This document shows positions 1 to 46,327 of a DNA stretch of 46,327 bases, piece after piece. A program made the translations under genes and the position numbers. Below the pieces are notes generated by a model that made no database searches, was not told the DNA's origin, and saw nothing but the letters and a program-made list of their open reading frames with translations. The stretch is from a virus, in the IMG/VR virus record IMGVR_UViG_3300020152_000031, positions 1 through 46,327 of that record. One strand, written 5' to 3'. Numbering within the stretch: position 1 is the stretch's first letter; every line of letters begins with the position of its first letter.

Positions 1-127
1 CCCACGTTCATAGGCTCAATGTGGGTACGAAGTGTCTGACCCATCCACTGACGGCTATCTTCACCGAACGCCTCTATGAGCGCGTTGATGGTTGGCTTGT
101 TGATGCGCACGTTGAGAGGCTCCGCAA
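1..127. repeat. Terminal direct repeat, copy A. It is identical to 46201-46327, either a circular-assembly overlap or a short terminal redundancy. The unique length is 46200 bp.
   Basis: Both ends were compared base by base. cccacgttcataggctcaatgtgg...gttgagaggctccgcaa is present at both termini. Confidence 0.95.
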
Positions 128-281
128 ATCCCTCGAAACGGGCCTTTGCTACGTCCTGCTCACCGAACTCGCCCTGCATCGGCTGGCACTCCGACACGAG
201 ACGCAAACGCGTACCTGTAGGAATATCTGATGCTTTCGCCCACGCCCCGCTAGTGCCCGATGACTTTTTGTATAGAGCCAT
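1..281 (-). CDS. 5' portion of the SSB-like gene, split by the window boundary. The ATG is at 281-279 and the ORF continues at 46200 down to 45954, giving a reconstructed 175 aa.
   Basis: I translated the reverse strand 281->111 by hand: MALYKKSSGTSGAWAKASDIPTGTRLRLVSECQPMQGEFGEQDVAKARFEGFAEPLN. It is in frame, with no stop, with the listed ORF 45954..46310 through the 127-bp repeat. Confidence 0.6.
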   Translation of the reverse strand, partial: MALYKKSSGTSGAWAKASDIPTGTRLRLVSECQPMQGEFGEQDVAKARFEGFAEPLNVRINKPTINALIEAFGEDSRQWMGQTLRTHIEPMNV

Positions 282-289
282 AATTGTCT

Positions 290-1150
290 TTAGTTAGTGA
301 GTAACTCCTTGAACTGCTCATTGAGCTTATGCAGCTTGAGAGCAGACTTGAAACCTTCCCGGTATCCTTCTACATCGTAGATGAACATGGGAGTGAAGGG
401 AACAGAACGGAAGGGGAAAACTACGTAGTAATCCACTGGTGCCGGGAGCTCGAAGACCTTATTGCCTTGAGTATCGAACCCGCCGTTCTCTGAGAGCTGC
501 AAGTCGTAACCGGCTATCTGGATGAACTGGTCGAAGTACGCTTGGTCAGAGCTCTTGTGGTCACCTGCGACCACACGCCCCTGCATATCCTCGTACCCAA
601 TATCAGCGATACCGCCGGTCCAGAGAGTGGTCGAATAACAGTTGACCTCGCACCACAGGAACTTGCGCACGTTTGTGAGCGACCACGTGATGAACGATTC
701 CACCTCTGGTGCGAAGAACCCTGGAAGCCAATGGTCAACTGCCTTAGGTGCTCCGCCCTCAGCGATACACGCCTTCACGTAATCCTCGAGCTTCGCGTGT
801 CGCTCTGTTCCCTCGTCTGCCTTCTTACGCTTGATGGTGTCGTGCGCTTTGTACGCCGCATCGAGCATTGTTTGGTATGCCTCGATAGACATATTGCGCA
901 GCTCCTCGAGCTTTGCGACCGCTGCTGCACGTCGCTCAATTTCCCGTTGCGCGCACTCCTCAGGAGAGAACTTACGCGTGTCGAGCTTCTTGAGCCATCC
1001 GAACGTACCGGCTGCACAGCCCGCCGCCCACCAGATGAGGCCGCCCTTGTCGCCACCTGCCATCTTCGCGACGGTCGAGGTGCCGAACAAGGGTTTCCCA
1101 TCGAATGAGTGGAGATGCTGCCGCCGCTCGTCTGTGTAAAGGTATCCCAT
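290..1150 (-). CDS. PD-(D/E)XK (RecB/Cas4-like) nuclease, probably a recombination exonuclease
   Basis: 286-aa ORF with the ordered motifs GGIADIGYED (motif II Asp), VAGDHKSS (D-x-K) and QFIQIAGY (QxxxY). Confidence 0.6.
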   Translation of the reverse strand: MGYLYTDERRQHLHSFDGKPLFGTSTVAKMAGGDKGGLIWWAAGCAAGTFGWLKKLDTRKFSPEECAQREIERRAAAVAKLEELRNMSIEAYQTMLDAAYKAHDTIKRKKADEGTERHAKLEDYVKACIAEGGAPKAVDHWLPGFFAPEVESFITWSLTNVRKFLWCEVNCYSTTLWTGGIADIGYEDMQGRVVAGDHKSSDQAYFDQFIQIAGYDLQLSENGGFDTQGNKVFELPAPVDYYVVFPFRSVPFTPMFIYDVEGYREGFKSALKLHKLNEQFKELLTN

Positions 1151-1159
1151 TGTGTTTTG

Positions 1160-1360
1160 TTAGCCGCTAATTTTCTCCCAGAACCTGTACAAGTCATTCT
1201 CGAATACTGAGTGTTGTTTGCCACTGCACCCGTTCGAGAGTTTTTTGTACGACCAATGCCCCTTACCGTTTCGTCCTGTCAGTTCTACGACAAGGCCAGT
1301 GTCCTTTTTCTTCCAGAGCTGGCCTCGTCTTATTTTGGGACGTACAGCAGGTAGTTGCAT
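1160..1360 (-). CDS. hypothetical small basic protein
   Basis: 66-aa ORF, tightly packed in the minus-strand operon. Confidence 0.5.
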   Translation of the reverse strand: MQLPAVRPKIRRGQLWKKKDTGLVVELTGRNGKGHWSYKKLSNGCSGKQHSVFENDLYRFWEKISG

Positions 1361-1363
1361 GGT

Positions 1364-1516
1364 CTATTTACCGAGCACCCAGAGCACAAGGGCAACGACT
1401 ACGAGCATAAAGCCCACAATACCGATGCCGAACCAGAACCCCGATGCTCCGCCAATGCCGGTGAACCCAGCGACCAGCAAGAGACATGCGAGTACGAACA
1501 GATGCTTTGTTTTCAT
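1364..1516 (-). CDS. small membrane protein, 50 aa, below the ORF-track cutoff
   Basis: Hand translation gives MKTKHLFVLACLLLVAGFTGIGGASGFWFGIGIVGFMLVVVALVLWVLGK. It fills the gap between two neighbours with 2-3 nt spacing. Confidence 0.5.
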   Translation of the reverse strand: MKTKHLFVLACLLLVAGFTGIGGASGFWFGIGIVGFMLVVVALVLWVLGK

Positions 1517-1518
1517 AA

Positions 1519-1755
1519 CTACTCTGTTACCTTACGCGCACCTGCTAATTTCTCGAACTGGCCCGCGTACTCCTCAATGGGAATCAGGTTTGCCTTGATG
1601 CCCATAAGAAGCGAACGGACCTCGGACGCCTCACGCGGGTTGAGCATGAGCTCTTCCCCTTCCCAGGCTTCTTTGAAGCCCTCGCCCGCCTGTTGCAATT
1701 GCATCAGGGCGGTCCGCAAGTGTCCCATCAACTCGTTCTTGGTGAAATCAGTCAT
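1519..1755 (-). CDS. hypothetical protein
   Basis: The ORF was trimmed to the first ATG (MTDFTKNEL...). It overlaps the stop of the upstream gene by 8 nt. Confidence 0.55.
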   Translation of the reverse strand: MTDFTKNELMGHLRTALMQLQQAGEGFKEAWEGEELMLNPREASEVRSLLMGIKANLIPIEEYAGQFEKLAGARKVTE

Positions 1756-2206
1756 ACCGTTCAAACTTTTTATCTAGTTCTGGATAAGTGAAGTGGAAGA
1801 ATACACGCATAGCATGGTCTCGCATCTCCTCTGCACCCTTCGTGTAAGCTCGCCATGCAATCTGCACTTCCTCATCTGACGCCTTCTCTCTGCCGTAGCT
1901 TCGATAATCTTTTACGAACTTCTCCTCGGCAAGAGAATTGGTCATATCTGCGTGCCTTCTGCGCAAGGTATTTAGAATCTCTGCAACTTGGTGTTCGAAG
2001 TCCCACTGCTCGTACCACGCGCTCTCTGCCTGGTCGATACGGTTTATGATGGCTGCGTTCATACCCTCGTGCTTGCCACTGAAAGCGGCAGCGAACTCAC
2101 GAAGAGCGGAATAGAGCCTGCGCGGCTTATTGTCGAGCTCATCAAGCATCACCACTACGTGCTCGATTGCGTCCTTCTGTTTTTTTGTGTAGCGCCTGTT
2201 TTTCAT
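1748..2206 (-). CDS. hypothetical protein
   Basis: 152-aa ORF with no recognisable motif. Confidence 0.6.
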   Translation of the reverse strand: MKNRRYTKKQKDAIEHVVVMLDELDNKPRRLYSALREFAAAFSGKHEGMNAAIINRIDQAESAWYEQWDFEHQVAEILNTLRRRHADMTNSLAEEKFVKDYRSYGREKASDEEVQIAWRAYTKGAEEMRDHAMRVFFHFTYPELDKKFERYD

Positions 2207-2216
2207 ATCGTGTTAG

Positions 2217-2624
2217 TTACTTATACCTACCGCACACCTTTGCTAAGTCCCCGTTTCCCAAACCCTCTGGATGGTCCGCCACAGCTTGCTTACAAAAGTC
2301 CGCAAGTGCGAGCTTCGCTCCGTTGACCTGGACCTCGGTATAGACCCGTCCGTCCCTGTCGACATAAGCACCATGCTGTTGGTCACAAGGTAGTGAAGGT
2401 TCTGCGCCGTCATTCCCTCTTGTGTCAGTCTCCGTGTTCGGTACATCTGCACAGGTGCCACCGGCTCGTACAATGGCTGCCAAACCGATGGCTGCCCAGC
2501 CAAGAACCAATAGGATTCCGAGGATGGTGAGGCGGGCTCGGAGCTCACGGGCTGCCTGTTGCCGGGCCCGGTACGTAACCGAGTGGAGGTGCTGGCGTTC
2601 TCGTTGTGTCGGTCCATAGGTCAT
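2217..2624 (-). CDS. membrane-anchored hypothetical protein
   Basis: The listed ORF 2217..2780 was trimmed to the internal ATG (MTYGPTQ...), which forms an ATGA overlap with the stop of 2621..2968. A TM segment LTILGILLVLGWAAIGLAAIV is present. Confidence 0.5.
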   Translation of the reverse strand: MTYGPTQRERQHLHSVTYRARQQAARELRARLTILGILLVLGWAAIGLAAIVRAGGTCADVPNTETDTRGNDGAEPSLPCDQQHGAYVDRDGRVYTEVQVNGAKLALADFCKQAVADHPEGLGNGDLAKVCGRYK

Positions 2625-2968
2625 ACGATAGTTGCTAAATACTCCTCGACGCTCTTCCCTTCGGCCAGGGCGCCTATCAGGCCATGCATGTAGAGCAACC
2701 ACGTAGGCATGTATGAGCCGGTATCTTCCGGGTCTGGATTTTCGTCCGGCCAGAACTCCACCTTCCCCACGGCCTGCCATGCGGCGGGGTCGAGGAGTAT
2801 TGAAGCGACAGACACAGAGTGGACTGAAGCACCAACAGTACGGAGGTTGCTGAAACGAGCGAGCGGCTCTTCTGTCCTATCCACAAGCCCTAAGAACTCC
2901 CAATGGCCCTTCTTCCATCCGCCTTCCAATGCCCTCTCGATAAAGCGTTGTGTTGCGGAAAGCCTCAT
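2621..2968 (-). CDS. hypothetical protein
   Basis: 115-aa ORF with ATGA overlaps on both sides. Confidence 0.55.
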   Translation of the reverse strand: MRLSATQRFIERALEGGWKKGHWEFLGLVDRTEEPLARFSNLRTVGASVHSVSVASILLDPAAWQAVGKVEFWPDENPDPEDTGSYMPTWLLYMHGLIGALAEGKSVEEYLATIV

Positions 2969-3288
2969 ATACCGTCGACTGCTACACCTCGTAATCCGTT
3001 CTCATCGAACCGTGTCACCTGCACAGTCATCTCGTGCGCGTATCCTTCGCACTTCACGGTCCAATAGATTGGTTCGCCGTTCCATCCGAGTGTCATCATC
3101 TCGTATTCTCCCTCGTCGTTGCACTCTTCGCACTGAGCGCCTTCAACCACGCGAAGGGTTCGCATATCGACGATGACGTTGCCGAGTTCAACTTCAACGT
3201 CTCCGGTTGCTTCTACAGGAATACCCTCGGTCTCTTGGGGCTCTCCGTAGTCTTCTGGGGTGCGGTCTGGGTCGTAGTTCATAATCAT
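2965..3288 (-). CDS. hypothetical acidic protein, first gene of a minus-strand operon
   Basis: 107-aa ORF preceded by the conserved leader ...aaacaaacacaATG. Confidence 0.6.
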   Translation of the reverse strand: MIMNYDPDRTPEDYGEPQETEGIPVEATGDVEVELGNVIVDMRTLRVVEGAQCEECNDEGEYEMMTLGWNGEPIYWTVKCEGYAHEMTVQVTRFDENGLRGVAVDGI

Positions 3289-3346
3289 TGTGTTTGTTTA
3301 CTTGTATACCTAGTATACCATACTCACCCCCAGTCAACAACCAGCC

Positions 3347-3355
3347 TGTGGATAA
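3347..3355 (-). promoter_or_regulatory. DnaA-box-identical 9-mer (TTATCCACA on the minus strand) in the divergent region 3289-3392
   Basis: The exact string ctgtggataac is present. It lies upstream of, and co-oriented with, 2965..3288. A TTGACT hexamer lies 9 nt downstream of it on the minus strand. Confidence 0.6.
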
Positions 3356-3392
3356 CGGAAATGGCCCAACTAAGCCGTGATATATTTGCTTT

Positions 3393-3797
3393 ATGCAAAA
3401 GCTCGTTGTCTTCAAAGTGAAATGTCAGTACTGCCCAGAGATGGTAGAGCGAGCTCGTACCGACCGACCCGCAACCTGCTTCGGGTGTAAGACACAGCAC
3501 AAGCGGGAGCGCGACGAAAAGCGGAAGGCCGACCGCAAACGGCTTGCGGCAAAACGTCCGATGCCTAAGCTCCCGGCCGAACTACCTCCACGACCTGACC
3601 CTGTCGCGCTAAGGAAGCGCCGCGAGGAGCAAATCATCGCGTACCTCATTGACGGCAAGACCTACACTGAAATCAGCCGCCTGCTCAACCCGCGCATCAA
3701 CTCCAGCTACGTCTCAAAACTGGTCCAGGACATCGAGAAACGAGAAAACATCAAGCTCCCGCGTAACACCGCACGGCGCAATAACTACTACCAGTAG
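3393..3797 (+). CDS. Zn-ribbon plus C-terminal HTH DNA-binding protein (LuxR / sigma region-4-like), a candidate transcription regulator
   Basis: CQYC...CFGC near the N-terminus, a basic linker, and then IIAYLIDGKTYTEISRLLNPRINSSYVSKLV. TATATT-N6-ATG lies immediately upstream, giving a leaderless layout. Confidence 0.55.
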   Translation: MQKLVVFKVKCQYCPEMVERARTDRPATCFGCKTQHKRERDEKRKADRKRLAAKRPMPKLPAELPPRPDPVALRKRREEQIIAYLIDGKTYTEISRLLNPRINSSYVSKLVQDIEKRENIKLPRNTARRNNYYQ

Positions 3798-3798
3798 G

Positions 3799-3807
3799 TT
3801 ATCCACA
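3799..3807 (+). promoter_or_regulatory. DnaA-box-identical 9-mer TTATCCACA, 1 nt after the stop of 3393..3797 and overlapping the -35 position of the 3842 promoter
   Basis: The sequence reads tagGTTATCCACAGGggg. TAGAGT lies at 3830-3835, followed by 6 nt and then the ATG at 3842. Confidence 0.6.
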
Positions 3808-3841
3808 GGGGGTTCGAGCGACCAGGTGCTAGAGTGAAAAA

Positions 3842-4156
3842 ATGAGCACACGTGTCGAAGGTCCAGTCTCAATTGGAAGCCTCTTTGCAGGCTACACGTT
3901 GCCGCAGCCAACAGAGAAAAAGCGTACTAGCGAACGAACAGAGCTAGTGCGCTATTTCTTTGAGCATGCAGCACGTGACTGGGCCGGACGACGCCCGCTC
4001 TCTCCCGGGTTCATCGGGATGAAGCTCTCGCACTTGTCTGTAACGGACCTGTACGCGTTCAAGAGCATGTGCGAGGACCGCGTGCGCTCGGGCTACTCCT
4101 GGAGCAAGTACTTCTGGGGAAGCCTGAAGGAGCACGAGTGGGACCAGAAGTTCTGA
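3842..4156 (+). CDS. hypothetical protein
   Basis: 104-aa ORF with a leaderless-type promoter (TAGAGT-N6-ATG). Confidence 0.55.
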   Translation: MSTRVEGPVSIGSLFAGYTLPQPTEKKRTSERTELVRYFFEHAARDWAGRRPLSPGFIGMKLSHLSVTDLYAFKSMCEDRVRSGYSWSKYFWGSLKEHEWDQKF

Positions 4157-4493
4157 AGGACGGGTAGATAACTCCGCGTTTGCGGATGAGTGAGGGAATA
4201 TCTAATACCTCGCGCCCGTCCTCCAGCACTGCTGGACGCTGTAGGGGGCTAAGTCCTGTGAACAGCGCAAAAAAGTCACGGGAGCTGTCGTCGTCTGTCT
4301 ATCATCAGACCAAAACTCAGCGGGAGCGCGACAGTATGCAACTCTTTCTCTCTGTGTGGGGGGAAAGGGGGGCATACTCAAAATCTAGCAAGAGCACGTG
4401 TTATATAAAGCTCTTTGAAAGTAAAAAAGAGAATAGGGGATAACAAAACCGTTCATAGAGAACGTGATGCTAAAGTGAAGATATGTAGCACGT

Positions 4494-4883
4494 ATGCACA
4501 CCTCTTCTCTTCCTAAGCGGATAGTGAAACTCATTCGTCAGACTGGAGCTGCCATGGTGTGTGTCTATTGCGAGGAGCAGCTCAACGATAAAAATGTTTC
4601 CCGCGACCATCTCATTCCGCAGTGTCGAGGGGGAAACCGTATCAAGCAAAAGCTCAACGTCGTCCTTGCATGTCGCAAATGTAACAGCATCAAGGGTAAC
4701 CTCGTTTCTGTGCGCGAGCTTGCCCATGTTCGAGCGCACTACGGATTCCAGAGGAAGAAGTACGCAGAACGCCGCCGCATGATTCTCGAGCGAGCAGAAC
4801 AGCTCATACACGAGCGCGGCCTCGACGTTTACATCACGCCCATTTACACACCTACCGGCCAACTCTCCCTTTCCCTTGCATGA
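4494..4883 (+). CDS. HNH endonuclease
   Basis: CVYCEEQL...VSRDHLIPQCRGGN...VLACRKCNSIKGN shows the HNH beta-beta-alpha-metal Cys/His/Asn pattern. Confidence 0.8.
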   Translation: MHTSSLPKRIVKLIRQTGAAMVCVYCEEQLNDKNVSRDHLIPQCRGGNRIKQKLNVVLACRKCNSIKGNLVSVRELAHVRAHYGFQRKKYAERRRMILERAEQLIHERGLDVYITPIYTPTGQLSLSLA

Positions 4884-5272
4884 AGCACATCATTGAGTTC
4901 AGCACTATGCCGCTTGGCACGAACAACTTATACGCTCACCGTGGAAGGCATCGCTTCCTCACCTCCAAGGCCAAGGACAACAAGCACGCGCTGGCTATGG
5001 AAGCTCGCTCGCAGTATCGAGGCGCACCCATGGAAGGCCCCTTGAGCGTCAAAATTGACCTGTGGTGGCCGACACGTGCCAACCACGACGTGGATAACAT
5101 CAAGGTCCTCCTCGACGCGCTCACGGGCATTTTATGGCTCGACGACGGACAGATAGTGGAGCTCGGTACCCGCAAGGGATACGAGAAAGGGAAGGCCCGG
5201 GTAATCCTTACGGTTGAGCCTGGGCTACCTCTTGAGGAGCGTGCTATCGAGGAGCGTCTTCAGCTTCGATAA
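4880..5272 (+). CDS. rusA: RusA-family Holliday junction resolvase
   Basis: GTNNLY...SKAKDNK...DLWWPTRANHDVDNIKVLLDALTGILWLDDGQI matches the RusA pattern. It has an ATGA overlap with the HNH gene. Confidence 0.75.
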   Translation: MKHIIEFSTMPLGTNNLYAHRGRHRFLTSKAKDNKHALAMEARSQYRGAPMEGPLSVKIDLWWPTRANHDVDNIKVLLDALTGILWLDDGQIVELGTRKGYEKGKARVILTVEPGLPLEERAIEERLQLR

Positions 5273-5678
5273 CATCGACGAACACGCGCGGGTAGACTTC
5301 CCGGTCCTGAGCGTCTTCTAGGGAGCCGCCGTAGTACCCGTTGCTGTTATTGCGGAACGCAAGCACAGCGGTCATCTCACCCCACTGCGGGTCCTCGACC
5401 ACAAACTTGATGCCGTAGTACGCGACAACGTCCTCGTAGTCCATAGGCTTCTTGAAGTGCGAGCCGTCAAGGTTTATCTCGTGTACTTCGAGCACGCGGT
5501 TCAACAGGAGCTTCTGCACGCCGATGAAGTCGTATAGCTCGGTGCTCGAGCAGCAGTCACCGTATGCCTCGAAGGTGTAGCTGCCTCGGTCAGTGACAAA
5601 GCGAATGTATCGCTTGTTCATGTACACCTCGAGGACGGTCGTACCTACGAGCTTCTGGATTCCTCGGACGGCCCTCAT
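5244..5678 (-). CDS. hypothetical protein
   Basis: Trimmed to the ATG (MRAVRGIQ...), which forms an ATGA overlap with the upstream gene. It is convergent with rusA and overlaps it by 29 nt. Confidence 0.55.
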   Translation of the reverse strand: MRAVRGIQKLVGTTVLEVYMNKRYIRFVTDRGSYTFEAYGDCCSSTELYDFIGVQKLLLNRVLEVHEINLDGSHFKKPMDYEDVVAYYGIKFVVEDPQWGEMTAVLAFRNNSNGYYGGSLEDAQDREVYPRVFVDVIEAEDAPR

Positions 5679-5869
5679 GCTGCATCTTCGTTTATGGTAA
5701 CGGTCTCTACCCATGCCTTGCCCGACCCAGCAACCGGCTCGATGAGCCAGCGGTCCTTGCCGTAGGAGTTCTTGAAATCAACGATGGTTACGTCGATGGT
5801 AAGCGGACCATTCTGGATGGTGCCCCTCTTGCCAATGTTCTGCATCGCTTCTGTTAGTGTCATCTTCAT
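5675..5869 (-). CDS. hypothetical small protein
   Basis: Trimmed to MKMTLTEAMQ..., downstream of the stop of 5887..6183. Confidence 0.5.
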   Translation of the reverse strand: MKMTLTEAMQNIGKRGTIQNGPLTIDVTIVDFKNSYGKDRWLIEPVAGSGKAWVETVTINEDAA

Positions 5870-5886
5870 AATTGAAAGGTTAGGGG

Positions 5887-6183
5887 CTAAACGAGGGTCC
5901 AGGAGCCATCCCACGGACGACCATTGAGGAACCACTCGAAGTTACGCTGCGCTACTGAGACACCCGGGATACCGTTCAAGCGCTCCTTGGTGGTGTTGCT
6001 TGACCAGCCGCCGTTGCTCACACGAAGTCCGTTGCTGTCCCGGCGCGCAATAGCGTTTCCGTGAAGGAACAAGGTCACCGCTCCCGTATCTTCGCTCACC
6101 AACACCTCGGTGTTGCTGCTGCGGAAGTCGTACCCTCCCATAAACGCTGCTACTGCTTCTCGTGTGATTTTTCTCATAGGCAT
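5887..6183 (-). CDS. hypothetical protein
   Basis: 98-aa ORF, the first gene behind the promoter at 6212-6266. Confidence 0.6.
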   Translation of the reverse strand: MPMRKITREAVAAFMGGYDFRSSNTEVLVSEDTGAVTLFLHGNAIARRDSNGLRVSNGGWSSNTTKERLNGIPGVSVAQRNFEWFLNGRPWDGSWTLV

Positions 6184-6211
6184 TGTGTTTAGTTACTTGT
6201 CTTACTCTTAT

Positions 6212-6266
6212 ACTATACACTATGGCTATAGTTGATGCAATAGCTATAGGTACAGGGTGTGGATAA
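6212..6266 (-). promoter_or_regulatory. Early promoter: box TTATCCACA (6258-6266), N17, TTGCAT (6235-6240), N17, TATAGT (6212-6217)
   Basis: The hexamers and spacings were counted directly. The block atagtgTATAGTATAAGAGTA is repeated at 6900-6920. Confidence 0.6.
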
Positions 6267-6269
6267 CTC

Positions 6270-6878
6270 TTAGAGCTCCGCAATTCCCTTTAGAAGCGCG
6301 ATGATTCCACGCACTCGCTCCTCAGGAACATCCAGTCTGAAGCTCACCTGGTACGTTTCGTCGCTGTTTATGTCCAGGGTTATGTTCCGGCTCGAGTAGC
6401 GGTCACCAAACCCAAGCTCAGTACGCATCTCTGTAAGCCGTTCACGGCGTGCTCGTGAGCGCTCTGCTTCAGTCTGCCGGGTGGCACGCATCGCTATCAA
6501 CCGCTCTGCATGCTCACGTAGCGCGGCCAGCACTCGGTCCATGTCGATACGCTGGTTTGCTCGTGAGGAAATCCAGTCACCGCCGTATCCGATACGTACA
6601 CGAGTGAATATCTGTCGTGTGCTTCCTGCCCAACGGATGGTTGAGCTCACACTGAAGGCGCTCTCCATGCCGTTGCGCACTTCTTCAGGGAGACCGCTTG
6701 CGGCTATCGCGTCGCTCACCAAGCGACGCACGATGGTTCGATGAGCAGGACGCGTGAAGTCTCGGTACTCTTCAGGTGTAGGGTCGATGGTGGGGTTCGC
6801 CTCGTCAAGAGCCGCAACGGTCTCTTCGAGTTCCTCGCTTACTTCTTCACTTGCTTCTGGGGTTCTTGCTGGTCGCAT
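6270..6878 (-). CDS. hypothetical protein
   Basis: 202-aa ORF whose stop codon lies 3 nt from the box at 6258-6266. Confidence 0.6.
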   Translation of the reverse strand: MRPARTPEASEEVSEELEETVAALDEANPTIDPTPEEYRDFTRPAHRTIVRRLVSDAIAASGLPEEVRNGMESAFSVSSTIRWAGSTRQIFTRVRIGYGGDWISSRANQRIDMDRVLAALREHAERLIAMRATRQTEAERSRARRERLTEMRTELGFGDRYSSRNITLDINSDETYQVSFRLDVPEERVRGIIALLKGIAEL

Positions 6879-6907
6879 ATTGTGTTTGGCGTTACTGATA
6901 CTCTTAT

Positions 6908-6962
6908 ACTATACACTATCTACCTAACTATGACTATAGTGTTGTGCACAACCTGTGGATAA
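6908..6962 (-). promoter_or_regulatory. Early promoter: box TTATCCACA (6954-6962), N17, TAGTCA (6931-6936), N17, TATAGT (6908-6913)
   Basis: Counted directly. The box abuts the TAG stop at 6963-6965. Confidence 0.55.
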
Positions 6963-7076
6963 CTACGCATCCTCAAACTCAGGCAGGTCATCCTCTCGGA
7001 ACAGTTGCCAGGTCGTGAGGACTATTGCCCCTATCACGATGCCAAGCAGCACGAGGAGGTCGAGGGTACTAGGCAT
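6963..7076 (-). CDS. small membrane protein, 37 aa, below the ORF-track cutoff
   Basis: Hand translation gives MPSTLDLLVLLGIVIGAIVLTTWQLFREDDLPEFEDA. Its ATG overlaps the end of 7069..7566. Confidence 0.4.
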   Translation of the reverse strand: MPSTLDLLVLLGIVIGAIVLTTWQLFREDDLPEFEDA

Positions 7077-7566
7077 ACTCGTAGACGCTCTCGCCGTTAG
7101 AGAAGGTGCCAAGGCGGATGGCGCGCTTGCAGTGCTCGTGTAGCACGTTCTCGATACCCGCGCGCATGCGACTTCGTACCATCTCGAGCTCCGGTGTCTC
7201 TGGTACCGGCTCGTATGTGTTGTCGTACTCCGCTTCGTCGATGACGTAATCCACGTTCAGCCCCGAGTAGTAGCCGCTTCGCATGATGACCCGGCCTCGG
7301 ATGGTTATGTCATCCTCACTCAGAACGCCCGGCACGTTGTGCTTGGTGTACTCGAGCTTGAGGAAGACAAGGCCCGGGTAGTTGCGCTCGTCGTCGTATC
7401 CCTCGAACTCGTACACGTCGATGCTCTCGTCGTTTACGAACTCTTGCATAACATCAGTGACGATGGCCTCGCGCACCATCTCCGCGTCCATCTCTTCAAA
7501 GTGCTCCTCGTCTGAGCCTGGGACGATGAAGAGTTCGTTGCTGTACATAAAGTTTGAGGTTGACAT
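7069..7566 (-). CDS. strongly acidic hypothetical protein, first gene of the leftward early transcript
   Basis: 165-aa ORF that is visibly rich in D/E (SDEEHFEEMDAEM, EFEGYDDER, DEAEYDNTYEPVPETPELE). Confidence 0.6.
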   Translation of the reverse strand: MSTSNFMYSNELFIVPGSDEEHFEEMDAEMVREAIVTDVMQEFVNDESIDVYEFEGYDDERNYPGLVFLKLEYTKHNVPGVLSEDDITIRGRVIMRSGYYSGLNVDYVIDEAEYDNTYEPVPETPELEMVRSRMRAGIENVLHEHCKRAIRLGTFSNGESVYEYA

Positions 7567-7595
7567 AATTGTGTTTGGTTATCTCCTATACTCTT

Positions 7596-7654
7596 ATCCT
7601 ATCACTATAGGTATAACTATGCAAGTAGCTATGGGGATAAGTACCTGTGGATAA
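7596..7654 (-). promoter_or_regulatory. Early promoter: box TTATCCACA (7646-7654), N21, TTGCAT (7619-7624), N17, TAGGAT (7596-7601). A second, 1-mismatch box (tggggataa) lies at 7632-7640.
   Basis: Counted directly. It sits in the divergent region between the minus early block and the plus block. Confidence 0.6.
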
Positions 7655-7711
7655 CCAAATCCAGTAAGTACGCTATACTGTATAGGTAACAGGGTAACCA
7701 TTTCAGCAGTT

Positions 7712-7861
7712 ATGCTCACCACTATCCTCATCGTCTTGCTCGTCCTCTGGGCCCTTGGCTTCGTTGGCGGCGCGACATTCGGCGGTTTGCTGCACTTGCT
7801 CCTCGTTGTGGCGGTCATCATCGTGCTCGTCCGTCTCATCCAGGGCAGGTCGCCGTTCTAG
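7712..7861 (+). CDS. small membrane protein resembling the lmo0937 family, 49 aa, below the ORF-track cutoff
   Basis: Hand translation gives MLTTILIVLLVLWALGFVGGATFGGLLHLLLVVAVIIVLVRLIQGRSPF. The pattern LLVLW.LGF..G...GGL.HLLLV.A....L.RLI.GR is typical of that family. Confidence 0.6.
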   Translation: MLTTILIVLLVLWALGFVGGATFGGLLHLLLVVAVIIVLVRLIQGRSPF

Positions 7862-7951
7862 GCATGGACCGCACGGACTTCGTTCGTCGTTGTCTGTACG
7901 CTCTTGCCCTCGCAACTTTCATGTACTTACTCATAAACCCGACCATAGCTC

Positions 7952-8164
7952 ATGCCTAACGTAGACGTATCTCTGGAGGTCCAGGACTACCAGAACATCA
8001 TCGCGCTCATCAACCGCGCTTCCATCAAGGGCGCAGAATCCCAGGGCGTCGCCATCCTTATTGGCAAGCTCTCGTATCTTCGCGACCAAGCACTCGCACA
8101 GCCAGCTCAGACCGAGCCCGCACCCACAAATGAACCGAGCACTGAAGAAGAGCCAGCAGGCTAA
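7952..8164 (+). CDS. hypothetical protein
   Basis: 70-aa ORF with protein-like composition. Confidence 0.45.
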   Translation: MPNVDVSLEVQDYQNIIALINRASIKGAESQGVAILIGKLSYLRDQALAQPAQTEPAPTNEPSTEEEPAG

Positions 8165-8262
8165 GCATCGCCGCCGCCTGGGCCTCAAGCGCATGCAGCC
8201 CACCCGGCAGGAGACTAAGCTCTACATGGCGTACAAAATGGGCACTCTCTCGCTTTCCTAGC

Positions 8263-8472
8263 ATGGGACTGCTTCACTCTCCACGATTCAAACTGGGCGT
8301 TGCATGGGTCCTCTTCGTGGGCTCTCTCATTGGCTGGCCGTTGTCTATCTGGCTTACCGAGGAACCGCCGTTCATTCTGAGCCTTTCGTGGCTTGCCCTC
8401 ACCCTCACCTCGTGGGACATCATCATGACGACCGCCCTGCATGCTAAGAAGCCTAAGAAGCGTTCAAAGTAG
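8263..8472 (+). CDS. small membrane protein with 2 predicted TM segments
   Basis: 69-aa ORF containing VAWVLFVGSLIGWPLSIWL and FILSLSWLALTLTSWDIIM. Confidence 0.5.
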   Translation: MGLLHSPRFKLGVAWVLFVGSLIGWPLSIWLTEEPPFILSLSWLALTLTSWDIIMTTALHAKKPKKRSK

Positions 8473-8473
8473 T

Positions 8474-8593
8474 ATGCAGTACCTCATTGGCCTACTCATC
8501 GCCCTCACTACAGCCCTTATCGTGCTACTTGGATACGTGAGTTACGACATCCATACACTCACTGAGCAACAGAAGGCATTTGAGAACCAGTAA
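8474..8593 (+). CDS. small membrane protein, 39 aa, below the ORF-track cutoff
   Basis: Hand translation gives MQYLIGLLIALTTALIVLLGYVSYDIHTLTEQQKAFENQ. It starts 1 nt after the preceding stop. Confidence 0.4.
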   Translation: MQYLIGLLIALTTALIVLLGYVSYDIHTLTEQQKAFENQ

Positions 8594-8616
8594 GCACGTG
8601 GCATAATCACTTCACT

Positions 8617-9102
8617 ATGGCAGTAACTGGACGACCAACAAGCTACACAGACGAGATAGCAGAAGAGCTATGTTTCCGTCTCTCTCAAGGGGAGAGTGTT
8701 CGTCGTATTTGTCGTGACGAGCACATGCCGGTGCAGTCGACGGTGTACAGGTGGATATTGTCGAGTAATCCTATCTACTCTGAGTTTCAGAAGAAGTACG
8801 CGCGCGCGAGGGAAGCACAGGCAGAAGCGCTCTTTGACGAGATTCTCGATATTGCAGACGATGCTTCTAACGACTACGTAGAGACTGATGACGAGGACGG
8901 AGGTGTGCGCGTCAACCATGACCACATCCAGCGTTCCCGTCTTCGTGTGGACAGCCGCAAGTGGTATCTCTCCAAGGTCCTTCCTAAGAAGTTCGGAGAG
9001 AAGCTCGACCTCACCTCAGGAGGGGACAAGCTCCATAGCGCCTCGACGATTCTTTTCGATGAACCTGCGACTGAACAAGACACAACTGAAGAAGGCGCTT
9101 AG
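8617..9102 (+). CDS. terS: terminase small subunit
   Basis: GRPTSYTDEIAEELCFRLSQGESVRRICRDEHMPVQSTVYRWI...YARAREAQAEALFDEILDIADD...RSRLRVDSRKWYLSKVLPKKFGEK is the widespread HTH-type TerS pattern. It lies directly upstream of TerL. Confidence 0.8.
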   Translation: MAVTGRPTSYTDEIAEELCFRLSQGESVRRICRDEHMPVQSTVYRWILSSNPIYSEFQKKYARAREAQAEALFDEILDIADDASNDYVETDDEDGGVRVNHDHIQRSRLRVDSRKWYLSKVLPKKFGEKLDLTSGGDKLHSASTILFDEPATEQDTTEEGA

Positions 9103-9164
9103 TGAGGCTAAGAAGAATCCGCCGTTTGCGGTGCATCGTACGCATCGTCTAGCGAAGCAAGCAC

Positions 9165-10703
9165 ATGCAGCTCGACCTCACCACCCTCACACCCGAACAG
9201 AAAGCGACACTGCGTAAGCCGGGCTGGCAGATACGTCGCTGCGCGTACATCGTCAACAAGGCCGGAGAGCTCGTGCGCTTCAAGCCTAATCGTGCACAGG
9301 AGATATTCGATGCAGACCCGCACCCGCGTAAGATAGTGCTCAAGTCCCGTCAGCTTGGCTTCACTACATACGGCGTCATCGTGCAGTTCATCCGTACGTT
9401 GCTTACCAAGCACTACCGTGCGCTCTTCGTGGCTCACTTGAAAGGGGAAGCGGAGAACATCCTCAACAACAAGCTCACCGTTCTCTGGGACAACTACCCG
9501 CTCAAGCAGCTCTATAAGCTCGTCTCAAAGAACCGGGGAGAGTTCCGCGTCAACTTCGGAGATGATTCAGAGAGTTTTATACGCGTGGCCTCGTCAGGCC
9601 GCTCTGGTACGTACGACGACGTGCACATCACGGAGCTCTCGAAGATGGAGAAGGAGGAGCGCTCAAAGGCTATCGAGCTCGTGCGCGGTACCATCCCAGC
9701 CGTCCCCTTCACTGGACGCATCACCATCGAGAGTACGGCAGAGGACGACTGGGGCTTGTTCTATGAAATGTTCTGGGAAGCGTGGGACCGTAAGGAGGAC
9801 CCGCTACCTACGCAGTTCAAGGCGTTCTTCTTCAACTGGACCTATGACGACGAGGAAATCGAGAAGTACCCGGTCATCAGTCTTGCCGGACGCGACCAGG
9901 CGCAGTGGTTCCTTGAGCGTCAACAGCGCTTTGGATGGAGTGACCGAGAGGTCAGCTACTACTACCAGGTGTGGCTACAGCTCAACCGTGACTTTGAGGC
10001 GCTACTCCAGCAGTACCCGACCACGCCAGAGGAGGCGTTCAGGTCATCCGGTACTAAGTTCTTCAGCCCTCAGTTCCTTGACCTTCAGTTTAGGCGTGAC
10101 CCTATTGTCGCTGGAGACTGGAAGTTCTACTCAAAGCGTGACGCCTCGCACGTGTATGTCATGGGCGTGGACCCATCAGGAGGCGTAGGGAAGGACAACG
10201 CCGTCATCATCGTGCTTGACCTTACGACCGGGGAGCTTGCAGCGGAGTTCGTATCAAAGTACACGAGCCCGCGTGACCTTGCCTTTGAGGCAGTCACCAA
10301 GGCAAAGCTCTATAACAACTGCTTGCTTGGCGTTGAGAGCAACAACCACGGCCTCGCGACCCTGTACGAGTGTCAGAACCTCAAGTACGGCAACCTCTAC
10401 ATGGATACGACGTACGACCGACAGACGAACGAGGAGAAGAAGGTGCTGGGCTTCCGTACAGACGCGCGCACGAAGCCGCTCGTACTCCACGCGCTCAAGG
10501 ATGCACTCAACACGTTTGCACTGCGTATCCCTTCCTCGACCGTATTGCGTGAGTTGCGCTCGTACCAGCGCGAGCAGCTCGATACCTTGCAGCTTGACGA
10601 GGAGCTCGGACACTTCGACCGCGTCATGGCGCTTGCTATTGCGTGGCATATGCGCCTCAGTGCCCCTTCTACGGGCAAAATCACAGCATCGCAGTATGCG
10701 TAG
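9165..10703 (+). CDS. terL: terminase large subunit
   Basis: 512 aa with a Walker-A-like VLKSRQLGFTT, and MGVDPSGGVGKDNAVIIVLD in the C-terminal RNaseH-like nuclease half. Confidence 0.85.
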   Translation: MQLDLTTLTPEQKATLRKPGWQIRRCAYIVNKAGELVRFKPNRAQEIFDADPHPRKIVLKSRQLGFTTYGVIVQFIRTLLTKHYRALFVAHLKGEAENILNNKLTVLWDNYPLKQLYKLVSKNRGEFRVNFGDDSESFIRVASSGRSGTYDDVHITELSKMEKEERSKAIELVRGTIPAVPFTGRITIESTAEDDWGLFYEMFWEAWDRKEDPLPTQFKAFFFNWTYDDEEIEKYPVISLAGRDQAQWFLERQQRFGWSDREVSYYYQVWLQLNRDFEALLQQYPTTPEEAFRSSGTKFFSPQFLDLQFRRDPIVAGDWKFYSKRDASHVYVMGVDPSGGVGKDNAVIIVLDLTTGELAAEFVSKYTSPRDLAFEAVTKAKLYNNCLLGVESNNHGLATLYECQNLKYGNLYMDTTYDRQTNEEKKVLGFRTDARTKPLVLHALKDALNTFALRIPSSTVLRELRSYQREQLDTLQLDEELGHFDRVMALAIAWHMRLSAPSTGKITASQYA

Positions 10704-10721
10704 TACACTTTCTGTATAACT

Positions 10722-12893
10722 ATGGCTAAAACGAAGGCCGCAGCCCCAAAAAAGCGCAGGGAAGGGAGTACTGCAAAGCGTGAGCTCACGATGCAGGACT
10801 ACTGGGACAGTCTCTCGAAGGAAGAGAAGGACTTTCAAATCGCTCTCTGTTCGCGTCTCCAGCAGATGCGTGATAACCGCGAGCGCGCGGTAAAGGAGTT
10901 CGATAACCTCACCTACTCGCAGCGCTACGAGATAAACAAGCAGGCAGACCTTGGCTACAACTCGCTTGTGGGAGACATCGACGAGCGCGACAAGGGCTTC
11001 AACATGCGCACCGGCGTTACGCGCCAGAAGGATACGAGCATCCTCTCGCACATCATGTCCTTTGAGTTTGAGGCGTCTATCGAGGCGTTCGACAAGCAGA
11101 ACCGCATCGTCGTGGAGCTCGGAGAGAACACGGCAGACCTTGTGAAGCGCTCTCGTGAAATCGAGCAGTGGAAAGACAAGGAGGTCAGCATCATCCGCGA
11201 GCTCATCGCGCAGGGTAACGTCTTCGTCGAGGAGGAGTACGTGCAGAAGTTCATGTTCGAGAAAGACAGCAAGAACGATGAAGGCAAGGAGTGGACCCCG
11301 GGACAGAAGATTACAGCCTTCAAGAAGGATGAAATGCCCCTCATCCGCGTACAGGAGGACTGTGAAGCGAACCTCATCCTCGGAAAGTACGTCTACCTCG
11401 CCTCTCTCACGCAGGAGGACATCCAGAAGCAGCCTATCGTCGCAACGTACCGCGAAATCTCAGGCGGTGAGTTCTCCCGTGTGTACGGTACCTGGGACCG
11501 TGCAGAGTACGTGCTCTCGACCATTCGCAAGGGTACGCGCTACCAGGACCAAATCAGCCAGGTCTTCAACGTAGGAGACACCAACACCGCGTCCTCATAC
11601 GGCGCGTGGGGCTCTCAGTACTTCTGGAACGTGGTCAACCCAGGGAAGAACGTGGGTATCGTGAAGATATACGAGCCGTTCTCTAACCGTCACATGGTCA
11701 TCGCTAACGGCGTGATGCTTCTTCCTATCGACTTCCCGCTCACCAAGGTCTCTCCCTCGGGCCTTATTCCGCTTGCTAAGGGAGACGCAGAGAAGATTCA
11801 GGGCTTTGCATACTCAAAGGGTATCCCGAGCAACACGTTCGTGGACGAGAAAATGTACGACTTCGTGTATCAGGCCATGGCGAAGAAGCTCATGCAGAGC
11901 GCAGAGCCTACCATCGCCAACAACACGGGCCGCGAGCTCCCGCGCAACTGGGCAAAGCCTGGCATGGCGTACCGTGGACTGCGTAAGAGCATGATAGAGC
12001 CGCTCCTACCAGACGAGGCGCGCATGATAGGCAACTCGGACGTCTCGTACTTCGAGATAGTGAAGGAAATCATCAACGACAAGTCAGTGGATGACACCTT
12101 CAGCGGTGGAGACATCAACGAGGAGACCGCTACCGTCTACCTTGAGCGCCAGAAGAACACCATCGGTAAGCTCTTCCAGGTCATCGACGGGTACAAGAGC
12201 CTTCAGCGCCAGCTTGTGCGCCTACGCATCGCCAACATCTACGCAAACTGGACGCGTCATGAGAACGCCATCATCACCAAGATGGTAGAGGAGGTCGTAG
12301 ACGGCATCCCTAAGTTCTCAGAGAAGCGTGACGTCGAGAAGCGGTACCGTCAGGAGACCATCCGCACCAAAATCTCTAACGAGAACCAGGAGGGACTGAA
12401 GATTATCCGCTTCCATGACGTGGACGCGTCAAGCCTTCCTGCTCTTGGTAAGCATGTGGAGGAGGAGGACGACCTTACCGACCTCTTCGGCGTGCCTGTG
12501 CGTATCGCGTACCTGCATGCGCCTTCCCTCTCACGCCTCTTTGACTGGTCGTATCGCATCGAAATCATCCCACGCGACACCAACAGCTCAACCGCAGAGA
12601 TGCTCGCGTACCTTGACGCTAAGCAGCGTGTGGCAAACCTCTTTGGTCCAGAGGTACTCAACCCGGATTACACTCTTCAGCGTGTGTCTGAGTTCATGAA
12701 GGAGGACCCGACCAAGGCGTACAACATCGGAGAGCAGGCAGAGAAGGACGCTATGATGGAGCAGATGGCCGCAGCAGCCGCTGCAGGAGGCGCACCAGCA
12801 GGCCCAGAGGGTACGAACCCTAAGCAGATTCAGAGCCCTATCAGCCAGGCAGCAAACGCCATGCGCCCGGACCTCACTAACACGATGCAGTAG
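10722..12893 (+). CDS. portal protein (putative)
   Basis: 723-aa ORF immediately after TerL. The call rests on size and position only. Confidence 0.65.
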   Translation: MAKTKAAAPKKRREGSTAKRELTMQDYWDSLSKEEKDFQIALCSRLQQMRDNRERAVKEFDNLTYSQRYEINKQADLGYNSLVGDIDERDKGFNMRTGVTRQKDTSILSHIMSFEFEASIEAFDKQNRIVVELGENTADLVKRSREIEQWKDKEVSIIRELIAQGNVFVEEEYVQKFMFEKDSKNDEGKEWTPGQKITAFKKDEMPLIRVQEDCEANLILGKYVYLASLTQEDIQKQPIVATYREISGGEFSRVYGTWDRAEYVLSTIRKGTRYQDQISQVFNVGDTNTASSYGAWGSQYFWNVVNPGKNVGIVKIYEPFSNRHMVIANGVMLLPIDFPLTKVSPSGLIPLAKGDAEKIQGFAYSKGIPSNTFVDEKMYDFVYQAMAKKLMQSAEPTIANNTGRELPRNWAKPGMAYRGLRKSMIEPLLPDEARMIGNSDVSYFEIVKEIINDKSVDDTFSGGDINEETATVYLERQKNTIGKLFQVIDGYKSLQRQLVRLRIANIYANWTRHENAIITKMVEEVVDGIPKFSEKRDVEKRYRQETIRTKISNENQEGLKIIRFHDVDASSLPALGKHVEEEDDLTDLFGVPVRIAYLHAPSLSRLFDWSYRIEIIPRDTNSSTAEMLAYLDAKQRVANLFGPEVLNPDYTLQRVSEFMKEDPTKAYNIGEQAEKDAMMEQMAAAAAAGGAPAGPEGTNPKQIQSPISQAANAMRPDLTNTMQ

Positions 12894-12895
12894 CT

Positions 12896-13174
12896 ATGGA
12901 ACACGCATACAAGCCAAAACTCCTCAAACTTGACCAGAACCAGCAGGACATGGTCGACAAGTACGCCCTCGTGACCGATACGGAGACGGGTAACTTGCTC
13001 GTGGACCACTTGCGCACGCAGCTCATCAACGATGCACTCTTCGGAGCAGAGGGTATGGAGCCGGTAGAGATAACCGACGAGCGCTTCCGAGGCTTGCTTG
13101 ATGGTTTGCAGATATTCTGGAACTACGTACACGAGCGTGCGGAGCTCATGCGCAACGCAAACCTACAACCATAG
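12896..13174 (+). CDS. hypothetical protein
   Basis: 92-aa ORF that starts 2 nt after the portal stop. Its TAG stop abuts the box at 13175. Confidence 0.55.
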   Translation: MEHAYKPKLLKLDQNQQDMVDKYALVTDTETGNLLVDHLRTQLINDALFGAEGMEPVEITDERFRGLLDGLQIFWNYVHERAELMRNANLQP

Positions 13175-13230
13175 TTATCCACAGTACTGTGGGTATTGTG
13201 TGGTTGACAGTTAGCCCATAGAATGGGGAC
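13175..13230 (+). promoter_or_regulatory. Box TTATCCACA (13175-13183), N12, TTGTGT (13196-13201), N17, TAGAAT (13219-13224), N6, ATG. This is a leaderless promoter for 13231.
   Basis: Counted directly from the sequence. Confidence 0.55.
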
Positions 13231-13998
13231 ATGACACCTCTCATGCTCGTTGCATGGATTCAAGGCTACCTCGAGAGTTACGAGGGGGTAGCGGTATCAC
13301 CAGAAACAGTTGGATACATACGGCCTATCACAGAGCAGGTGATGCGAGCGGCAGGACACATGAGGCAAGAGATACGTACGAGCACAGACTTGGCGTATCG
13401 AGAGACCATTTCTGAGGAAGCATACCTACGTACTCGTCAACAGGGACTAGAGTTTGGCCGTGCAGGGCTAGAACAGCAGGCCCTTCATCGTAGGGGAGCT
13501 TCAGCTACGACGCACATGAACGAGATACAGCACGAGCAGGTCGTTACCGGCCTTCCAGAGCGCGTATTCGAGGATATACAGCGCGGTATTCCCGTACCTG
13601 GACCAGTGATGCGTGCCGCAGAGCGCATGCTAGACGACCGTATGCGAGAACTTCAGCGCCGTGCACCTCGTATGACGACAGATGAAATGGAGGACATCAT
13701 AGACGAGATGCTCGAGGATGGCGCTGGTATGGAGAACTCAACCATCACAACGTCAGACGGAGCACCTTTACTCTCAACAGCACACACAGTTATCCGCAAC
13801 TTCCCAGGGTTCGCGCCTGGTGAAGTAGTGGTGGCGGACTACGGCCGTGGTGTCCTTGTGGGCGTCGACATGGCAGCAGACACAGTAGACCGTGAGCAGA
13901 GCGTTGGCCTTGAAGCATTTGAAGACCAGCGCCCTGCTCGTGGTAGCCGTCCGCTACCTACGGGACCGGGTAACCGGCAGGACCTGTCAGCATACTAA
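13231..13998 (+). CDS. hypothetical head-morphogenesis-region protein
   Basis: 255-aa ORF lying between the portal and the scaffold-like genes. Confidence 0.55.
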   Translation: MTPLMLVAWIQGYLESYEGVAVSPETVGYIRPITEQVMRAAGHMRQEIRTSTDLAYRETISEEAYLRTRQQGLEFGRAGLEQQALHRRGASATTHMNEIQHEQVVTGLPERVFEDIQRGIPVPGPVMRAAERMLDDRMRELQRRAPRMTTDEMEDIIDEMLEDGAGMENSTITTSDGAPLLSTAHTVIRNFPGFAPGEVVVADYGRGVLVGVDMAADTVDREQSVGLEAFEDQRPARGSRPLPTGPGNRQDLSAY

Positions 13999-14010
13999 TA
14001 ACCACTTTCT

Positions 14011-14508
14011 ATGACCCTAGACGAAGCACTCGCAGAAATCGAGAGCTTGAAGGCCAAGAACTCCGAGCTCTCTAACAACCTCACCAACCAGCGCAAGGCG
14101 CATGAGGCAGAGAAGGAGCAGCTCGCGACCAAGGCCGCAGAGCTCGAGAAGACCATCGCAGACCGCGATGCAGCGGCAGCCGCAGAGCTTACCAAGTACA
14201 CAGAGGACCGCATCAAGGCAATTGCTAAGGGAGACGAGCAAATTGCGGAGAAAATCAAGTCCGAGTACGGCATCCTCAACATGCCGGAAGGCTCTCGTGA
14301 GGAAATCGACGCGCGTGCACTCAAGGCGTACCAGTCTGCTACCCTTACGAGCGTCAACCCGCTTGCTCAACAGGTAGATACCCTCGCACCATCAAACGAT
14401 GGAGGCTCACAGGGTGAGGACGGTAAGCTCACGAGCGCCGGTGCGGACGTTTACCAGCGTATGTTCCCTAACTCCAAGGCAGTGACCGAGGGGCAGGCAA
14501 CCGAATAA
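14011..14508 (+). CDS. scaffolding-like coiled-coil protein
   Basis: 165 aa, helical and charged (LDEALAEIESLKAKNSELSNNL...KEQLATKAAELEKTIADRD), upstream of the capsid genes. Confidence 0.5.
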   Translation: MTLDEALAEIESLKAKNSELSNNLTNQRKAHEAEKEQLATKAAELEKTIADRDAAAAAELTKYTEDRIKAIAKGDEQIAEKIKSEYGILNMPEGSREEIDARALKAYQSATLTSVNPLAQQVDTLAPSNDGGSQGEDGKLTSAGADVYQRMFPNSKAVTEGQATE

Positions 14509-14518
14509 CATTTGATTC

Positions 14519-15355
14519 ATGGCTAACAACAGCAAGAAGACCAGCAACGCGACTAAGAACGCAGCCGTAGAGGCAGCACAGGACGCAGAGGCGCAGGTCT
14601 TTGGTGACGGTGCAGCACAGGCCCTTCCGGTAACGGAGGTTTCAAGTGCAGACGAGCAGACACAGGTGCAGGAGGTCACGGACCAGGAAGCGATGCAGGA
14701 TACGCCGGTCATTCCAGACGCCCAGGCAGAGGCAAGCGTCTTTGGTGGAGGTGTCCCAGACATCCAGCGTGAGACACAGCAGGAGCAGACCGTCGCTGTG
14801 CCGCTCTCGGTTATCGAGAACATGCAGCGCCAAATTGCAGAGCTCCAGGCGTCTAACGGCGACCAGGTCATCGACCCGCTCAACCTTGGCGACCGCAAGA
14901 AGCTCATCAACGCAACCTTCTACAGCACGGATGATGGTACCCAGTACCTCGTTACCGGCATGAAGGAGCGCGTCTTCCCGAACGGTACGAAGGCACGCGT
15001 CTACCAGGACGGCGTTGACCCGGATACCAAGAAGCCTGTGTACAAGGCGCTTATTGAGGTTGCAAACGTAGAGACCGGCGAAATCAAGGTCCTCGAGGTC
15101 ATCTACGAGAACTTCATCAAGCTCTCAACCCCTGTGCAGACTGAGGCAGTGAAGACCAACGAGAAGAACGTCGATATGACGCCTTCAGATGAGACGGTCG
15201 AGGTATCTACCTACACTGAGGTTGGCGGCTACGTAAAGCGTCAGGGCTCTGGTGTGCGCGTGCGTGCGTCTGTCATCGGCAAGATTCAGACCTTCAACGT
15301 GCAGTTCAATGGCCGTACGTTCGAGCTCTCAAGCGACGTAGTGAACATCAAGTAG
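14519..15355 (+). CDS. hypothetical virion-morphogenesis protein, a second scaffold candidate
   Basis: 278 aa with an A/Q/E-rich N-terminal half. Confidence 0.5.
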   Translation: MANNSKKTSNATKNAAVEAAQDAEAQVFGDGAAQALPVTEVSSADEQTQVQEVTDQEAMQDTPVIPDAQAEASVFGGGVPDIQRETQQEQTVAVPLSVIENMQRQIAELQASNGDQVIDPLNLGDRKKLINATFYSTDDGTQYLVTGMKERVFPNGTKARVYQDGVDPDTKKPVYKALIEVANVETGEIKVLEVIYENFIKLSTPVQTEAVKTNEKNVDMTPSDETVEVSTYTEVGGYVKRQGSGVRVRASVIGKIQTFNVQFNGRTFELSSDVVNIK

Positions 15356-15356
15356 T

Positions 15357-15512
15357 ATGTCCGTCCTCTCCAGTTCCCAGCGTCAGGAGCGTATCTTGAT
15401 GGCTTACCACACGTTCTTCAGCGTCCTTGCGTTCGCTCTCAAAGTGTCCGCAGTCGTCGTCGGTCTTATTATCGTTGCCCCTATCCTAACTACCCTCATT
15501 CATGGAAGCTAA
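15357..15512 (+). CDS. small membrane protein, 51 aa, below the ORF-track cutoff
   Basis: Hand translation gives MSVLSSSQRQERILMAYHTFFSVLAFALKVSAVVVGLIIVAPILTTLIHGS. It starts 1 nt after the previous stop. Confidence 0.35.
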   Translation: MSVLSSSQRQERILMAYHTFFSVLAFALKVSAVVVGLIIVAPILTTLIHGS

Positions 15513-15936
15513 ACTTACCCCCGAGCAGGCAGAAGAAATCCAGCAGGCCCGCGACCTACGCCAGACCCGCCTCATGCGCGAGTTTTGCCGCCAGGTAGCA
15601 GCGCTCCCGGACGACTTCGTCATGGGCTCTGGTCTTACCGAGGAATCCCTCAAAGGAGCCTTCGAGCCTATCGCTAACAACCTCTACCAGTACATGAAGG
15701 ACGAGGGGATGATGGTTGGCGACATCGAGTACGTGAAGAAGCACATGGAGGTTGCCTTCGGCTTCACGCTCTCCCGTGTCGCTAACTTCTCCGGTGCCCT
15801 TATCTCAAACGCCATGCTCCAGAAGTTCGGCGTATCCGACGTGGTCATGCAGATGCCTATGGCGGAACTTGAGAAGCACGGCCTTGTGGTCGTTGACCCT
15901 AAGGACCTCGAGGAAACAGAAGAGCCAGCTTCATAA
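15502..15936 (+). CDS. hypothetical protein
   Basis: 144-aa ORF. Confidence 0.55.
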   Translation: MEAKLTPEQAEEIQQARDLRQTRLMREFCRQVAALPDDFVMGSGLTEESLKGAFEPIANNLYQYMKDEGMMVGDIEYVKKHMEVAFGFTLSRVANFSGALISNAMLQKFGVSDVVMQMPMAELEKHGLVVVDPKDLEETEEPAS

Positions 15937-15991
15937 GCTCTACAGCCTCCACGTTCCACAATGGAACTCTACCCGTAACGTACGTACGCTT

Positions 15992-16123
15992 ATGGCAGAG
16001 GACCGAAAGGGGAACATGGATATGCGCGACCCAGACTTCAAGCCGACCGATACCGAGAAGACCGGTACCGACCAGCTCCCGGAGGAAGAGCAGCGCACTG
16101 TCCGCGAAGGCGGCAACCGATAA
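15992..16123 (+). CDS. possible small acidic protein, 43 aa
   Basis: An internal ATG of the listed ORF 15752..16123 (MAEDRKGNMDMRDPDFKPTDTEK...). It is followed by the terminator at 16130. Confidence 0.3.
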   Translation: MAEDRKGNMDMRDPDFKPTDTEKTGTDQLPEEEQRTVREGGNR

Positions 16124-16129
16124 GGAAGA

Positions 16130-16160
16130 GGCCCCCACCCATGGGGCCTTTTTCCTTTTT
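16130..16160 (+). terminator. intrinsic terminator
   Basis: GGCCCC (16130-16135), a 7-nt loop, GGGGCC (16143-16148), then tttttccttttt. Confidence 0.75.
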
Positions 16161-16546
16161 CACACAAAATCACACGAAAAAAATATGGTGCTACGCTTAT
16201 AGGTAACGTAAGTGGATTCGTTACCACACTGGTTGTGACTTCAATGTAGCGCATGGGAGAGTACCTTCGATTGAGGCGAGAACGAACCATGAGCGTGCCC
16301 ACTTCTCACGAGGTCGGCAGTTTGTGGGGGTCGGAGACTGGGAATGTGAAGCCCTCGGGCGGAAACTGAACCTTTCTCCCTTTCAGACCAATATCCCCGG
16401 AAAATCACGTGCGCTACATCGAGGCCACAACCTCATTCCCCGGCGGTTGGGTTATACCGCGCCTTCGCGTCCGAAAGGACACACGACAGCCCTTCGTTAT
16501 GGGCGCAAGGACACAAGCCTGGAAGCAGGGTGTGTCCCTTTTATTT
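16161..16546 (+). ncRNA. structured non-coding leader or ncRNA candidate, ending in an alternative-hairpin intrinsic terminator (16509-16546)
   Basis: About 400 nt with no credible ORF. There is a GGTAACG/CGTTACC hairpin at 16202-16225 and an 8-bp long-range complement between 16246-16253 (GTAGCGCA) and 16410-16417 (TGCGCTAC). GGACACA occurs twice (16477, 16509), and either copy can pair with TGTGTCC (16531-16537), which is followed by cttttattt. Confidence 0.4.
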
Positions 16547-16564
16547 ACCTAGTACTTCATTCCT

Positions 16565-16981
16565 ATGGCTGTATATCGCAAGGATGACAAGCACCGTATT
16601 CGCTCGACCGCCAAGAAGGCGTCTACAGCAATTGCGGTCGGTGAGATTCTTACGGTCGACACGAACGGCTTTGCCCTTCCGGCAGTCGCAGCGTCAACCA
16701 ACCTCATCGGCGTGTCCGCTCAGCGTGTGGGCACCGATAGCTCGGATTACGCATCTGCAACGCCTATCGCGTTCGATGCTCCGCGCGCAGGTGACCGGTT
16801 CGTCATGTCTGTGACTGGAGGTACTCCGGCTCAGACCAACGTGGGCGAGTTCTTCGACCTTTCCAACTCAACTACGGTTGATATGGCAGCGTCGACCCTC
16901 GACCATGTAAAGCTCGTTGAGCTCCGTGACAGCACTTCTGCGGTCTTCGAGTTCAACCCAACGGTCGTGTTCTCCGCGTAG
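16565..16981 (+). CDS. head decoration-like protein (DUF2190-like pattern)
   Basis: 138 aa immediately upstream of the capsid gene. AIAVGEILTVDTNGFALPA...NLIGVSAQRV...GDRFVMSVTG resembles DUF2190-type decoration proteins. Confidence 0.5.
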   Translation: MAVYRKDDKHRIRSTAKKASTAIAVGEILTVDTNGFALPAVAASTNLIGVSAQRVGTDSSDYASATPIAFDAPRAGDRFVMSVTGGTPAQTNVGEFFDLSNSTTVDMAASTLDHVKLVELRDSTSAVFEFNPTVVFSA

Positions 16982-17015
16982 TTCTTTTATTTATTAGACA
17001 CTCTGTAACCTTACT

Positions 17016-18035
17016 ATGGCTTACATCAACCCATCGGTCGCAACTCAGCTCTCGACGCTCACTCAGACTGAGTTCACCAACCTTGTGCGTACTGCGTGGA
17101 TGGACCCGGGCAACCGTGTTCCTGCGCGCGCACGCCGCCTCTTCCGCCTTGACCCTGTAGGTCTCAACAACGGTACCGAGCGCCTTTACGGCGAGTTCGA
17201 TACCGAGACCTTCGCCAAGCGTAAGGTAGAGGGTGCGAACGTGCAGAAGGCGCGTGTCGGTACTGGTTACTCCAAGCTCGCCAAGCTCAAGCGCTACGGC
17301 CTTGAAATTGACATCACGCTTGAGATGCGCCAGTTCAACAAGTACCCAGAAGTTATCCGTGAGCTTACGTCTCTCGCTGGCTTCGGTACTCAGCGTCAGG
17401 AGCTCGACCTTACCCATCGCTTCACGTTTGCAGGCGCAACCTCATACGTGAACATGGACGGCGAGACCGTGGATATTTCCACGGGTGACGGTCTTTCACT
17501 CGTCAACTCCGCCCACACCCTTGCTAACAGCTCCGTAACCTACTCGAACGCGGTCTCAGGTAACCCTGTGTTCTCTGCAACCGCCCTTGAAGCTGCACAG
17601 CTCCTTGGTGCTTCGAGCATCTACTCGGACTTTGGTGAGAAGCGCGTCTTTACTTGGAACTACCTCGTCACTTCGGACTACCCTACGGTAACCAACGAAG
17701 TAGCGCGCCAGCTCCAGTCAACCGCGCAGGTGTCTGCTGCCAACGCAGCCGTTGTCAACGTGTTCAACGCGCTCTACACCCACATCGCGCTTCCGTACCT
17801 TGCTACGACCGCGACGGGTGCATACGATTCAGCGAAGAAGAACTACTGGTTCCTCGTTTCCGAGAACTGGTCTGGTTACCTCGCTGAGTGGGAGCCTGAG
17901 AACCTCGTTACTCCGGCTGAGGGCAACAACCTTGTTGACCGTCACTCTGACGTGTGGACCTACGGCGTGCGCATCGGTTACGACATCGCTGTCGTCTCTG
18001 GTCGCGGCGTCATCGGCTCCCTCAACGCTACCTAG
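17016..18035 (+). CDS. major capsid protein (putative HK97-fold)
   Basis: 339 aa. The call rests on position after the scaffold and decoration genes and on size. No other candidate lies in the head module. Confidence 0.65.
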   Translation: MAYINPSVATQLSTLTQTEFTNLVRTAWMDPGNRVPARARRLFRLDPVGLNNGTERLYGEFDTETFAKRKVEGANVQKARVGTGYSKLAKLKRYGLEIDITLEMRQFNKYPEVIRELTSLAGFGTQRQELDLTHRFTFAGATSYVNMDGETVDISTGDGLSLVNSAHTLANSSVTYSNAVSGNPVFSATALEAAQLLGASSIYSDFGEKRVFTWNYLVTSDYPTVTNEVARQLQSTAQVSAANAAVVNVFNALYTHIALPYLATTATGAYDSAKKNYWFLVSENWSGYLAEWEPENLVTPAEGNNLVDRHSDVWTYGVRIGYDIAVVSGRGVIGSLNAT

Positions 18036-18084
18036 TCGTAGCCTGTGCTTGGAGCTCTCTACGGAGGGCTCCGGTACACAGCCT

Positions 18085-18492
18085 ATGAACTCACCAGGAA
18101 GCCAAATCATCTTCTCAGGCATCACCGGCCCCGAAACCTCGGAGACCTTCACCGTCGACAACGACGAGAGCATCCTTCTCATGGTCACGACGGGCGCAGG
18201 AACGCCAACGAGCCAGTACCTCTATGTGTACGGCTCTATCGGCATACCTGGCAACGAGGGACAGCCTATTGACCCGGACAACGCGAACAGCCCAACGAAC
18301 CCGTACACAGCGCTCATGGTGCGCGACCTCAACGACTTAGATGCTCTTGTGGGCACGGACGGTATCCCGGTCGTCGCAAACACCACCAAGCTCTATGAAA
18401 TCAACGTCAACGCGGTGCGTGACGTGCATTTCAAGATGGTGGGCAGTGCTGTACCGGTAACGGCCGTACTCCGTTCGTACCGTAGGCGCTAA
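18085..18492 (+). CDS. hypothetical virion protein
   Basis: The listed ORF 17752..18492 was trimmed to the ATG downstream of the capsid stop (MNSPGSQIIFSG...). Confidence 0.5.
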   Translation: MNSPGSQIIFSGITGPETSETFTVDNDESILLMVTTGAGTPTSQYLYVYGSIGIPGNEGQPIDPDNANSPTNPYTALMVRDLNDLDALVGTDGIPVVANTTKLYEINVNAVRDVHFKMVGSAVPVTAVLRSYRRR

Positions 18493-18528
18493 ACCACGGA
18501 TTTTTTATTCACTCGTATACTAAAACGT

Positions 18529-19344
18529 ATGGCACAGGACCCAAAAAAGGAGCTCGAGGATGCTATCGCCAAGCGCGATGAGGCTCTTGAACTCGCTCGT
18601 CAGAAGGAAGAGGAGGCGCAGAGGCTCGACAAAGAGAACGATGACCGTCGTGAGCATGGTCGCGAGCTCGAAGCGTCCAACTCTTCTCTTGAGACCACCA
18701 ACGCACAGCTTGTGCGTGACAACACAGAGCTTACCGCTAAGCGTTCAGACCTTGAGAGCGACCTAGCAGACCTAAACAGCGAAATTGCAGAGCTCGAAGC
18801 AGAGCGTGATGAGACCCAGCGTGAGCGGGACGAGCAGCGCACCCGTTTTGAGGATGAGAAGGCATCGTTTGAGGCCGATACACGAGCCGTAGAGGCGTCT
18901 TACGCGGCACGTAAGGCAGAGATAGAGAATGACCTCGAACGCCTCACCAACGAGCGCACAGCGGCTCAGAAGGACCTTGCGTTCAAGCAGGGAGAGGCTG
19001 CACGCATCGAAGAGGCTAATCGTGACGCTGAAAAGCGCCATGCAGACATCCTCAAGCAGACATCTACGCTTGAATCCACCATCTCGAGCCTTCAGACCGA
19101 CGAGGCAGAGGCACGTGCTGCGCTGGAGAGCGCTAACAACGAGCTCGAAGAGCGTCGCAACGAGCTTGATGCACTCAAGCAGGAGACCATTGACGCTCGT
19201 ACTGAGCGTGATGAGGCTATTCGGGAGCGTGATGCCCGCAAGAGCGAGGTATTTGCCCTCACTGACCGTTCTCGTGAGCTGGACCAGCGTGAGACCGTGC
19301 TCAAGCAGCGGTACACCGAGGCTGGTCTCGAATATCCCGGCTAA
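18529..19344 (+). CDS. long coiled-coil protein rich in E/R/D/A
   Basis: 271 aa with near-continuous heptad-like charged sequence. TATACT-N7-ATG lies upstream. Confidence 0.6.
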   Translation: MAQDPKKELEDAIAKRDEALELARQKEEEAQRLDKENDDRREHGRELEASNSSLETTNAQLVRDNTELTAKRSDLESDLADLNSEIAELEAERDETQRERDEQRTRFEDEKASFEADTRAVEASYAARKAEIENDLERLTNERTAAQKDLAFKQGEAARIEEANRDAEKRHADILKQTSTLESTISSLQTDEAEARAALESANNELEERRNELDALKQETIDARTERDEAIRERDARKSEVFALTDRSRELDQRETVLKQRYTEAGLEYPG

Positions 19345-19363
19345 CAGGGGTATCTAACCCCTT

Positions 19364-22300
19364 ATGCGCCGGGACACCCTCTGGATACTGCGAAACGGGG
19401 CCCTCGTACCCGTCATCGACGCACCCATTCTTCTACCTGAAGGCCAGTACATTGGCTTTGGGGGTGTTTCTGGCGATTCTGGCTACGGATTCCGCGATAA
19501 CGGGGGTGTTCTCCAGTTCAAAGATGAGGGTGGTACTTGGGAGGACTTCGGCACAGGTAGCGGCGCTGCTGAGTGGGGTCTCATTACGGGCACACTCTCT
19601 GACCAGACTGACCTCCAGAACGCTCTTGACGCGAAGCAGGATACGTCTGAGAAGGGTGCAGCCAACGGATACGCTCCTCTTGACGCTTCTACGCTCATTC
19701 CGAGCGCGTATCTCCCTCCACTTGCCATTACCGAGTACCTCGGCAACTTTGCTGACCTCACTGCTGCACTTGCCAACGCAGGTGTGCAGGCATCTCAGCG
19801 CGGCGACTGGTTCACCACCACATCTGATGGTAGCTACGTCGTCGTCGTAGATAACCCGACGATTCCCGCAGACGTCACTCAGATTACGACCCCGGGTGGA
19901 GGCGTTACCTCGGTAAACGGACAGACAGGCGTTGTGTCACTCGACGCTGCCGACGTGGGCGCTGAAGTGCCGCTGACGTTCTCTACGGGCCTTACTCGTG
20001 CAACGAACACCATCACGGCGAACCTTTCAACCGGTGTACCGGGTGGTCAGACCATGTATGGCGGTACCGCAGCGAACGATGACCTCACGATTCATGGCAC
20101 CAGCCACGCTACCAAGACCTCAAGCTACATTCTCCTCAACCCTTCAGGCGGTCACGTTGGCGTGGGCACATCAGCTCCGGTCAATATGTTCGTCGTGGGA
20201 GGCCAGCAGACCGGTAACGCTGGTCTGGAAGTGGTGCCGACTTCATCACTCCTCGTACAGTCCTACAACCGAAACACAAGTGCATACGCAGCCCTGGTAT
20301 TTGATGCTTCCACGTTCTCTTTCCGTCCGGGAGGTACTCAGGCCATGCACATCACTGCCAGCCAGGAGGTGGTCGTGGGTTCGACTACGTCGGGCATCGC
20401 GAGGTTCGCAGTGTCGGGTACGTACACAACTGCAAATGGTAGTTCAGTGCTTCTTGGTGTGACGCTCAACTCGTCGGTGACCTCATCGCAGTACGGCATA
20501 CAGAACGCGATGAACTTTGGTCCGACAGGTGCATCGCTCGGAAACCTCTACGGTCAGTACGTGAACCCTTCTCTTACGGCAGGCTCAACCCCTGTTACCT
20601 CATTCTTTGGACAGCGTTTGTCCATTGAGACAGGAGCGAGTTATACCGGCCAAGTAGCAACCGGATACGCTCTCCGTATAGATGGTCCTACCATCGCAGG
20701 AACGCTCCCGATGACCAACTACTACGGTACCTACCTTGTCGGTGGCACCAATGGTACCGGCATTACCTCAGGTACCATCATCAACTACGGCCAGCGCATC
20801 GTCTCAGCTACGGCCGCGCCTGGTTTGGGAGGCACCATAACCAACTATGGTCTTGCGGTGAACGTGCCTACGGGCTCAGGAGACGGGACTACCACCAACT
20901 ACGCGCTCCACATCTCAGGCGTAGGAGGTACTGCCGGTGCTGGAACGACCACAAACTACTCGCTCTACAACAACTCGACAGCCGTTAGCTACTTCTCAGC
21001 AAACGTAGGCTTCGGTGGTCTCAGCGCGCCTCTCGCTTCGATAGACGCCATGAGCTCAACTGGTGGCAACATCGCCATCAGCTCGAGTGACACATCCATC
21101 GCAAGTGCCGATACGCTCGGTACACTCGGCTTCTATACCCGCGACACGACTGTTACATCGCAGCAGATGGCCGCAAGCATCAAGGCAGTCGCTGCTGCTA
21201 TCTACTCTACTGATGCCGCTCCGGCACACTTGGTGTTCAGTACGCAGGATACGACCCTTGCAACCGCAGCAGCAGAGCGCATGCGCATTACCTCAACGGG
21301 TAACGTGGGTATCGGCACAACGAACCCAGTGTACAAATTGCAAATCGGTGACGGTACTGCCGTTGCTTCTGCATACTCGCGCGGTACGCACGCTTACTTT
21401 GGTCTTGACCGCTCCTCGAGCTCTAACACGGCGTACTTCAACTTCTCGACGAACGCACCAAGCGCACCTGATTTCCAGGTCGGCCTTCCCTCAGGCGCGG
21501 CAGTGTTCACTATTGGTAACAACAACTTCGCGACAAAGTTCGTCAGCGTCCTCACAACGGGAGAGGTCGGCGTAAATACGACAGCGCCGGACCGTCTCTT
21601 CCACGTTGAGGTGTCTGGTTCTGCGACAAATACCGTAGTATACGCAGCACGTTTCTCACACGTGTCGTCCAGTACGGTAGCTACGAACTTCGGTACTGGT
21701 ATTGAGTTTGAGCTCGAGAACGCTTCAGGCACCAACCGTGTGGCGTCCGCACAGGAGCTCACATGGTCAGATGCCACAAACGCTTCTGAGGATGCGACAT
21801 GGACGTTGAAACTCATGCGAGCGGGTACGCTCACGGAGGGACTTCGCCTGGCATCAACCGGCGCGCTCACTATCAACAACGCGTACACACTTCCAACAGC
21901 AGTCCCAGGTGCCAACGGTTACGTGCTCACTGGTAACACTGATGGTAGTACCTCATGGGCAGCAGCCAGTGGCGGCGGCAGTGGGTCTGCGACGTCCCGT
22001 AGTATCACCCAGGCTGCGCACGGTCTTGCAGTTGGAGAACTCGTACGTCTCTCAGCAGCAGATACGTATACAAAGGCACAAGCAGACAGTGCTGCTAATG
22101 CTGAAGTTGTTGGTATCGTCTCTGCGGTTGCGGATGCCAACACCTTCACCCTTACGACTGGCGGCTATGTAAGCGGTCTCTCTGGCCTTACCGCAAACAC
22201 GGTCTACTTCCTCTCGCCTTCCTCAGCGGGAGCGATGACTGCTACCGAGCCAACCACAACTGGTCAGGTCTCTAAGCCGGTCTTCGTCGCTTCGTCTACG

Positions 22301-22750
22301 ACTGCCGGTTACTTCGTCAACATGCGCGGCGAACTGCTTGCGGCATCAGTTACGAATCCTTCAGTGCGTGTCTACCAGACTGCGTCCACATCTGTGACGA
22401 CCTCGTGGGACGCGCTCAGCTTCGGAGCGGAGAACTTCGACACGGATACGATGCACGACAACGCGACCAACAACTCGCGCATCACGTTTACGACTGCTGG
22501 TAAGTACCAGGTTGGAGGGGGTTGGCGCGGTAACACAAACAATGTCGTCGGCGTTCGCATCCGCTTGAACGGTTCCACTATCCTTGCCACCCAGAAGCAG
22601 GGAAACTCTGGCAACCCTGAGCACGTGAATGTCAGTACCATATACCAGTTTGCTGCTGGAGATTATGTCGAGCTCCAGGGCTACTCGGGCACCACGATGA
22701 ACAGCACCGGCGACGCGGACTGTACGTTCTGGGCATATAAAATTGACTAA
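19364..22750 (+). CDS. tail fibre / receptor-binding protein
   Basis: 1128 aa, rich in G/T/S/A. It contains the KGAANGYAPLDASTLIPSAYLP motif common in phage fibres. Confidence 0.7.
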   Translation: MRRDTLWILRNGALVPVIDAPILLPEGQYIGFGGVSGDSGYGFRDNGGVLQFKDEGGTWEDFGTGSGAAEWGLITGTLSDQTDLQNALDAKQDTSEKGAANGYAPLDASTLIPSAYLPPLAITEYLGNFADLTAALANAGVQASQRGDWFTTTSDGSYVVVVDNPTIPADVTQITTPGGGVTSVNGQTGVVSLDAADVGAEVPLTFSTGLTRATNTITANLSTGVPGGQTMYGGTAANDDLTIHGTSHATKTSSYILLNPSGGHVGVGTSAPVNMFVVGGQQTGNAGLEVVPTSSLLVQSYNRNTSAYAALVFDASTFSFRPGGTQAMHITASQEVVVGSTTSGIARFAVSGTYTTANGSSVLLGVTLNSSVTSSQYGIQNAMNFGPTGASLGNLYGQYVNPSLTAGSTPVTSFFGQRLSIETGASYTGQVATGYALRIDGPTIAGTLPMTNYYGTYLVGGTNGTGITSGTIINYGQRIVSATAAPGLGGTITNYGLAVNVPTGSGDGTTTNYALHISGVGGTAGAGTTTNYSLYNNSTAVSYFSANVGFGGLSAPLASIDAMSSTGGNIAISSSDTSIASADTLGTLGFYTRDTTVTSQQMAASIKAVAAAIYSTDAAPAHLVFSTQDTTLATAAAERMRITSTGNVGIGTTNPVYKLQIGDGTAVASAYSRGTHAYFGLDRSSSSNTAYFNFSTNAPSAPDFQVGLPSGAAVFTIGNNNFATKFVSVLTTGEVGVNTTAPDRLFHVEVSGSATNTVVYAARFSHVSSSTVATNFGTGIEFELENASGTNRVASAQELTWSDATNASEDATWTLKLMRAGTLTEGLRLASTGALTINNAYTLPTAVPGANGYVLTGNTDGSTSWAAASGGGSGSATSRSITQAAHGLAVGELVRLSAADTYTKAQADSAANAEVVGIVSAVADANTFTLTTGGYVSGLSGLTANTVYFLSPSSAGAMTATEPTTTGQVSKPVFVASSTTAGYFVNMRGELLAASVTNPSVRVYQTASTSVTTSWDALSFGAENFDTDTMHDNATNNSRITFTTAGKYQVGGGWRGNTNNVVGVRIRLNGSTILATQKQGNSGNPEHVNVSTIYQFAAGDYVELQGYSGTTMNSTGDADCTFWAYKID

Positions 22751-22753
22751 CCT

Positions 22754-23752
22754 ATGGCAAACTCAGCTTTTCAGAAACAGAACATCAGCACTCCAGTCTC
22801 CGTAGCAAACGGTGGTACCGGAGCATCTACTGCCGCCGCCGCTCGAGCTAATCTCGGCATAACCTCCACAGGTCCGGTCGTGCGTGTGTACACCGTACCC
22901 GCACCAGCATGGTACGGAGATTCGACGACACGTATCGACATCACCAACACAGGTGGCAGCACCTGGCGCTATACGTGGGACGGAACCGGAACCAACCCGA
23001 ACATAAACACAACCAACTTCCCCGTTGGGGCATCTGTGTATATAGCTGGTTACTTCATGAATCCAGCCAACAAAGGCGTGTACCTCATCACTGGTTCTGG
23101 CACGAACTATTTTGAGGTGACTAACGCCAGTGGTACGTCGGACCTCGACCAGCTCCTTGGAGGGGCCAACACTCTTGGTGTCTACGCCAGCCAGACTTGG
23201 ACTAAACCAGCGGACTTGAAGCACGTGGAAGTTGTGTTGGTTGGTGGTGGCGGCGGCTCAAACGGTTCGACATCGAGTTCTTCGTATGGTGGAGGTGGTA
23301 GCGGTGCAGGTGGGGCGCGAAAAGTCATCCTTGCAGCGGCACTAGGAGCTACGGAGACCGTTATACCTGGCCCTGGTGGACCAGGTGATAAACGTGGAAC
23401 CGGTACCACTGGAGGTCGCGGAGGCCCGAGCTCATTTGGTAGTCATCTGAGCGCGACTGGAGGACTTGGTGGAGGAACCTCTACCATTGTCCTAGGTGGT
23501 ACTGCAACTGGCGGCGACATAAATGTGCCTGGCGGTTACGGTATTGACGGTGGCGCAGATACCTCAGACACACGTGGATGGGGAGGGGATGCACCGTTTG
23601 GACTTGGTTTTGGTGGTCGGTCTTCTGGCAGTACGTATCAGTCCTCGACTGGTTATGGTGCTGGCGCACAAGGAACGCGTAGCTCTGGAGGCTCTGACAC
23701 ACCCGGAAATGACGGCCAGCCTGGTGTTGTTCAGGTGACTGAGTACTATTAG
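22754..23752 (+). CDS. tail fibre protein with a Gly-rich C-terminal domain
   Basis: The N-terminal VANGGTGASTAAAARANLGI is a fibre motif. The C-terminal WTKPADLKHVEVVLVGGGGGS...GGGGSGAGGARKV block is paralogous to 29264-30073. Confidence 0.7.
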   Translation: MANSAFQKQNISTPVSVANGGTGASTAAAARANLGITSTGPVVRVYTVPAPAWYGDSTTRIDITNTGGSTWRYTWDGTGTNPNINTTNFPVGASVYIAGYFMNPANKGVYLITGSGTNYFEVTNASGTSDLDQLLGGANTLGVYASQTWTKPADLKHVEVVLVGGGGGSNGSTSSSSYGGGGSGAGGARKVILAAALGATETVIPGPGGPGDKRGTGTTGGRGGPSSFGSHLSATGGLGGGTSTIVLGGTATGGDINVPGGYGIDGGADTSDTRGWGGDAPFGLGFGGRSSGSTYQSSTGYGAGAQGTRSSGGSDTPGNDGQPGVVQVTEYY

Positions 23753-23755
23753 GTT

Positions 23756-24217
23756 ATGAAAACCATCATCCACAACCTAAAGAGCGTGCTATGGAAATGC
23801 GATATGACGACCGTGGAGTTCGCGGTCGCTACGTATTCCATCTTGAGCGGTCTCTGGTTCCTCAACCCACTTGCTAACACGTTCCGTCTTGCTAACGCGA
23901 ACGTGTACGAGTACATCGGTCAGTTGATGGCAGAACCCGTATGGGGAGCTCTGCTCTTGGGTGTGGGCTGTGTTTCCATGACAGTGGTTTTTTCTGAGCA
24001 CTTGGCTATCAAAAAGATAGTCTCGATGGCTGGGGTCTTCTTCTGGGTATGGGTTTCTGTCATGTTTGCGTCGGCATTTGTTTGGTCGTGGCTTTTCCTG
24101 AACTCTGTTTTTCTCGTTATCATATATGTGTGGATTCATCTCCGCGTTGCTCGCCGTTCGCGTGTTCGTGAGCAAGTAAAAGACGAGGTTCGGGAAATCA
24201 CTCGTCCAAGCCCATGA
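23756..24217 (+). CDS. multi-pass membrane protein
   Basis: 153 aa with about 4 hydrophobic segments. Confidence 0.55.
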   Translation: MKTIIHNLKSVLWKCDMTTVEFAVATYSILSGLWFLNPLANTFRLANANVYEYIGQLMAEPVWGALLLGVGCVSMTVVFSEHLAIKKIVSMAGVFFWVWVSVMFASAFVWSWLFLNSVFLVIIYVWIHLRVARRSRVREQVKDEVREITRPSP

Positions 24218-24651
24218 ATGAAGCCGTCCTAATTGCAGTCATCTCGGGAGCAGTCTCTGTCGTTACCATTTTTGGTGTAAAGGTATGGGACGGTGTCATC
24301 AAGAAGCAAGAGGAACGGTCAAAAATGCACGGTAAGGAGTTCGATGACGGCGTAGAACGTCGCAAAGAGCTTATCCGGGAAATCGACCGTCTCAACACTG
24401 TTATTGCCGCCAAAGACGAGCACATCTTGCGCATGCAGGAGGCACTCGATAAGGCGCGCGACACCATCGCAGAGTGGGCCATTCGGTATACAAAGCTCGA
24501 AGGCCAGTACCTAAACGCCATGGAGGACCTCCAGAAGATTACCGGTGCCGTCTCTGAAGTGAAGCACAAAGTAATCAACCAGAACGCCGCTCAGCAGGCG
24601 ACTGTTGAGGCTGCCCTGATGGAAAAGCACGAAAATCCCTCAACGGGATAG
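24214..24651 (+). CDS. N-terminally anchored coiled-coil protein
   Basis: 145 aa. The TM segment AVLIAVISGAVSVVTIFGV is followed by charged helical sequence. It has an ATGA overlap with the upstream gene. Confidence 0.55.
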   Translation: MNEAVLIAVISGAVSVVTIFGVKVWDGVIKKQEERSKMHGKEFDDGVERRKELIREIDRLNTVIAAKDEHILRMQEALDKARDTIAEWAIRYTKLEGQYLNAMEDLQKITGAVSEVKHKVINQNAAQQATVEAALMEKHENPSTG

Positions 24652-24660
24652 AATAAGGCT

Positions 24661-25827
24661 ATGCAGATACCGCTCTCCCAGGTACGTAACTCGCTACTCT
24701 CCAAGGTCGGTGGCCGCGCTCAGGCCAACATCCCGAACTTCTACGCGCTCCTCCAGGAGACGGTGTGGACGATGATGCAGCGTGTCGATTTGCCTTCAGC
24801 CATCCGCGTGGAGCCATTCATCGCGCCTCTCTACACCAACTCAAACTGGTTGGTGCTTCCTGACGACTTCTCTTTGGACGGTCTCGTGGCGATTCGCCCG
24901 CAGGATTACAGCGAGCAGACTGAGTACAACTCATTCATTGGTACCAACCAGTACAACATCGAGCAGTTCCTCTACACCTCGACCATTTCCATAAAGAATG
25001 GCGTGCAGTTCCTACAGACCCAGCTCACGCTCCCAACCCCTATAGTCGTCAACTCATGCGACGACCAGGATAACGGCACGTGGTCCGCTGTTGGTCAGAC
25101 CGATAACGTACGCATCGACACGCAGACGTTCATGGAGGGTTACGGCTCTGTTGCCTTTGACGCACAGGCGGGCTCTTCAAACGGTGTGCAGAACCTTTCA
25201 ATGACCGCTGTGGACGTGTCTGATGCGGATAACATCCTCATCTGGCTTGATTCTCCAATTGCCGTTGACAGTGTACGCCTCACCATAGGCTCTTCGACTG
25301 CTGACTACTACTACCAGGACATCTCGACCACGTACTTCTACCAGGACATCTCCGCAGGCTTCAACCTACTCTCGATGGACCTCTCAAGTGCCAGCTCTGC
25401 GGGCTCGCCAGACCTCGCAAACATCATCTACGTAAAGCTCGAGATTCTGGATACCCTTACGAGCGAGTACACATTCCGCCTCGATAGCGTGCTTGGTATG
25501 GGTGATGAGTTCATCAACCTGGAGTACTACAGCACGAGCCTCTTCCTCGACAACGCCGGTCACCGTATCAACATCCCGACTGCGGACACTGATTACTTGG
25601 TCATGACGCCGAGGGAATACATACTCTTCCTGCGTCAGTTCTCGGAAATCGCAAACGTCGACGTGCGCCCCGCTGGAGCCGCAGCAGCACTTGGCACATA
25701 CGGCGGTACGCGTCTTGATGCGCTCTATGACCAGTTCGCAGCAGAGTTCCCTTCCCGCCGGTTGCTCAAGGCAGATAACTACGCGAGCGGTCGCTCGGGT
25801 ACGTACTTCTTCCCCGGCATGTACTAA
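24661..25827 (+). CDS. structural protein, tail/adaptor candidate
   Basis: 388-aa ORF in the tail module. The call rests on position only. Confidence 0.45.
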   Translation: MQIPLSQVRNSLLSKVGGRAQANIPNFYALLQETVWTMMQRVDLPSAIRVEPFIAPLYTNSNWLVLPDDFSLDGLVAIRPQDYSEQTEYNSFIGTNQYNIEQFLYTSTISIKNGVQFLQTQLTLPTPIVVNSCDDQDNGTWSAVGQTDNVRIDTQTFMEGYGSVAFDAQAGSSNGVQNLSMTAVDVSDADNILIWLDSPIAVDSVRLTIGSSTADYYYQDISTTYFYQDISAGFNLLSMDLSSASSAGSPDLANIIYVKLEILDTLTSEYTFRLDSVLGMGDEFINLEYYSTSLFLDNAGHRINIPTADTDYLVMTPREYILFLRQFSEIANVDVRPAGAAAALGTYGGTRLDALYDQFAAEFPSRRLLKADNYASGRSGTYFFPGMY

Positions 25828-25830
25828 TCC

Positions 25831-28245
25831 ATGGCTTCTGAATACCCCTTCCACATCCAAACCCAGCCAAGGGGCTACCAGGAGAAAGTAGCTCCCGACC
25901 TCGTCAACGAGACGTGGCTTTGCCGTGGTACCCAGAACATGCTTCTTGCACGTGACGGTACCGTACAGAGCCGTAAGGGCATGACCCCAAAAGGAACCGC
26001 AGGCGGTAGCGGCACTGCGGCTATTCGCTGGGCTGACACATGGCAGACCAACACGGGAGTTGAGCGCGCTATGCGTTCTCGTCACGATGAGTTCCAGTGC
26101 TATTACGACGACGACTGGATTACGATAAAGAGCGGCTTCGGTGCGCTTGTGCGCTTTGATGGTGCTCCATGGTGGGATAAGACCGAGGTGAAGGATAAGT
26201 ACATCTTCGTCAACGGCACGAACCAAATGTTCTCCTGGAACGGCGGTATCACTGAGGCCCTTTCGGGTACGGCGACCACTCTCACCAAGAAGTTCATTGT
26301 CGGCCCCACAACCGGCGTAAACACAGCCGTATTTGACGCGACTGCCAAGACCATCACGGCTTCCTGGGCAGATTTCGTTGCGGCTGGCTTTGAGGTCGGT
26401 GACACTATCGTCATCGCAGGCGGCGGTTCCACCAACGTGGGCACCTATACGCTCCAGTCAGTCACCACAACCGTACTTACGGTCATTCCAAGCGATACGC
26501 TCATCAACGAGACCAATACCGGTACCGTTGCAGCTCCTACTGCTACCGTATCCAACGCGGACGATGGCTCTCTCACAGCAAGTACCACGTACTACTACCG
26601 CGTGTCAGCGGTCGATGCTTTCGGGGGCGAGACCCTTGCTTCAACTGAGGTGAGCGCAGCCACAACGACCTCCCGACGCACGATGGAGGTGCAGTGGACC
26701 CAGGTTGCTGGCGCAGTGAAGTACAACGTCTATAGGTCAACCACCTCAGGCGTCTATACGACACCGTCCTTGATAGCGTCTCTTGGCGGTTTGTCCTTTA
26801 CGGACGACGGCTCTGCAAGTCTCCAGGCCGGTACCGTTCCGGGTGCCGCTTCTTCAGGCATGTACATCGCTGTTGACGGACGTGCCACGTGGAACAACGA
26901 GCGTTTCTCAACGCAAAGCATCCAGTTCACCATCAACGGCGGGTCTACGGTTTACACCGCTACGGGCGGCATAAACTCGCCTACTCTCACAGGAATCACG
27001 CCGAACCTGCCTGCTATTACGCCAGGAGACATCATCACGACGCCGATTATCCCGTATGGCCCTACCGGCGGTGACATTCCGAGCGTTGCTGAGTACGACA
27101 TCCTCGACGTCTCTAAAAACCAGGTATTGCTTGGTTCTACACAGCGTCGTGAGGTCTTCTTCTCCAAGCAGGATAACTTCAAGAGCTTTGCGTACACCAC
27201 GCCTGTGCGCGTTGCAGGTGATGGTGGTACGGTCACGCTCGACAACCGCGTGAAGTCTATCGACGTGTCCGATGAAGGTGCCATCCACGTTACTGCGGGC
27301 ATCAAGGACATCTACAAGATTACGCTCGAATCCACCACCTCAGGTGACACACCTGGTGAGGAGCTGAAGGTTGAGAAAATCAAGAACTCGACCGGTCAGG
27401 CTGCAAACAACCACCGCGCCGTTACGAACACCAAGAACGGCCTCGTGTACTACTCGACGCAGCCATCCATCGACTACCTTGCTCGTGTCGCACAAATCAC
27501 TACCCAGCAGGGCGTGCCGCTCTCAGACCCTATTAGCCAGATGCTCTTCCGTCTTGACGCCACGAACGTGGATAGCATCTACCACCAGGACGTCGCCTTC
27601 TTCCTGCTCCCAGCAGAAGGCATGCTCCTTATGTACGACATGGAGCGCGAGCTTTGGCAGCCGCCTCAGCTTGTCGCTGGCTCCTGCCTCTCGGTCGTTG
27701 AGAACGAGCTCACGATTCACTCCGCCGTAGAATCGACAAGCTACACCATGTTCAGGACGCTTCTTGATGACGGCGCACCTATCAACTTCGCTGCTGTTTT
27801 CAACTACCGCAACGGTGATACCCGCGCGGAGTACAAGACTGCGGATAAGTACTTCGTCGAGTTGCGCATGAATCAGGCCACTGAGGACGTCATCGCGACC
27901 GTAGACTTGGGCTATAACGGCGCAGTTTCGAGCCAGTCCGCAACATTCGGAGCTAATGACGGCCTTCCGTACACCGAACCGCCCGCTTCCTTCGGTGGTA
28001 CGGGTGTGAATCCGACCGGTTCAACGCCAACGGGCGGCTTTTACGCAGACGTCGACTATGACGATGAGCTCGGTGCCGTATCAAAATACCGTGGTGTTAT
28101 CGCACTCCCTGCGCTTGGCACGGAGTTCTTCGAGATGCGCTTCAGTATCACGTGCGACACCCCGGGTGCCTTCCTCCAGATTCTCTCTCACGGTGAGAAC
28201 ATGGTTATTGCGGACACCGTTATCTCAAATCTCATAAAGACATAA
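25831..28245 (+). CDS. large tail structural protein with an FN3-like insert
   Basis: 804 aa. STTYYYRVSAVDAFGGETLAS...MEVQWTQVAGAVKYNVYRSTTSGVYT matches the FN3-like pattern. Confidence 0.5.
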   Translation: MASEYPFHIQTQPRGYQEKVAPDLVNETWLCRGTQNMLLARDGTVQSRKGMTPKGTAGGSGTAAIRWADTWQTNTGVERAMRSRHDEFQCYYDDDWITIKSGFGALVRFDGAPWWDKTEVKDKYIFVNGTNQMFSWNGGITEALSGTATTLTKKFIVGPTTGVNTAVFDATAKTITASWADFVAAGFEVGDTIVIAGGGSTNVGTYTLQSVTTTVLTVIPSDTLINETNTGTVAAPTATVSNADDGSLTASTTYYYRVSAVDAFGGETLASTEVSAATTTSRRTMEVQWTQVAGAVKYNVYRSTTSGVYTTPSLIASLGGLSFTDDGSASLQAGTVPGAASSGMYIAVDGRATWNNERFSTQSIQFTINGGSTVYTATGGINSPTLTGITPNLPAITPGDIITTPIIPYGPTGGDIPSVAEYDILDVSKNQVLLGSTQRREVFFSKQDNFKSFAYTTPVRVAGDGGTVTLDNRVKSIDVSDEGAIHVTAGIKDIYKITLESTTSGDTPGEELKVEKIKNSTGQAANNHRAVTNTKNGLVYYSTQPSIDYLARVAQITTQQGVPLSDPISQMLFRLDATNVDSIYHQDVAFFLLPAEGMLLMYDMERELWQPPQLVAGSCLSVVENELTIHSAVESTSYTMFRTLLDDGAPINFAAVFNYRNGDTRAEYKTADKYFVELRMNQATEDVIATVDLGYNGAVSSQSATFGANDGLPYTEPPASFGGTGVNPTGSTPTGGFYADVDYDDELGAVSKYRGVIALPALGTEFFEMRFSITCDTPGAFLQILSHGENMVIADTVISNLIKT

Positions 28246-28264
28246 ACCCTATATACTTAGTTAT

Positions 28265-30073
28265 ATGTCCAAAGCCATCCAGGCACTCCCAGCCTATCTC
28301 GGGGCTCCCATTGACGCGACACAGACGTCCTTTAGTATTCGCGGCCTAAAGGACACTCGAGGAAACTACATAACGTCCATGATAGGCGACGTGATGCACG
28401 CGACTATTGAGCCGCGCTCCACGACAAACCAGGAAATCGTCTCTTGGACAGGCATTACGGACAATGGAGGTGGCTACATCACGGTCACTGGCGTTACGCG
28501 TAACATCAACCCGCAGCCACCGTACGGAGGCCAGACGGGTACCATCGCGCACGCTTCTGGCGTTGAAATCATCCTTACGGACACCGCTAAGCGCTGGTCT
28601 GAGTACCCATCTACCGAGGAGACGGCAACCATCAACGACACGTGGACTTTCGCGGTGCGCCCGCTCATCACCGGCACTTCCGCTGACGTGACGGCCGTTG
28701 CTACCAAGCAGGACATCCTCGATGCCGCGCTCGGTTCCTTCCTCATCGGCTCCCTCATTGTCGATGGTGACGCACAGGGAGCGGTGACAGAGAACGCAGT
28801 ACTTTTCTGGGATACCGCTAACAGCGGTTGGGCTGTTGCGCATGCAAACGTGTCTGCTGAGGTATCGGGTACCAAGCTCGGTATCGCACAGGGCACCGCA
28901 AGCGATGGTATCGCCATTCCTGGTGGTGTGCTCATCCAGGGTCAGTCCGCTAACTTCAGCGGCCTCTCGGTAGGCCCGGTTTACATCTCTGATACCGGAA
29001 CCATCACAAACACACCTGGCACCATCTCAGTGCAGGTCGGTGTTGCGGTCTCAGCTACGACCGTCATCTTTGACCCATACATGGCCCGCACGCTCACTGC
29101 GGACCAGTCTGCTGCGCTTGCCGGTGGTGGAGATTACGGCACTCCATCTAGCTCAAACAAGTTCCTCACCGCAGCGACCATCGCGTCGACTACGATTTTC
29201 AAGATTCCAACCATCCAGACGTTCACGGCAAGTGGCACGAGCCATGGTGTGTCGGGTACACAGTTCGACATCACCAACCCAACGGGCACGACATGGCGTT
29301 ACACGTGGGATGGAACGGGCACTGACCCTAACATCAACTCAACCACCTTCCCTATAGGTGCACAGGTACGCATAAAGGACGTCTCTTCCTTCTTCTCGGG
29401 CAACCAGGGCATCTTTGCCATCACAGGCTCAGGGTCTAACTACTTCGAGGTTACGAACGCTTCTGGCAGCAGCCAAAGCAACGTACAGCTTGGAGGTGCG
29501 AACCAGATTACGGTCTACCAGAGCCAGACCTGGACCAAGCCAGCAGGTCTCAAGTACGTAGAAGTCGAAGTACTGGGTGGAGGCGCAGCGGGTCAGGAAG
29601 CAGGCGGAGACAGTGCAGGTGCCGGAGGTGGTGCCGGAGGTTACGCCCGCAAGCTCATCGCCGCAGCTTCTCTTGCTGCAACCGAGACTGTCAAAATTGG
29701 TATCGGCGGTTACTGGGGTGATACCACCTCTTCAGGCAACAGTAGGTACCAGCCATCCGCGACAACCTTTGGTTCTATCCTTACTGCAAACGGTGCGTCC
29801 AGTCAGACTGGCGGTACCGCTACAGGTGGTGATTTCAACATCCAGGGAGATTACGGTATCAGCCCTGTATCAAGCTCAACAGGTCCGACCGTTGGTGGTA
29901 ACGGTGCAAGTTCCCCGTATGGAACTGGCGGGCTTGGAAATAGTGGCTCAGGTGGAGATGCTCTTGGTTACGGCTCTGGTGGTGGTGGTGGTGAGAATGA
30001 TAGCAGCTCCGGTACCTTCTACGGAGGAGCGGGTGCAAACGGTCTTGTGGTGGTCAAGCACTTCTACTTCTAA
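28265..30073 (+). CDS. tail fibre protein with a Gly-rich C-terminal domain
   Basis: 602 aa. The C-terminal 270 aa are paralogous to 22934-23752 (TWRYTWDGTGTDPNINS..., WTKPAGLKYVEVEVLGGGAAG...). TATACT-N7-ATG lies upstream. Confidence 0.7.
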   Translation: MSKAIQALPAYLGAPIDATQTSFSIRGLKDTRGNYITSMIGDVMHATIEPRSTTNQEIVSWTGITDNGGGYITVTGVTRNINPQPPYGGQTGTIAHASGVEIILTDTAKRWSEYPSTEETATINDTWTFAVRPLITGTSADVTAVATKQDILDAALGSFLIGSLIVDGDAQGAVTENAVLFWDTANSGWAVAHANVSAEVSGTKLGIAQGTASDGIAIPGGVLIQGQSANFSGLSVGPVYISDTGTITNTPGTISVQVGVAVSATTVIFDPYMARTLTADQSAALAGGGDYGTPSSSNKFLTAATIASTTIFKIPTIQTFTASGTSHGVSGTQFDITNPTGTTWRYTWDGTGTDPNINSTTFPIGAQVRIKDVSSFFSGNQGIFAITGSGSNYFEVTNASGSSQSNVQLGGANQITVYQSQTWTKPAGLKYVEVEVLGGGAAGQEAGGDSAGAGGGAGGYARKLIAAASLAATETVKIGIGGYWGDTTSSGNSRYQPSATTFGSILTANGASSQTGGTATGGDFNIQGDYGISPVSSSTGPTVGGNGASSPYGTGGLGNSGSGGDALGYGSGGGGGENDSSSGTFYGGAGANGLVVVKHFYF

Positions 30074-30076
30074 AAC

Positions 30077-32350
30077 ATGGCTAAGAAATCAACCGGAAAA
30101 GTGCGGGTCAAGACCAAGAGCGGAAACACGCTCAACGTCAAAATTGGTTCTGACCTACACAGGAAGTACGGGACGAGTTCAAGCTCGTCGTCTTCTTCGA
30201 GCAAATCGTCTGGAAAGACGGTTACTCTTCGTGATGGCACCACCCTTACTGGAAAGGACGCACAGGATTACGGAACCGTCCCCACGTCTCAGATTCTCGC
30301 GCGCCGCTCAACAACCGCAGGAAGCAAGGGCTCTTCTGGTGTGGCGATGAAGGACTACCAGCTCAAGCCTGGCGAGAGCGTGGACGCGTACAACGCCCGT
30401 ATAGAGGGGCTTCGTGGTGCAGGTGGTCCGGTGACCACTCCGCCCGTACCTGTTGTGCAGACCACCTCTTCTGACCGCGCTACATTCAAGACCAACGCGC
30501 AGCGCCTAGAGGAGCTCATGCTCCAGCGTGCGATGACGCCCCCTGTTCCTGGCAGCGACGAGGATGAGGAGCAGAAGAAGGACATGGCCTGGTCCAAGAT
30601 GCGCATGCGTAAGGAAGGTCTCGACCCAAACGCCCCGGCAGCACCGGAGGGTTTTGACGTTGATTACGGAGGCCAGCTCGAGCTCGAGCGTCTTGATAAA
30701 GAAGAGAAGCGTCGCAAGTCTCTTTACGATAAGCAAAAGCGTCTCAACGACGCCACATACAACGCTACCCTTGATGACATCGCGAACACCTACTCAGGTC
30801 TTCGCCAGCAGATGGAGGCATCGAACAAGTCTTACTTGGGACAGATGAATCAGGCGGGATACGCAAGTGATGCGTTCCGGTACACGCCGCAGATTACCGC
30901 CGGTTCTATCTACAACGCAGAGCAGTACACCCTCTCTCGTCTTGAAGACCTCGCACAGCGTGAGAACGCAGAGGTAGCAAAAGCACGCCTTGCTCGCGAC
31001 AAGAACGACTACGATGCGCTTGCCAAGCACATGGACGAGCTCGATAAAATCGAGGAGGAGCGCGTCTCTGTCATCACGGAGCAGTACGACGAGTTCAAAA
31101 AGATTCAGGACGCCATTGTCGAGCAGGAAGAGAAGTCTACACGTGACAACGCCATCGCTGGTCTTGTTGCAGAGGGCATCACAAACCCTGCTCAGATTCT
31201 CGACTTCCTCAACTATGACGACGAGGGTAACCGTGTTGGTGACTTCACATTGAAGGAGGTGTCCGAGACCCTCGGTTTCCTCAAGATGCCCGAGCTCGGT
31301 GTCGCAGGTGCGTTCTCATTCGATGAGAAGACAACCGCCGCACTCCTTGGCGCAAACCTCACCATGACTGAGCTTTCTGCAATTCAGCAGGACCTCAACT
31401 CGGGTCTTCCTATTGAGACGATTCTTGGACCTGACAGCGGCCTCTCTCCAGAGCAGGCGGCAGCGGTCAAGAAGGCCCTTGGTGTCGACCCTACGCAGTC
31501 CGTCACTCCAGGTGTTGGTGCAGATGGCGACCCTATCAAGGAGCAGATGATTCGTACCCGTCTCTTCAACAAGCTCCAGACCATTTTGAACAAGGGTCCT
31601 CTCTCTGAGAGCGACGCTGAGCGTATCAACGGTGCCATCTCTACCTTCCGTGGTGCTGGCCTTTCAGAGCAGGAGATTCTTGATGAGCTCTCCGGCTTCT
31701 CGGTCGGCGTGAACTCTGCATACAACGGAGCGTTCCGTGACCTTATCGTCGCGAACACTGACACCAACGACCAGCAGAGCCAGCTCATGGGCAAAGTGTC
31801 CCAGCTCCTCTCTACCGGTAACTACATGGGCTCTATGACTGCTGTGGAGAACCAGGCGATGAAGAACGCGAAGAAGCTCGACCCAGACGGCTACATGGGC
31901 ACGAACACCGCGAAGACGTACCTCGCTAAAATCGACCGTGTGCGCACGCTTCTTGCCGACGCAGGCTTTGTCGGTCCTATCGAGGGTTCATACCAGAAGG
32001 TCCTCAAGCGATTCAAGAGCAAGGACGCTATCGCCCTTCAGGCCGCTATCGCTGACCTCACCGCAGACTTCCGTAACGACATCTCCGGTGCCGCAGTGAC
32101 TGAAGCTGAGGCGAAGTTCCTCGAGCCTCTCATCGCAGACCTCACGGATAGCAAGGCGAACTTCGGAGAGAAAATCAACGCCTTCCAGAATCGCATCATG
32201 ACCCAGGCGAACTCAACTCGTGAGAGCGTCTCGTTGCCGCCTGCATCGTATCGCCAGTTCCTTATCCCAGAGGAGCGCCTTCAGTTGTATTCTAACGATA
32301 CGAGCTCTGGCATCTTTACTCCTAAGAATGGCGGCGGCCTCGACATCTAA
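30077..32350 (+). CDS. internal virion / ejection protein candidate
   Basis: 757 aa, largely helical and charged, with a poly-Ser run near the N-terminus. It lies before the 1067-aa protein and the transglycosylase. Confidence 0.4.
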   Translation: MAKKSTGKVRVKTKSGNTLNVKIGSDLHRKYGTSSSSSSSSSKSSGKTVTLRDGTTLTGKDAQDYGTVPTSQILARRSTTAGSKGSSGVAMKDYQLKPGESVDAYNARIEGLRGAGGPVTTPPVPVVQTTSSDRATFKTNAQRLEELMLQRAMTPPVPGSDEDEEQKKDMAWSKMRMRKEGLDPNAPAAPEGFDVDYGGQLELERLDKEEKRRKSLYDKQKRLNDATYNATLDDIANTYSGLRQQMEASNKSYLGQMNQAGYASDAFRYTPQITAGSIYNAEQYTLSRLEDLAQRENAEVAKARLARDKNDYDALAKHMDELDKIEEERVSVITEQYDEFKKIQDAIVEQEEKSTRDNAIAGLVAEGITNPAQILDFLNYDDEGNRVGDFTLKEVSETLGFLKMPELGVAGAFSFDEKTTAALLGANLTMTELSAIQQDLNSGLPIETILGPDSGLSPEQAAAVKKALGVDPTQSVTPGVGADGDPIKEQMIRTRLFNKLQTILNKGPLSESDAERINGAISTFRGAGLSEQEILDELSGFSVGVNSAYNGAFRDLIVANTDTNDQQSQLMGKVSQLLSTGNYMGSMTAVENQAMKNAKKLDPDGYMGTNTAKTYLAKIDRVRTLLADAGFVGPIEGSYQKVLKRFKSKDAIALQAAIADLTADFRNDISGAAVTEAEAKFLEPLIADLTDSKANFGEKINAFQNRIMTQANSTRESVSLPPASYRQFLIPEERLQLYSNDTSSGIFTPKNGGGLDI

Positions 32351-32353
32351 ACC

Positions 32354-35300
32354 ATGACACCCGAAGACTACATCCTCCAGGTCAAAGAGAAGTTCGGCAC
32401 GCAGACCACGCGTGACGGCCAGCTCATCCGCGACATGAACGACCGTGCGCTGTTGAAGCGCATGATAGCTCGCTACCCAGACGATGCCACGAACATTGTC
32501 GGTCTTGACGCATACCTTTCTGAAGAGGAGCGCCAGAAGCTACCGCCCCAGCCAGATAACCCTGTTACCAAGGCTATTGGTGACGCGTATAAACGCGTGT
32601 CTGAGCGTGTTGGTGCCAAGGTCCAGGGCGAATGGCTCGGTGCGTTTGAGCAGGGACGAGAAGCAGTCGCTCGCGGTGCAGAGCGCTTTGCAGAGGGTGA
32701 TGGCACGTCTGTTGAAGGCCAGGTAGATAAGACCGGTGCCCTTCTTGAATCCGGCCTTGGTGTCGCGTCCGCAGGTGTACGTGGCCTCTTCGCTCCGCTT
32801 ACCGCAGTCATCCAGGAGACCATTGAGACCGCATCTGATGACCCGAACGTACAGAAGGCTGCGACGAGCAAGCCAGTAGGAGAGACCCTCGACACACTCG
32901 AGTGGGCTTCTGAGCCTGTCCGTGAGTGGGCAAAGGCAAACCCAGATGCCGCACGTAACCTCGTCGATGCCTTCACCGTTGCTACCGCTGGTGTGGGAGA
33001 AGGTGCTACAGGAACCCTCGGTGCTACACGCGTGGGTGCTCTTAGCCGTACGGTTGCTGATGAGGCAGTCGGTGCTGCTCGTGCAGGAACTCGTGTCGCA
33101 ACAGAGACCGTCACTGGTGCTGTTGATGATGCTACCCGCGCCGCACGCGAGCTTGCCGCTAAGAAGCGTGAAGAGCTCCAGAGCAAGGCAGTCGATGAGC
33201 TTGAGGCGACGTACGAGGAAATCCTCACCGGTACCGTATCTAAGAACAAGAAGTTCGACCGCTCACAGAGCGCAGCGCGCAACAAGAACAAGGCCGGTAC
33301 TGAGGGTCAGCCACCGCAGCGCATCCTTGCTGAGCAGGGCATCATCCCTAATCAGGAGGGTTCTCGTTTCCGCACGACGGACCAGGCTGAAGTCCTGCGT
33401 CGTAAAATCGCACCGCTTCGTGAGGCTAACCGCCGCGCACTCCGCGAGGTCCAGCAGTCCACTGACCCGGCAGACCTCTATGTCATCGAGGAGATGGCTA
33501 AGAAGATGGCCCAGAACTCTGACAACGTGAACGCGGGTACAGCAAAGGACCTCGTCAAAGAAATCGAGCAGGAGTTCGCAAACCTTCGTGAGCAGTACGG
33601 TGACACTGTGGTCCTTACGACCGCCGACGACATCAAGAGCGCACGTTGGGGCCAGACGAAGTTTGATAGCACTCGTCCGTTCCGTGGCGATGGCAACTAC
33701 CTCATCGGTAAGTCCTTCCAGCAGTACATCGAGGACGCAGCACGTGGCGCTGGCTTCGAGGACGTTGCACAGCTCAACCGCGTCATCGGTGACCGCCTTG
33801 AGGCAGCTCGAACGCTTCAGAGCCTCGATGGTCAAACGGTGAAGGGCGGACGCCTCGGTCGCTACATGGCCCGCATCAGCGGCGGTATCCTTGGCGCGCC
33901 AGGCGGCACGCTCGGCTCTATCCTCGGTATGGCAGGCGGTGACATGGTCGCTAACATCCTTATCTCCAACTCAGTTGCTGGTCCGGTGAAGCGCCTCATC
34001 TTGAAGGGCATGCAGGAGAGCAACCCAGTTGCATACGACCGCGCAGTGAAGTGGCTCGAGGATAAGGGCCTTGAGCGCGACATGCAGCTCCGCTTGCCTG
34101 CGGGTGACCCAAGCATCTCACCACTCAACAATGGTCTTCCTATCCAGGTAGCACCGGCTGGAGCTCGCATCGAGTACACCGGTCCTGGAGTGGTGGCTAC
34201 GGCCGGTCCGTCTGGTGTTGCTAAGACGGCTGCGCAGATGACCAAGGCAAACGGTGGCATCACCATTACGAAGAAGGGGGACATTCCTGAGGATGGTTTT
34301 GCGTTCGCGCCCCGCAAGGATACTGAGCGCATCATCCCGGCTGACCGATTCTCTGACAAGGACATAGATTCCTACATGCAGGAGTTCGACGAGGTCCTTG
34401 CGATGCCTGGAGCGCACTTCGGTTCGTGGGTAGACGATGGCAAGGTGTACATGGACGTCTCCATCGTCGCCAAGGACTTCAACGAAGCTATGCGCTTGGC
34501 GGAGGAGGCTGACCAGCTTGCGGTATTTGACTTATCAGCGTTCGAGACGCATTATCTAAATGATTATGAAAAGTCTAGTGGCTCTTATACCCGCCGAGGG
34601 GAAAACTCGGGAACAGCTCAAGAAGGAGATGCTAACGCAGCTCCGGGAGAAGGGCGTCCTGAAGGACCAGAAGGCGGAGCAGCCGTCATCCAAGAAGAAG
34701 TAATAGAGCCCGAGGGTTTTAGCTCGGGAGCTGTCCCTCAAACAGCACTCTCGCGAGACCCCTCACTCTCTGGAGAAGCCGCAGAGGTCCAGGAGCGCTC
34801 TATTGCTAAGTACGAAGCCGACCCGGAAGGGATGGTGGAGACGTACCTGGCTGATAACGGCAACGTCGTGAACACCGACGAGGCCCGCAAGTACTTCACT
34901 GACGTTGGCTATCGTGGCAGCAACTCTGCTGCGGTCCACAGCGCGTCTAAGGCTATTGCTACACGTGCGTTCAACGAGCTTCTGAGCAAATCAGAGCCGG
35001 GTCAGCATGTGTACTTCATGGCTGGTGGCTCAGGCGCGGGCAAGTCTACAGCGACCAAGGTGCTTGAGGAGGAGATGCGCAAGGCGGCCATGGTCGTCGA
35101 CGGCAACCTCTCTAAGTACGATTCAGCACGCAAGCAGATAAAGCAGGTAGAGGATGCGGGTCTCAATGTGACGATTCCGTACGTCTTCCGTGAGCCACGC
35201 GATGCCTGGGTCAACGGTGTCATCAAGCGCATGCTCGACCCTGAGCACCCAGACTTTGGCCGCGTTGTTCCGCTCAAGACATTCATTGAGAATACGACAG

Positions 35301-35557
35301 GAGCCCTTGACGTCGTACGTCGCCTGGCGAGCGAGGGTATCCCGTACGTGGGCTTCAAGAAGATGCCAGGTGAGATAGATACGCCCATCTCTATGGATGA
35401 GCTCAAGGAGCTTTCTATCCCGGTCGACATTGAGAACAAGCTCATTCAGGAGACTGAACGGCTTGCTCGAGACGGTGCCTTCACAAAGGAGCAGTACGAC
35501 GAGCTTCTTCGTGGCCTACCGCACACCGAGTTCGACGACTTGCAGAAAGCGCAATAG
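32354..35557 (+). CDS. large polyvalent virion protein candidate with a C-terminal zeta-toxin-like P-loop kinase domain
   Basis: 1067 aa. The Walker A HVYFMAGGSGAGKSTATKVL lies at about 35018-35050, followed by VVDGNL and a nucleotide-kinase-like remainder. Confidence 0.5.
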   Translation: MTPEDYILQVKEKFGTQTTRDGQLIRDMNDRALLKRMIARYPDDATNIVGLDAYLSEEERQKLPPQPDNPVTKAIGDAYKRVSERVGAKVQGEWLGAFEQGREAVARGAERFAEGDGTSVEGQVDKTGALLESGLGVASAGVRGLFAPLTAVIQETIETASDDPNVQKAATSKPVGETLDTLEWASEPVREWAKANPDAARNLVDAFTVATAGVGEGATGTLGATRVGALSRTVADEAVGAARAGTRVATETVTGAVDDATRAARELAAKKREELQSKAVDELEATYEEILTGTVSKNKKFDRSQSAARNKNKAGTEGQPPQRILAEQGIIPNQEGSRFRTTDQAEVLRRKIAPLREANRRALREVQQSTDPADLYVIEEMAKKMAQNSDNVNAGTAKDLVKEIEQEFANLREQYGDTVVLTTADDIKSARWGQTKFDSTRPFRGDGNYLIGKSFQQYIEDAARGAGFEDVAQLNRVIGDRLEAARTLQSLDGQTVKGGRLGRYMARISGGILGAPGGTLGSILGMAGGDMVANILISNSVAGPVKRLILKGMQESNPVAYDRAVKWLEDKGLERDMQLRLPAGDPSISPLNNGLPIQVAPAGARIEYTGPGVVATAGPSGVAKTAAQMTKANGGITITKKGDIPEDGFAFAPRKDTERIIPADRFSDKDIDSYMQEFDEVLAMPGAHFGSWVDDGKVYMDVSIVAKDFNEAMRLAEEADQLAVFDLSAFETHYLNDYEKSSGSYTRRGENSGTAQEGDANAAPGEGRPEGPEGGAAVIQEEVIEPEGFSSGAVPQTALSRDPSLSGEAAEVQERSIAKYEADPEGMVETYLADNGNVVNTDEARKYFTDVGYRGSNSAAVHSASKAIATRAFNELLSKSEPGQHVYFMAGGSGAGKSTATKVLEEEMRKAAMVVDGNLSKYDSARKQIKQVEDAGLNVTIPYVFREPRDAWVNGVIKRMLDPEHPDFGRVVPLKTFIENTTGALDVVRRLASEGIPYVGFKKMPGEIDTPISMDELKELSIPVDIENKLIQETERLARDGAFTKEQYDELLRGLPHTEFDDLQKAQ

Positions 35558-35576
35558 TAGGGTATAGTATTGCTAT

Positions 35577-35753
35577 ATGGCAAAGGAAATCACTCAGACA
35601 CAGAAGATAACGCACGACGGGCAGGGACGTCCGCTCAAGCCTGCTGTAGCTAAGGTGATGACCGACATGCTCAAGGCAAACCGCGAGATTTCTGCGAAGA
35701 GCGAGACCCTCGAGCAGATGCTCGCCCGCCAGGGTAAGAAGAAGACCGCCTAA
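35577..35753 (+). CDS. small basic protein, 58 aa, below the ORF-track cutoff
   Basis: Hand translation gives MAKEITQTQKITHDGQGRPLKPAVAKVMTDMLKANREISAKSETLEQMLARQGKKKTA. TATAGT lies 8 nt upstream and a terminator follows. Confidence 0.4.
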   Translation: MAKEITQTQKITHDGQGRPLKPAVAKVMTDMLKANREISAKSETLEQMLARQGKKKTA

Positions 35754-35766
35754 ACGGCGGTTTTCT
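35745..35766 (+). terminator. intrinsic terminator
   Basis: CCGCC (35746-35750), loop taaac, GGCGG (35756-35760), then ttttct. Confidence 0.6.
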
Positions 35767-35788
35767 CGTTTGGCACTATAATTACCCT

Positions 35789-36352
35789 ATGGCATACCGC
35801 TCTCTCGCCCAGCGAGGCATCCAGGCAGGCCCTCAGAGCTCCAAAATGGGCCTTAGCGGCTCTGTAGAGGACGTAATGAAGGGAATCGCTTATGTGGAGA
35901 CACGAGGCGCTCCTGACGCATATTCAAAGAAAGGGGTCGTGGTCAGCAAGGGCATGTACGCCGGAGACCGCGCGCTCGGCAAATACCAGGTCATGGGGAA
36001 GAACGTAGGACCCTGGACCAAGCAGTATCTGGGTGTCGAGATGACCCCGGAGCAGTTTATTGCAAACCCAGAAGCGCAGGAGAAACTGGCCCGTGCCCGC
36101 ATGAGCGAGCTGTTGCAGCAGTACGGCACCCCAGAAGACGTCGCCTCGGTCTGGTTTACCGGTAGGCCGCTTGCTAAGGCCGGTGGCTCGCCTCAAGACG
36201 ATACTGGTACCAGCAACAATGAGTACCAGGAGCTATTCAAAATCGGCATGGCAGGTCAGGGTGGCGCGGGCTCACAGGTGCGCCCAGCTATCGCAACCGC
36301 ACGTGGCGGCGGCGGATATATCCCTCTTGCTCAGCGCGGATACACCGCTTAG
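35789..36352 (+). CDS. lytic transglycosylase (SLT domain)
   Basis: GIAYVETRGAPDAYS...ALGKYQVM follows the E-S/T...GxxQ catalytic pattern of SLT family enzymes. TATAAT-N6-ATG lies upstream. Confidence 0.65.
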   Translation: MAYRSLAQRGIQAGPQSSKMGLSGSVEDVMKGIAYVETRGAPDAYSKKGVVVSKGMYAGDRALGKYQVMGKNVGPWTKQYLGVEMTPEQFIANPEAQEKLARARMSELLQQYGTPEDVASVWFTGRPLAKAGGSPQDDTGTSNNEYQELFKIGMAGQGGAGSQVRPAIATARGGGGYIPLAQRGYTA

Positions 36353-36771
36353 GGCTTCAAGGATGGTTGGAGGATGGTGAGGCACATGCCATTGGCGCAG
36401 CACACCATCGCATCTCCTATCGTCTCTGCTACCACGAAGACCCGGTTGAACTCTTCCGAGAAGTACTCATCGCCTGGGTAGTAGATTTTCACACCGTTGC
36501 GCTCCTTGAGATAAAAGTCTCGGGCATCGAACCATAGTACCGGAGTTTTTATGAGACCGGCTTCACCCATGACGACGGTGCGGCGGTACGGTATCCACTC
36601 AAGCTCGTTTTTTATACCGACCTTAGGAGAGTTGAACCCGAACAGCACGCGATTCATGTTGTCGATGAAGATTTGGCCTTCATACTCCTGCTCGTCCTTC
36701 TCGTAAACGAACACAGCTTTGTCCCCATGACGGGGTCGAGGGTGAGTGCGTCCATTAGTGAGGCTATCCAT
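36349..36771 (-). CDS. hypothetical protein, a lone reverse-strand gene inside the lysis region
   Basis: Trimmed to the ATG (MDSLTNGRTH...). CATAAT-N6-ATG and a degenerate box lie upstream. Confidence 0.5.
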   Translation of the reverse strand: MDSLTNGRTHPRPRHGDKAVFVYEKDEQEYEGQIFIDNMNRVLFGFNSPKVGIKNELEWIPYRRTVVMGEAGLIKTPVLWFDARDFYLKERNGVKIYYPGDEYFSEEFNRVFVVAETIGDAMVCCANGMCLTILQPSLKP

Positions 36772-36814
36772 GCTGTAATTATGCACATAAGTCAAGATGT
36801 TGGAAATCCTGGAC

Positions 36815-36823
36815 TGTGGATAC
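36815..36823 (-). promoter_or_regulatory. 1-mismatch box (GTATCCACA on the minus strand), upstream of 36349..36771
   Basis: The string ctgtggatacc is present in the divergent gap 36772-36840. Confidence 0.4.
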
Positions 36824-36840
36824 CGTAGTACAATTACCCC

Positions 36841-37881
36841 ATGATAGACGAAGACCTTATCGCTCCCGGGTCTGCCTTGCCCGACAACCGACCAGAAGAG
36901 GCACGTAAGAACGATTACAAGGACGAGGAAGTAATGCCGCCAGCAGGCGCAGGGGAAGTCGTACCCTTCAAGAACAAGCGTATTACCAAACTCACTGCCA
37001 CGGTCTTCAACCAGTGGTATGTAGGCTCATGTGTGCCGCACGGTTTCCTGACTGCGCTCGAGTACGAGGGAATCATTACCAAGGACGAGCTCAAGTCCCA
37101 GCTCCGCGCATACCGTAAGCGCAGCAACTACCCTGGAGAGGGCAGTATCGCCGTGGATATGTGGGACAAGATTCGTGGCGGCGTATCTCCGCTTGCAGAT
37201 GCTCCGACCAAGGAACGCATGACCGAGGCCCAGGCAGCAGCTATGCCTCTCGTGCTTGGTGACCCGGTGCTCAAGGACCGTTTCAACTATTACAACATCA
37301 CGGATTACAACCGTATCCCCGAGTACGTTGCTGCGGGTAAGGCTATCCCTGTTTTCTTCTACGCGACCAAGTCCGAGTGGTCTCGCGAGTACGTGCGCCT
37401 CATAGAGCCGAACCTCAACATCCATGATGCGTACGTGCGCCACTGCATCACTCTCGTGCCTAAGGGAGACTTCACCGAGGACGGTATCAAGTATCTAACC
37501 GTCCATGACAGTGCTGCGTTCGGTAACCGCCACCTACGCTACATGCCGCTCGACTTCTTGCTCAAGCGTTGTTACTACGCGGGCCGTGCAGAATCTAAGC
37601 AGCCGCCTGTCCCGGTAGAGCCGCCTGTCGTTGACCGTATCCCGGACGTGGCATGCAAGCTCAATGACCGGGGAGAGGCCGTGCTCGCGCTTCAGCGGTT
37701 CCTCTTTGATGACGGAAAACTCGCAGCACAGCACGTCACAGGCTTCTATGGTCCACTTACTGCAAAAGCAGTACTGTGGTACCAGCTCTCACGGTGGCAG
37801 AAGTTCAAGAGCACTATCCCTGAGCTCCTCGAGCTAAAGGGTGAGAGCTGGGGGCCGCAGTCTATCAACTCGCTAACGTAA
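36841..37881 (+). CDS. endolysin: papain-like Cys peptidase with a C-terminal peptidoglycan-binding domain
   Basis: NQWYVGSCVPHG has the Q-x5-C spacing seen in papain. VRHCITLV and YLTVHDSAAFGN are His/Asx-like motifs. The C-terminal GEAVLALQRFL...DGKL...TGFYGPLTAKAVLWYQ resembles PG_binding_1. TACAAT-N6-ATG lies upstream. Confidence 0.6.
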   Translation: MIDEDLIAPGSALPDNRPEEARKNDYKDEEVMPPAGAGEVVPFKNKRITKLTATVFNQWYVGSCVPHGFLTALEYEGIITKDELKSQLRAYRKRSNYPGEGSIAVDMWDKIRGGVSPLADAPTKERMTEAQAAAMPLVLGDPVLKDRFNYYNITDYNRIPEYVAAGKAIPVFFYATKSEWSREYVRLIEPNLNIHDAYVRHCITLVPKGDFTEDGIKYLTVHDSAAFGNRHLRYMPLDFLLKRCYYAGRAESKQPPVPVEPPVVDRIPDVACKLNDRGEAVLALQRFLFDDGKLAAQHVTGFYGPLTAKAVLWYQLSRWQKFKSTIPELLELKGESWGPQSINSLT

Positions 37882-37885
37882 CCAC

Positions 37886-38203
37886 ATGATTACTGAACTC
37901 ACATTGTCGGCAGTGGCCGTCGCGTTCGCTATCAACGTGCTTACCTCGCTCCTCAAGCGCTGGGTATACCCACAGTTTGGTCCGCTTGGCGTGCAGGTGG
38001 TGTGTTTCGTGCTCGCCCTTATCGGCGCATGGTTCTGGCTCTACGGCCGCTTCGTGCCTGAAATTGGCAGCCTCGTCGTATCGGCCCTTGGTCTCTTCTC
38101 ACTCGCAGTGACCATGTACGAGGTTCTTCTCTCGAAGCTCGACTTCTTCAAGGTGAAGACCCCACAGGTGCTCGACGCACGCGAGACGTACCGCGACGCA
38201 TAA
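37886..38203 (+). CDS. holin candidate with 3 TM segments
   Basis: 105 aa with three hydrophobic segments and a charged C-terminus, directly after the endolysin. Confidence 0.55.
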   Translation: MITELTLSAVAVAFAINVLTSLLKRWVYPQFGPLGVQVVCFVLALIGAWFWLYGRFVPEIGSLVVSALGLFSLAVTMYEVLLSKLDFFKVKTPQVLDARETYRDA

Positions 38204-38222
38204 GCGTTCCACGTGAAATGGC

Positions 38223-38252
38223 AACACCCCGGCGCTATGTCCGGGGTGTTTT
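38223..38252. terminator. intrinsic terminator with a 10-bp stem at the end of the plus-strand late block
   Basis: aacaccccgg (38223-38232), an 8-nt loop, ccggggtgtt (38241-38250), then tt. Confidence 0.7.
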
Positions 38253-38382
38253 GCTTGGTACCACTGGGGGTTGGGGGATGAAGAAAATCCTTTTGCTGTA
38301 TGTTGAGCTGACAGCGTATGGCTGGGTACCTGGAGAGGCCACTATCAGTATAGGGGGAAAGTACAGGCCCCAAATAGGGACC

Positions 38383-38402
38383 TGTGGATAAGTTGTGGAT
38401 AA
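38383..38402 (-). promoter_or_regulatory. tandem pair of exact DnaA-box 9-mers spaced 11 bp start to start
   Basis: cCTGTGGATAAgtTGTGGATAAcc contains boxes at 38383-38391 and 38394-38402, inside the 500-nt low-coding gap 38253-38752. Confidence 0.6.
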
Positions 38403-38449
38403 CCACCATGCGTCATCTGGGTGACGGCATGAGATACGACCACCTCCTT

Positions 38450-38575
38450 TCAGATTTTGCGAGGCGCGACCTGCGGACGCGGGAACGGCAGGTTGAGTTG
38501 CCGGAAACGCGGGCCGTGGTAGCAGACCCCTTTCAGGGTGTCCTTGCCGCAGGTAGTGCAGTGGAACAAGCGCAT
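38450..38575 (-). CDS. possible 41-aa Cys-rich peptide
   Basis: AGGGAGG, 5 nt, then ATG. This is the only canonical SD-ATG pair I noticed in the window. The peptide is MRLFHCTTCGKDTLKGVCYHGPRFRQLNLPFPRPQVAPRKI. Confidence 0.25.
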   Translation of the reverse strand: MRLFHCTTCGKDTLKGVCYHGPRFRQLNLPFPRPQVAPRKI

Positions 38576-38752
38576 GCAGTCCTCCCTTGCTATTCCTATT
38601 TTAGTGTAACTCCTTGTTTGTCGCGTGTGATTCTCCACGGTAAAAACCCAGAGCCAGAAGCTCCTCGTCGGTGTGCTCGCATATCCACATCTGCACGTAC
38701 CTTCCAGTTACGAAGTGCCCCTTCTCACATTCGTTGTATGTGTGAGCCACGG

Positions 38753-38820
38753 CACCCCGCCTAGGAATTGAACCTAGCAAGCTCGGTTTTGGAGACCAAG
38801 CCGTACCCAGTACGCGAGGT
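38753..38820 (-). tRNA. tRNA-Trp(CCA)-like element with a truncated D-arm
   Basis: Acceptor ACCTCGC/GCGGGGT, anticodon arm TTGGT-CTCCAAA-ACCGA, and T-arm CTAGG-TTCAATT-CCTAG. Only 14 nt lie between the acceptor and anticodon stems, so the total is 68 nt. Confidence 0.45.
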
Positions 38821-38821
38821 T

Positions 38822-38896
38822 TGGCAGCCACGGCAGGATTCGGACCTGCGACCCTCCGGGTAACAACCGGGCGCTCTACCGCTGAGCTACATGGCT
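38822..38896 (-). tRNA. tRNA-Asn(GTT) with an encoded CCA
   Basis: Cloverleaf folded by hand: AGCCATG TA GCTC-AGCGGTA-GAGC G CCCGG-TTGTTAC-CCGGA GGGTC GCAGG-TCCGAAT-CCTGC CGTGGCT G CCA. Confidence 0.8.
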
Positions 38897-39061
38897 ATAT
38901 TACGAAAGTAACTATCCCGTTAGGGAGACTGAATCGCTTGGCGGAGCCTATACACCACGCGTCCGTGATGGAAGATACCAACGATTCAGTTCCCTAGGCG
39001 CAGTGTTTCCACACTCCAGGGGAGAATTACTCCCCCTAACGAGACAGTACTTGTATTCTTG
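38897..39061 (-). ncRNA. structured spacer RNA of unknown function between the tmRNA and tRNA-Asn
   Basis: There is a long imperfect stem TAGGGAACTGAATCGTTGG / CCAAGCGATTCAGTCTCCCTA and an inner hairpin CATCAC-ggacgc-GTGGTG. A 5' hairpin GGGGAG-taatt-CTCCCC can alternatively pair with CTCCCTAACG (as CGTTAGGGGGAG). Confidence 0.35.
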
Positions 39062-39425
39062 TGGACCTGGGGGGAATCGAACCCCCGTCCCAACACCAGC
39101 CCTACAACCACTCTACATAGCATATCTGACGTACCGCGTCAGCTCGTGTTGCTTGCCGAGCAAGCTGCCCTGCCCATCGTTTGACGATGAAGGCGGGCGG
39201 GTACACCTCCACCAACTGCTAGTGATGCCGCAGTCTGGGATACCAGCAGTATCTGTCCCAGGCCACGCCGTTAGGCTCGCGCGAAAGCAGGGGTTCCGAG
39301 GGAACCAACTGTCGCGAAGAACGGAGAGACGATGCTCTTTGCGTTTGTTTGTGCGACCATCTGTATGTCGCCTCAGTAGCTATGCAGGCTGTAAGGTTCT
39401 AGTGAGGTCAAAGCCAGTCAGGCCC
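39062..39425 (-). ncRNA. ssrA: tmRNA (SsrA)
   Basis: The 5' end GGGCCTGACTGGCTTTGAC pairs with the 3' end CAGGTCC-A, including a G3:U70 wobble. The T-arm is GGGGG-TTCGATT-CCCCC. The candidate tag ORF runs from GCA (39354) after GUC to TAA (39273-39271) and reads AQTNAKSIVSPFFATVGSLGTPAFARA. Confidence 0.8.
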
Positions 39426-39426
39426 G

Positions 39427-39498
39427 TTGCGCAGACCGGAATCGAACCGGTTATCTCCTGGTTATGAGCCAGGCGAGTTACCATCCCTCACCCGCGCT
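39427..39498 (-). tRNA. tRNA-Met(CAT) with initiator-like features
   Basis: AGCGCGG GT GAGG-GATGGTA-ACTC G CCTGG-CTCATAA-CCAGG AGATA ACCGG-TTCGATT-CCGGT CTGCGCA A. It has an A1:A72 mismatch, an A11:U24 pair, and G30-C40 / G31-C39 pairs. Confidence 0.75.
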
Positions 39499-39536
39499 TT
39501 TTTTAGTATACCATCGCACTTTTTACGTTATCCACA
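39499..39536 (-). promoter_or_regulatory. internal promoter candidate for the tRNA-Met / tmRNA transcript (TATACT at 39505-39510, 6 nt before the tRNA 5' end), with an exact box at 39528-39536 in the opposite orientation
   Basis: The minus strand reads TGTGGATAAC gtaaaaagtgcgatgg TATACT aaaaaa followed by the tRNA. Confidence 0.4.
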
Positions 39537-39540
39537 TCTG

Positions 39541-39611
39541 CTGGGACGCAGGGATTCGGACCCCGATTCAGCGGTCCAGAACCGCTTGTCCTACCATTAG
39601 ACGACATCCCA
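39541..39611 (-). tRNA. tRNA-Gln(CTG)
   Basis: TGGGATG TC GTCT-AATGGTA-GGAC A AGCGG-TTCTGGA-CCGCT GAAT CGGGG-TCCGAAT-CCCTG CGTCCCA G. It has a U1:A72 pair, as in bacterial tRNA-Gln. Confidence 0.8.
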
Positions 39612-39615
39612 ATAT

Positions 39616-40011
39616 CTATCGCAGCAACTCGTTGTGCATGCGTGCGACAATTCTATACACATCTCGTGCTTCTTCAAGCGACCGTAGTTCACCTGTGTGG
39701 TACTCATGCCCGAGCTCACGACTGATACGAGCGTATGCCTTCCCGCGTGGCATCCGTCCTGATTCCCACAATGGGTCTAGGAGCGCGTGTATTGCCTTGC
39801 GTGCCTTTAGAAGTTCTGGAGTGGCGATACACCCTAGCGGCCGTGTAGGCTTGCTTGTCTTCCAGTGGCACCCGACATAATTGCCGCATCCATCGCACCT
39901 CCAAAACGGAATGTCATAGAGGTCTGGCCTGTGCGGGTATCGTTCCTTGCCGTTTGTCAGTCGTGCAGAGACGGTAGTGTTGCACCCAACGCAGTAGATA
40001 TCTCTCGTCAT
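39616..40011 (-). CDS. DUF3268-like zinc-finger protein
   Basis: YCVGCNTTVSARLTNGKERYPHRPDLYDIPFWRCDGCGNYVGCH...PLGCIATPELLKARKAIHALLDPLW matches the common phage Zn-finger family pattern. Confidence 0.6.
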   Translation of the reverse strand: MTRDIYCVGCNTTVSARLTNGKERYPHRPDLYDIPFWRCDGCGNYVGCHWKTSKPTRPLGCIATPELLKARKAIHALLDPLWESGRMPRGKAYARISRELGHEYHTGELRSLEEARDVYRIVARMHNELLR

Positions 40012-40015
40012 ACCC

Positions 40016-40506
40016 CTACTCGTTATTGGTAATGTCTCCCTCTCCCTTACGCTCTGGGGTGCTCTCCTCGTTCAACTCGTCTATATGCGGATTCCTCGGA
40101 ATGACGCCGTTCTCAAAGTCAGCGTTGAGATGCCTTCCAGTGAGGTAGAAGTACAGCATATTGGCGCTTATCCAGTACGTGCCGGTGAACGTCTCAGAAT
40201 CGGAGCGAAGAGGTATCTTGTTCATCCCTGCTTGAGACACCATGAGTGCTACTTCCTGCCTCGCCTTCTCGCGTTCCTGGGTGATGAGGTTAGCGAATCC
40301 CCATCGTGCTTGAGCTATGGTGATTACGTCGTTTTCGTACTTGTGAGGAAACTCTTTATCAAACTCCTCCCACTCCTCCGTAGTGGCGGTGTCTTTGTAC
40401 GCGCCTCCACAATTCATGCACTCACCGCTATAGTCACCAAGTACATTGGTTGACTGCTTTGGTTTCTCACAGCACTTCTCGTTGGTGTTGTTGGGGGTTT
40501 GGGTCA
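40016..40506 (-). CDS. hypothetical protein
   Basis: Trimmed to the ATG (MTQTPNNTNEK...), which lies 2 nt after the upstream stop. Confidence 0.55.
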
Positions 40507-40508
40507 TA

Positions 40509-40697
40509 CTACTCTTCAACTAGAAAGTCATTGCGTGGACACACAAGAACAATCCTTTCGTCTCCCCATCGGTCAAAGCGTGTTGCCCTGGAACTGAACC
40601 AAAAGCACAGCTTGAAGAACCACGAGCGTTTTATTGCATCACTTATTTTCATGCGCTCTAGCTCTAGTCCGTGAGTCTCACAGTGTGTTTGCTTCAT
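40509..40697 (-). CDS. hypothetical small protein
   Basis: 62-aa ORF, tightly packed. Confidence 0.45.
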   Translation of the reverse strand: MKQTHCETHGLELERMKISDAIKRSWFFKLCFWFSSRATRFDRWGDERIVLVCPRNDFLVEE

Positions 40698-40700
40698 ACC

Positions 40701-41120
40701 CTAGCTTCCATTAGTTGACTGAGGACGAGGTGCCGGTGCTGGCGCTTGGTAACGTGGTGCCTCTTGAACACGCACGGTACCGTTGGGGTACGCGCGTGCT
40801 GGCATGTTCTGCACACCTCCGTGGTAGCTCACCTCTGCCATGAGGTGGGCCTTGCGACGGTTATGGTAAAGCTCAAGTTCGGTCTCAATTGCCTCCATCA
40901 GACACTGCTTAGAGCGGTCACTCTCCCAGCAGAATGTCATCTCAGAATCAGCTCGAGGGGTGATGTGGACGTAATAGCGTCGCTGCGTATCCTCGTCTTT
41001 GAGCTGAAGGGTTATCTGGCCTTTTATCTGGACGTAGTTCTCGCTCTTGTATGAGCCTCGGTCCTGACCAAACAACACCCTGTGACAATTATCGCACCCG
41101 TATACTTGTACTTTTCCCAT
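40701..41120 (-). CDS. Cys-motif protein (CDNC...C...C), a paralog of 45360..45596
   Basis: GCDNCHRVL...YVQIKGQITLQ...TFCWESDRSKQCLMEAI, followed by a P/A/Q-rich tail. Confidence 0.55.
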   Translation of the reverse strand: MGKVQVYGCDNCHRVLFGQDRGSYKSENYVQIKGQITLQLKDEDTQRRYYVHITPRADSEMTFCWESDRSKQCLMEAIETELELYHNRRKAHLMAEVSYHGGVQNMPARAYPNGTVRVQEAPRYQAPAPAPRPQSTNGS

Positions 41121-41132
41121 ATTATTGTGAAG

Positions 41133-41294
41133 TTACTTATTAGTTTTCGCCGCTGCTTCCAATTCCTCAACTACCTTTCCGATGCTCTTGCCTTCTTTGG
41201 CCGCCCGAATCTTGAGCCTACGGTGAACCTTTGAAGGTACTTTCACCATCTTCTCGTCTGGTTGCCTCTCGGCTGTCTTACTGTTTGCTGTCAT
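41133..41294 (-). CDS. ribbon-helix-helix (Arc/MetJ/CopG-like) DNA-binding protein, 53 aa, below the ORF-track cutoff
   Basis: Hand translation gives MTANSKTAERQPDEKMVKVPSKVHRRLKIRAAKEGKSIGKVVEELEAAAKTNK. V.VP..VH.RLK..A...G.S matches the RHH beta-strand and helix pattern. Confidence 0.6.
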   Translation of the reverse strand: MTANSKTAERQPDEKMVKVPSKVHRRLKIRAAKEGKSIGKVVEELEAAAKTNK

Positions 41295-41300
41295 ATATCT

Positions 41301-41348
41301 ATATTATCATTGGTAAACAAGTTATACAAGTTATCCTTCTGTGGATTC
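41301..41348 (-). promoter_or_regulatory. internal promoter for the RHH gene: degenerate box GAATCCACA (41340-41348), TTGTAT (41324-41329), N17, TAATAT (41301-41306), N6, ATG
   Basis: Counted directly. The arrangement is leaderless. Confidence 0.55.
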
Positions 41349-41768
41349 CTCGCGGAACTGATAGAGCTTGTCAGGCTCTGGCACGTCGATACCGAGCTCA
41401 GCAGCCTCTACGATGACATTTGTGATGAACTCTGCCATCTCGTTGGTGCTCATGTCGGCAGTCGATTTGAGGGTAGTGATTTCCCCTCCCCTCCACTGCT
41501 TGCGCTCCCGTAGGAACTTCGACTTGAATATCTCGTGGAGCTCTTCTGGCGCGTGCCCGGTGTGGTCGCTGATGTACGGATACACTACACCCCATAGGTA
41601 TCCGAGCTGCTCCTGGCTCTTGCTGCGCTTCTTGCGTTCGATGGTGACCACCACGTCGCAGTCTGCAAAGAGCTGCATCATCCCCCGGAACCAGCGCGGA
41701 TTTGCAAGCTCGAGCTTGCCGTCCTTCAGTTGTCCGTAGTGTACGAGGCGTTCAAACTTACGTGCCAT
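41331..41768 (-). CDS. NinB/Orf-like recombination mediator (putative)
   Basis: VVVTIERKKRSKSQEQLGYLWGVV...LKSTADMSTNEMAEFITNVIVEAAELGIDVPEP parallels lambda NinB (VVTIQERNRSLDQNRKLWA...STSRMRVGEFAELLELIQAFG). Confidence 0.45.
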   Translation of the reverse strand: MARKFERLVHYGQLKDGKLELANPRWFRGMMQLFADCDVVVTIERKKRSKSQEQLGYLWGVVYPYISDHTGHAPEELHEIFKSKFLRERKQWRGGEITTLKSTADMSTNEMAEFITNVIVEAAELGIDVPEPDKLYQFREESTEG

Positions 41769-41769
41769 G

Positions 41770-42255
41770 TTAGGAGAATGAGATACCTAGCACTGAGACT
41801 GCCATACCAATTATGGCTGCAAAGACAACGACCTCGAGGAGCGGTAGCGAAGACCAGCGAAAACGAGCACGCGGGTCCTTCTCTATCGTCTGAATGATAG
41901 CGAGGGATGCGATGACTGCCGCATACGGTCCCTTCCGGTGAGCCTGTGTGAAGTCGTCGGCGTACTCACCCAGACACAGCATGCGCCAGCGGTCGGCACG
42001 CAACGCGTTCCACCTCACCATAGCAGGATGCCGCAAGAGCGTTTCATGCGCGTGACGCAATTGCATCTCCCATGGGTTGTCGTAATCGAGCTTCACCTCA
42101 ATTTGAGGCAGTGGGAACAATGACTTGTGGTGCCTGAGGCCCTTCTTGGTGACGAAACGAATCCCGTCATGGGTCAGCACCGCGTTGTCTACTCCCTTGA
42201 GTTTGAGGATGCGAGGGAGGTCAAGCCGCATCTGTTGTTCAGTCCAGTAAGCCAT
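41770..42255 (-). CDS. E2-like (UBC-like) Cys-domain protein with a C-terminal TM anchor, a paralog of the core of 43977..44942
   Basis: HPAMVRWNALRADRWRMLCLGEYADDF aligns without gaps to HLNAHWGCNGDAFEWDDLCLGGYADGF. The C-terminal LLEVVVFAAIIGMAVSVLGI is hydrophobic. Confidence 0.4.
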   Translation of the reverse strand: MAYWTEQQMRLDLPRILKLKGVDNAVLTHDGIRFVTKKGLRHHKSLFPLPQIEVKLDYDNPWEMQLRHAHETLLRHPAMVRWNALRADRWRMLCLGEYADDFTQAHRKGPYAAVIASLAIIQTIEKDPRARFRWSSLPLLEVVVFAAIIGMAVSVLGISFS

Positions 42256-42258
42256 AAG

Positions 42259-42921
42259 CTAATTCTCTTTGATGAATATGCTGGTTGCAGCATCGTAAAT
42301 AATGCGGCTCGGGATAGAGCGGTTCTGCATCAGAATCTTCTTGACGTTGTTCGCCATGAGACCTGCACAGATGTTTGCAGTGTACGCCGTGAAGCGTGCG
42401 CCGCACGGGTCCTCATCCCCAGCCGGTGGAATCTGAGCAAGCCATGCCTCTGCGTTAGGGAAGTAATACACCTCCACCTGCTCTGCGCCCACGCGCCCAT
42501 CCACAATCGGCACTTCTATGCCTTTCTCAATAAGAAGCTCTGCAATCGCGCGGCGTGCATCCAGGCTATCAACTGCCGACACGATGATGTCGTACGTGCT
42601 GCCCTCCTTGAGCTCAAACATTTCAGCGTAGACCGCGTGTGCGTTGTCAGGCTGAATGTGTAAGAGTTGGTCGAGCACCGCATCTACCTTGTTACGTCCG
42701 ATGTCAGATGCGCCATAGGTCTGTGTTGCGAGGTTATGCTCCTCGACCGTGTCGTGGTCGAAAAGTGTCATGGGTACCTGCATGCGTGCCAAGGTGTGTG
42801 CAAGGTGGGAACCGATGGTTCCGACACCTACCACTGCGACCTTCTTGTTCTGGTACTGTGACGGGTCGTAAATCATTGTGTGGCGCATGCCGTTGAGAGG
42901 TTTGACGAGAGAAGTAGACAT
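42259..42921 (-). CDS. ThiF/MoeB/E1-like adenylating (ubiquitin-activating-like) enzyme
   Basis: Trimmed to the ATG with the conserved leader (aaacacaatATG; MSTSLVKPL...). The motifs are KKVAVVGVGTIGSHLA, LFDHDTVEEHNLATQ and VSAVDSLDARR. Confidence 0.75.
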   Translation of the reverse strand: MSTSLVKPLNGMRHTMIYDPSQYQNKKVAVVGVGTIGSHLAHTLARMQVPMTLFDHDTVEEHNLATQTYGASDIGRNKVDAVLDQLLHIQPDNAHAVYAEMFELKEGSTYDIIVSAVDSLDARRAIAELLIEKGIEVPIVDGRVGAEQVEVYYFPNAEAWLAQIPPAGDEDPCGARFTAYTANICAGLMANNVKKILMQNRSIPSRIIYDAATSIFIKEN

Positions 42922-42932
42922 ATTGTGTTTGG

Positions 42933-43958
42933 TTAGTTGATTCCGTAAGTAAGTTCTGTCAGGCGCGCCTGTGCATCGACGAGTTGCTCCTTTAGCCATG
43001 AGTACTCATCGTCATCAGTGGCGTTGGTCTGCTCGTAAATGCGCATCTGTTCAGTGATGCCTGCGATGTAGCGACGTAGCTCGTTTGGGTCTGACACGGC
43101 AGACAGGTCATACGTATCAACGATTACGTCGTCGTTTGCCTCGTCGCTTTCGTTTGCCGTGTCGTCGAGTTTTCCCATGCGTGAGAGCTCATCCCAAGTA
43201 ATGTTGTAGCTCTTGTACCCGCTCTGGTAGATGATGTAGGGGTCTCCGTCTTCATCCATCGCGACCACACCACCCATGTGCTTTATAGAGGTCAGTTTGT
43301 GCCCAGGAGGAACCTCAATAGAATCAAGGTCATACCCGCTGTAAGCGCCAAACCCAAGATTAGCCTGCGGCTGGTAGGAGCTGGGAGTGTAGCGAAAGCT
43401 CTTTTGCTCTACCTTTGCCTTCACCTCCTCGCGGATGTCATCAGGAATGATGAGCGGCTTATCTTCTTCCTCCACCTCGCGATGACACGTAGGACAGAGC
43501 TCTGGCTCCGGCTCCTCGACCACGATTTCCATATCCTCGTGCGTAAGACGGAACGGGCGGTACGTATCCATACGAGCCTCGCGGTCGCGCCTCTTGTTGA
43601 CCACGAGCGACACAAGCCAGTCGAACTCGTCAGAGCCGTCGATGGTGCCGGTGTCAGTGCCAGAGAAGAACGCCTGCATGTCGTTGTGCGAGTGCCACCA
43701 GAGACGCCACTTGGAAGGAGACTTGCCCGCTTTGATAAGGTCCATCTGGAACTTTGCGAGTGCCTCACTCGAGAGGTCTGCGGTACCGCCGGTCACCTTC
43801 TGTTCGTAGATGGCAATTTCCGTGACGGTTATCTCGCCGGTCTCCTGGTTGTACTCGACGGCACCCATGCCAGCGATTTCAGAAGGGACAGACTGCACAT
43901 ACTGGTTGAGGCGCTCCTCGATGTGCTTTGGGATAATGAGTTTTGGTTTGGTAAGCAT
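42933..43958 (-). CDS. JAB/JAMM (MPN+) metalloprotease with a roughly 200-aa C-terminal extension
   Basis: PSEIAGMG is the upstream Glu motif, and WWHSHNDMQAFFSGTD matches HxHx7Sx2D. Confidence 0.8.
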   Translation of the reverse strand: MLTKPKLIIPKHIEERLNQYVQSVPSEIAGMGAVEYNQETGEITVTEIAIYEQKVTGGTADLSSEALAKFQMDLIKAGKSPSKWRLWWHSHNDMQAFFSGTDTGTIDGSDEFDWLVSLVVNKRRDREARMDTYRPFRLTHEDMEIVVEEPEPELCPTCHREVEEEDKPLIIPDDIREEVKAKVEQKSFRYTPSSYQPQANLGFGAYSGYDLDSIEVPPGHKLTSIKHMGGVVAMDEDGDPYIIYQSGYKSYNITWDELSRMGKLDDTANESDEANDDVIVDTYDLSAVSDPNELRRYIAGITEQMRIYEQTNATDDDEYSWLKEQLVDAQARLTELTYGIN

Positions 43959-43976
43959 AATTGTATTTGTTAGTGA

Positions 43977-44942
43977 TTAGAAGCTCTCGTCGTCGTAGCC
44001 GTAGTCCCCAGCGTCATCGCTGCGACCTTCTGACCCGTTGAAGAACATACTGACTGATATACCCAGCTTGGTAGCTACGTTGCGCACGTCCTGCTGGTAC
44101 TGCGTGCGTATCTCTTCGAGCGCATCGCGGTCGGCTACCTTCTTGAAGATGACCTCGTTGATAGGCGCAAAGCCAAGTGTCGATGCCCACTGGAGGCGGT
44201 GACGGTAGGCGCTTGCCCAGCCAGAGCTCTGGAGGTACAGCGAGACTGCGGACAGAAGTTCCGGGATGCCCTTGTTCGCCTCAGCGCGGAACCCGTCAGC
44301 GTACCCACCAAGGCAAAGGTCGTCCCACTCGAAAGCGTCGCCGTTGCAACCCCAGTGTGCGTTCAGATGATGGTACAGTCCGGTCTCAGCGATGAAGTCC
44401 TTGAACTGGTCCTCATCAGCAAAGCGGATAGCCACTGCTCGTACGTTCTTGTCGTACCACATATCCTTGTTGGCGATTCCCGCAAGGCTGATACGAATGA
44501 AGTACTGCGGCATCTCTGCGTATGTGACCTCATCGAGCATGAACTCCTGGCGGCGTCCGTCTGATGTGTACGCGATGCCAGAGTAGAAAGGTGTCTTGAG
44601 CTGACCCTTGCGCGTGCGTACGGTCATGTACTCGCCCTGCACCGCAACAGTGTCGACCCATGGCATGCTTGCCACTCGTTCGAGGACGGCGCGCATGTCA
44701 TCTGCGGTCATCTCTCCTTCGGGCATCTTTGCTAGTTGCTCAAGCAAAGTATTCTTGCGCTCGGTGTAGCGCACTATCTCCTTCTGCAACGCCTCGATGG
44801 TAAGGTCCGTGTTCGCAATATGCGTCTCCACGTCCTTGCGCTCGCCGGAACGGGTATCGAGATACGCGAGCATGTTCTTCACTGCTGTATCCGATACCTT
44901 GATGGCTGCCTGCTTCACTTCTTTACCGTCTGGTTTTCTCAT
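43977..44942 (-). CDS. coiled-coil N-terminus plus an E2-like (UBC-like) Cys domain (putative)
   Basis: Beta-rich YFIRISL / AVAIRFA is followed by YHHLNAHWG...DDLCLGGYADGF, which resembles an HPN-like flap plus the L-C-L of E2 active sites. Confidence 0.4.
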   Translation of the reverse strand: MRKPDGKEVKQAAIKVSDTAVKNMLAYLDTRSGERKDVETHIANTDLTIEALQKEIVRYTERKNTLLEQLAKMPEGEMTADDMRAVLERVASMPWVDTVAVQGEYMTVRTRKGQLKTPFYSGIAYTSDGRRQEFMLDEVTYAEMPQYFIRISLAGIANKDMWYDKNVRAVAIRFADEDQFKDFIAETGLYHHLNAHWGCNGDAFEWDDLCLGGYADGFRAEANKGIPELLSAVSLYLQSSGWASAYRHRLQWASTLGFAPINEVIFKKVADRDALEEIRTQYQQDVRNVATKLGISVSMFFNGSEGRSDDAGDYGYDDESF

Positions 44943-45011
44943 TGTGTTTTCCAGTTATGACTAATCGAACCGATGGGAGCCCCCACGAGGGTGAGAGCTC
45001 CTACGGGCCTA

Positions 45012-45248
45012 CTAGCGGCTACCTGCCTGCTTAGGCGTGGTGAGCGCGAGCACGTCACCGTCATCAAGGAGGTTGTCCATCTCAGCGCGTACGCCGGAGA
45101 CGAAAATCTCGGTGCGGTCAGAGACCGGAACACCTGCCTTCTCGAGAGCCTCACGAACGGTTGAATCAACCGGGAGCGAGACCTCAATTTCCTCGGAACC
45201 GAGGCGAGAGACGATAACCTTGATAGATGATTCTGGGTTGCTACGCAT
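45012..45248 (-). CDS. ThiS/MoaD-like beta-grasp ubiquitin-like protein (putative), ending ...PKQAGSR
   Basis: 78 aa. IKVIVSRLGSEEIEVSLPVDSTVREALEKAGVP...IFVSGVRAEMDNLLDDGDVLAL matches the ThiS/MoaD pattern. It is the first gene of the cassette. Confidence 0.5.
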   Translation of the reverse strand: MRSNPESSIKVIVSRLGSEEIEVSLPVDSTVREALEKAGVPVSDRTEIFVSGVRAEMDNLLDDGDVLALTTPKQAGSR

Positions 45249-45278
45249 AATTGAATTGTGTTAGCTGTCTAATGGGAT

Positions 45279-45288
45279 GTGATATCAC
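45279..45288. promoter_or_regulatory. perfect 10-bp palindrome GTGATATCAC in the leader of the Ubl cassette, an operator candidate
   Basis: Read directly. It lies about 13-22 nt downstream of the -10 hexamer. Confidence 0.4.
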
Positions 45289-45300
45289 TCACATACAGGT

Positions 45301-45359
45301 ATACTATCACAACTTGTATACCTTCACAAGCGGGGTGTGTATAACCTACCTGTGGATAA
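45301..45359 (-). promoter_or_regulatory. Promoter of the Ubl cassette: box TTATCCACA (45351-45359), N21, TTGTGA (45324-45329), N17, TAGTAT (45301-45306). A 1-mismatch box lies at 45336-45344.
   Basis: Counted directly. The box abuts the TAG stop of 45360..45596. Confidence 0.6.
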
Positions 45360-45596
45360 CTATTTCCACTGAAAGGGGAACTTCTGCCGCTGCTTATCAA
45401 GCCACTCTAGGAAGCATGGGCCGTTGCAGAAGACCACTTTCATGTTGTCGCGCTCAGTCAGATACCTGAACTGTAGGTCGCCGTTCTCGTGCTCCACCTG
45501 CTCGCTTATAGAGCCGTGCAAGTGAATCTGGATGAATGGCTGGTCTGACCGGTCGACGAGGCGCTCGCAGTTGTCGCAGCTTTTTCGGAAAGCCAT
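45360..45596 (-). CDS. Cys-motif protein (CDNC...C...C), a paralog of 40701..41120
   Basis: SCDNCERLV...FIQIHLHGSI...VFCNGPCFLEWL. Confidence 0.55.
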   Translation of the reverse strand: MAFRKSCDNCERLVDRSDQPFIQIHLHGSISEQVEHENGDLQFRYLTERDNMKVVFCNGPCFLEWLDKQRQKFPFQWK

Positions 45597-45599
45597 ACG

Positions 45600-45950
45600 C
45601 TACGAGCTCTTTACTTTGTCGAAGTACTCGACGGGAAGGAACACCTGCGTGTAATGGTCCTTGGTGTCCTGTTTGAAGTGCATGATGATGCCCTTCTCGC
45701 GCCATACACGATTCTTCACCATGTAGAGCACACCAAGTTCTATGTCGTGGATATACACGCTTCCATCCTCGGGGAGCTCATTGAAGAGAATGTCATAGTC
45801 CATTCCCCACGAGCCGTTGTCACCAACTTTGTGGTAGAGGTGTCGAGACTGCTTTACGCGTTTCTTGAACACCTTGCCTACCAGCATGCCGATGATGACC
45901 CCGTTCTTCAGGCGTACCTCGCGTCGGTCTGGTCGTGCTCGCGAGGCCAT
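45600..45950 (-). CDS. hypothetical protein
   Basis: 116-aa ORF. The junction TAGCGTATGGC is repeated at both of its ends. Confidence 0.55.
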   Translation of the reverse strand: MASRARPDRREVRLKNGVIIGMLVGKVFKKRVKQSRHLYHKVGDNGSWGMDYDILFNELPEDGSVYIHDIELGVLYMVKNRVWREKGIIMHFKQDTKDHYTQVFLPVEYFDKVKSS

Positions 45951-45953
45951 ACG

Positions 45954-46327
45954 CTAGAAGGGAATATCCGCAGGGTCGAGCTCCTCCTCCGGGTAATCTG
46001 AAGCCGGAAGCGGCGCGTCAAACTCTTCTGCTAATGGGTCACGTGCTGGTGTCGCGACACCTGCTGCGCCCGTTGCTGCTGCGGGTGTAGCTGCACCTGG
46101 CGTTGCCGAACCAATGCGACGGATAACGACGTACCCGCCCTCGTCCTCGCCCACCTCGTATCCCTCTGGAAGAAGGTACATAGCACGGACGCGACGACCG
46201 CCCACGTTCATAGGCTCAATGTGGGTACGAAGTGTCTGACCCATCCACTGACGGCTATCTTCACCGAACGCCTCTATGAGCGCGTTGATGGTTGGCTTGT
46301 TGATGCGCACGTTGAGAGGCTCCGCAA
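45954..46327 (-). CDS. SSB-like protein, 3' portion. The ORF runs off the window end and continues in 128-281.
   Basis: A Gly/Ala/Pro/Thr-rich linker (ATPGAATPAAATGAAGVATP) is followed by an acidic tail ending EEELDPADIPF, like the bacterial SSB C-terminal DDDIPF tip. Confidence 0.6.
   Translation of the reverse strand, partial: AEPLNVRINKPTINALIEAFGEDSRQWMGQTLRTHIEPMNVGGRRVRAMYLLPEGYEVGEDEGGYVVIRRIGSATPGAATPAAATGAAGVATPARDPLAEEFDAPLPASDYPEEELDPADIPF
46201..46327. repeat. Terminal direct repeat, copy B, identical to 1-127
   Basis: Base-by-base comparison with the window start. Confidence 0.95.

Follow-up and report, generated by a model that had tools for sequence, protein, structure and literature searches.

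Boxes and predicted promoters in the window

The window analysed here, the whole 46,327-nucleotide stretch of phage DNA, contains ten exact copies of the DnaA box TTATCCACA, at 3347 (minus strand), 3799 (plus), 6258 (minus), 6954 (minus), 7646 (minus), 13175 (plus), 38383 (minus), 38394 (minus), 39528 (plus) and 45351 (minus). A sequence-only reading of this DNA had listed these ten copies and all were recovered; dinucleotide shuffles of the window, run as a control, contain 0.28 copies on average and two at most. Exact boxes thus reach a density of 0.22 per kb, and TTATCCACA ranks second in over-representation among the 9-mers of the window, behind AAACACAAT. Similarly, the 11-mers TTATCCACAGG and GTTATCCACAG are each present six times (0.01-0.02 expected), and sites with at most one mismatch number 23 (6.2 expected).

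The exact copies had been described as exclusively intergenic, and all ten do lie in the non-coding ~6.6% of the genome (according to our gene model; P = 1.5e-12). Of the 21 intergenic regions that are 40 nt or longer, nine contain boxes. The near-matches located within genes (5089, 13790, 25224) each carry one mismatch. The near-boxes reported at 7632 (TTATCCCCA), 36815 (GTATCCACA) and 45336 (TTATACACA) were found as described, while the one at 41340 is merely a half-match with two mismatches and was left out of the count. Exact copies are flanked by G at position -1 in nine of ten cases and by G at +10 in seven of ten. A second box (at least 7/9 matches) lies 2-6 bp away from six of the ten exact boxes, against a background of 4%, and the other four have no recognisable partner. 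The features, with promoters predicted from the sequence, are as follows.

3347..3355, minus strand: exact box (GTTATCCACAGG) preceding the predicted leftward promoter of gene 2965-3288, its end 29 nt from the leftward -10; reverse-oriented, 25 nt ahead of the -10 of rightward gene 3393-3797
3312..3337, minus strand: predicted leftward promoter, TTGACT (3332-3337) and extended -10 TGgTATACT (hexamer 3312-3317)
3381..3386, plus strand: extended -10 TGaTATATT, 6 nt ahead of ATG 3393
3799..3807, plus strand: exact box, 1 nt past the stop of 3393-3797; 22 nt to TGcTAGAGT (3830-3835), a -10 lying 6 nt ahead of ATG 3842
6258..6266, minus strand: exact box, 3 nt past the stop of 6270-6878, heading the early module of gene 5887-6183
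6189..6240, minus strand: predicted promoter and leader, TTGCAT (6235-6240), 17 nt, TATAGT (6212-6217), leader end AACACAAT
6954..6962, minus strand: exact box immediately past a TAG stop, heading the early module of gene 6270-6878
6943..6951, minus strand: partner near-box TTGTGCACA (7/9), same orientation, 2 bp downstream of box 6954
6886..6936, minus strand: predicted promoter and leader, TAGTCA, 17 nt, TATAGT (6908-6913), leader with AACACAAT
7646..7654, minus strand: exact box at the head of the early module of gene 7069-7566; reverse-oriented, it overlaps the -35 position of the putative promoter (TATACT 7674-7679) of rightward ORF 7703-7852
7632..7640, minus strand: partner near-box TTATCCCCA, same orientation, 5 bp downstream of box 7646
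7575..7624, minus strand: predicted promoter and leader, TTGCAT (7619-7624), 17 nt, TGaTAGGAT (hexamer 7596-7601), leader with AACACAAT
13175..13183, plus strand: exact box immediately past the stop of 12896-13174; 35 nt to TAGAAT (13219-13224), a -10 lying 6 nt ahead of ATG 13231
13188..13196, plus strand: inverted near-box TGTGGGTAT (7/9), 4 bp downstream of box 13175
36779..36787, plus strand: one-mismatch box TTATGCACA, mismatch at a DnaA-tolerated position; 41 nt to TACAAT, itself 6 nt ahead of ATG 36841 (by our count)
36815..36823, minus strand: one-mismatch box GTATCCACA, 31 nt ahead of CATAAT of gene 36349-36777
38383..38402, minus strand: tandem exact boxes separated by 2 bp (starts 11 bp apart), 30 nt ahead of TATACT (38347-38352), which has no annotated downstream gene
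39528..39536, plus strand: exact box in the gap from tRNA-Gln to tRNA-Met, oriented against the minus-strand tRNA/tmRNA unit; overlap with the -35 position of a predicted internal promoter (TGGATA, 18 nt, TGgTATACT)
45351..45359, minus strand: exact box immediately past the stop of 45360-45596, heading the operon led by ubiquitin-like gene 45012-45248
45336..45344, minus strand: partner near-box TTATACACA, 6 bp downstream of box 45351 and identical to E. coli oriC box R2
45262..45329, minus strand: predicted promoter and leader, TTGTGA (45324-45329), 17 nt, TGaTAGTAT (hexamer 45301-45306), leader with AACACAAT

Five box copies belong to a repeated early module, which reads GTTATCCACA(GG), -35/-10, AAACACAAT leader and ATG, and three blocks (box, -10 block and AAACACAAT leader) are conserved across the five early upstream regions. 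We reproduced the box-to--35 gaps previously reported (17 nt at 6258 and 6954, 21 nt at 7646 and 45351), as well as the 17-nt spacing from the -35 to a TAnnnT -10 at all four of these promoters. Their -35 hexamers are TTGCAT (6258), TAGTCA, which is poor (6954), TTGCAT (7646) and TTGTGA (45351). Leaderless transcription is probable for the zinc-ribbon/LuxR-HTH gene from its putative promoter at 3381..3386, and gene 36349-36777 is probably leaderless too. A plain sigma-70 consensus scan of the window found promoter-like sites no more commonly than in shuffles, and the window promoters are thus to be read as predictions.

The idea of a fixed box position stood only in part, as the distances from the boxes to the predicted -10s fall into classes of 22, 29-31, 35, 40-41 and 44 nt (22, 29, 30, 31, 35, 40, 40, 41, 44 and 44 nt), which do not share one helical phase. 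Likewise, nine of the ten boxes were thought to read toward the downstream unit; this holds for eight, and not for box 39528. The 38383/38394 pair reads along its own strand, with no annotated gene downstream.

Boxes in related phages

Across 107 related loci, we counted 54 boxes where 13 were expected. In the closest relative of the phage (L003, terminase 78% identical), a box directly follows the orthologue of gene 12896-13174, in the same syntenic place as box 13175. Two further relatives, L005 and L007 (~46% identical, GC 39%), have boxes heading transcription units. In distant relatives, which have only structural genes in common with the window, aGTTATCCACAg is located 9-10, 19-20 or 28 nt upstream of TTGACA-N17-TATAAT. 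When relatives and window are considered together, a sigma-70-like promoter lies downstream in the same orientation at 15 boxes and is divergent at four, and the box-to--35 gaps include 9, 9, 9, 10, 12, 17, 19, 19, 19, 19, 20, 20 and 28 nt. Among the grounds for abandoning its proposal, the sequence-only reading had named the case that related phages carry the motif within a longer repeat built on another core. We checked this: the core proved the same, and conservation of the flanks stops at G(-1) and G(+10). An unrelated locus (L139) provides a further example, with a homologue of early gene 7069-7566 (29% identical) preceded, ~94 nt upstream, by a forward box and a TTGCAT-17-TGaTAGCAT promoter; the same promoter is found in L202, with a gap exactly 10 bp shorter.

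Survey across IMG/VR

The pattern GTTATCCACA-N6-34-TTGACA-N16-18-TATAAT, a forward box followed by a consensus promoter, was found at no fewer than 120 IMG/VR loci (at least 120; 102 non-redundant among the matches listed). Among these listed matches, box-to--35 gaps are non-uniform (chi-square p = 2e-17), with a sharp peak at 8-10 nt and smaller ones at 17-19, 25 and 28-30 nt. The mirror 10-mer used as a control yielded 16 loci (~7 independent by inspection). The DnaA box tolerates the degeneracy TTWTNCACA, in which position 5 may be any base and position 7 is essential. Beside consensus promoters, the mutant at invariant position 7 (GTTATCCTCA) was present at three loci and the variant at tolerated position 5 (GTTATACACA) at 24. 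Reverse-oriented boxes accompany consensus promoters at 108 loci, in a loose position. Perfect consensus promoters should require no activator, a point which we counted against DnaA acting at these promoters.

Box-bearing loci contain further boxes at 0.23 per kb, versus 0.006 per kb in control loci, and in some of them 6-7 boxes form an origin-like array with a spacing of 11-12 bp. Their GC content ranges from 22% to 60%, which implies many different hosts. One-mismatch variants, including that at the DnaA-tolerated position, are scarcely enriched genome-wide, which makes the sequence under selection narrower than the classical TTWTNCACA.

Host DnaA as the candidate binder

The extended consensus GTTATCCACAG(G) has the same flanks as R1 and R4, the two strongest boxes of E. 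coli. These boxes, CTGTGGATAAC and GAGTTATCCACAGT, both occur in a 199-nt oriC segment for which 5425 of 5426 E. coli genomes have a match. The box-bearing phages have no protein family in common, the largest non-structural, non-replication family being present in 16 of 220 loci, and the early proteins of the window have no homologues among box-bearing relatives. As many hosts are implied and no phage binder is shared, only a deeply conserved host protein fits. A search for ORFs resembling DnaA domain IV found none. In E. coli, ChIP-seq indicates that DnaA binds boxes pairwise and that single boxes are seldom occupied in vivo (PMC11317965); the second boxes found 2-6 bp away in the window are consistent with such pairwise binding.

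We therefore favour, at slightly better than even confidence, the view that these boxes are high-affinity host-DnaA sites, built in by the phage as promoter-linked regulatory elements. The sequence data themselves show the statistics of the motif, where it lies, its conservation and spread among phages and the lack of a common phage-encoded binder; DnaA as the binder, the promoters as real and an effect on transcription are what we infer. The initial proposal of host-DnaA boxes tied to phage promoters gains comparative support (same core and G flanks in relatives, and the core in hundreds of unrelated IMG/VR contigs). Its fixed position resolves into several distance classes, and the support does not extend to the suggested link with DnaA-ATP status.

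Alternative explanations

Titration, a phage binder, a roadblock and an origin are all weaker alternatives than host-DnaA promoter sites. The boxes might mainly constitute a datA-like sink, whose ten or more strong sites per genome, multiplied as the phage replicates, sequester DnaA and thereby stop initiation at oriC or free resources, promoter adjacency merely reflecting where non-coding DNA happens to be available. Perfect boxes are indeed dense (0.22 per kb in the window, 0.23 per kb in the other box-bearing loci), enrichment is limited to the perfect, highest-affinity sequence, and DnaA titration by chromosomal boxes is established (PMC5835720; PMC11317965). However, a sink requires neither orientation toward the downstream unit, nor a sharp 8-10 nt gap to the -35, nor the keeping of a single box at one syntenic promoter, and 12 of the 21 intergenic regions that reach 40 nt are devoid of boxes. 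A datA-like locus is a compact cluster of about five boxes with an IHF site; the boxes of the window are dispersed over nine intergenic regions, and we consider titration an unlikely main role.

The motif could also be the operator of a phage DNA-binding protein, which we judge about as unlikely. Of the two candidates, 3393-3797 is flanked by boxes 3347 and 3799 and combines a zinc ribbon with a LuxR-type helix-turn-helix (its C-terminal part aligns weakly with that of RhlR, E 0.008), so that it is plausibly DNA-binding; the other, a 53-aa ribbon-helix-helix protein (41133-41294), matches the Omega repressor family below threshold (1e-5, 26 bits versus a 33.3-bit cut-off). Omega binds short asymmetric heptads, e.g. 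WATCACW. Yet the usual targets of LuxR-type and ribbon-helix-helix proteins are symmetric or repeated sites rather than one asymmetric 11-12-mer, and neither candidate resembles DnaA domain IV or has a homologue in the 107 related loci or the 220 box-bearing IMG/VR loci. Loci lacking such homologues have the identical 9-mer, flanks and promoter distances, and box-bearing phages share no protein family that could recognise a common operator. Recognition by 3393-3797, suggested in the sequence-only reading, is disfavoured, if still conceivable for this phage, because 3.3 Mb of DNA from box-bearing phages contains no homologue of the protein.

Five of the ten boxes (3799, 6258, 6954, 13175 and 45351) start 0-3 nt past a same-strand upstream stop, and intrinsic terminators were searched for in these five stop-box gaps and not found. 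Box-bound DnaA might act as a transcription roadblock that halts read-through from the gene upstream and insulates successive units, as at the E. coli asnC transcript; DnaA is documented to terminate transcription in an orientation-dependent way (Schaefer and Messer 1988, 1989, cited in PMC10950094). Against this, a co-directional ORF precedes only 27 of 104 IMG/VR forward modules (13% at random positions), and a roadblock does not require a fixed distance to the next -35; this role appears as doubtful as that of a phage operator.

DnaA boxes function in P1 oriR and in many plasmid origins. One or several DnaA-dependent origins, in a phage without recognisable initiator, helicase, primase or polymerase, nevertheless seem very improbable: although no replication protein was recognised among the 63 ORFs, the 38383/38394 tandem has the 2-bp spacing typical of origin arrays and some IMG/VR loci carry arrays of 6-7 boxes at 11-12 bp, the boxes of the window are spread over nine loci, mostly singly and without an adjacent AT-rich unwinding element (the largest cluster is the two-box tandem, and GC is 52-58% throughout), GC skew has no origin signature or switch, and promoter-linked boxes persist in L005, which has its own primase/helicase, and in L007, which has an O-type initiator.

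Comparison with known systems

DnaA-regulated promoters are known in E. coli (dnaA, nrdAB, mioC, rpoH, uvrB, polA, glpD), in the B. subtilis and Caulobacter regulons and in P. aeruginosa (gidA). As proposed for the window, a TTATCCACA-type box is located within or just upstream of a sigma-70 promoter; DnaA can activate or repress there, and paired boxes lie 2-3 bp apart (PMC8203912; PMC11317965; PMC13438810). The candidate sites described here differ in belonging to a phage genome and lying at many predicted promoters at once, as mostly single perfect boxes in preferred orientation and distances, a pattern that recurs in hundreds of uncultivated phages.

At lambda pR, the DnaA boxes lie downstream of the promoter. 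Stimulation of lambda pR/ori-lambda by DnaA ties a phage promoter to this host protein, for which a contact with the RNA polymerase beta subunit was proposed (PMC8203912). However, lambda has one such promoter, serving replication, whereas in the window boxes precede many predicted promoters and no O/P-type replication module is recognisable. T5-like phages also conserve TTATCCACA/TTATCCCCA boxes in non-coding DNA, often as close pairs, with eight DnaA boxes in the injection-stop (iss) region (bioRxiv 10.1101/866236), but these form one cluster within inverted repeats of the terminal repeat, and injection arrest rather than promoter control was proposed.

Sites for a host cell-cycle master regulator are similarly enriched in intergenic promoter regions in the case of CtrA in Alphaproteobacteria phages ('lytic deferment'), where they evolved independently in unrelated phages and binding and regulation were shown experimentally; the regulator and motif differ from ours, the sites are concentrated in one genome region, and a DnaA motif tested in those phages gave no signal (PMC9437464). 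Finally, datA, DARS, the B. subtilis clusters, P1 oriR and plasmid origins are non-coding DNA with several high-affinity DnaA boxes, as proposed for the window. These clusters are compact and have a defined geometry (for titration, nucleotide exchange or unwinding), whereas the boxes of the window are dispersed, one per predicted promoter.

Proposed mechanism and implications

If host DnaA is the binder, the main layout would be one perfect box aGTTATCCACAg upstream of a sigma-70-type promoter and reading toward it, in some cases followed after 2-6 bp by a second, weaker box. With the box centre at roughly -50 to -70, bound DnaA would adjoin the alpha-CTD or sigma region 4 of RNA polymerase and tune initiation. 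We tentatively favour activation at those early promoters of the phage whose -35 is weak. In three places (the promoters of gene 3393, of gene 7703 and of the tRNA-Met/tmRNA unit), an opposite-oriented box lies at or near the -35, and repression by DnaA would be expected there. Transcription of the early units and of some later ones would then follow how much DnaA the host contains or how active it is, and DnaA would serve as a readout of host replication and growth state. Wiring to DnaA and to host factors is already known, and the arrangement described here is new within that framework. The same layout recurs in hundreds of further uncultivated phages, which suggests that coupling of gene expression to host DnaA is common among phages.

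Exact DnaA boxes in the phage genome

The window holds a metagenomic phage genome that assembled as a circle of 46,200 bp (GC 55%); it is recorded as contig 39389 of run SRR7003767, and its first 127 nt recur at the end. Late genes (small and large terminase, putative portal, capsid and tail) run rightward from ~8.6 to 38.2 kb, and early genes, mostly leftward, flank this block on both sides. Against ~50,000 GenBank phages, megablast with 25 kb of the window returned no nucleotide match, and tblastn with the putative portal (ORF 10722-12893) no protein-level match. PDB sequence searches with four of the unknown ORFs, in quest of replication genes, gave no informative match. Two other gene groups were observed on the leftward strand.

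RNA cluster and conjugation module
38751-39611 (-): tRNA-Trp, tRNA-Asn, tmRNA, tRNA-Met and tRNA-Gln
39061-39425 (-): the tmRNA (Rfam, 56 bits), with a divergent tag
42259-45248 (-): ubiquitin-like conjugation module, under the box-promoter 45351
45012-45248 (-): Ubl protein of this module
within 42259-45248 (-): 321-aa unknown protein of this module
42933-43958 (-): JAB/Rpn11-like protein of this module
42259-42921 (-): ThiF/E1-like protein of this module

ThiF and JAB homologues are also encoded by one IMG/VR locus (L156).

The core of TTATCCACA is the canonical DnaA box. A sequence-only reading had placed ten exact copies of this 9-mer at 3347, 3799, 6258, 6954, 7646, 13175, 38383, 38394, 39528 and 45351, and had described them as strictly intergenic; both statements were borne out. 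Dinucleotide shuffles contain 0.28 copies on average and never more than 2, and the extended words GTTATCCACAG and TTATCCACAGG occur six times each, for 0.01-0.02 expected. The box ranks second among the over-represented 9-mers of the genome. Under our gene model, 6.6% of the window is non-coding, and this fraction holds all ten copies (P ~1e-12), which are distributed over 9 of the 21 intergenic regions that reach 40 nt or more. Four more intergenic copies carry one mismatch (7632, 36779, 36815 and 45336). The near copy proposed at 41340 was rejected, as it is a half-match with two mismatches. A second box (at least 7 of 9 matches) lies within 2-6 bp of six of the ten boxes, as compared with 4% at random positions, and weaker partners were located at 6943 and 13188; the other four boxes have no partner.

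Predicted box-promoter layout

All promoters described here for the window are predicted ones, and a scan of the window with the plain sigma-70 consensus detected promoter-like sites no more often than in shuffles. Five leftward early units (boxes 3347, 6258, 6954, 7646 and 45351) have a common layout: a box GTTATCCACA(GG), putative -35 and -10 hexamers 17 nt apart, and a short leader ending in AAACACAAT before the start codon. Their alignment contains exactly these three conserved blocks. The distance from box end to -10 hexamer is 29, 40, 40, 44 and 44 nt in the five units, 22, 35 and 30 nt for the remaining forward boxes (3799, 13175 and 38383, respectively), and, counted from the sequence, 31 and 41 nt for the one-mismatch boxes at 36815 and 36779. 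Because these distances span at least two helical phases, helical phasing from the window alone was rejected, and the phasing argument developed below relies on IMG/VR data. In five cases, the stop codon of the preceding gene lies 0-3 nt before the box start. At three places, a box in reverse orientation is found at or beside the -35 position of another promoter.

Promoters with a reverse-orientation box at or beside -35
extended -10 promoter of gene 3393
promoter of the small membrane ORF 7703-7852
internal promoter of the tRNA-Met/tmRNA unit

ORF 7703-7852 (+), which is absent from the public gene set, encodes 49 very hydrophobic residues (MLTTILIVLLVLWALGF...), and box 7646 overlaps the -35 position of its TATACT promoter. 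Between box and -10, three early promoters (6205-6250, 6900-6945 and 7590-7640, -) carry (C/T)ATAG units at ~6-nt intervals; these may represent -10-like hexamers that overlap one another, or a further array of protein-binding sites. Beyond the tandem boxes 38383/38394, a TATACT has no gene downstream (38215-38352, -). A transcript starting there would be ~100 nt long and end at a 10-bp GC-rich hairpin (38215-38250), which doubles as terminator of the rightward late operon; this RNA could be a small RNA.

Putative translation signals were also noted. No 9-mer of the genome is more strongly over-represented than AAACACAAT, and AACACAAT is present in eight copies, all on the minus strand and each followed after 0-7 nt by an early-gene start codon.

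Copies of AACACAAT
1156, 3294, 6189, 6886, 7575, 42929, 44948 and 45262 (-)

Both words may represent a translation signal independent of Shine-Dalgarno. A Shine-Dalgarno core precedes only 2 of the 60 window genes, while a TAnnnT hexamer lies 5-8 nt before the start codon in 14 of 60 (e.g., 3381-3395, 3830-3844, 13219-13233 and 35776-35791), suggesting that many mRNAs are leaderless and that the host translates such mRNAs well. Unlike nearly all other genes, a small CxxC-containing ORF (38450-38576, -) has a strong Shine-Dalgarno sequence, aagggaggactgcATG; a second AAGGAGG follows this ORF and precedes a 5-codon ORF.

Boxes in relatives of the phage

Searches with the large terminase identified short contigs of two close relatives, at 78% and 76% identity, as well as many contigs of 40-50 kb at ~45% identity. 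The closest relative (L003) carries two boxes in 11.6 kb, one of them directly behind the orthologue of gene 12896-13174, that is, at the position of window box 13175. In two loci at ~46% identity and 39% GC (L005 and L007), boxes head transcription units. Altogether, the 107 related loci (1.47 Mb) contain 54 exact boxes for 13 expected, the excess being mostly found in the nearer clade. Typically, aGTTATCCACAg precedes a near-consensus TTGACA-N17-TATAAT, most often with 9-10, 19-20 or 28 nt between box and -35. Such a promoter lies downstream in the same orientation for 15 boxes and is divergent for 4. The window and these relatives have only structural genes in common, and no homologue of the window's early or putative regulatory proteins was detected in the 107 loci.

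The terminase has its best MAG matches exclusively in Patescibacteria (Saccharibacteria and Peribacteria). One of them, a 40%-identical relative (L109 1-21593) on the 259-kb contig JBMORT010000009.1, is located beside the host gene secA and looks like an integrated prophage. These matches hint at the host range of the wider terminase family; as identity is only ~40%, they say little about the host of the window phage itself.

The box-promoter pattern across IMG/VR

We then scanned IMG/VR for GTTATCCACA-N6-34-TTGACA-N16-18-TATAAT. This pattern occurs in at least 120 loci, 102 of them non-redundant among the matches listed. With the same promoter pattern, a mirror 10-mer control yielded 16 loci (~7 independent), GTTATCCTCA, in which an invariant position is mutated, 3 loci, and GTTATACACA, in which a tolerated position is changed, 24 loci. 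Gaps among the matches listed depart strongly from a uniform distribution (chi-square p = 2e-17): the main peak lies at 8-10 nt, and lesser ones at 17-19, 25 and 28-30 nt. Reverse-orientation boxes beside a consensus promoter were found in 108 loci and are loosely positioned. Selected loci contain further boxes at 0.23 per kb, versus 0.006 per kb in control loci, and the extended logo reads a-a-A-G-TTATCCACA-G-n-t-t. When a degeneracy profile was tried as a DnaA fingerprint, one-mismatch variants proved barely enriched.

The selected loci range from 22% to 60% GC and comprise several phage types; the largest protein families among the 220 box-bearing loci are terminase (51), primase-helicase (25) and portal (22), and no small DNA-binding protein is common to them. 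Among cultured phages, those of Bacteroidota resemble the largest terminase cluster; Flavobacterium phage 11b, however, has no box, and this lead to cultured relatives was given up. Early gene 7069-7566 has a homologue at 29% identity in locus L139, there too with a forward box and a TTGCAT-17-TGaTAGCAT promoter ~94 nt upstream; the same promoter recurs in locus L202 with a gap exactly 10 bp shorter.

In a few contigs classed as 'viral', six or seven perfect boxes follow one another at 11-12 bp spacing; such arrays resemble origins, or possibly fragments of a bacterial oriC. The box collection is thus not uniform.

Arrays of perfect boxes
L134: 11875-11968
L228: 566-659
L330: 2716-2809
L212: 1683-1766
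L114: 5791-5921

The box-binding protein

To our knowledge, DnaA is the protein known for this box specificity. The G flanks of the box match E. coli oriC CTGTGGATAAC and GAGTTATCCACAGT, which are known as boxes R1 and R4 and which are chromosomal in 5425 of 5426 E. coli genomes. No DnaA-like domain was detected in the window, either by Pfam and PHROG scans of 63 ORFs or by phmmer with an approximate E. coli DnaA domain IV query, the phmmer search being a weak test. The sequence-only reading had offered two candidates, host DnaA and a phage protein such as 3393-3797. Protein 3393-3797 combines a zinc ribbon with a LuxR-type helix-turn-helix (weak RhlR match, E 0.008) and shows no similarity to DnaA domain IV. 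Binding by this protein, or by a 53-aa ribbon-helix-helix protein of the phage, is disfavoured, as both are absent from the other box-bearing phages searched. Host DnaA, by contrast, gains support from the comparative evidence: phages whose early genes are unrelated and whose base compositions differ widely use an identical asymmetric 11-12-mer, and a deeply conserved host protein accounts for this best. From these comparisons, we regard host DnaA as the probable binder.

Function of the boxes

On balance, we lean towards promoter regulation as the function of the boxes. A promoter-coupled role is suggested by their preferred orientation, by spacing classes that, in the large IMG/VR sample, are sharp and differ by about one helical turn, by the one-turn deletion between L139 and L202, and by the single box kept at a syntenic promoter. 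If bound around -50 to -70, DnaA would adjoin alpha-CTD and sigma region 4. DnaA both activates and represses transcription (PMC8203912; PMC11317965); activation would suit the window's early promoters, whose -35 hexamers are weak, and repression the boxes overlapping -35 positions. However, the distances in the window do not share a single phase, four boxes are unpartnered although single boxes are rarely occupied by E. coli DnaA in vivo (PMC11317965), and the weak enrichment of one-mismatch variants also counts against our preferred reading of DnaA acting at promoters.

Titration of DnaA is a weaker alternative: the density of perfect boxes agrees with it, but their geometry is left unexplained. 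A roadblock or insulator would account for boxes abutting the preceding stop codon, yet a co-directional ORF precedes only 26% of IMG/VR modules, and support for this role there is weak. A replication origin is unlikely: the boxes are dispersed, neither an AT-rich element nor a skew signal is present in the window, and boxes persist in relatives that encode replication genes of their own.

Significance of the proposed box-promoter module

Elements of this arrangement are known singly: DnaA as a transcription factor, including stimulation of lambda pR (PMC8203912), boxes in the T5 iss region (bioRxiv 10.1101/866236), origin or titration clusters, and CtrA sites in phage promoters (PMC9437464). 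Full-text searches on DnaA boxes in phages brought up no account of perfect boxes at fixed distances upstream of many phage promoters. The CtrA study sought a DnaA motif in alphaproteobacterial phages and obtained no signal (PMC9437464). The proposed box-promoter association is founded on strong sequence statistics. We tentatively suggest, as a possibility short of an even chance, that aaaaGTTATCCACAg followed after ~9, 19 or 29 nt by a -35 is a widespread, undescribed regulatory module, adopted independently by many unrelated phage lineages with hosts of very different GC, and that DnaA, as a universally conserved initiator of replication, would serve as a general phage transcription factor or as a sensor of the host's replication state. 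Such a module, short and portable, would be the DnaA counterpart of CtrA 'lytic deferment' (PMC9437464), potentially a pan-bacterial one. If confirmed, it would lend itself to studying the way in which DnaA activates or represses RNA polymerase, which the field has yet to settle (PMC11317965), and its sequence, irrespective of the host, would help to locate promoters and early regions in the genomes of uncultivated phages.

If phages routinely fix a top-affinity box upstream of their promoters, the initiation state of the host could gate phage expression, and possibly the timing of lysis: DnaA is found in almost all bacteria, and its activity follows growth and the replication cycle.

Follow-up and report, generated by a model that had tools for sequence, protein, structure and literature searches.

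What would a phage of modest genome size do with a complete ribosome-rescue RNA, and in which host? The question is raised by a cluster of RNA genes in the stretch of DNA analyzed here (the window, 46,327 nucleotides). Phage-borne tmRNAs are already known and their role is unsettled. Next to nothing has been established, to our knowledge, on how CPR (Patescibacteria) phages make use of the very small translation apparatus in their host cells. The window is the closed genome of a tailed phage, 46,200 bp long with an exact 127-nt repeat at its ends, and encodes both the small and the large subunit of terminase, tail fibres, a lysin and holin, NinB and RusA. Because the window is a closed phage genome, the tmRNA is a phage-borne gene; a host tmRNA adjoining a prophage was ruled out, since the gene lies in a circular contig with phage modules on both sides. 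No integrase, excisionase or repressor was detected among the sizeable ORFs, and SmpB was not found in a six-frame translation of the genome. Stop-codon recoding was ruled out as well, as reading TGA as sense merges nothing meaningful. In the confident phage ORFs, TGA is seldom used as a stop.

The RNA island lies between the late (lysis) genes and the leftward early genes, and on the minus strand reads tRNA-Gln, tRNA-Met(CAU), a 365-nt one-piece tmRNA, a 164-nt spacer, tRNA-Asn and a non-canonical tRNA-Trp. ARAGORN recovered all five genes of the preliminary description, and the tmRNA and the Asn, Gln and Met tRNAs pass the Rfam gathering thresholds. tRNA-Gln(CUG) (39,540 to 39,611, minus strand; Rfam tRNA 53.2 bits) has a U1:A72 pair, G73 and the T-loop UCCGAAU, with C at position 55, and is followed after a 41-nt gap by a tRNA with anticodon CAU (39,426 to 39,498, minus strand; 43.5 bits over 39,497 to 39,428). 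The latter does not encode CCA and passes the Rfam threshold with one irregularity in the acceptor/T stem; its G1:C72 pair marks it as an elongator-type tRNA, for Met or possibly Ile2. tRNA-Asn(GUU) (38,822 to 38,896, minus strand; 63.4 bits) encodes its CCA and has the same UCCGAAU T-loop, so that the C55 reported earlier for Asn and Gln is borne out in the Rfam alignments. The last element, a non-canonical tRNA-Trp(CCA) (38,751 to 38,820, minus strand; ARAGORN), folds as a cloverleaf (MFE -28.7 kcal/mol, z -2.75) with a reduced D arm (4 bp and 3 nt), an anticodon stem of 8 bp and G73. It passed none of the Rfam tRNA models, the top match being tRNA-Sec (24.2 bits, E 0.038), and its earlier designation as tRNA-Trp-like is a fair one given the cloverleaf. 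Judged against canonical tRNAs (RF00005), Asn and Gln score above the threshold yet carry C55, and Trp falls below it with a 3-nt D loop. The packing described previously held in part: the 1-nt gap between Asn and Trp stands when the encoded CCA of Asn is counted, but the 1-nt gap between Met and the tmRNA is 0 nt by ARAGORN and 2 nt after the discriminator by Rfam, and the spacer between the tmRNA and Asn measures 164 rather than 165 nt.

The tmRNA (ssrA; 39,061 to 39,425, minus strand) was identified by both ARAGORN and Rfam RF00023, which it matches over model positions 1-374 of 374 with 56.4 bits against a threshold of 47 (E 1.4e-19), a margin of only 9 bits. Its acceptor stem pairs 5' GGGCCUG with CAGGUCC, followed by the discriminator A, the T arm is GGGGG-UUCGAUU-CCCCC, and the 3' end encodes no CCA (ACAA). 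When the ends were joined, they folded into a 7-bp acceptor, a 5-bp T arm and helix 2 (-51.7 kcal/mol, z -3.2), consistent with the ARAGORN bracket structure. The tRNA-like ends and the G3:U70 alanine identity pair noted at the outset are thus present in sequence, fold and ARAGORN structure. The core hairpin of PK1, GCGAC-AUACAGAUG-GUCGC, lies at 39,353 to 39,371 (minus strand; sequence and fold); its GCGAC/GUCGC stem is clear, and a possible second stem, CUG/CAG, has only 3 bp. Helices follow downstream of the tag frame, with PK3 and PK4 resembling plain hairpins in the fold.

ARAGORN and Rfam both give GCA at 39,342-39,340 as the resume codon, with high posterior probability at that position in the Rfam alignment. 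From there the tag frame (39,271 to 39,342, minus strand) runs for 23 codons to a TAA at 39,273-39,271 and encodes AKSIVSPFFATVGSLGTPAFARA, ending in PAFARA. The spacer from PK1 to the resume codon is 10 nt (ACAAACAAAC), compared with 10-12 nt in cellular relatives, and the PK1 register is the same as in those relatives. The preliminary description had instead read a 27-residue tag (AQTN...) from a GCA at 39,354-39,352 preceded by GUC. ARAGORN, Rfam and the relatives all place the resume codon 12 nt downstream of that position, and the earlier GCA with its GUC falls within the PK1 stem GCGAC/GUCGC. Both candidate starts share one frame, and the ARA ending is unchanged; likewise, RF00023 accepted the fold with the resume codon in the frame originally read.

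The tag is colinear with the tags of two cellular tmRNAs, L158 and L312, and its ends have close counterparts in Paceibacterota/Patescibacteria contigs, where tags follow the pattern AKS[SIV]VSP[YF]F...FAFARA or ...FALV. Cellular tmRNAs with ...SP[YF]F...FARA tags lie directly after smpB with ftsH nearby, and one of them sits in a MAG titled Candidatus Paceibacterota. The start AKSIVSPFF is identical in 9 of 9 residues to that of L312, from a 'Candidatus Pacebacteria' MAG, with 7 of the 9 codons different. Across the AFARA and stop codons, the phage and L158 differ by four synonymous and no non-synonymous changes. The phage shares AFARA before the stop with 11 distinct tmRNAs from metagenomes and with one in a named Paceibacterota MAG. 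Among the other starts are AKSSVSPYF (L311, L314, L317 and L318), AKSVVSPYF (L158) and ...KVVSPYF (L057); FARA ends were seen in twelve cellular examples and FALV ends at seven loci with six distinct tags. Cellular tmRNAs reached through SmpB, with no tag pattern used, had tags starting AKSSVSPYFG, AKSIVSPFFG and AKVQSPYFG and ending in FALV, and the taxon-named relatives listed for the L158 SmpB all belong to Paceibacterota, Pacebacteria, Taylorbacteria or Patescibacteria, with one further entry called just 'bacterium'. While the tag had been described as atypical, both of its ends therefore match smpB-linked tmRNAs of Paceibacterota/Patescibacteria, in which AKSIVSPFF and AFARA recur.

We define a Paceibacterota-type tag family by a start A-[KN], a contained [VKA]-S-P-[YF]-F, an end F-A-[FL]-A-R-A or F-A-L-V, and a gene directly downstream of smpB. 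The phage tag has the start and the end of this family; its gene lies between two tRNAs in a genome without smpB. The phage tmRNA would work like a member of the tag family but is not a cellular orthologue in situ. Further likenesses to Paceibacterota ssrA are the length (365 nt against 364-366 nt), the AKS[SI]VSP[YF]F start, G3:U70, the spacing from PK1 to the resume codon and, in one sublineage, the AFARA end. The differences are an acceptor of GGGCCUG rather than GGGGAUG, a GC content of 58% rather than 38-52%, the compact PK1, the absence of an adjacent smpB and a 9-residue insert in the middle of the tag, ATVGSLGTP, which is found only in the phage. A perfect hairpin within the tag frame, GGUUCC-CUC-GGAACC (39,292 to 39,306, minus strand; sequence and fold), codes for VGSLGT, which is missing from the four closest aligned cellular tmRNAs. 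Outside the tRNA-like domain and the tag, nucleotide similarity is low. A nucleotide HMM of the family scored the phage tmRNA at 33.7 bits, below a Microgenomates tmRNA, and did not place it inside the cellular family. The link between the phage and cellular tmRNAs rests on the peptide and the structural register. The nucleotide sequence itself has diverged and taken on the base composition of the phage.

Other features of the island bear on the host. The 3' 20-mer of the tmRNA matched 95 genomic sites, 64 of them in named CPR MAGs and mostly in tRNA-Ala genes, and many CPR tRNA-Ala genes have the same final 31 nt as the tmRNA. Among 149 tRNAs from named CPR loci, 6 had a C55 T-loop; about 86 control tRNAs included none. 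Jointly, the tag, the acceptor/T arm resembling tRNA-Ala and the C55 T-loops indicate that the host is likely a member of the Patescibacteria, of Paceibacterota-like affinity. An alternative that we consider less probable, but take seriously, is a host outside the CPR, with the tmRNA stemming from a former host or horizontal transfer, or with the same tag in an unsampled phylum of higher GC. Phages seldom exceed their hosts in GC, and the phage (55%) lies above the cellular loci with tags of its type (37-53%). The patterns used to search for tags also favoured AT-rich codons. Nor did we find a CRISPR spacer, prophage or tRNA identity tying the phage to CPR genomes; most CPR bacteria have no CRISPR, from which spacer-based links to hosts usually come. 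A relative with a 75%-identical lysin carries a Phage_holin_3_3 holin, and there is precedent in phage Melnitz, whose tmRNA has been argued to fit an earlier host rather than the present one (PMC9004378). Against a host outside the CPR stands the agreement of the three independent features named above. In addition, no spanin genes were seen adjoining the lysin and holin genes, in keeping with a host that lacks an outer membrane, and the closest terminase from cultured phages shares just 28% identity, as would fit a host lineage not yet in culture.

Taking these results together, we think it probable that the phage tmRNA is a host-type RNA of the Paceibacterota tag family that supplements trans-translation through the SmpB of a patescibacterial host. 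During infection, RNase P and 3' trimming would release it from the tRNA precursor; host AlaRS would charge it, and it would bind host SmpB, which would be needed because the phage has no smpB. The charged tmRNA would go on to rescue stalled ribosomes from mRNAs that are broken or lack a stop codon, and append a host-type degron, so that the products would reach the proteases that usually read the tag in the host. The tRNAs of the island may provide for the strongly favoured CAG and AAC codons of the phage (CAG 387 and CAA 42; AAC 401 and AAT 55), and the island as a whole would be a self-contained RNA operon of a phage without recognisable lysogeny genes.

A different function was suggested in the preliminary description, in which the altered C-terminus, ARA rather than LAA or VAA, would allow rescue without host proteolysis or redirect the products. 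The ending is indeed unlike the tags of model bacteria, and the phage-specific ATVGSLGTP could alter adaptor binding. AFARA, however, is native to smpB-linked cellular tmRNAs of the probable host clade, and has been kept through synonymous changes as expected of purifying selection for a host degron, the reverse of evasion. Because the C-terminus is of host type, the idea loses its premise, and we regard it as quite improbable. The tmRNA might also have no role in trans-translation, acting as a decoy or inhibitor (for example by titrating SmpB, as suggested for the TLD-only tmRNA of phage DS6A; PMC4131195) or persisting as a decaying relic. The low Rfam score, the compact PK1, the hairpins in place of some pseudoknots and the divergence from all cellular relatives would fit, but the gene retains its full length, the register of the resume codon, G3:U70, the T arm and helix 2 are intact, and the tag frame is open with ends identical to those of the host despite many synonymous changes. 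Neither a relic nor a pure SmpB sponge would need the peptide to be conserved, and we consider this account unlikely. It is harder still to credit that the tmRNA is an attP mimic for integration into host ssrA or tRNA-Ala, or host DNA acquired by imprecise excision. Integration classically takes place in ssrA and tRNA genes, and the identity of the 3' 31 nt to tRNA-Ala ends would be as expected; the gene, however, is complete rather than a 3' fragment, sits inside a tRNA operon distant from recombination genes and has a base composition converged on that of the phage, in a genome where integrase, excisionase and repressor went undetected. Moreover, the contigs of the lysin relatives are all 55 kb or less, phage-sized and not chromosomal prophages.

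The spacer between the tmRNA and tRNA-Asn (38,897 to 39,060, minus strand) is predicted to be a highly structured RNA of 164 nt, with a closing helix of about 25 bp and two hairpins. Its MFE is -73.4 kcal/mol (z -6.7), and none of 200 shuffles was equally stable. It matched no Rfam family and no relatives were found; nothing was found to suggest that it belongs to a known RNA family, is a tRNA with an intron or represents a conserved element. By consensus match only, there is a promoter-like TTGAAG-16-TAGAAT upstream of tRNA-Gln (39,650 to 39,677, minus strand), a promoter-like TGGATA-18-TATACT with a TG extension 7 nt upstream of tRNA-Met (39,505 to 39,534, minus strand), and a terminator-like hairpin with a U tract about 90 nt past the last tRNA (38,650 to 38,664, minus strand). 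The number of promoter-like matches was not above shuffle expectation. The site at 39,505 to 39,534 is placed where a promoter for a separate Met-tmRNA-Asn-Trp transcript could be expected.

Relatives of the island were sought among phages. In GenBank phages, searches for close or distant DNA relatives returned only generic tRNA similarity; in Ochrobactrum phage ORM_20 the order Met-Asn-Trp recurs, yet the similarity is again generic, U55 and the D arm are normal, and this phage was rejected as a relative. The AKSIVSPFF...AFARA tag type was absent among the 2.9 million IMG/VR contigs scanned with three tag-derived patterns (115 matches, none in a tmRNA), and the exact 5' 19-mer of the tmRNA was not found in IMG/VR. 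Searching IMG/VR for relatives of the DUF3268 gene that flanks the island led to four unrelated phages without RNA genes. The adjacent lysin has 127 related proteins, and none of the five contexts inspected contained a tRNA or tmRNA, so there were no phage island relatives for covariation analysis. In the literature library searched, nothing relevant turned up on the sample (accession SRR7003767) or on tmRNA in Patescibacteria/Parcubacteria.

The main interest of the locus lies in the link to a CPR host, the CPR tag family and the structured spacer. If the host link is true, the phage is a concrete, testable case of a small phage investing in ribosome rescue; the tag peptide, acceptor arm and C55 T-loops would be a simple marker for assigning uncultured phages to CPR, and a CPR-specific family of degradation tags ending in FAFARA or FALV would be described. 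Such a family raises the question of which protease reads the tag in reduced genomes. ftsH is close to smpB-ssrA in most CPR loci examined, and this neighbourhood is only a hint at the tag-reading protease. The attractive idea of a phage re-engineered degron is corrected as unsupported. A bolder reading, which we hold tentatively and judge somewhat more apt to fail than to stand, is that this is the first recognised Paceibacterota (CPR) phage with the ribosome-rescue RNA of its host, that the tag and C55 are host markers and that the 164-nt RNA is co-transcribed and a new class of phage small RNA. With only tens of ribosomes in an ultra-small cell, rescue would then limit phage yield, and a tmRNA under its own promoter could be worthwhile even for a 46-kb phage.

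Several known systems resemble parts of this locus. The tRNA cluster of phage T4 includes the co-transcribed stable RNAs rnaC and rnaD, and shares with the present island tightly packed tRNAs, presumably from one precursor, with an extra structured non-tRNA RNA inside; the spacer RNA, which is predicted only, has no sequence or Rfam relationship to rnaC or rnaD. Gur and Sauer reportedly found in 2008 that the ssrA tags of Mollicutes are long, end in ...YAFA and are read by Lon, not ClpXP. Mollicutes and CPR have in common reduced genomes and long tags (19-28 residues) with an aromatic/Ala-rich, non-LAA end, that of the CPR cellular tags here being FAFARA or FAFALV. The tags of the two groups have no homology.

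The OM43 phage Melnitz and the pelagimyophages are likewise non-temperate phages with a complete tmRNA whose phylogeny informs host history, and the roles proposed for it are upkeep of the hijacked translation machinery or protein tagging (PMC9004378). Their tmRNAs are two-piece (permuted) and coupled to a glutamine riboswitch, whereas the present tmRNA is one-piece with no riboswitch match. Phage-encoded one-piece tmRNAs are known from the mycobacteriophage Bxz1/Catera/Rizal cluster and Bacillus phage G, with carriers making up about 2.3% of sequenced phages (PMC4131195, PMC9004378); a Bxz1-type tmRNA with the tag ATDTDATVTDAEIEAFFAEEAAALV was recovered from IMG/VR (L009). As in the present phage, these genomes have a complete ssrA in or by a tRNA cluster and no smpB, and their tags are longer than those of model bacteria (PMC4131195, PMC9004378). 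The known carriers are mostly large myoviruses or jumbo phages, whereas the present genome is 46.2 kb and its probable host, unlike theirs, belongs to the CPR.

The minus strand of the window carries a cluster of five RNA genes called by ARAGORN: tRNA-Gln(CUG) (39611-39540; Rfam 53.2 bits), tRNA-Met(CAU) (39498-39426; 43.5 bits), a tmRNA (39425-39061), tRNA-Asn(GUU) (38896-38822; 63.4 bits) and a non-standard tRNA-Trp(CCA) (38820-38751). The tmRNA also scored 56.4 bits against Rfam, above the gathering threshold of 47 (E 1.4e-19, full model covered), so the check by ARAGORN and covariance models that the preliminary description proposed came out in its favor. The Trp element fell under the threshold of every tRNA model in Rfam (best match tRNA-Sec, 24.2 bits, E 0.038); it retains a cloverleaf fold, in which the D arm is 4 bp/3 nt and the anticodon stem is 8 bp long. 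Gaps between the genes are 41 nt (Gln-Met), 0-2 nt (Met-tmRNA), 164 nt (tmRNA-Asn) and 1 nt (Asn-Trp). In the Rfam alignment the T-loop UCCGAAU of tRNA-Asn and tRNA-Gln has a C at position 55 (C55), a site that does not normally vary. Thus the genes, the G3:U70 pair and the C55 T-loops of the preliminary description stand, while its strand, tag length and some of its spacings needed correction. Consensus matches on the same strand mark two promoter-like sites, one ahead of tRNA-Gln and the other, which has a TG extension, 7 nt before tRNA-Met, as well as a terminator-like hairpin after tRNA-Trp. The island lies between rightward late/lysis genes and leftward early genes.

The ends of the tmRNA pair as GGGCCUG with CAGGUCC, include G3:U70 and a discriminator A, and when joined fold into acceptor, helix 2 and T arm; CCA is not encoded. 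Both ARAGORN and the Rfam alignment, the latter with high posterior probability, place the resume codon at GCA 39342-39340, giving the tag AKSIVSPFFATVGSLGTPAFARA with its stop at 39273-39271. A 27-residue tag had been proposed from GCA 39354-39352 following a 'GUC', 12 nt upstream. That start is not supported, since the bases used belong to the final two base pairs of the PK1 stem GCGAC/GUCGC (39371-39367 with 39357-39353). The downstream codon also has the spacing of its relatives: GUCGC is followed by 10 nt (ACAAACAAAC) and GCA in the window, and in 11 related cellular tmRNAs the PK1 3' strand is followed by 10-12 A-rich nt and GCN. Likewise, the distance from resume codon to the Ser-Pro sequence UCUCC(G/A) is equal in the window and in two cellular loci, L158 and L312. 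The two candidate starts share one frame, so the C-terminus is independent of the choice, and the ARA ending noted previously is correct. Within the tag frame, a perfect 6-bp hairpin (GGUUCC-CUC-GGAACC, 39306-39292, minus strand) coincides with the phage-specific tag middle ATVGSLGTP and encodes the insert VGSLGT, which is missing from the four closest cellular tmRNAs when aligned. Downstream of the tag there is a plausible PK2 judged by eye (CUGGGA/UCCCAG with ACUGCU/AGCAGU), along with several hairpins in the predicted fold.

The window begins and ends with the same 127 nt and is therefore a closed genome of 46,200 bp; the same contig is present as a 46,224-nt Logan assembly (run SRR7003767). 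Its genes include small and large terminase subunits, tail-fibre proteins, NinB, RusA, an HNH nuclease, an exonuclease and, on the plus strand, a transglycosylase-like protein (187 aa, 35789-36352), a lysin with a Cys-peptidase-like N-terminus (346 aa, 36841-37881) and, directly after it, a three-helix holin-like protein (37886-38203). No spanin pair was visible adjoining lysin and holin, and the window's genes showed no integrase, repressor or excisionase. Relatives of the lysin, which carry PG_binding_1, number 127, every one on a phage-sized contig (55 kb or shorter); one (L245, 75% identity) belongs to another phage in the same sample. Among 50,697 GenBank phages the nearest terminase is only 28% identical, and a search of GenBank phages for the island gave no match. 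The alternative of a host ssrA gene next to a prophage is ruled out by the closed phage genome and the position of the island between phage modules, and the tmRNA is, as originally described, phage-encoded.

Other features of this genome deserve mention. About 3 kb upstream of the island, a ThiF/E1-like protein (PF00899, E 1e-24; 42259-42999, minus strand) overlaps a larger ORF (42933-43958, minus strand) with a weak JAB-deubiquitinase-like match, and from these sequence matches the two are a putative ubiquitin-like conjugation pair. A 1067-aa protein (32354-35557, plus strand), presumed to be a virion component, weakly matches a Zeta_toxin-like P-loop kinase toward its C-terminal end in precomputed Pfam. 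TGA is rare as a stop in 28 confident ORFs (TAA 15, TAG 12, TGA 1) despite the 55% GC genome and plentiful TGA trinucleotides; a cruder set of 55 ORFs gave 23/22/10, and there was no sign of TGA as a sense codon in the window genome.

We scanned the 3' 20-mer of the tmRNA against 185,579 species genomes. It occurred at 95 sites, of which 64 lie in MAGs carrying a CPR/Patescibacteria name; most are tRNA-Ala genes that share the acceptor and T arm of the tmRNA. By chance, one locus (L057, in a MAG titled Candidatus Paceibacterota) contained a tmRNA as well, whose tag is AKTAFGKVVSPYFTVGDFVFARA. When metagenomes were scanned with a pattern built from the phage and L057 tags, 12 further tmRNA loci were found, two pairs of which have identical tags; the ten distinct sequences all read ...SPYF...FARA, for example AKSVVSPYFGASQFAFARA (L158) and AKSNIARAKSVVSPYFGANDFAFAFARA. 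In L057, L135, L176 and L158 smpB lies directly upstream of the tmRNA, and ftsH adjoins smpB-ssrA in three of the four (L057, L135 and L176, right beside it), indicating that these tmRNAs are cellular genes. Synteny is conserved among these Paceibacterota-type genomes: in the L158-like sublineage (L311, L312, L314, L317, L318), infC-rpmI-rplT, a PLD-like gene, smpB and ssrA follow one another in that order, with ftsH coming next at a distance of a few kb.

By a second, independent route, tmRNAs were fetched via SmpB relatives without any tag pattern. SmpB of L158 has thousands of relatives, and the taxon-named matches listed are Paceibacterota, Pacebacteria, Taylorbacteria or 'Patescibacteria group', with one only 'bacterium'. 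The tags recovered were AKSSVSPYFGAKDFQFALV (L311, L314, L315), AKSIVSPFFGVKDFQFALV (L312, Candidatus Pacebacteria GCA_028713005.1), AKSSVSPYFGAKDFAFALV (L318, an 876-kb contig), AKSSVSPYFGEKDFAFALV (L317) and AKVQSPYFGARDFAFALV (L316), from tmRNAs of 364-366 nt compared with 365 nt in the phage. Manual reading was required where ARAGORN missed the tmRNA entirely (L316, 2945-3330) or mis-called its tag (L317, 2951-3315; L178, read as AKQTAVAQVSPYFTADNFQFAFARA). Even in close relatives (SmpB ~78% identical) the tag C-terminus is FAFARA in some and FALV in others.

Residues 1-9 of the phage tag equal those of L312 with different codons at seven of the nine, and its last five residues and stop match L158, where the four differences are all synonymous. 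A nucleotide HMM of the family scores the window tmRNA at only 33.7 bits. Conservation of the peptide but not of the nucleotides is the pattern that would be expected from selection on a translated, host-compatible tag. In the probable host clade the native C-termini are of two kinds, FARA and FALV, and the ARA ending is one of them. The idea of a tag made atypical by the phage is therefore not supported, and the suggestion that the phage rescues ribosomes but evades or redirects proteolysis by the host is left without a foundation: the degron end is conserved and host-type, which argues that tagged products are meant for recognition by the host system. The ftsH neighborhood of cellular ssrA is a hint only to the protease that reads the tag. 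ARAGORN's built-in list did not recognize the phage tag, and no contig with this tag type was found among 2.9 million in IMG/VR scanned with the tag patterns.

We consider a CPR/Patescibacteria host fairly probable on three independent features: the tag, the acceptor/T arm (identity extends over 31 nt with CPR tRNA-Ala genes, and over ~30 nt with a Microgenomates tmRNA) and the C55 T-loops. The last were seen in 6 of 149 tRNAs from named CPR loci, in 2 of 20 from unnamed MAGs and in 0 of ~86 in a small control set. These tRNAs (Arg, Ala, Pro; GGGTCCGATTCCC) are found at L018, L027, L031, L054 and L101 in named CPR MAGs and at L040 and L063 in unnamed ones; C55 may recur as a trait of CPR bacteria and might be related to TruB loss. 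Against a CPR host, GC is 55% in the phage versus 37-53% at the cellular loci, no direct link by spacer, prophage or tRNA identity was found, and the tmRNA of phage Melnitz is a precedent for one that reflects a former host (PMC9004378).

Judging from the consensus promoter and terminator matches, the island would be transcribed as one or two precursors. RNase P would cut each 5' end and, given spacers of 0-2 nt, thereby free the 3' end of the upstream gene, with CCA added wherever it is not encoded. The tmRNA would be charged by host AlaRS through G3:U70 and bound by host SmpB, which is needed because no smpB was found in the phage genome; the complex would then enter stalled ribosomes, restart translation at GCA 39342 and append the host-type tag. 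CPR cells are said, in work by Luef et al. in 2015, to hold only tens of ribosomes, so a phage could gain by boosting ribosome rescue once host ssrA transcription stops. The phage is extremely biased toward CAG over CAA (387 vs 42) and AAC over AAT (401 vs 55), whereas at the cellular loci that bear this tag CAA and AAT are no rarer than their synonyms; tRNA-Gln(CUG) and tRNA-Asn(GUU) match this bias, a case of classical codon compensation.

The 164-nt spacer between tmRNA and tRNA-Asn (38897-39060, minus strand) is very strongly structured (MFE -73.4 kcal/mol, z -6.7 vs shuffled controls), with a predicted closing helix of ~25 bp and two internal hairpins. It matched no Rfam family, contained no tRNA with introns allowed and had no relatives in IMG/VR. 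The spacer may serve as an RNase III-type processing stem, or it may be a stable, new phage small RNA. The T4 tRNA cluster contains stable RNAs, a suggested parallel for the latter.

Phage tmRNAs are established, first listed for Bxz1-type mycobacteriophages and Bacillus phage G (PMC4131195) and carried by 402 of 18,146 phage genomes (2.3%) (PMC9004378). We also recovered phage tmRNAs from IMG/VR (L006, L007, L008, L009, L011, L013) with the same T-arm/acceptor 3' end as in the window; among them are two permuted forms and, separately, one tmRNA on a 60-kb contig with the tag DTNIGDIDAEYEALCADAQLVAA. The tRNA array of Ochrobactrum phage ORM_20 (L189, OX359470.1 30277-30733; Ile-Met-Asn-Trp-Thr) shares the order Met-Asn-Trp, but in the window the tmRNA and spacer stand between Met and Asn, and the resemblance is confined to the generic tRNA level. 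Our literature search found no paper on a tmRNA in Patescibacteria phages or on the CPR tag family, and what the present finding adds is a link to a host and an account of that family. Mollicutes have long ...YAFA tags that are read by Lon, and their likeness to the phage and CPR tags is one of analogy only.

Follow-up and report, generated by a model that had tools for sequence, protein, structure and literature searches.

A putative ubiquitin-like conjugation cassette in a lineage of phages known from metagenomes

A phage that encodes its own ubiquitin-like protein (Ubl), activating enzyme, JAMM protease, and E2-like proteins raises the question of whether these gene products together attach the Ubl to other proteins. 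The genes and their leader lie between positions 41770 and 45359 of the window, that is, the whole stretch of 46,327 nucleotides of viral DNA that was analyzed. According to our analysis, the cassette probably is a variant of the prokaryotic Ubl/E1/E2/JAB operons serving protein conjugation, and we regard it, with moderate confidence, as a self-contained phage-encoded module of this type and as a hallmark of a previously undescribed lineage of ~40- to 50-kb phages known from metagenomes only.

Gene layout, distribution, and expression signals

As the sequence-only reading had stated, the five ORFs are consecutive on the minus strand, with gaps of 69, 18, 11, and 3 nt. They encode a 78-amino-acid (aa) ThiS/MoaD/SAMP-type Ubl precursor (45012..45248), a 321-aa protein with a coiled coil and an E2-like domain (protein A; 43977..44942), a 341-aa JAMM/MPN+ metalloprotease recognized by its motif and profile matches (42933..43958), a 220-aa E1-like minimal adenylating enzyme of the ThiF/MoeB fold (42259..42921), and a 161-aa shortened paralogue of the E2-like domain (protein B; 41770..42255). 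The cassette adjoins a NinB/Orf gene (phrog_72) and is separated from the tail-fibre gene by at least ~10 kb, which agrees with its earlier placement near recombination genes and far from tail genes. Four tRNAs and a tmRNA are also encoded by the phage.

The gene order Ubl, A, (A′), JAB, E1 recurs in eight independent phage-like contexts, and the cassette was present at the same place in all eight phage contexts examined. In sister phages, extra E2-like paralogues that keep the Cys (hhalign probability 99.3%) often lie between the cassette genes. Relatives of the JAB-E1-Ubl core, together with an HPH..C E2-like protein, were detected on cellular MAG contigs, one of them with an AAA_21 ATPase resembling AbiEii and a Fic protein as neighbors, which suggests exchange with host conflict systems. 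We found no characterized phage pathway of this kind, and the sequence-only reading named none with this layout either. The coiled coil of protein A, the precursor tail of the Ubl, the wide distribution of the cassette, and the additional E2-like paralogues of sister phages had not been remarked upon in the sequence-only reading.

The proposal that the five genes stand behind one sigma70-like promoter was not borne out: a sigma70 consensus scan of positions 40500 to 46327 returned no site, against 3.4 expected by chance, and the best candidate read by hand agrees at 8 of 12 positions. A Shine-Dalgarno-like core precedes just one of the 57 long ORFs, and therefore the host may not use canonical Shine-Dalgarno or sigma70 signals at all. 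The intergenic leader 5′ of the Ubl gene (45249..45359, minus strand) contains nested inverted repeats, AGGTATAC/GTATACCT at 45297-45323 and TGTGATA/TATCACA at 45278-45311, and may be a regulatory region. The 69-nt gap that separates the Ubl gene from the E2-like gene holds an RNA hairpin (44960..45016, minus strand; free energy −28.7 kcal/mol, z = −2.4), the 11-bp core of which, at ~44976-45001, lacks a following U-tract. The hairpin may determine in what ratio the genes are expressed or stabilize the mRNA.

The E1-like enzyme, the putative Ubl, and the JAMM protease

Judged by its sequence, the product of 42259..42921 is certainly an E1-like ThiF protein, with the adenylation motifs recognized earlier and a Pfam ThiF match of 87.7 bits (E = 8.8e-25). 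Its invariant features are GxGxxG, D55, D57, E60, N63, Q67, K78, D118, R123, and C173. It falls below every NCBIfam equivalog cut-off, the best NCBIfam match being ThiF, and matches the Cap2-type E1-E2 models of PADLOC at E = 2e-16. The protein has no rhodanese domain, no CxxC zinc motifs, and no recognizable E2-docking (UFD) domain, and the cassette includes no E3.

For the 78-aa protein, several weak lines agree in supporting a beta-grasp Ubl, the pattern first noticed in this ORF. It reaches 22.1 bits against Pfam Ub-Mut7C (cut-off, 23), its orthologues weakly match TGS, DUF348, and ThiS, and the subthreshold Pfam matches of this family of 167 proteins are spread over four different beta-grasp families, while the relative in locus L019 exceeds the ThiS threshold. 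When a deeper profile was compared with the PDB, 9 of 12 matches were MoaD or SAMP proteins, including MoaD (1vjk; E = 0.0098) and SAMP1/2. The C-terminal end reads PKQAG76 followed by the two-residue tail SR; PKQAG is invariant across the eight loci and is followed by a variable tail of one to three residues, and P72, K73, A75, and G76 are invariant in an alignment of 56 sequences. The protein therefore looks like a precursor that needs tail trimming.

The JAMM signature assigned to 42933..43958 is complete (E..HSHx7Sx2D), and its residues E27, H89, H91, S99, and D102 are invariant in the orthologues. The catalytic domain spans approximately residues 1 to 140, and the C-terminal half is variable. 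The match to Pfam Prok-JAB is subthreshold (E = 1e-3), and the profile matches Rpn11/PSMD14 (E = 1e-3) in a 129-residue alignment that brings the motifs into register.

The E2-like proteins A and B

Protein A consists of an N-terminal coiled coil (approximately residues 18 to 72), which would dimerize the protein or recruit targets, and a C-terminal E2-like domain (approximately residues 80 to 300). An exhaustive HMMER search yielded 65 homologues in which P145, C210, Q238, W252, and G257 are invariant and H196-W197 nearly so, in a family otherwise divergent (mean column identity, 22%); C210, the single invariant Cys, sits two residues ahead of a helix. AF2 modeling was confident, with a pLDDT of 91.8 at full length and of 95.8 for the domain by itself. 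In a Foldseek search of the PDB with the domain, UbcH8 and UbcH7 took the first two ranks at a marginal best E value of 0.044, and E2s made up 9 of the top 30 matches with a target-normalized TM of 0.38 to 0.49; no fold other than that of UBC E2s matches the domain globally, and no bacterial E2 structure appears among the top 50 matches.

Sequence comparisons of protein A with UBC proteins gave nothing significant in Pfam, PDB-sequence, or hhalign searches: none of the 65 members matches Pfam UQ_con or Prok-E2, hhalign of the family with E2s stays below 1% probability, and the Bil and Prok-E2 models of PADLOC, Pfam, and NCBIfam were not matched. Bridging relatives, i.e., the same-position proteins of the MAG cassettes and of the Xanthomonas jumbo phage PhiXhv-12, carry HPH(V/I)..G..C, a motif similar to HPN..C in E2s, and the MAG subfamily can be aligned with human E2s (pairwise E value of 0.002) over the stretch that begins with helix 1 and ends at the Cys. 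The UBC/E2 resemblance read from the ORF is favored by the modeled fold and by these relatives but has no statistically significant support, and we deem an E2-like fold favored but not proven.

The block common to proteins A and B reflects real homology, since the two are linked by BLASTP (E = 4e-5), the A-family profile aligns with protein B over 131 columns (hhalign probability 96.4%, E = 1.2e-9), and the A-family HMM selects just these two among the 629 six-frame ORFs of the window. Protein B also has a hydrophobic, tail-anchor-like C-terminal segment (residues 139 to 161; maximum Kyte-Doolittle hydropathy of 2.57 at residues 142 to 160) and looks membrane anchored. Its sole orthologue, in L006 (E = 2e-14), has His in place of the Cys, L007 and L009, the two further phage loci in the comparison, have unrelated proteins at its position, and the protein is absent from L011, L013, and L014. 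Of the former description as a second E2-like protein, the paralogy is therefore retained but a conserved second E2 is not; protein B is a true but degenerate paralogue, accessory and probably noncatalytic.

Proposed function and comparison with known systems

With its own Ubl, activating enzyme, trimming protease, and E2-like carrier, the cassette probably allows these phages to mark proteins in the manner of eukaryotic ubiquitin. Because PKQAG is invariant and followed by a variable tail, the JAMM enzyme is predicted to cut the one- to three-residue tail off the Ubl precursor and to expose Gly76, which the minimal E1, whose fold and motifs are present, would adenylate with ATP. The acyl group would then pass to Cys210 of protein A as a thioester, possibly via Cys173 of the E1, and protein A would attach the Ubl to lysines on target proteins of the host or the phage; the JAMM enzyme possibly also reverses conjugation. 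Protein B and the short paralogues of the sister phages could be UEV-like partners, provide a second relay cysteine, or act as localization factors. The location among early and recombination genes suggests a role in host takeover or counterdefense rather than in virion assembly.

Pure sulfur-carrier pathways, e.g., QbsCDE and CysO/Mec+, likewise have trios of Ubl, E1, and JAMM enzyme in which a C-terminal tail is trimmed. We think it unlikely that the trimmed and adenylated Ubl is here converted to a thiocarboxylate whose sulfur ends up in modified tRNA, DNA, or a cofactor, with the Cys of protein A as a persulfide relay, even though ThiF is the best NCBIfam match of the E1, three Ubl family members bear the JGI name "sulfur carrier protein ThiS," Pfam ThiS recognizes the L019 relative, the precursor tail and JAMM enzyme parallel QbsE/QbsD, and the phage has four tRNAs and a tmRNA. 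In the nonstructural half of the genome, we recorded no rhodanese, cysteine desulfurase, PP-loop thiolase/ATPase, or ThiG/MoaE/CysM/TtuA-like acceptor; protein A is like E2s and unlike sulfurtransferases in Foldseek; and the multiplication of the E2-like domain within cassettes is unexpected for a simple sulfur relay. The E1 also lacks a rhodanese domain, as reported for the E1s of E2/JAB operons (Iyer et al. 2006, PMC1779556).

A conflict role, which differs from the explanation favored here in biological role only, would use the same conjugation biochemistry either to exclude competing phages by tagging their proteins, as host Bil tags tail proteins, or as counterdefense, by modifying immune proteins of the host or by titrating or undoing its Ubl-based immunity. 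The MAG relatives, one of them beside the AbiEii-like ATPase and Fic protein, the early-gene position, and the antiphage function of known bacterial Ubl operons (PMC11601596, PMC10557695, PMC10097602) speak for it; however, presence in eight of eight phage contexts at the same place fits a core function of the lineage better than a swappable accessory, and no CD-NTase or Bil homologue was detectable in the phage with PADLOC models; we rate this role as improbable. Less probable still is a nonenzymatic protein A with a structural or redox-active Cys, either a substrate to which the E1 attaches the Ubl directly or a scaffold that assembles the complex, since, despite the E2 assignment lacking statistical significance and a long coiled coil unusual for an E2, one invariant Cys in so divergent a family is typical of a nucleophile, the relatives keep the His...Cys spacing of E2s, and E2s alone match the fold globally.

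Among known systems, QbsCDE, CysO/CysM/Mec+, and TtuB/TtuC also combine a ThiS-like protein with a ThiF-like E1 and a JAMM enzyme, but the cassette has no rhodanese or acceptor enzyme and adds a conserved Cys-containing E2-like protein. QbsE carries, past its terminal Gly, a short tail that the JAMM enzyme cuts off. Lambda gpI/gpK likewise represents a phage-encoded Ubl plus JAB domain (Iyer et al. 2006, PMC1779556). This tail-assembly pair is ruled out here, as had been argued before: the cassette has no NlpC/P60 domain, lies outside the tail module, and includes both an E1 and an E2-like protein.

A phage-encoded E1, 28 to 30% identical and with the invariant Cys kept, is also found in the JAB-ThiF pair of crAss-like phages (crAss001 gp77-gp76) and Flavobacterium phage FpV4 (gp51-gp50), where a JAB-like metalloprotease lies directly upstream and flanking unknown genes keep the same order. 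This pair, located in replication modules, is annotated as "thiamine biosynthesis protein." In contrast to the cassette, the protein upstream of the JAB (gp78 family) falls outside the A family and carries GYMHSH..NNF..C.G, no Ubl gene was identified at these loci, and the phages are ~90 to 100 kb with their own replication genes.

PRTRC, a ParB-related, ThiF-related cassette of plasmids and ICEs, similarly places a Ubl/E2/JAB/ThiF set on a mobile element, but our weak matches to PRTRC_ThiF (52.6 bits) and PRTRC_A (E = 0.027) are far under the NCBIfam cut-offs (144.75 and 101.8 bits), and ParB and the remaining PRTRC proteins are missing. Type II CBASS Cap2/Cap3 comes closest for the E1 (PADLOC Cap2-type E1-E2 models, E = 2e-16) and has a JAB partner, whereas the cassette has no CD-NTase, unfused E1 and E2, and a dedicated beta-grasp Ubl in place of an enzyme C terminus. 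Bub operons (Ye et al., PMC11601596) likewise encode a diverged version of the bacterial Ubl/E1/E2 pathway with a peptidase for maturation of the Ubl, but they employ serine oxyesters and a Ser-His protease, whereas here the conserved nucleophiles are cysteines and the peptidase belongs to the JAMM type.

Bil (BilABCD), an antiphage operon resembling ubiquitination systems, has a standalone Ubl, E2, JAB peptidase, and E1 as separate genes, as does our cassette. Bil is probably one of the separate-gene classes of Iyer et al. 2006. Maturation of the Ubl to a C-terminal Gly and a Cys-based relay are presumably shared as well. Instead of a host defense island, however, the cassette resides in a phage lineage, and its E2-like family is a sequence orphan with an N-terminal coiled coil and with HW (HPH in relatives) replacing HPN.

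Genome context and expression signals of the cassette

According to our analysis, five consecutive minus-strand ORFs are present where the sequence-only reading had placed them, at 45012-45248, 43977-44942, 42933-43958, 42259-42921 and 41770-42255, with gaps of 69, 18, 11 and 3 nt between them, and all of the motifs quoted for them were found in the translations. In the order of transcription they encode a putative ubiquitin-like protein (Ubl, 78 aa), a candidate E2-like protein (protein A, 321 aa), a JAB/JAMM protein (341 aa), an E1-type protein (220 aa) and a second, shorter protein proposed to be E2-like (protein B, 161 aa). A NinB/Orf-like gene starts 1 nt past the end of the cassette. The window, which is a circular permutation of the 46,341-bp metagenomic contig ENA ERZ27252484, also codes for a large terminase, a tail fibre-related protein, an exonuclease, NinB/Orf, RusA and HNH proteins, and carries four tRNAs and one tmRNA. 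The tail fibre gene is located at 28265-30073; the cassette lies outside the tail module, and its proposed placement among early and recombination genes, away from the tail genes, was borne out. For the non-structural half of the genome, there is no integrase on record. Neither the portal protein nor the cassette matched any of 50,697 GenBank phage records. The phage is judged to be uncultured and very divergent, and to have no close cultured relative, since megablast and tblastn searches of the INPHARED phages returned nothing for the cassette, for the 321-aa protein or for the portal.

A full-length tmRNA gene was detected at 39059-39425 on the minus strand (Rfam RF00023, E=1.4e-19, with 56.4 bits where the gathering score is 47), for which ARAGORN predicts the unusual tag peptide AKSIVSPFFATVGSLGTPAFARA; tmRNA genes are uncommon in phages. 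Around it lie four tRNA genes (Trp, Asn, Met and Gln), at 38751-38820, 38822-38896, 39426-39498 and 39540-39611, all on the minus strand. After the cassette and the NinB-like gene, a small minus-strand ORF at 41133-41294 gives a weak match to the Pfam ribbon-helix-helix family Omega_Repress, as do the ORFs at the equivalent place in the compared loci L007/L008 and L009; these ORFs are 45-53 aa long. Just upstream of the Ubl gene, a 78-aa minus-strand ORF at 45360-45596 displays a CxxC...CxxxC pattern and has a homologue at the same position, 41-42% identical, in L007 and L009 and not in L006, L010 or L013; it may encode a small zinc-binding accessory protein.

The single sigma70-like promoter proposed for the five genes was not recovered, the scan finding none in 40500-46327 against 3.4 expected by chance; in the 111-nt leader upstream of the Ubl gene the best promoter-like match reaches only 8/12 positions, and the leader also contains nested inverted repeats. 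Across the whole window a Shine-Dalgarno-like core precedes only 1 of 57 long ORFs, and the host probably does without canonical signals. A recurrent A/C-rich leader, TAAC..AAACACAAT, is found directly before the ATG of many early minus-strand genes, for example at 42922-42946, 43959-43980, 45249-45270, 1151-1175, 6879-6900 and 7567-7590 (minus strand). Together, the scarcity of Shine-Dalgarno cores and these leaders suggest a host without Shine-Dalgarno-led initiation, possibly a Bacteroidota-like one, which would fit the occurrence of most phage relatives of the E1 in phages of Bacteroides and Flavobacterium. A stable minus-strand RNA hairpin is predicted at 44960-45016 (-28.7 kcal/mol, z=-2.4), in the 69 nt that separate the Ubl gene from the gene for protein A; it has an 11-bp GC-rich core and no U-tract, and could uncouple the expression of the Ubl from that of the enzymes.

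Adenylating enzyme, JAMM protease and putative ubiquitin-like protein

The E1 claim is well founded: residues 24-208 of the 220-aa protein match Pfam ThiF (PF00899) with 87.7 bits against a cut-off of 28.1, and the GxGxxG loop together with the ATP/Mg-site residues (G32, G34, G37, D55, D57, K78, D118 and R123) is invariant in seven sequences, crAss001 gp76 included. Cys173 is likewise invariant, a conservation that extends to the remote phage E1s of crAss001 and the Xanthomonas phage PhiXhv-12. On these features its identity as an E1 is deemed certain. The protein is a bare adenylation domain with two cysteines only (173 and 185), with no CxxC zinc motif and, according to Pfam, no rhodanese domain. 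It matches the PADLOC models of Cap2-type E1-E2 proteins at about 1e-16 and remains under every NCBIfam equivalog cut-off, including those for ThiF, MoeB, PRTRC_ThiF and the 6A-MBL cap2_3 family, its best NCBIfam ThiF score being 75.5 bits against a cut-off of 159. A canonical sulfur-carrier ThiF/MoeB was accordingly rejected for this protein, given the lack of a CxxC motif, of a rhodanese domain, of a nearby sulfurtransferase on record and of an equivalog-level score.

The JAMM motif E...HxHx7Sx2D is complete, with E27, H89, H91, S99 and D102 invariant in four orthologues. Its score against Pfam Prok-JAB is 19.3 bits, under the cut-off of 25, and those of the orthologues range from 14.5 to 20.6 bits. 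The profile of the four orthologues matches Rpn11/PSMD14 and an archaeal Rpn11-like JAMM protein at an E-value of about 1e-3, in an alignment that spans the whole MPN domain and pairs the catalytic residues. The JAMM signature reported earlier is thereby confirmed, and the assignment is regarded as certain.

For the 78-aa protein, the proposed beta-grasp fold is supported by several weak profile matches that converge, and we grade the Ubl assignment as probable. The sub-threshold Pfam matches (Ub-Mut7C, TGS, DUF348 and ThiS) are all to beta-grasp families; 9 of the 12 PDB matches of a 56-sequence profile are to MoaD, PF1061, SAMP1 or SAMP2 (best E=0.0098); and hhalign against ThiS/MoaD/CysO gave E=0.0019 with a probability of 14%. 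In the Myxococcales MAG locus L019, a relative of the Ubl exceeds the Pfam ThiS threshold (27.6 bits against 22.5) and ends in GG-CR. Individually these tests fall short of being decisive, but all of them agree in direction. The PDB matches of a shallower Ubl profile were discarded as artefacts arising from de novo designed repeat proteins. The family comprises 167 members, many of them on contigs of 40-50 kb. G76 is invariant in the 56 sequences, within the C-terminal motif PKQAG, and is followed by 1-3 variable residues, a precursor signature which implies that trimming by a peptidase is needed to expose the glycine.

Protein A, its relatives and protein B

Word-indexed protein searches with the 321-aa and 161-aa proteins returned the query alone, whereas an exhaustive HMMER search for protein A yielded 65 representatives, each standing for one cluster at 50% identity. 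Members of this family consist of an N-terminal coiled coil followed by a C-terminal domain, in which P145, C210, Q238, W252 and G257 are invariant and H196-W197, located 13 residues before C210, is at least 90% conserved. AlphaFold2 modelled A with confidence, the whole chain at a pLDDT of 91.8 and the trimmed domain at 95.8. The domain is predicted to contain, in order, a helix, a beta-meander, a long loop bearing the cysteine and further helices, besides additional strands and an inserted stretch of about 40 residues. Since Foldseek was uninformative on the full-length model, in which the coiled coil swamps the matches, it was rerun on the trimmed domain; the top two PDB matches were the E2 enzymes UbcH8 (E=0.044, probability 0.77, TM 0.49) and UbcH7, and nine UBC-fold E2s, with the whole E2 covered, are among the best 30, none of which reaches E<=1e-3. 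The remaining matches are local and of low TM.

The E2-like fold claimed for the 321-aa protein is thus favoured, short of conventional significance, by structure comparison, where E2s come first, and not by sequence profiles: none of the 65 members matched Pfam UQ_con or Prok-E2_A-E, the domain had no Pfam or NCBIfam match of any kind and PDB sequence-profile searches were empty. Alignments by hhalign with five human E2s, whether of the family alone or of the family merged with its HPH-bearing relatives, gave non-significant probabilities of 0.3-0.4%; the best, non-significant path pairs H196 with the histidine of the HPN motif and C210 with the catalytic Cys. Among the relatives, the HPH motif lies 8-13 residues ahead of the Cys. 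In the MAG loci L019, L031 and L029, the protein at the position of A has a coiled coil and a domain with the motif HPH(V/I)xxDGxPC(F/W)GN, and this MAG subfamily aligns pairwise at E=0.002 both with the phage family and with human E2s, in the latter case over a stretch that starts at helix 1 and takes in the HPN and Cys positions. The two motif variants are united in an 892-aa "hypothetical protein" (XYR92829.1; L003 1310-3988) of PhiXhv-12, a cultured 228-kb Xanthomonas jumbo phage, whose residues 548-725 form an A-type domain with "HPHmAv...GsLCLGsf" (hhalign probability 93.7%, E=2e-7) and whose gene lies directly upstream of a ThiF-like gene; relatives are found in the Xanthomonas and Erwinia phages Ep026, Ep032, PhiXhv-15 and PhiXhv-16. 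The E2-like reading of A is plausible, and we consider it the best available, yet unproven.

Eight independent phage-like contexts, with contigs that measure 1.4-49 kb, share the gene order Ubl, A, JAB, E1, and the A family is represented there down to its most divergent branches. In L006, L007 and L009 a gene of NinB-like size follows the cassette, as in the window, and in L007 and L009 an Omega-repressor-like gene comes next. No relative emerged when IMG/VR was scanned for patterns of the E1, the JAB and the Ubl, or when GTDB genomes were scanned with the Ubl. The scan of GTDB genomes with the JAB profile identified 23 MAG loci (L017-L039), most with adjacent JAB and E1 genes and a Ubl relative nearby. 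The JAB relatives in MAGs are 24-38% identical and belong to Omnitrophota, Myxococcales, CPR/Patescibacteria, Methylomirabilota, Thermoplasmatota, Promethearchaeota and Pedobacter; the E1 gene is usually immediately downstream of the JAB gene, and several Methylomirabilota loci have the JAB only. L029 is in a cellular, defence-island-like context, with genes for an AbiEii-like AAA_21 ATPase, a Fic protein, an ankyrin-repeat protein and an MFS transporter as neighbours, of which the AbiEii-like ATPase and the Fic protein hint at an ancestry in conflict systems.

The block reported as common to the 321-aa and 161-aa proteins reflects real homology (BLASTP E=4e-5; hhalign of the 65-member profile with B, probability 96.4%, E=1.2e-9, 131 columns), and among the 629 six-frame ORFs of the window the A-family HMM finds A and B only. 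Protein B is a shortened paralogue of A that ends in a hydrophobic C-terminal tail. L006 has the only orthologue of B (E=2e-14), in which His replaces the Cys; in L007 and L009 the protein found at the place of B is not related to the A family, and other cassettes are without B altogether. The claim of a second E2-like protein is therefore not upheld, B being better described as a degenerate accessory paralogue, probably a non-catalytic or localisation factor. One or two extra genes of about 190-230 aa, which encode paralogues without a coiled coil and with the invariant Cys retained (hhalign probability 99.3%, E=1.8e-20), lie between those for A and JAB in three cassettes (L006 8257-8889; L009 8151-8846 and 8850-9413; L014 2231-2830), and the E2-like domain is, on this evidence, repeatedly duplicated within the cassette.

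Proposed pathway and comparison with known systems

We regard a pathway of Ubl conjugation to proteins as the best-supported reading of the cassette, and a reasonably probable one. The identities of the E1 and JAMM proteins, a Ubl C-terminus of the precursor type, the cysteines that never vary and the conserved linkage of the genes are observed, and we infer all of the chemical steps, the targets and the function of A as an E2. The JAMM protein would mature the Ubl, the E1 would adenylate it, a Ubl thioester would form on Cys210 of A, and the Ubl would then be transferred to a target, in a conjugation that JAMM could possibly also reverse. Compared with the sequence-only reading, the observations largely hold, except for the promoter, and the interpretation is sustained for E1 and JAMM, probable for the Ubl, plausible for the E2 and not sustained for a second E2.

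In the main rival, the Ubl would instead be the carrier in a sulfur-carrier pathway of the QbsCDE, CysO-Mec+ or TtuBC type, which we hold to be unlikely: no sulfur donor or acceptor enzyme is on record nearby, the pathway leaves a conserved and repeatedly duplicated Cys-bearing E2-like protein unexplained, and the E1 has no rhodanese domain, a lack that Iyer et al. (2006, PMC1779556) likewise point out for the E1s of E2/JAB operons. Peptide adenylation of the microcin/MccB type is rejected because a 78-aa substrate, probably a folded beta-grasp protein, is present. A tail pair like lambda gpI/gpK is rejected on the lack of an NlpC/P60 match and, as previously argued, on the location of the cassette amid early and recombination genes rather than in a tail module.

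The role of the conjugation pathway could be host takeover, counter-defence or inter-phage exclusion. We further propose, tentatively, and with more doubt than confidence, that an apparently virulent phage lineage carries a complete minimal ubiquitination machine, centred on a new branch of the E2 fold that duplicates rapidly, and uses it early in infection to mark proteins of the host such as immune or recombination factors. The coiled-coil, short and membrane-anchored paralogues could in that case form an E2 to E3-like cysteine relay, and the operon type (Ubl, coiled-coil E2 with HPH..C, JAB, E1) would be common to cellular genomes from CPR bacteria to Myxococcota and to jumbo phages. If true, the ubiquitin ligases that eukaryotic viruses possess would have a counterpart in a virus of prokaryotes.

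In gene content the cassette corresponds to the kind of prokaryotic Ubl/E2/E1/JAB operon set out by Iyer et al. (2006, PMC1779556), some members of which were later characterised, namely type II CBASS, Bil and Bub (PMC10097602, PMC10557695, PMC11601596). It belongs to no named type. Unlike type II CBASS, it has no CD-NTase, and its E1 and E2-like proteins are encoded by separate genes instead of a Cap2 fusion; the PADLOC "Cyclase" matches in the window are on unrelated proteins at E>=0.015, and only the E1 matches Cap2 models. Bub relies on serines and a Ser-His protease (PMC11601596), whereas the cassette has cysteines and a JAMM. As for PRTRC, the cassette scores 52.6 bits against 144.75 for PRTRC_ThiF and 14 against 101.8 for PRTRC_A, and no other member matched. 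In a full-text literature search that covered few of the subscription journals, we found no account of a phage-encoded E1/E2/Ubl/JAB pathway. The cassette is borne by a phage lineage, contains what we take for a new E2-like clade and belongs to a broader, so far uncharacterised operon type common to MAGs and jumbo phages.

The cultured Bacteroidota phages crAss001 and FpV4 carry a related JAB-ThiF pair in their replication modules, annotated as thiamine biosynthesis. The protein flanking it upstream is of a different family from A (crAss001 gp78, L002 998-2332; FpV4 gp52, L016 2060-3322; likewise gp071 of cr106_1, L004 2707-4011), and neither gp78 nor gp75 of crAss001 passed when examined as a possible E2-like protein. 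These three flanking proteins have in common the invariant motif GYMHSH..NNF..C.G, which could be a second metal-binding or HxH-type site. Such cultured versions, the E2-like protein by the E1 in PhiXhv-12 and its relatives and the JAB-E1 pair in crAss001 and FpV4, make the question testable, and their genes now go by the mistaken label "thiamine biosynthesis protein". With four core genes, five in the window and about 3.5 kb, the system is also compact enough for biochemistry. It would add to the E2 fold a new clade, invisible to sequence profiles and unusual for its fusion to a coiled coil, its repeated duplication and the anchoring of one copy by its tail. To our knowledge, the characterised prokaryotic Ubl conjugation systems, namely type II CBASS, Bil and Bub, are all host-borne and antiphage, and a complete Ubl/E1/E2-like/JAMM set conserved as the hallmark of a phage lineage would mean that the virus side also uses this chemistry.

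What the first reader, a model, noticed from the sequence alone, without database searches (positions are those of the whole stretch)
41770..44942. Two paralogous Cys-domain proteins flank the JAB-E1 pair, and one is membrane-anchored
Seen in the sequence: HPAMVRWNALRADRWRMLCLGEYADDF (161-aa protein) and HLNAHWGCNGDAFEWDDLCLGGYADGF (321-aa protein) align over 27 residues without a gap. They are identical at 11 positions: H1, A12, W15, L18, C19, L20, G21, Y23, A24, D25 and F27. The 321-aa protein adds an N-terminal coiled coil. The 161-aa protein adds a C-terminal hydrophobic anchor (LLEVVVFAAIIGMAVSVLGI).

Inference: a duplicated catalytic-Cys module may direct the same Ubl chemistry to two locations or target classes, cytosol versus membrane. 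Alternatively the pair could act as an E2 / E2-variant combination.
Basis: partly seen in the sequence, partly recalled or inferred. Interest (0 to 1): 0.7.

Follow-up and report, generated by a model that had tools for sequence, protein, structure and literature searches.

The report
Phage ubiquitin-like cassette with two E2s
A phage genome carries a complete ubiquitin-like tagging kit (tag, activating enzyme, trimming protease) with two copies of a very diverged, so far unannotated "E2" carrier enzyme. One copy is soluble with a coiled coil and the other is anchored in the membrane by its tail, which suggests the virus tags proteins at two places in the cell.

Summary
The 161-aa and 321-aa proteins are true paralogues (BLASTP E 4e-5; Smith-Waterman 67 against 30.4±4.8 in 2000 shuffles). 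Their similarity covers about 130 residues, not only the 27-residue block. Neither protein matches Pfam, PHROGs, PADLOC or PDB sequences.

An exhaustive HMMER search found about 70 relatives with an invariant Cys and Gln. These include a distinct short subfamily that always ends in a hydrophobic tail. Profile-profile comparison links the family (97.5 %, E 5e-12) to the syntenic proteins of more distant Ubl-X-JAB-E1 operons. Those proteins carry an "HPHV..DG.PCLGN" motif and match canonical E2s (UBE2L3 E 3.5e-4; hhalign 96 %).

Both AlphaFold models (pLDDT 92 and 85) show the E2 order of elements. Foldseek gave no significant hit.

The cassette, on the minus strand of a circular 46-kb phage, contains:
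- a Ubl ending ...QAG-SR;
- a coiled-coil E2;
- a JAMM protease;
- a minimal UBA5-like E1 with the catalytic Cys conserved;
- a tail-anchored E2.

Sister phages carry one to three E2 paralogues. The most likely reading is a phage-encoded, Bil-like but distinct conjugation pathway with a cytosolic and a membrane-anchored E2. The chemistry and the targets are untested. I found no description of it in the literature I could search.

The parts
45012..45248 (-). Ubiquitin-like protein (78 aa), a beta-grasp candidate. Its C-terminus is ...TPKQAG-SR, so Gly76 is followed by two residues that would have to be trimmed.
   Evidence: Weak Pfam Ub-Mut7C hit (E 1.4e-4, 22.1 bits against cut-off 23). In related loci a small ORF at the same position ends in ...KQAG plus 0-2 residues. 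Two of them end exactly at ...KQAG, and more distant ones end in ...EGG plus 0-3 residues.
43977..44942 (-). Long E2-like paralogue (321 aa, 'L-type'). It has an N-terminal coiled coil (about residues 18-72, nt 44727-44891), an E2-like core (residues 78-270, nt 44133-44711), an invariant Cys210 (nt 44313-44315), a conserved His196-Trp197 and an acidic tail.
   Evidence: The AlphaFold model has pLDDT 92. C210 and Q238 are invariant in 70 family members.
44289..44369 (-).
42933..43958 (-). JAB/JAMM metalloprotease (341 aa). The motif H89-S-H91-x7-S99-x2-D102 is present, followed by a ~200-residue C-terminal extension of unknown function.
   Evidence: The JAMM motif is read directly from the translation. 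The same motif was found by pattern search in the syntenic gene of related loci. Weak Pfam Prok-JAB hit, E 1.1e-3. Weak PADLOC JAB hit, E 6e-3. Weak phmmer hits to Rpn11/PSMD14, E 2.6e-3.
42259..42921 (-). Minimal E1 (220 aa from the ATG at 42921; the longer 246-aa ORF would overlap the JAB gene). It is a single ThiF-type adenylation domain. Cys173 aligns with the catalytic Cys of UBA5.
   Evidence: Pfam ThiF E 1.2e-24. Gene call of 220 aa on the source contig. The best solved relative is UBA5, at E 1.5e-8 for the single sequence and 1e-12 for the profile. In that alignment ...DPCGARFT pairs with UBA5 ...GVCAASLP.
41770..42255 (-). Short E2-like paralogue (161 aa, 'S-type'). It has an E2-like core (residues 4-136, nt 41848-42246), His76-Pro77, a sole Cys94 (nt 41974-41976), Gln122 and a C-terminal tail anchor (residues 139-158, nt 41782-41841).
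   Evidence: The AlphaFold model has pLDDT 84.7 with the order a1-b1-b2-b3-b4-loop-Cys-a2-a3-a4-TM helix.
41950..42030 (-).
41331..41768 (-). NinB/Orf-type recombination mediator. This is the conserved downstream neighbour. It is probably not part of the conjugation machinery, but it marks the cassette as lying in the phage early/recombination module.
   Evidence: PHROG 72, E 2.2e-20. The window protein is alignable by eye with the 139-aa protein two genes after the S-type gene in L003. A 139-aa gene sits at the matching position in the P0062 locus.

Best explanation
The five co-oriented, tightly spaced genes at 41770-45248 form a phage-encoded ubiquitin-like conjugation cassette in the order Ubl - E2 - JAB - E1 - E2'. 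Both 'Cys-domain' proteins are extremely diverged members of the UBC/E2 superfamily.

Proposed mechanism, all steps inferred:
1. The JAMM protease trims the two residues after Gly76 of the Ubl. It could also reverse conjugation.
2. The UBA5-like minimal E1, probably a homodimer, adenylates the Gly and takes it onto Cys173.
3. The Ubl is passed by transthiolation to Cys210 of the coiled-coil E2 in the cytosol, or to Cys94 of the tail-anchored E2 held at the inner face of the cytoplasmic membrane.
4. No E3-like gene is evident. The E2s would therefore modify targets directly, with the coiled coil and the membrane anchor providing the targeting.

The long E2 is the core enzyme, since it is present in every related operon. 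The tail-anchored E2 is an old, conserved accessory paralogue that adds a membrane-proximal site of action, in the manner of eukaryotic Ubc6/UBE2J.

What is shown here: paralogy, family conservation, remote homology to E2s, conservation of the tail anchor, conservation of the operon, and phage origin. What is inferred: thioester chemistry, the order of transfer, the membrane orientation and the biological purpose (host takeover, counter-defence or exclusion of other phages).
For: Paralogy.

Family: an exhaustive HMMER search gave 70 members. Cys and Gln are invariant, and the His-Trp, Leu-Cys-Leu-Gly and Tyr positions are conserved.

E2 homology by a transitive chain:
- Family alignment A2 against the 'HPHV..DG.PCLGN' group A6: hhalign 97.5 %, E 4.9e-12, 171 columns, Cys on Cys (independent run).
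- Short subfamily alone against A6: 92.9 %, E 3.7e-7, with His76-Pro77 on the HP of HPH.
- A member of A6 (the L023 X protein) matches human UBE2L3 over the whole UBC domain, including HPN and the catalytic Cys, at E 3.5e-4. About thirty further E2 chain sequences (UBE2L3 constructs, UBE2A/B, UBE2K, UBE2L6, PEX4) follow it. It also matches Pfam UQ_con at E 7.5e-5.
- The A6 profile against the PDB has UBE2L3 at the top, E 0.017.
- Group B against six human E2s: 96 %, E 3.9e-9.

Structure: both models show a1, a beta-meander, a loop carrying the His, the Cys just before a2, then further helices. The weak Foldseek list for the short model is enriched in E2, UEV and what I take to be RWD folds: Atg10, Ufc1, Vps23 UEV, Csm1, CENP-O, Knl1.

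Context:
- The Ubl-X-JAB-E1 synteny holds in about 40 metagenomic loci, with X at the same position throughout.
- The E1 is closest to UBA5 and its catalytic Cys aligns.
- The Ubl C-terminal Gly is conserved and is followed by 0-3 residues.
- The JAMM motif is intact.
- No promoter-like or terminator-like sites lie inside the cassette, and the gaps between genes are 1-69 nt.

Tail anchor: all 4 short members have a C-terminal 19-mer with hydropathy of at least 2.04, against a maximum of 1.86 and a mean of 1.08 in the other (long) members. The gene sits directly after E1 in three lineages. Arg-rich residues precede the helix.

Phage origin: a circular 46,341-bp contig with a large terminase, RusA, HNH and NinB.
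Against: - Foldseek found no significant match for either model in the PDB or BFVD. The best E-values were 0.2 and 0.01 for the long model and 0.5 for the short one, with TM-scores of at most 0.45.
- The family has no direct hit to Pfam UQ_con or Prok-E2, to PADLOC or to PDB sequences.
- Direct hhalign of the family core against human E2s is not significant. The E2 assignment therefore rests on one intermediate group.
- The canonical HPN Asn is not conserved, and the His-to-Cys spacing is 14-18 residues instead of 10.
Only UBE2L3 is largely checked, against the alignments printed.
- No experiment bears on the thioester, the membrane insertion or the targets.
- Half of the closely related operons manage with one E2, so the second E2 is dispensable for the core reaction.
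Confidence: 0.6

Rival explanations
1. The short tail-anchored paralogue is not a second E2. It is a regulatory or adaptor subunit: an E2-variant partner of the long E2, a membrane receptor for the charged Ubl, or an E3-like acceptor that receives the Ubl from the long E2 and hands it to membrane targets.
For: The long type is present in every related operon, whereas the short type is present only in some. The two types keep different residues in the His motif: H-P-A/T in the short type and A/P-H-W in the long type. Sister phages carry further paralogues that have lost the His while keeping the Cys, so the family does produce non-standard copies. Eukaryotic E2/UEV pairs set a precedent (established knowledge).
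Against: The short subfamily keeps the invariant Cys as its only Cys, the His-Pro dipeptide and the invariant Gln. A pure variant would be expected to lose the Cys, as UEVs do. Nothing points to a heterodimer.
Confidence: 0.2
2. The family has an E2-derived fold but has been re-used for different Cys chemistry. One example would be a thiol peptidase or deconjugase that acts on host or rival Ubl conjugates such as Bil conjugates. Another would be a redox or zinc-binding role.
For: There is no significant structural or direct sequence match to any E2. The family-specific invariant Gln238 and the His-Trp motif are not E2 features. Relatives carry Cys-rich tails.
Against: The cassette has no other E2 candidate, yet it has an E1 with a catalytic Cys, a Ubl with a conserved C-terminal Gly and a JAB. 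These together need a carrier. The syntenic proteins in distant operons are recognisable E2s with HP[HN] and the Cys in register.
Confidence: 0.1
3. The cassette is a sulfur-carrier system of the ThiS/MoaD type with a JAB, as in CysO-Mec. It would make a thiocarboxylate for a small-molecule or nucleic-acid modification rather than tag proteins, and the Cys proteins would act as persulfide relays.
For: The E1 is a minimal ThiF/MoeB-type enzyme, and related genes in cultured phages are annotated 'thiamine biosynthesis protein'. JAB plus Ubl plus E1 operons for sulfur transfer are known (PMC1779556).
Against: The E1's nearest solved relative is the conjugation enzyme UBA5, with the catalytic Cys aligned. 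No rhodanese, cysteine desulfurase or biosynthetic gene is nearby. An E2-related protein is a constant member of the operon.
Confidence: 0.07
4. The resemblance is a chance or compositional match between unrelated ORFs.
For: Only 11 of 27 identities in the block as reported.
Against: None of 2000 shuffles reaches the observed score. The profile E-value is 1.6e-21. Indels and motifs are shared across 70 homologues. The predicted secondary-structure order is the same in both proteins.
Confidence: 0.01

Closest known systems
Bil (bacterial ISG15-like) systems, BilABCD, types I and II
   Same: The same four functions in the same gene order: Ubl, E2, JAB peptidase, E1. The Ubl has a conserved Gly followed by a few residues that the JAB removes. 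No E3 is present (PMC10557695; PMC11601596).
   Different: - The Bil E1 is a large IAD-AAD-CYS protein. Here the E1 is a 220-aa single adenylation domain closest to UBA5.
- The Bil E2 has its conserved His after the Cys (the CEHH motif). Here the His lies before the Cys, as in classical E2s.
- Only CBASS E1-E2 and JAB models appeared in the PADLOC output for this cassette. I did not check whether that library holds Bil models.
- Bil sits in bacterial defence islands. This cassette sits in a phage genome and has two E2 paralogues.
Canonical UBC-fold E2 enzymes (Pfam UQ_con), e.g. UBE2L3
   Same: The order of elements is a1, four-stranded meander, a loop with an HPx motif, the Cys just before a2, then helices. 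The more distant syntenic homologues match UBE2L3 and UQ_con with HP[HN] and the Cys aligned.
   Different: The window proteins themselves give no direct match. The loop between His and Cys is longer (14-18 residues against 10). The Asn of HPN is not conserved. An invariant Gln and a coiled coil or TM tail are added.
Tail-anchored eukaryotic E2s (Ubc6 / UBE2J1 / UBE2J2)
   Same: An E2 core followed by a single C-terminal transmembrane helix that holds the active site at the cytosolic face of a membrane (established knowledge). The 161-aa protein has exactly this layout.
   Different: There is no specific sequence relationship, so the resemblance is an analogy of architecture. The host membrane here would be the bacterial cytoplasmic membrane, and the insertion route is unknown.
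UFM1 pathway (UBA5 E1 with UFC1 E2) and Atg7/Atg10/Atg3, Cap2 of type II CBASS
   Same: The E1 is most similar to UBA5, then MoeB, PaaA, TcdA and Cap2 in the profile search. It keeps the catalytic Cys inside the adenylation domain rather than in a separate Cys domain. The weak structural neighbours of the short model include Ufc1 and Atg10.
   Different: The Foldseek matches are not significant. Cap2 is an E1-E2 fusion that conjugates a cyclase rather than a Ubl. No cyclase or effector gene is present.
Bub (6E / DUF6527) operons
   Same: A bacterial Ubl/E1/E2 operon family with diverged E2s (PMC11601596).
   Different: Bub works through Ser oxyesters and has a Ser-His protease, BubE. Here the conserved nucleophile is Cys and the peptidase is a JAMM enzyme.

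Membership tests
UBC/E2 superfamily | Sequence-profile match to a known E2 family (Pfam UQ_con or Prok-E2_A-E; solved E2 chains). | tested here: inconclusive
   There is no direct match for either window protein or for any of the 70 relatives. Direct hhalign against human E2s is not significant. The link is transitive only. The family matches group A6 at 97.5 % (E 4.9e-12) and the short type matches A6 at 92.9 %. Group A6/B matches E2s through UBE2L3 at E 3.5e-4, UQ_con at E 7.5e-5 (below the gathering score) and hhalign at 96 %.
UBC/E2 superfamily | The UBC fold: an N-terminal helix, a four-stranded antiparallel meander, and the active-site Cys in the loop before the crossover helix. | tested here: inconclusive
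   The secondary-structure order of both high-confidence models fits. The short protein is the minimal version, and the long one adds a beta-hairpin. Foldseek gave no significant match. The short model yielded only weak hits enriched for E2, UEV and RWD-type folds, with TM-scores of 0.3-0.45.
UBC/E2 superfamily | An invariant catalytic Cys. | tested here: met
   C210 / C94 is invariant in 70 of 70 sequences. It aligns with the Cys of group A6 and, through that group, with Cys86 of UBE2L3.
UBC/E2 superfamily | An HPN motif about 10 residues before the Cys. | tested here: not met
   A His is conserved (H196 in 64 of 66 long members; H76-P77 in 4 of 4 short members), but it lies 14-18 residues before the Cys and the Asn is not conserved. 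The window's long protein reads H192-L193-N194 in the hhalign register.
UBC/E2 superfamily | Functional partnership with an E1 and a Ubl, seen as gene linkage. | tested here: met
   The Ubl-X-JAB-E1 synteny holds in the window and in about 40 related loci.
Bil (BilABCD) | [quoted passage not shown] | tested here: not met
   The E1 is 220 aa with a single ThiF domain, and its Cys lies inside the adenylation domain as in UBA5.
Bil (BilABCD) | A BilB-type E2 with the conserved His C-terminal to the Cys (CEHH in type II). | tested here: not met
   The conserved His is N-terminal to the Cys, and no conserved His follows it.
Bil (BilABCD) | The gene order Ubl-E2-JAB-E1, and a Ubl with a C-terminal Gly plus a removable extension. 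| tested here: met
   The comparison with Bil uses.
Bil (BilABCD) | A chromosomal anti-phage defence function. | not testable with these tools
   The cassette lies in a phage genome. An E1-pattern scan of 185,579 species genomes found no relative. The function is unknown.
Type II CBASS Cap2/Cap3 | An E1-E2 fusion protein next to a CD-NTase and an effector. | tested here: not met
   The E1 domain resembles the Cap2 E1 (PADLOC E1-E2 models, E 2e-16). However, E1 and E2 are separate genes and no cyclase or effector is present.
Tail-anchored membrane protein | A single hydrophobic helix within about 25 residues of the C-terminus and no N-terminal signal. | tested here: met
   Residues 139-158 are hydrophobic, with a Kyte-Doolittle mean of 2.57 for residues 142-160. 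A helix is predicted at 139-156, and only 3 residues follow residue 158. The feature is conserved in 4 of 4 short-type proteins. Actual insertion was not tested.

The most novel reading that the evidence does not exclude
Tailed phages of soil and groundwater, and more distantly some cultured jumbo phages, carry their own complete ubiquitin-like conjugation pathway. It is built on a previously unrecognised E2 family that has diversified into up to three paralogues per genome. One of these is a catalytically active tail-anchored E2 that attaches the phage Ubl to membrane-associated targets. Those targets could be host envelope or defence proteins, incoming rival phage components, or conceivably phosphatidylethanolamine in an Atg8-like lipidation. 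This would be the first multi-E2, compartment-directed ubiquitin-like system outside eukaryotes and archaea, and it would be wielded by a virus.
Probability: 0.25. Interest if true: 0.9.

Novelty: new variant of a known kind. Interest (0 to 1): 0.72.

Why it matters
Bacterial ubiquitin-like conjugation (type II CBASS, Bil, Bub) is so far described as host defence with one E2 per system. Here a virus encodes the whole pathway, and several things are new.
- The E2 family is absent from Pfam, PHROGs and PADLOC.
- The E1 is minimal and UBA5-like.
- The E2 has been duplicated into a coiled-coil form and a membrane-anchored form. In eukaryotes that division of labour underlies ER-associated ubiquitination.

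If the chemistry holds, three questions become open. What do phages tag, and why: takeover, counter-defence against Bil-like systems, or exclusion of competitors? How is substrate choice achieved without an E3? How early did E2 diversification and membrane anchoring arise?

The family also gives sequence bridges between classical E2s and very diverged forms, which is useful for annotating viral dark matter. A related E2-like domain next to a related E1 in cultured Xanthomonas/Erwinia jumbo phages offers an experimental entry point.

Tried and rejected
- Word-indexed homology searches with each protein, and with the 70-sequence alignment, returned essentially only the queries. Only the exhaustive HMMER search found the family.
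- blastn of the locus and tblastn of the long protein against 50,697 phage records found nothing.
- A single-protein E1 scan of IMG/VR found nothing. The family alignment was too diverse for pattern-based locus finding. An E1-pattern scan of GTDB genomes found nothing.
- Foldseek of the long model against the PDB and BFVD, and of the short model against the PDB, gave no significant hit.
- A profile of the family against PDB sequences returned only coiled-coil noise.
- A Pfam scan of all 70 members found no E2 family.
- Direct hhalign of the family core against human E2s was not significant.
- Bacteroides phage crAss001 gp78 was tested as a possible member and is not significant (2 %, E 0.023).
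- Papain-like peptidase was considered and rejected. The order of conserved residues (His...Cys...Gln) does not fit Gln-Cys-His-Asn.
- Membership of Bil, CBASS or Bub was considered and rejected on E1 architecture, E2 motif and nucleophile (see Membership tests).
- Literature searches for a phage-encoded Ubl/E1/E2/JAB system found no description. Burroughs et al. 2008 on the E2 fold is not held.

Full report
**1. What is in the sequence**

On the minus strand, five ORFs follow each other with gaps of 1-69 nt:
- a 78-aa protein (45012-45248);
- the 321-aa protein (43977-44942);
- a 341-aa protein (42933-43958);
- a ThiF-type protein (42259-42921 from the ATG used by the gene call on the source contig, 220 aa);
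- the 161-aa protein (41770-42255).

A NinB/Orf recombination gene follows directly (41331-41768; PHROG 72, E 2e-20). A consensus scan finds no promoter-like or terminator-like site between 41200 and 45700. This is compatible with one transcription unit but proves nothing.

The window is a rotated copy of a 46,341-bp metagenomic contig (ENA ERZ27252484). I take the contig to be a circular phage genome because genes run across the window ends. It carries a large terminase, a small terminase, RusA, HNH and NinB, while most structural genes have no PHROG match. No integrase was seen among the precomputed Pfam hits of the non-structural region.

**2. Check of the observation**

The two strings are at residues 76-102 (short protein) and 192-218 (long protein).
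- BLASTP gives 26/80 identities at E 4e-5 for the single comparison.
- The Smith-Waterman score is 67, against 30.4 ± 4.8 (maximum 58) for 2000 shuffles.
- MAFFT aligns the whole short protein to residues ~79-265 of the long one, with three long-specific insertions.

The short protein has one Cys (C94), which is the shared one. The long protein has two, of which C210 is the shared one.

The tail of the short protein (residues 142-160) has a Kyte-Doolittle mean of 2.57. It is preceded by Arg-rich sequence and followed by almost nothing, which is the layout of a tail anchor. The long protein has no segment above 0.74.

**3. The family**

Word-indexed searches found only the queries. An exhaustive HMMER search with the pair alignment found 70 proteins at E ≤ 1e-3, of which 50 are at ≤ 1e-10.

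Most are 290-430 aa with an N-terminal coiled coil (L-type). Four are 161-198 aa (S-type: the window protein, P0062, P0063 and P0070).

Conservation in the 70-sequence alignment:
- C210 and Q238 are invariant.
- In the 66 other (long) members, H196 is His in 64 of 66, W197 is Trp in 61 of 66, L211 is Leu in 61 of 66, Y214 is Tyr in 59 of 66, and P145 and W252 are conserved in 66 of 66.

The S-type proteins share the same deletions, an invariant His-Pro 16-18 residues before the Cys, the Cys, the Gln and a hydrophobic C-terminal 19-mer. That 19-mer scores 2.04-2.57, against a maximum of 1.86 and a mean of 1.08 in the long members. The S-type is therefore an old, conserved subfamily and not a recent local duplicate.

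No member hits any Pfam E2 family, and the window proteins have no PHROG, PADLOC or PDB sequence match. A profile of the family against the PDB returns only coiled-coil proteins for the N-terminal part.

**4. Structure predictions**

With the family alignment, AlphaFold gives a confident model of the long protein (pLDDT 92, pTM 0.80):
- helices at 18-72;
- helix 80-91, then strands 96-102, 105-110, 116-125, 131-143, 147-152 and 170-174;
- a long loop carrying H196/W197;
- C210 immediately before helix 212-224, followed by further helices.

The short protein (pLDDT 84.7) shows helix 6-17, four strands (22-27, 31-36, 52-57, 64-68), a loop with H76, C94 just before helix 96-108, then helices 110-123 and 128-134 and the terminal helix 139-156.

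Element for element the two models correspond, apart from a long-specific hairpin. The order of elements is that of the UBC/E2 fold: α1, four-stranded meander, active-site loop, crossover helix, C-terminal helices.

Foldseek found nothing significant for either model. For the short model the weak list (E 0.5-5, TM up to 0.45) is nevertheless rich in E2-type folds: Atg10 (2lpu, 4gsk), Ufc1 (3evx) and the Vps23 UEV domain (3r3q), plus Csm1, CENP-O and Knl1, which I take to be RWD domains. I treat this as suggestive only.

**5. The operon elsewhere, and the bridge to E2s**

Contigs encoding relatives show the same cassette in other phages.
- L002: Ubl 82 aa, L-type 305, a 177-aa paralogue, JAB 339, E1 216.
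- L003: Ubl 81, L-type 388, a 210-aa paralogue, JAB 345, E1 217, S-type 163, then a 145-aa gene and the NinB-like 139-aa protein.
- The P0062 locus again has the S-type directly after the E1.
- L007, an IMG/VR contig, has only the L-type.

An E1-based scan of metagenome contigs returned 80 loci. A gene map of these shows a recurrent order. It starts with a small protein ending in Gly plus 0-3 residues, then X (300-650 aa), then a JAMM protease, then the E1.

HMM searches against all 3,377 ORFs of these loci found the family only at position X and at the extra paralogue positions. Iterating the profile pulled in, step by step, further proteins. Wherever the gene map covers the locus, these sit at position X of more distant loci. 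They share "HPHV..DG.PCLGN...FL.S.N..P...I..W".

Independent alignments of the two groups match by hhalign at 97.5 % probability (E 4.9e-12, 171 columns), with Cys on Cys. The four S-type proteins alone match at 92.9 % (E 3.7e-7), with His76-Pro77 on the His-Pro of HPH.

The distant group is recognisably E2:
- The L023 protein matches human UBE2L3 across the whole UBC domain at E 3.5e-4, with "HHPHVHNDEGRVCFGNISA" against "YHPNI-DEKGQVCLPVISA". About thirty further E2 chain sequences (other UBE2L3 constructs, UBE2A/B, UBE2K, UBE2L6, PEX4) follow in the list.
- It matches Pfam UQ_con at E 7.5e-5, which is below the gathering score.
- The group profile has UBE2L3 as its top PDB hit, at a marginal E of 0.017.
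- hhalign of the group against six human E2s gives 96 %, E 3.9e-9.

The direct comparison of the window's family with human E2s is not significant. The assignment is therefore transitive. It is strengthened by synteny, by the conserved Cys register and by the predicted topology.

**6. The other components**

*E1.* It matches Pfam ThiF at E 1e-24. Its nearest solved relative is UBA5, at E 1.5e-8 for the single sequence and 1e-12 for a three-sequence profile. In the profile search MoeB, PaaA, TcdA, Cap2, MccB, NAE1/UBA3 and ThiF follow. The invariant "DPCGARFT" Cys (C173) aligns with the Cys of UBA5 "GVCAASLP". From my own knowledge that residue is the catalytic Cys250.

*Protease.* The 341-aa protein has an intact JAMM motif (HSH-x7-S-x2-D) and weak Prok-JAB, PADLOC JAB and Rpn11 matches. 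It also has a ~200-residue extension of unknown function.

*Ubl.* The 78-aa protein weakly matches a ubiquitin-family Pfam model. Its C-terminus is conserved among close relatives as ...[TS][PAS]KQAG followed by 0-2 residues. Two relatives end exactly at the Gly. This points to Gly76 as the reactive end and to JAB trimming, as shown for type II BilA.

**7. Interpretation**

The best-supported reading is a phage-borne ubiquitin-like conjugation pathway. The L-type protein is the core E2, since it is present in every related operon. The S-type is an accessory, tail-anchored E2.

Among the eight distinct close loci with enough flank:
- four have only the L-type (L007, L008/L013, L011, L012);
- the window has L plus S;
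- L002 has L plus a middle paralogue;
- L003 has L, a middle paralogue and S;
- L009 has L plus two middle paralogues.

The middle paralogues keep the Cys and the Gln but lack the His. They are the better candidates for E2-variant-like roles.

It remains inference: nothing here shows thioester formation, membrane insertion or targets.

The register of the His is unsettled. However, the conserved His of the L-type is H196, which MAFFT pairs with the His-Pro of three of the four S-type proteins.

**8. Comparison with known systems**

The gene order and logic are those of Bil (Ubl-E2-JAB-E1, with a Gly-plus-extension Ubl). However, the E1 architecture (minimal UBA5-like rather than IAD-AAD-CYS), the E2 motif (His before the Cys rather than after it) and the genomic home (phage rather than defence island) all differ. 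PADLOC returned only CBASS E1-E2 and JAB models for the cassette.

It is not type II CBASS: there is no fusion and no cyclase. It is not Bub, which uses Ser oxyesters and a Ser protease.

Related E1 genes of about 30 % identity occur in cultured phages: crAss001-like Bacteroides phages, Flavobacterium phages and Xanthomonas/Erwinia jumbo phages. There they are annotated 'thiamine biosynthesis protein'.
- In Xanthomonas phage PhiXhv-12, the 892-aa protein just upstream of the E1 contains a coiled coil plus an E2-like domain ("IHPHM...LCLGSF"). It matches the family core HMM at E 3e-8.
- In crAss001 the synteny is similar: gp79 with a Ubl-like N-terminus, gp78, gp77 JAB and gp76 ThiF. However, gp78 is not significantly related.

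Seven literature searches found no description of a phage Ubl-E2-JAB-E1 cassette or of this E2 family. The library lacks many subscription papers, so prior description cannot be excluded.

**9. Verdict**

This is a new variant of a known kind: a phage-encoded ubiquitin-like conjugation cassette with an unannotated, highly diverged E2 family that has split into coiled-coil, His-less and tail-anchored paralogues. My confidence that the two proteins are E2 homologues is about 0.85. My confidence that both act as Ubl thioester carriers, with the short one directing modification to the membrane, is about 0.5-0.6.

Noticed in passing
window 38751-39611 (minus strand): A cluster of tRNA-Trp, tRNA-Asn, a tmRNA (39059-39425; Rfam RF00023, 56.4 bits against gathering score 47; the ARAGORN tag peptide ends ...AFARA), tRNA-Met and tRNA-Gln. 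This is a phage-borne tmRNA gene lying between the structural module and the early module.
   Followed up: partly
L002 8915-9448; L003 5672-6304; L009 4530-5372 and 5376-5939: Sister phages carry a third kind of paralogue ('middle' type, 177-280 aa) between the long E2 and the JAB gene. It keeps the Cys and the Gln but lacks the conserved His. L003 has three paralogues in one operon. The window has no such gene.
   Followed up: partly
L003 4549-5715, L007 4000-5082; alignment A6 (e.g. L045, L028, L040, L083): Long-type homologues in other phages end in acidic, Cys-rich tails (for example ...CSGDDCDDDGCDCRCHD). The more distant HPH-type E2s end in CxxC...CxxC motifs that look like a zinc ribbon. 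The window protein has an acidic tail (...DDAGDYGYDDESF) with no Cys.
   Followed up: no
L089 (Bacteroides phage crAss001, MH675552.1 76400-87062): The crAss001 genes gp79-gp76 have the same synteny. gp79 has a Ubl-like N-terminus (...KKIKSG) fused to a tail. gp78 (444 aa) carries 'GYMHSHV...PCTG'. gp77 is a JAMM protease. gp76 is a ThiF with a ~160-residue N-terminal extension. gp78 is not significantly related to the E2 profiles (hhalign 2 %, E 0.023).
   Followed up: partly
L090 2310-4988 and 5001-5684 (Xanthomonas phage PhiXhv-12, PV764601.1): A cultured 228-kb jumbo phage encodes an 892-aa protein with a coiled coil and an E2-like domain (residues 549-695, 'IHPHM...LCLGSF'; core HMM E 3e-8). 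It lies directly upstream of a related E1 annotated 'thiamine biosynthesis protein'. The E1 tblastn match is the same (30.1 % identity, E 2e-14) in two sister Xanthomonas phages and in phages Ep026 and Ep032. Only PhiXhv-12 was inspected. No JAMM motif was found in the 892-aa protein, and I did not identify a Ubl.
   Followed up: partly
window 42933-43958 (residues ~135-341 of the JAB protein): The JAMM protease carries a ~200-residue acidic C-terminal extension with no family match. The length of this extension varies widely among the related loci (JAB proteins of 216-420 aa).
   Followed up: no
window 9165-37881 (plus strand): Of the eight large plus-strand ORFs tested in the structural region, only the large terminase matched a named PHROG family (phrog_2). 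One more hit a family of unknown function, and the 723-, 1128-, 804-, 339-, 278- and 346-aa proteins had no match at E ≤ 1e-5. The phage is distant from catalogued ones. blastn of the cassette region (41300-46327) against 50,697 phage records found nothing.
   Followed up: partly
window 45360-45596, 40701-41120, 39616-40011 (minus strand): Several small proteins flanking the cassette contain paired CxxC motifs. Examples are the 78-aa 'CDNCERLV...FCNGPCF', the 139-aa 'GCDNCHRV' and the 131-aa 'CVGCN...CDGCGNYVGCH'. None has a family match. Whether any of them acts with the Ubl system, for example as a small zinc-binding adaptor, was not examined.
   Followed up: no
window 1-30 and 46300-46327; L001 8462-8989: On the source contig a 175-aa gene is called at the position where, in the window, only a 118-aa ORF (45954-46310) lies next to the window end. 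The gene therefore seems to run across the junction of the window ends. The contig (46,341 bp) is 14 bp longer than the window. Both points suggest a circular or terminally redundant genome.
   Followed up: no
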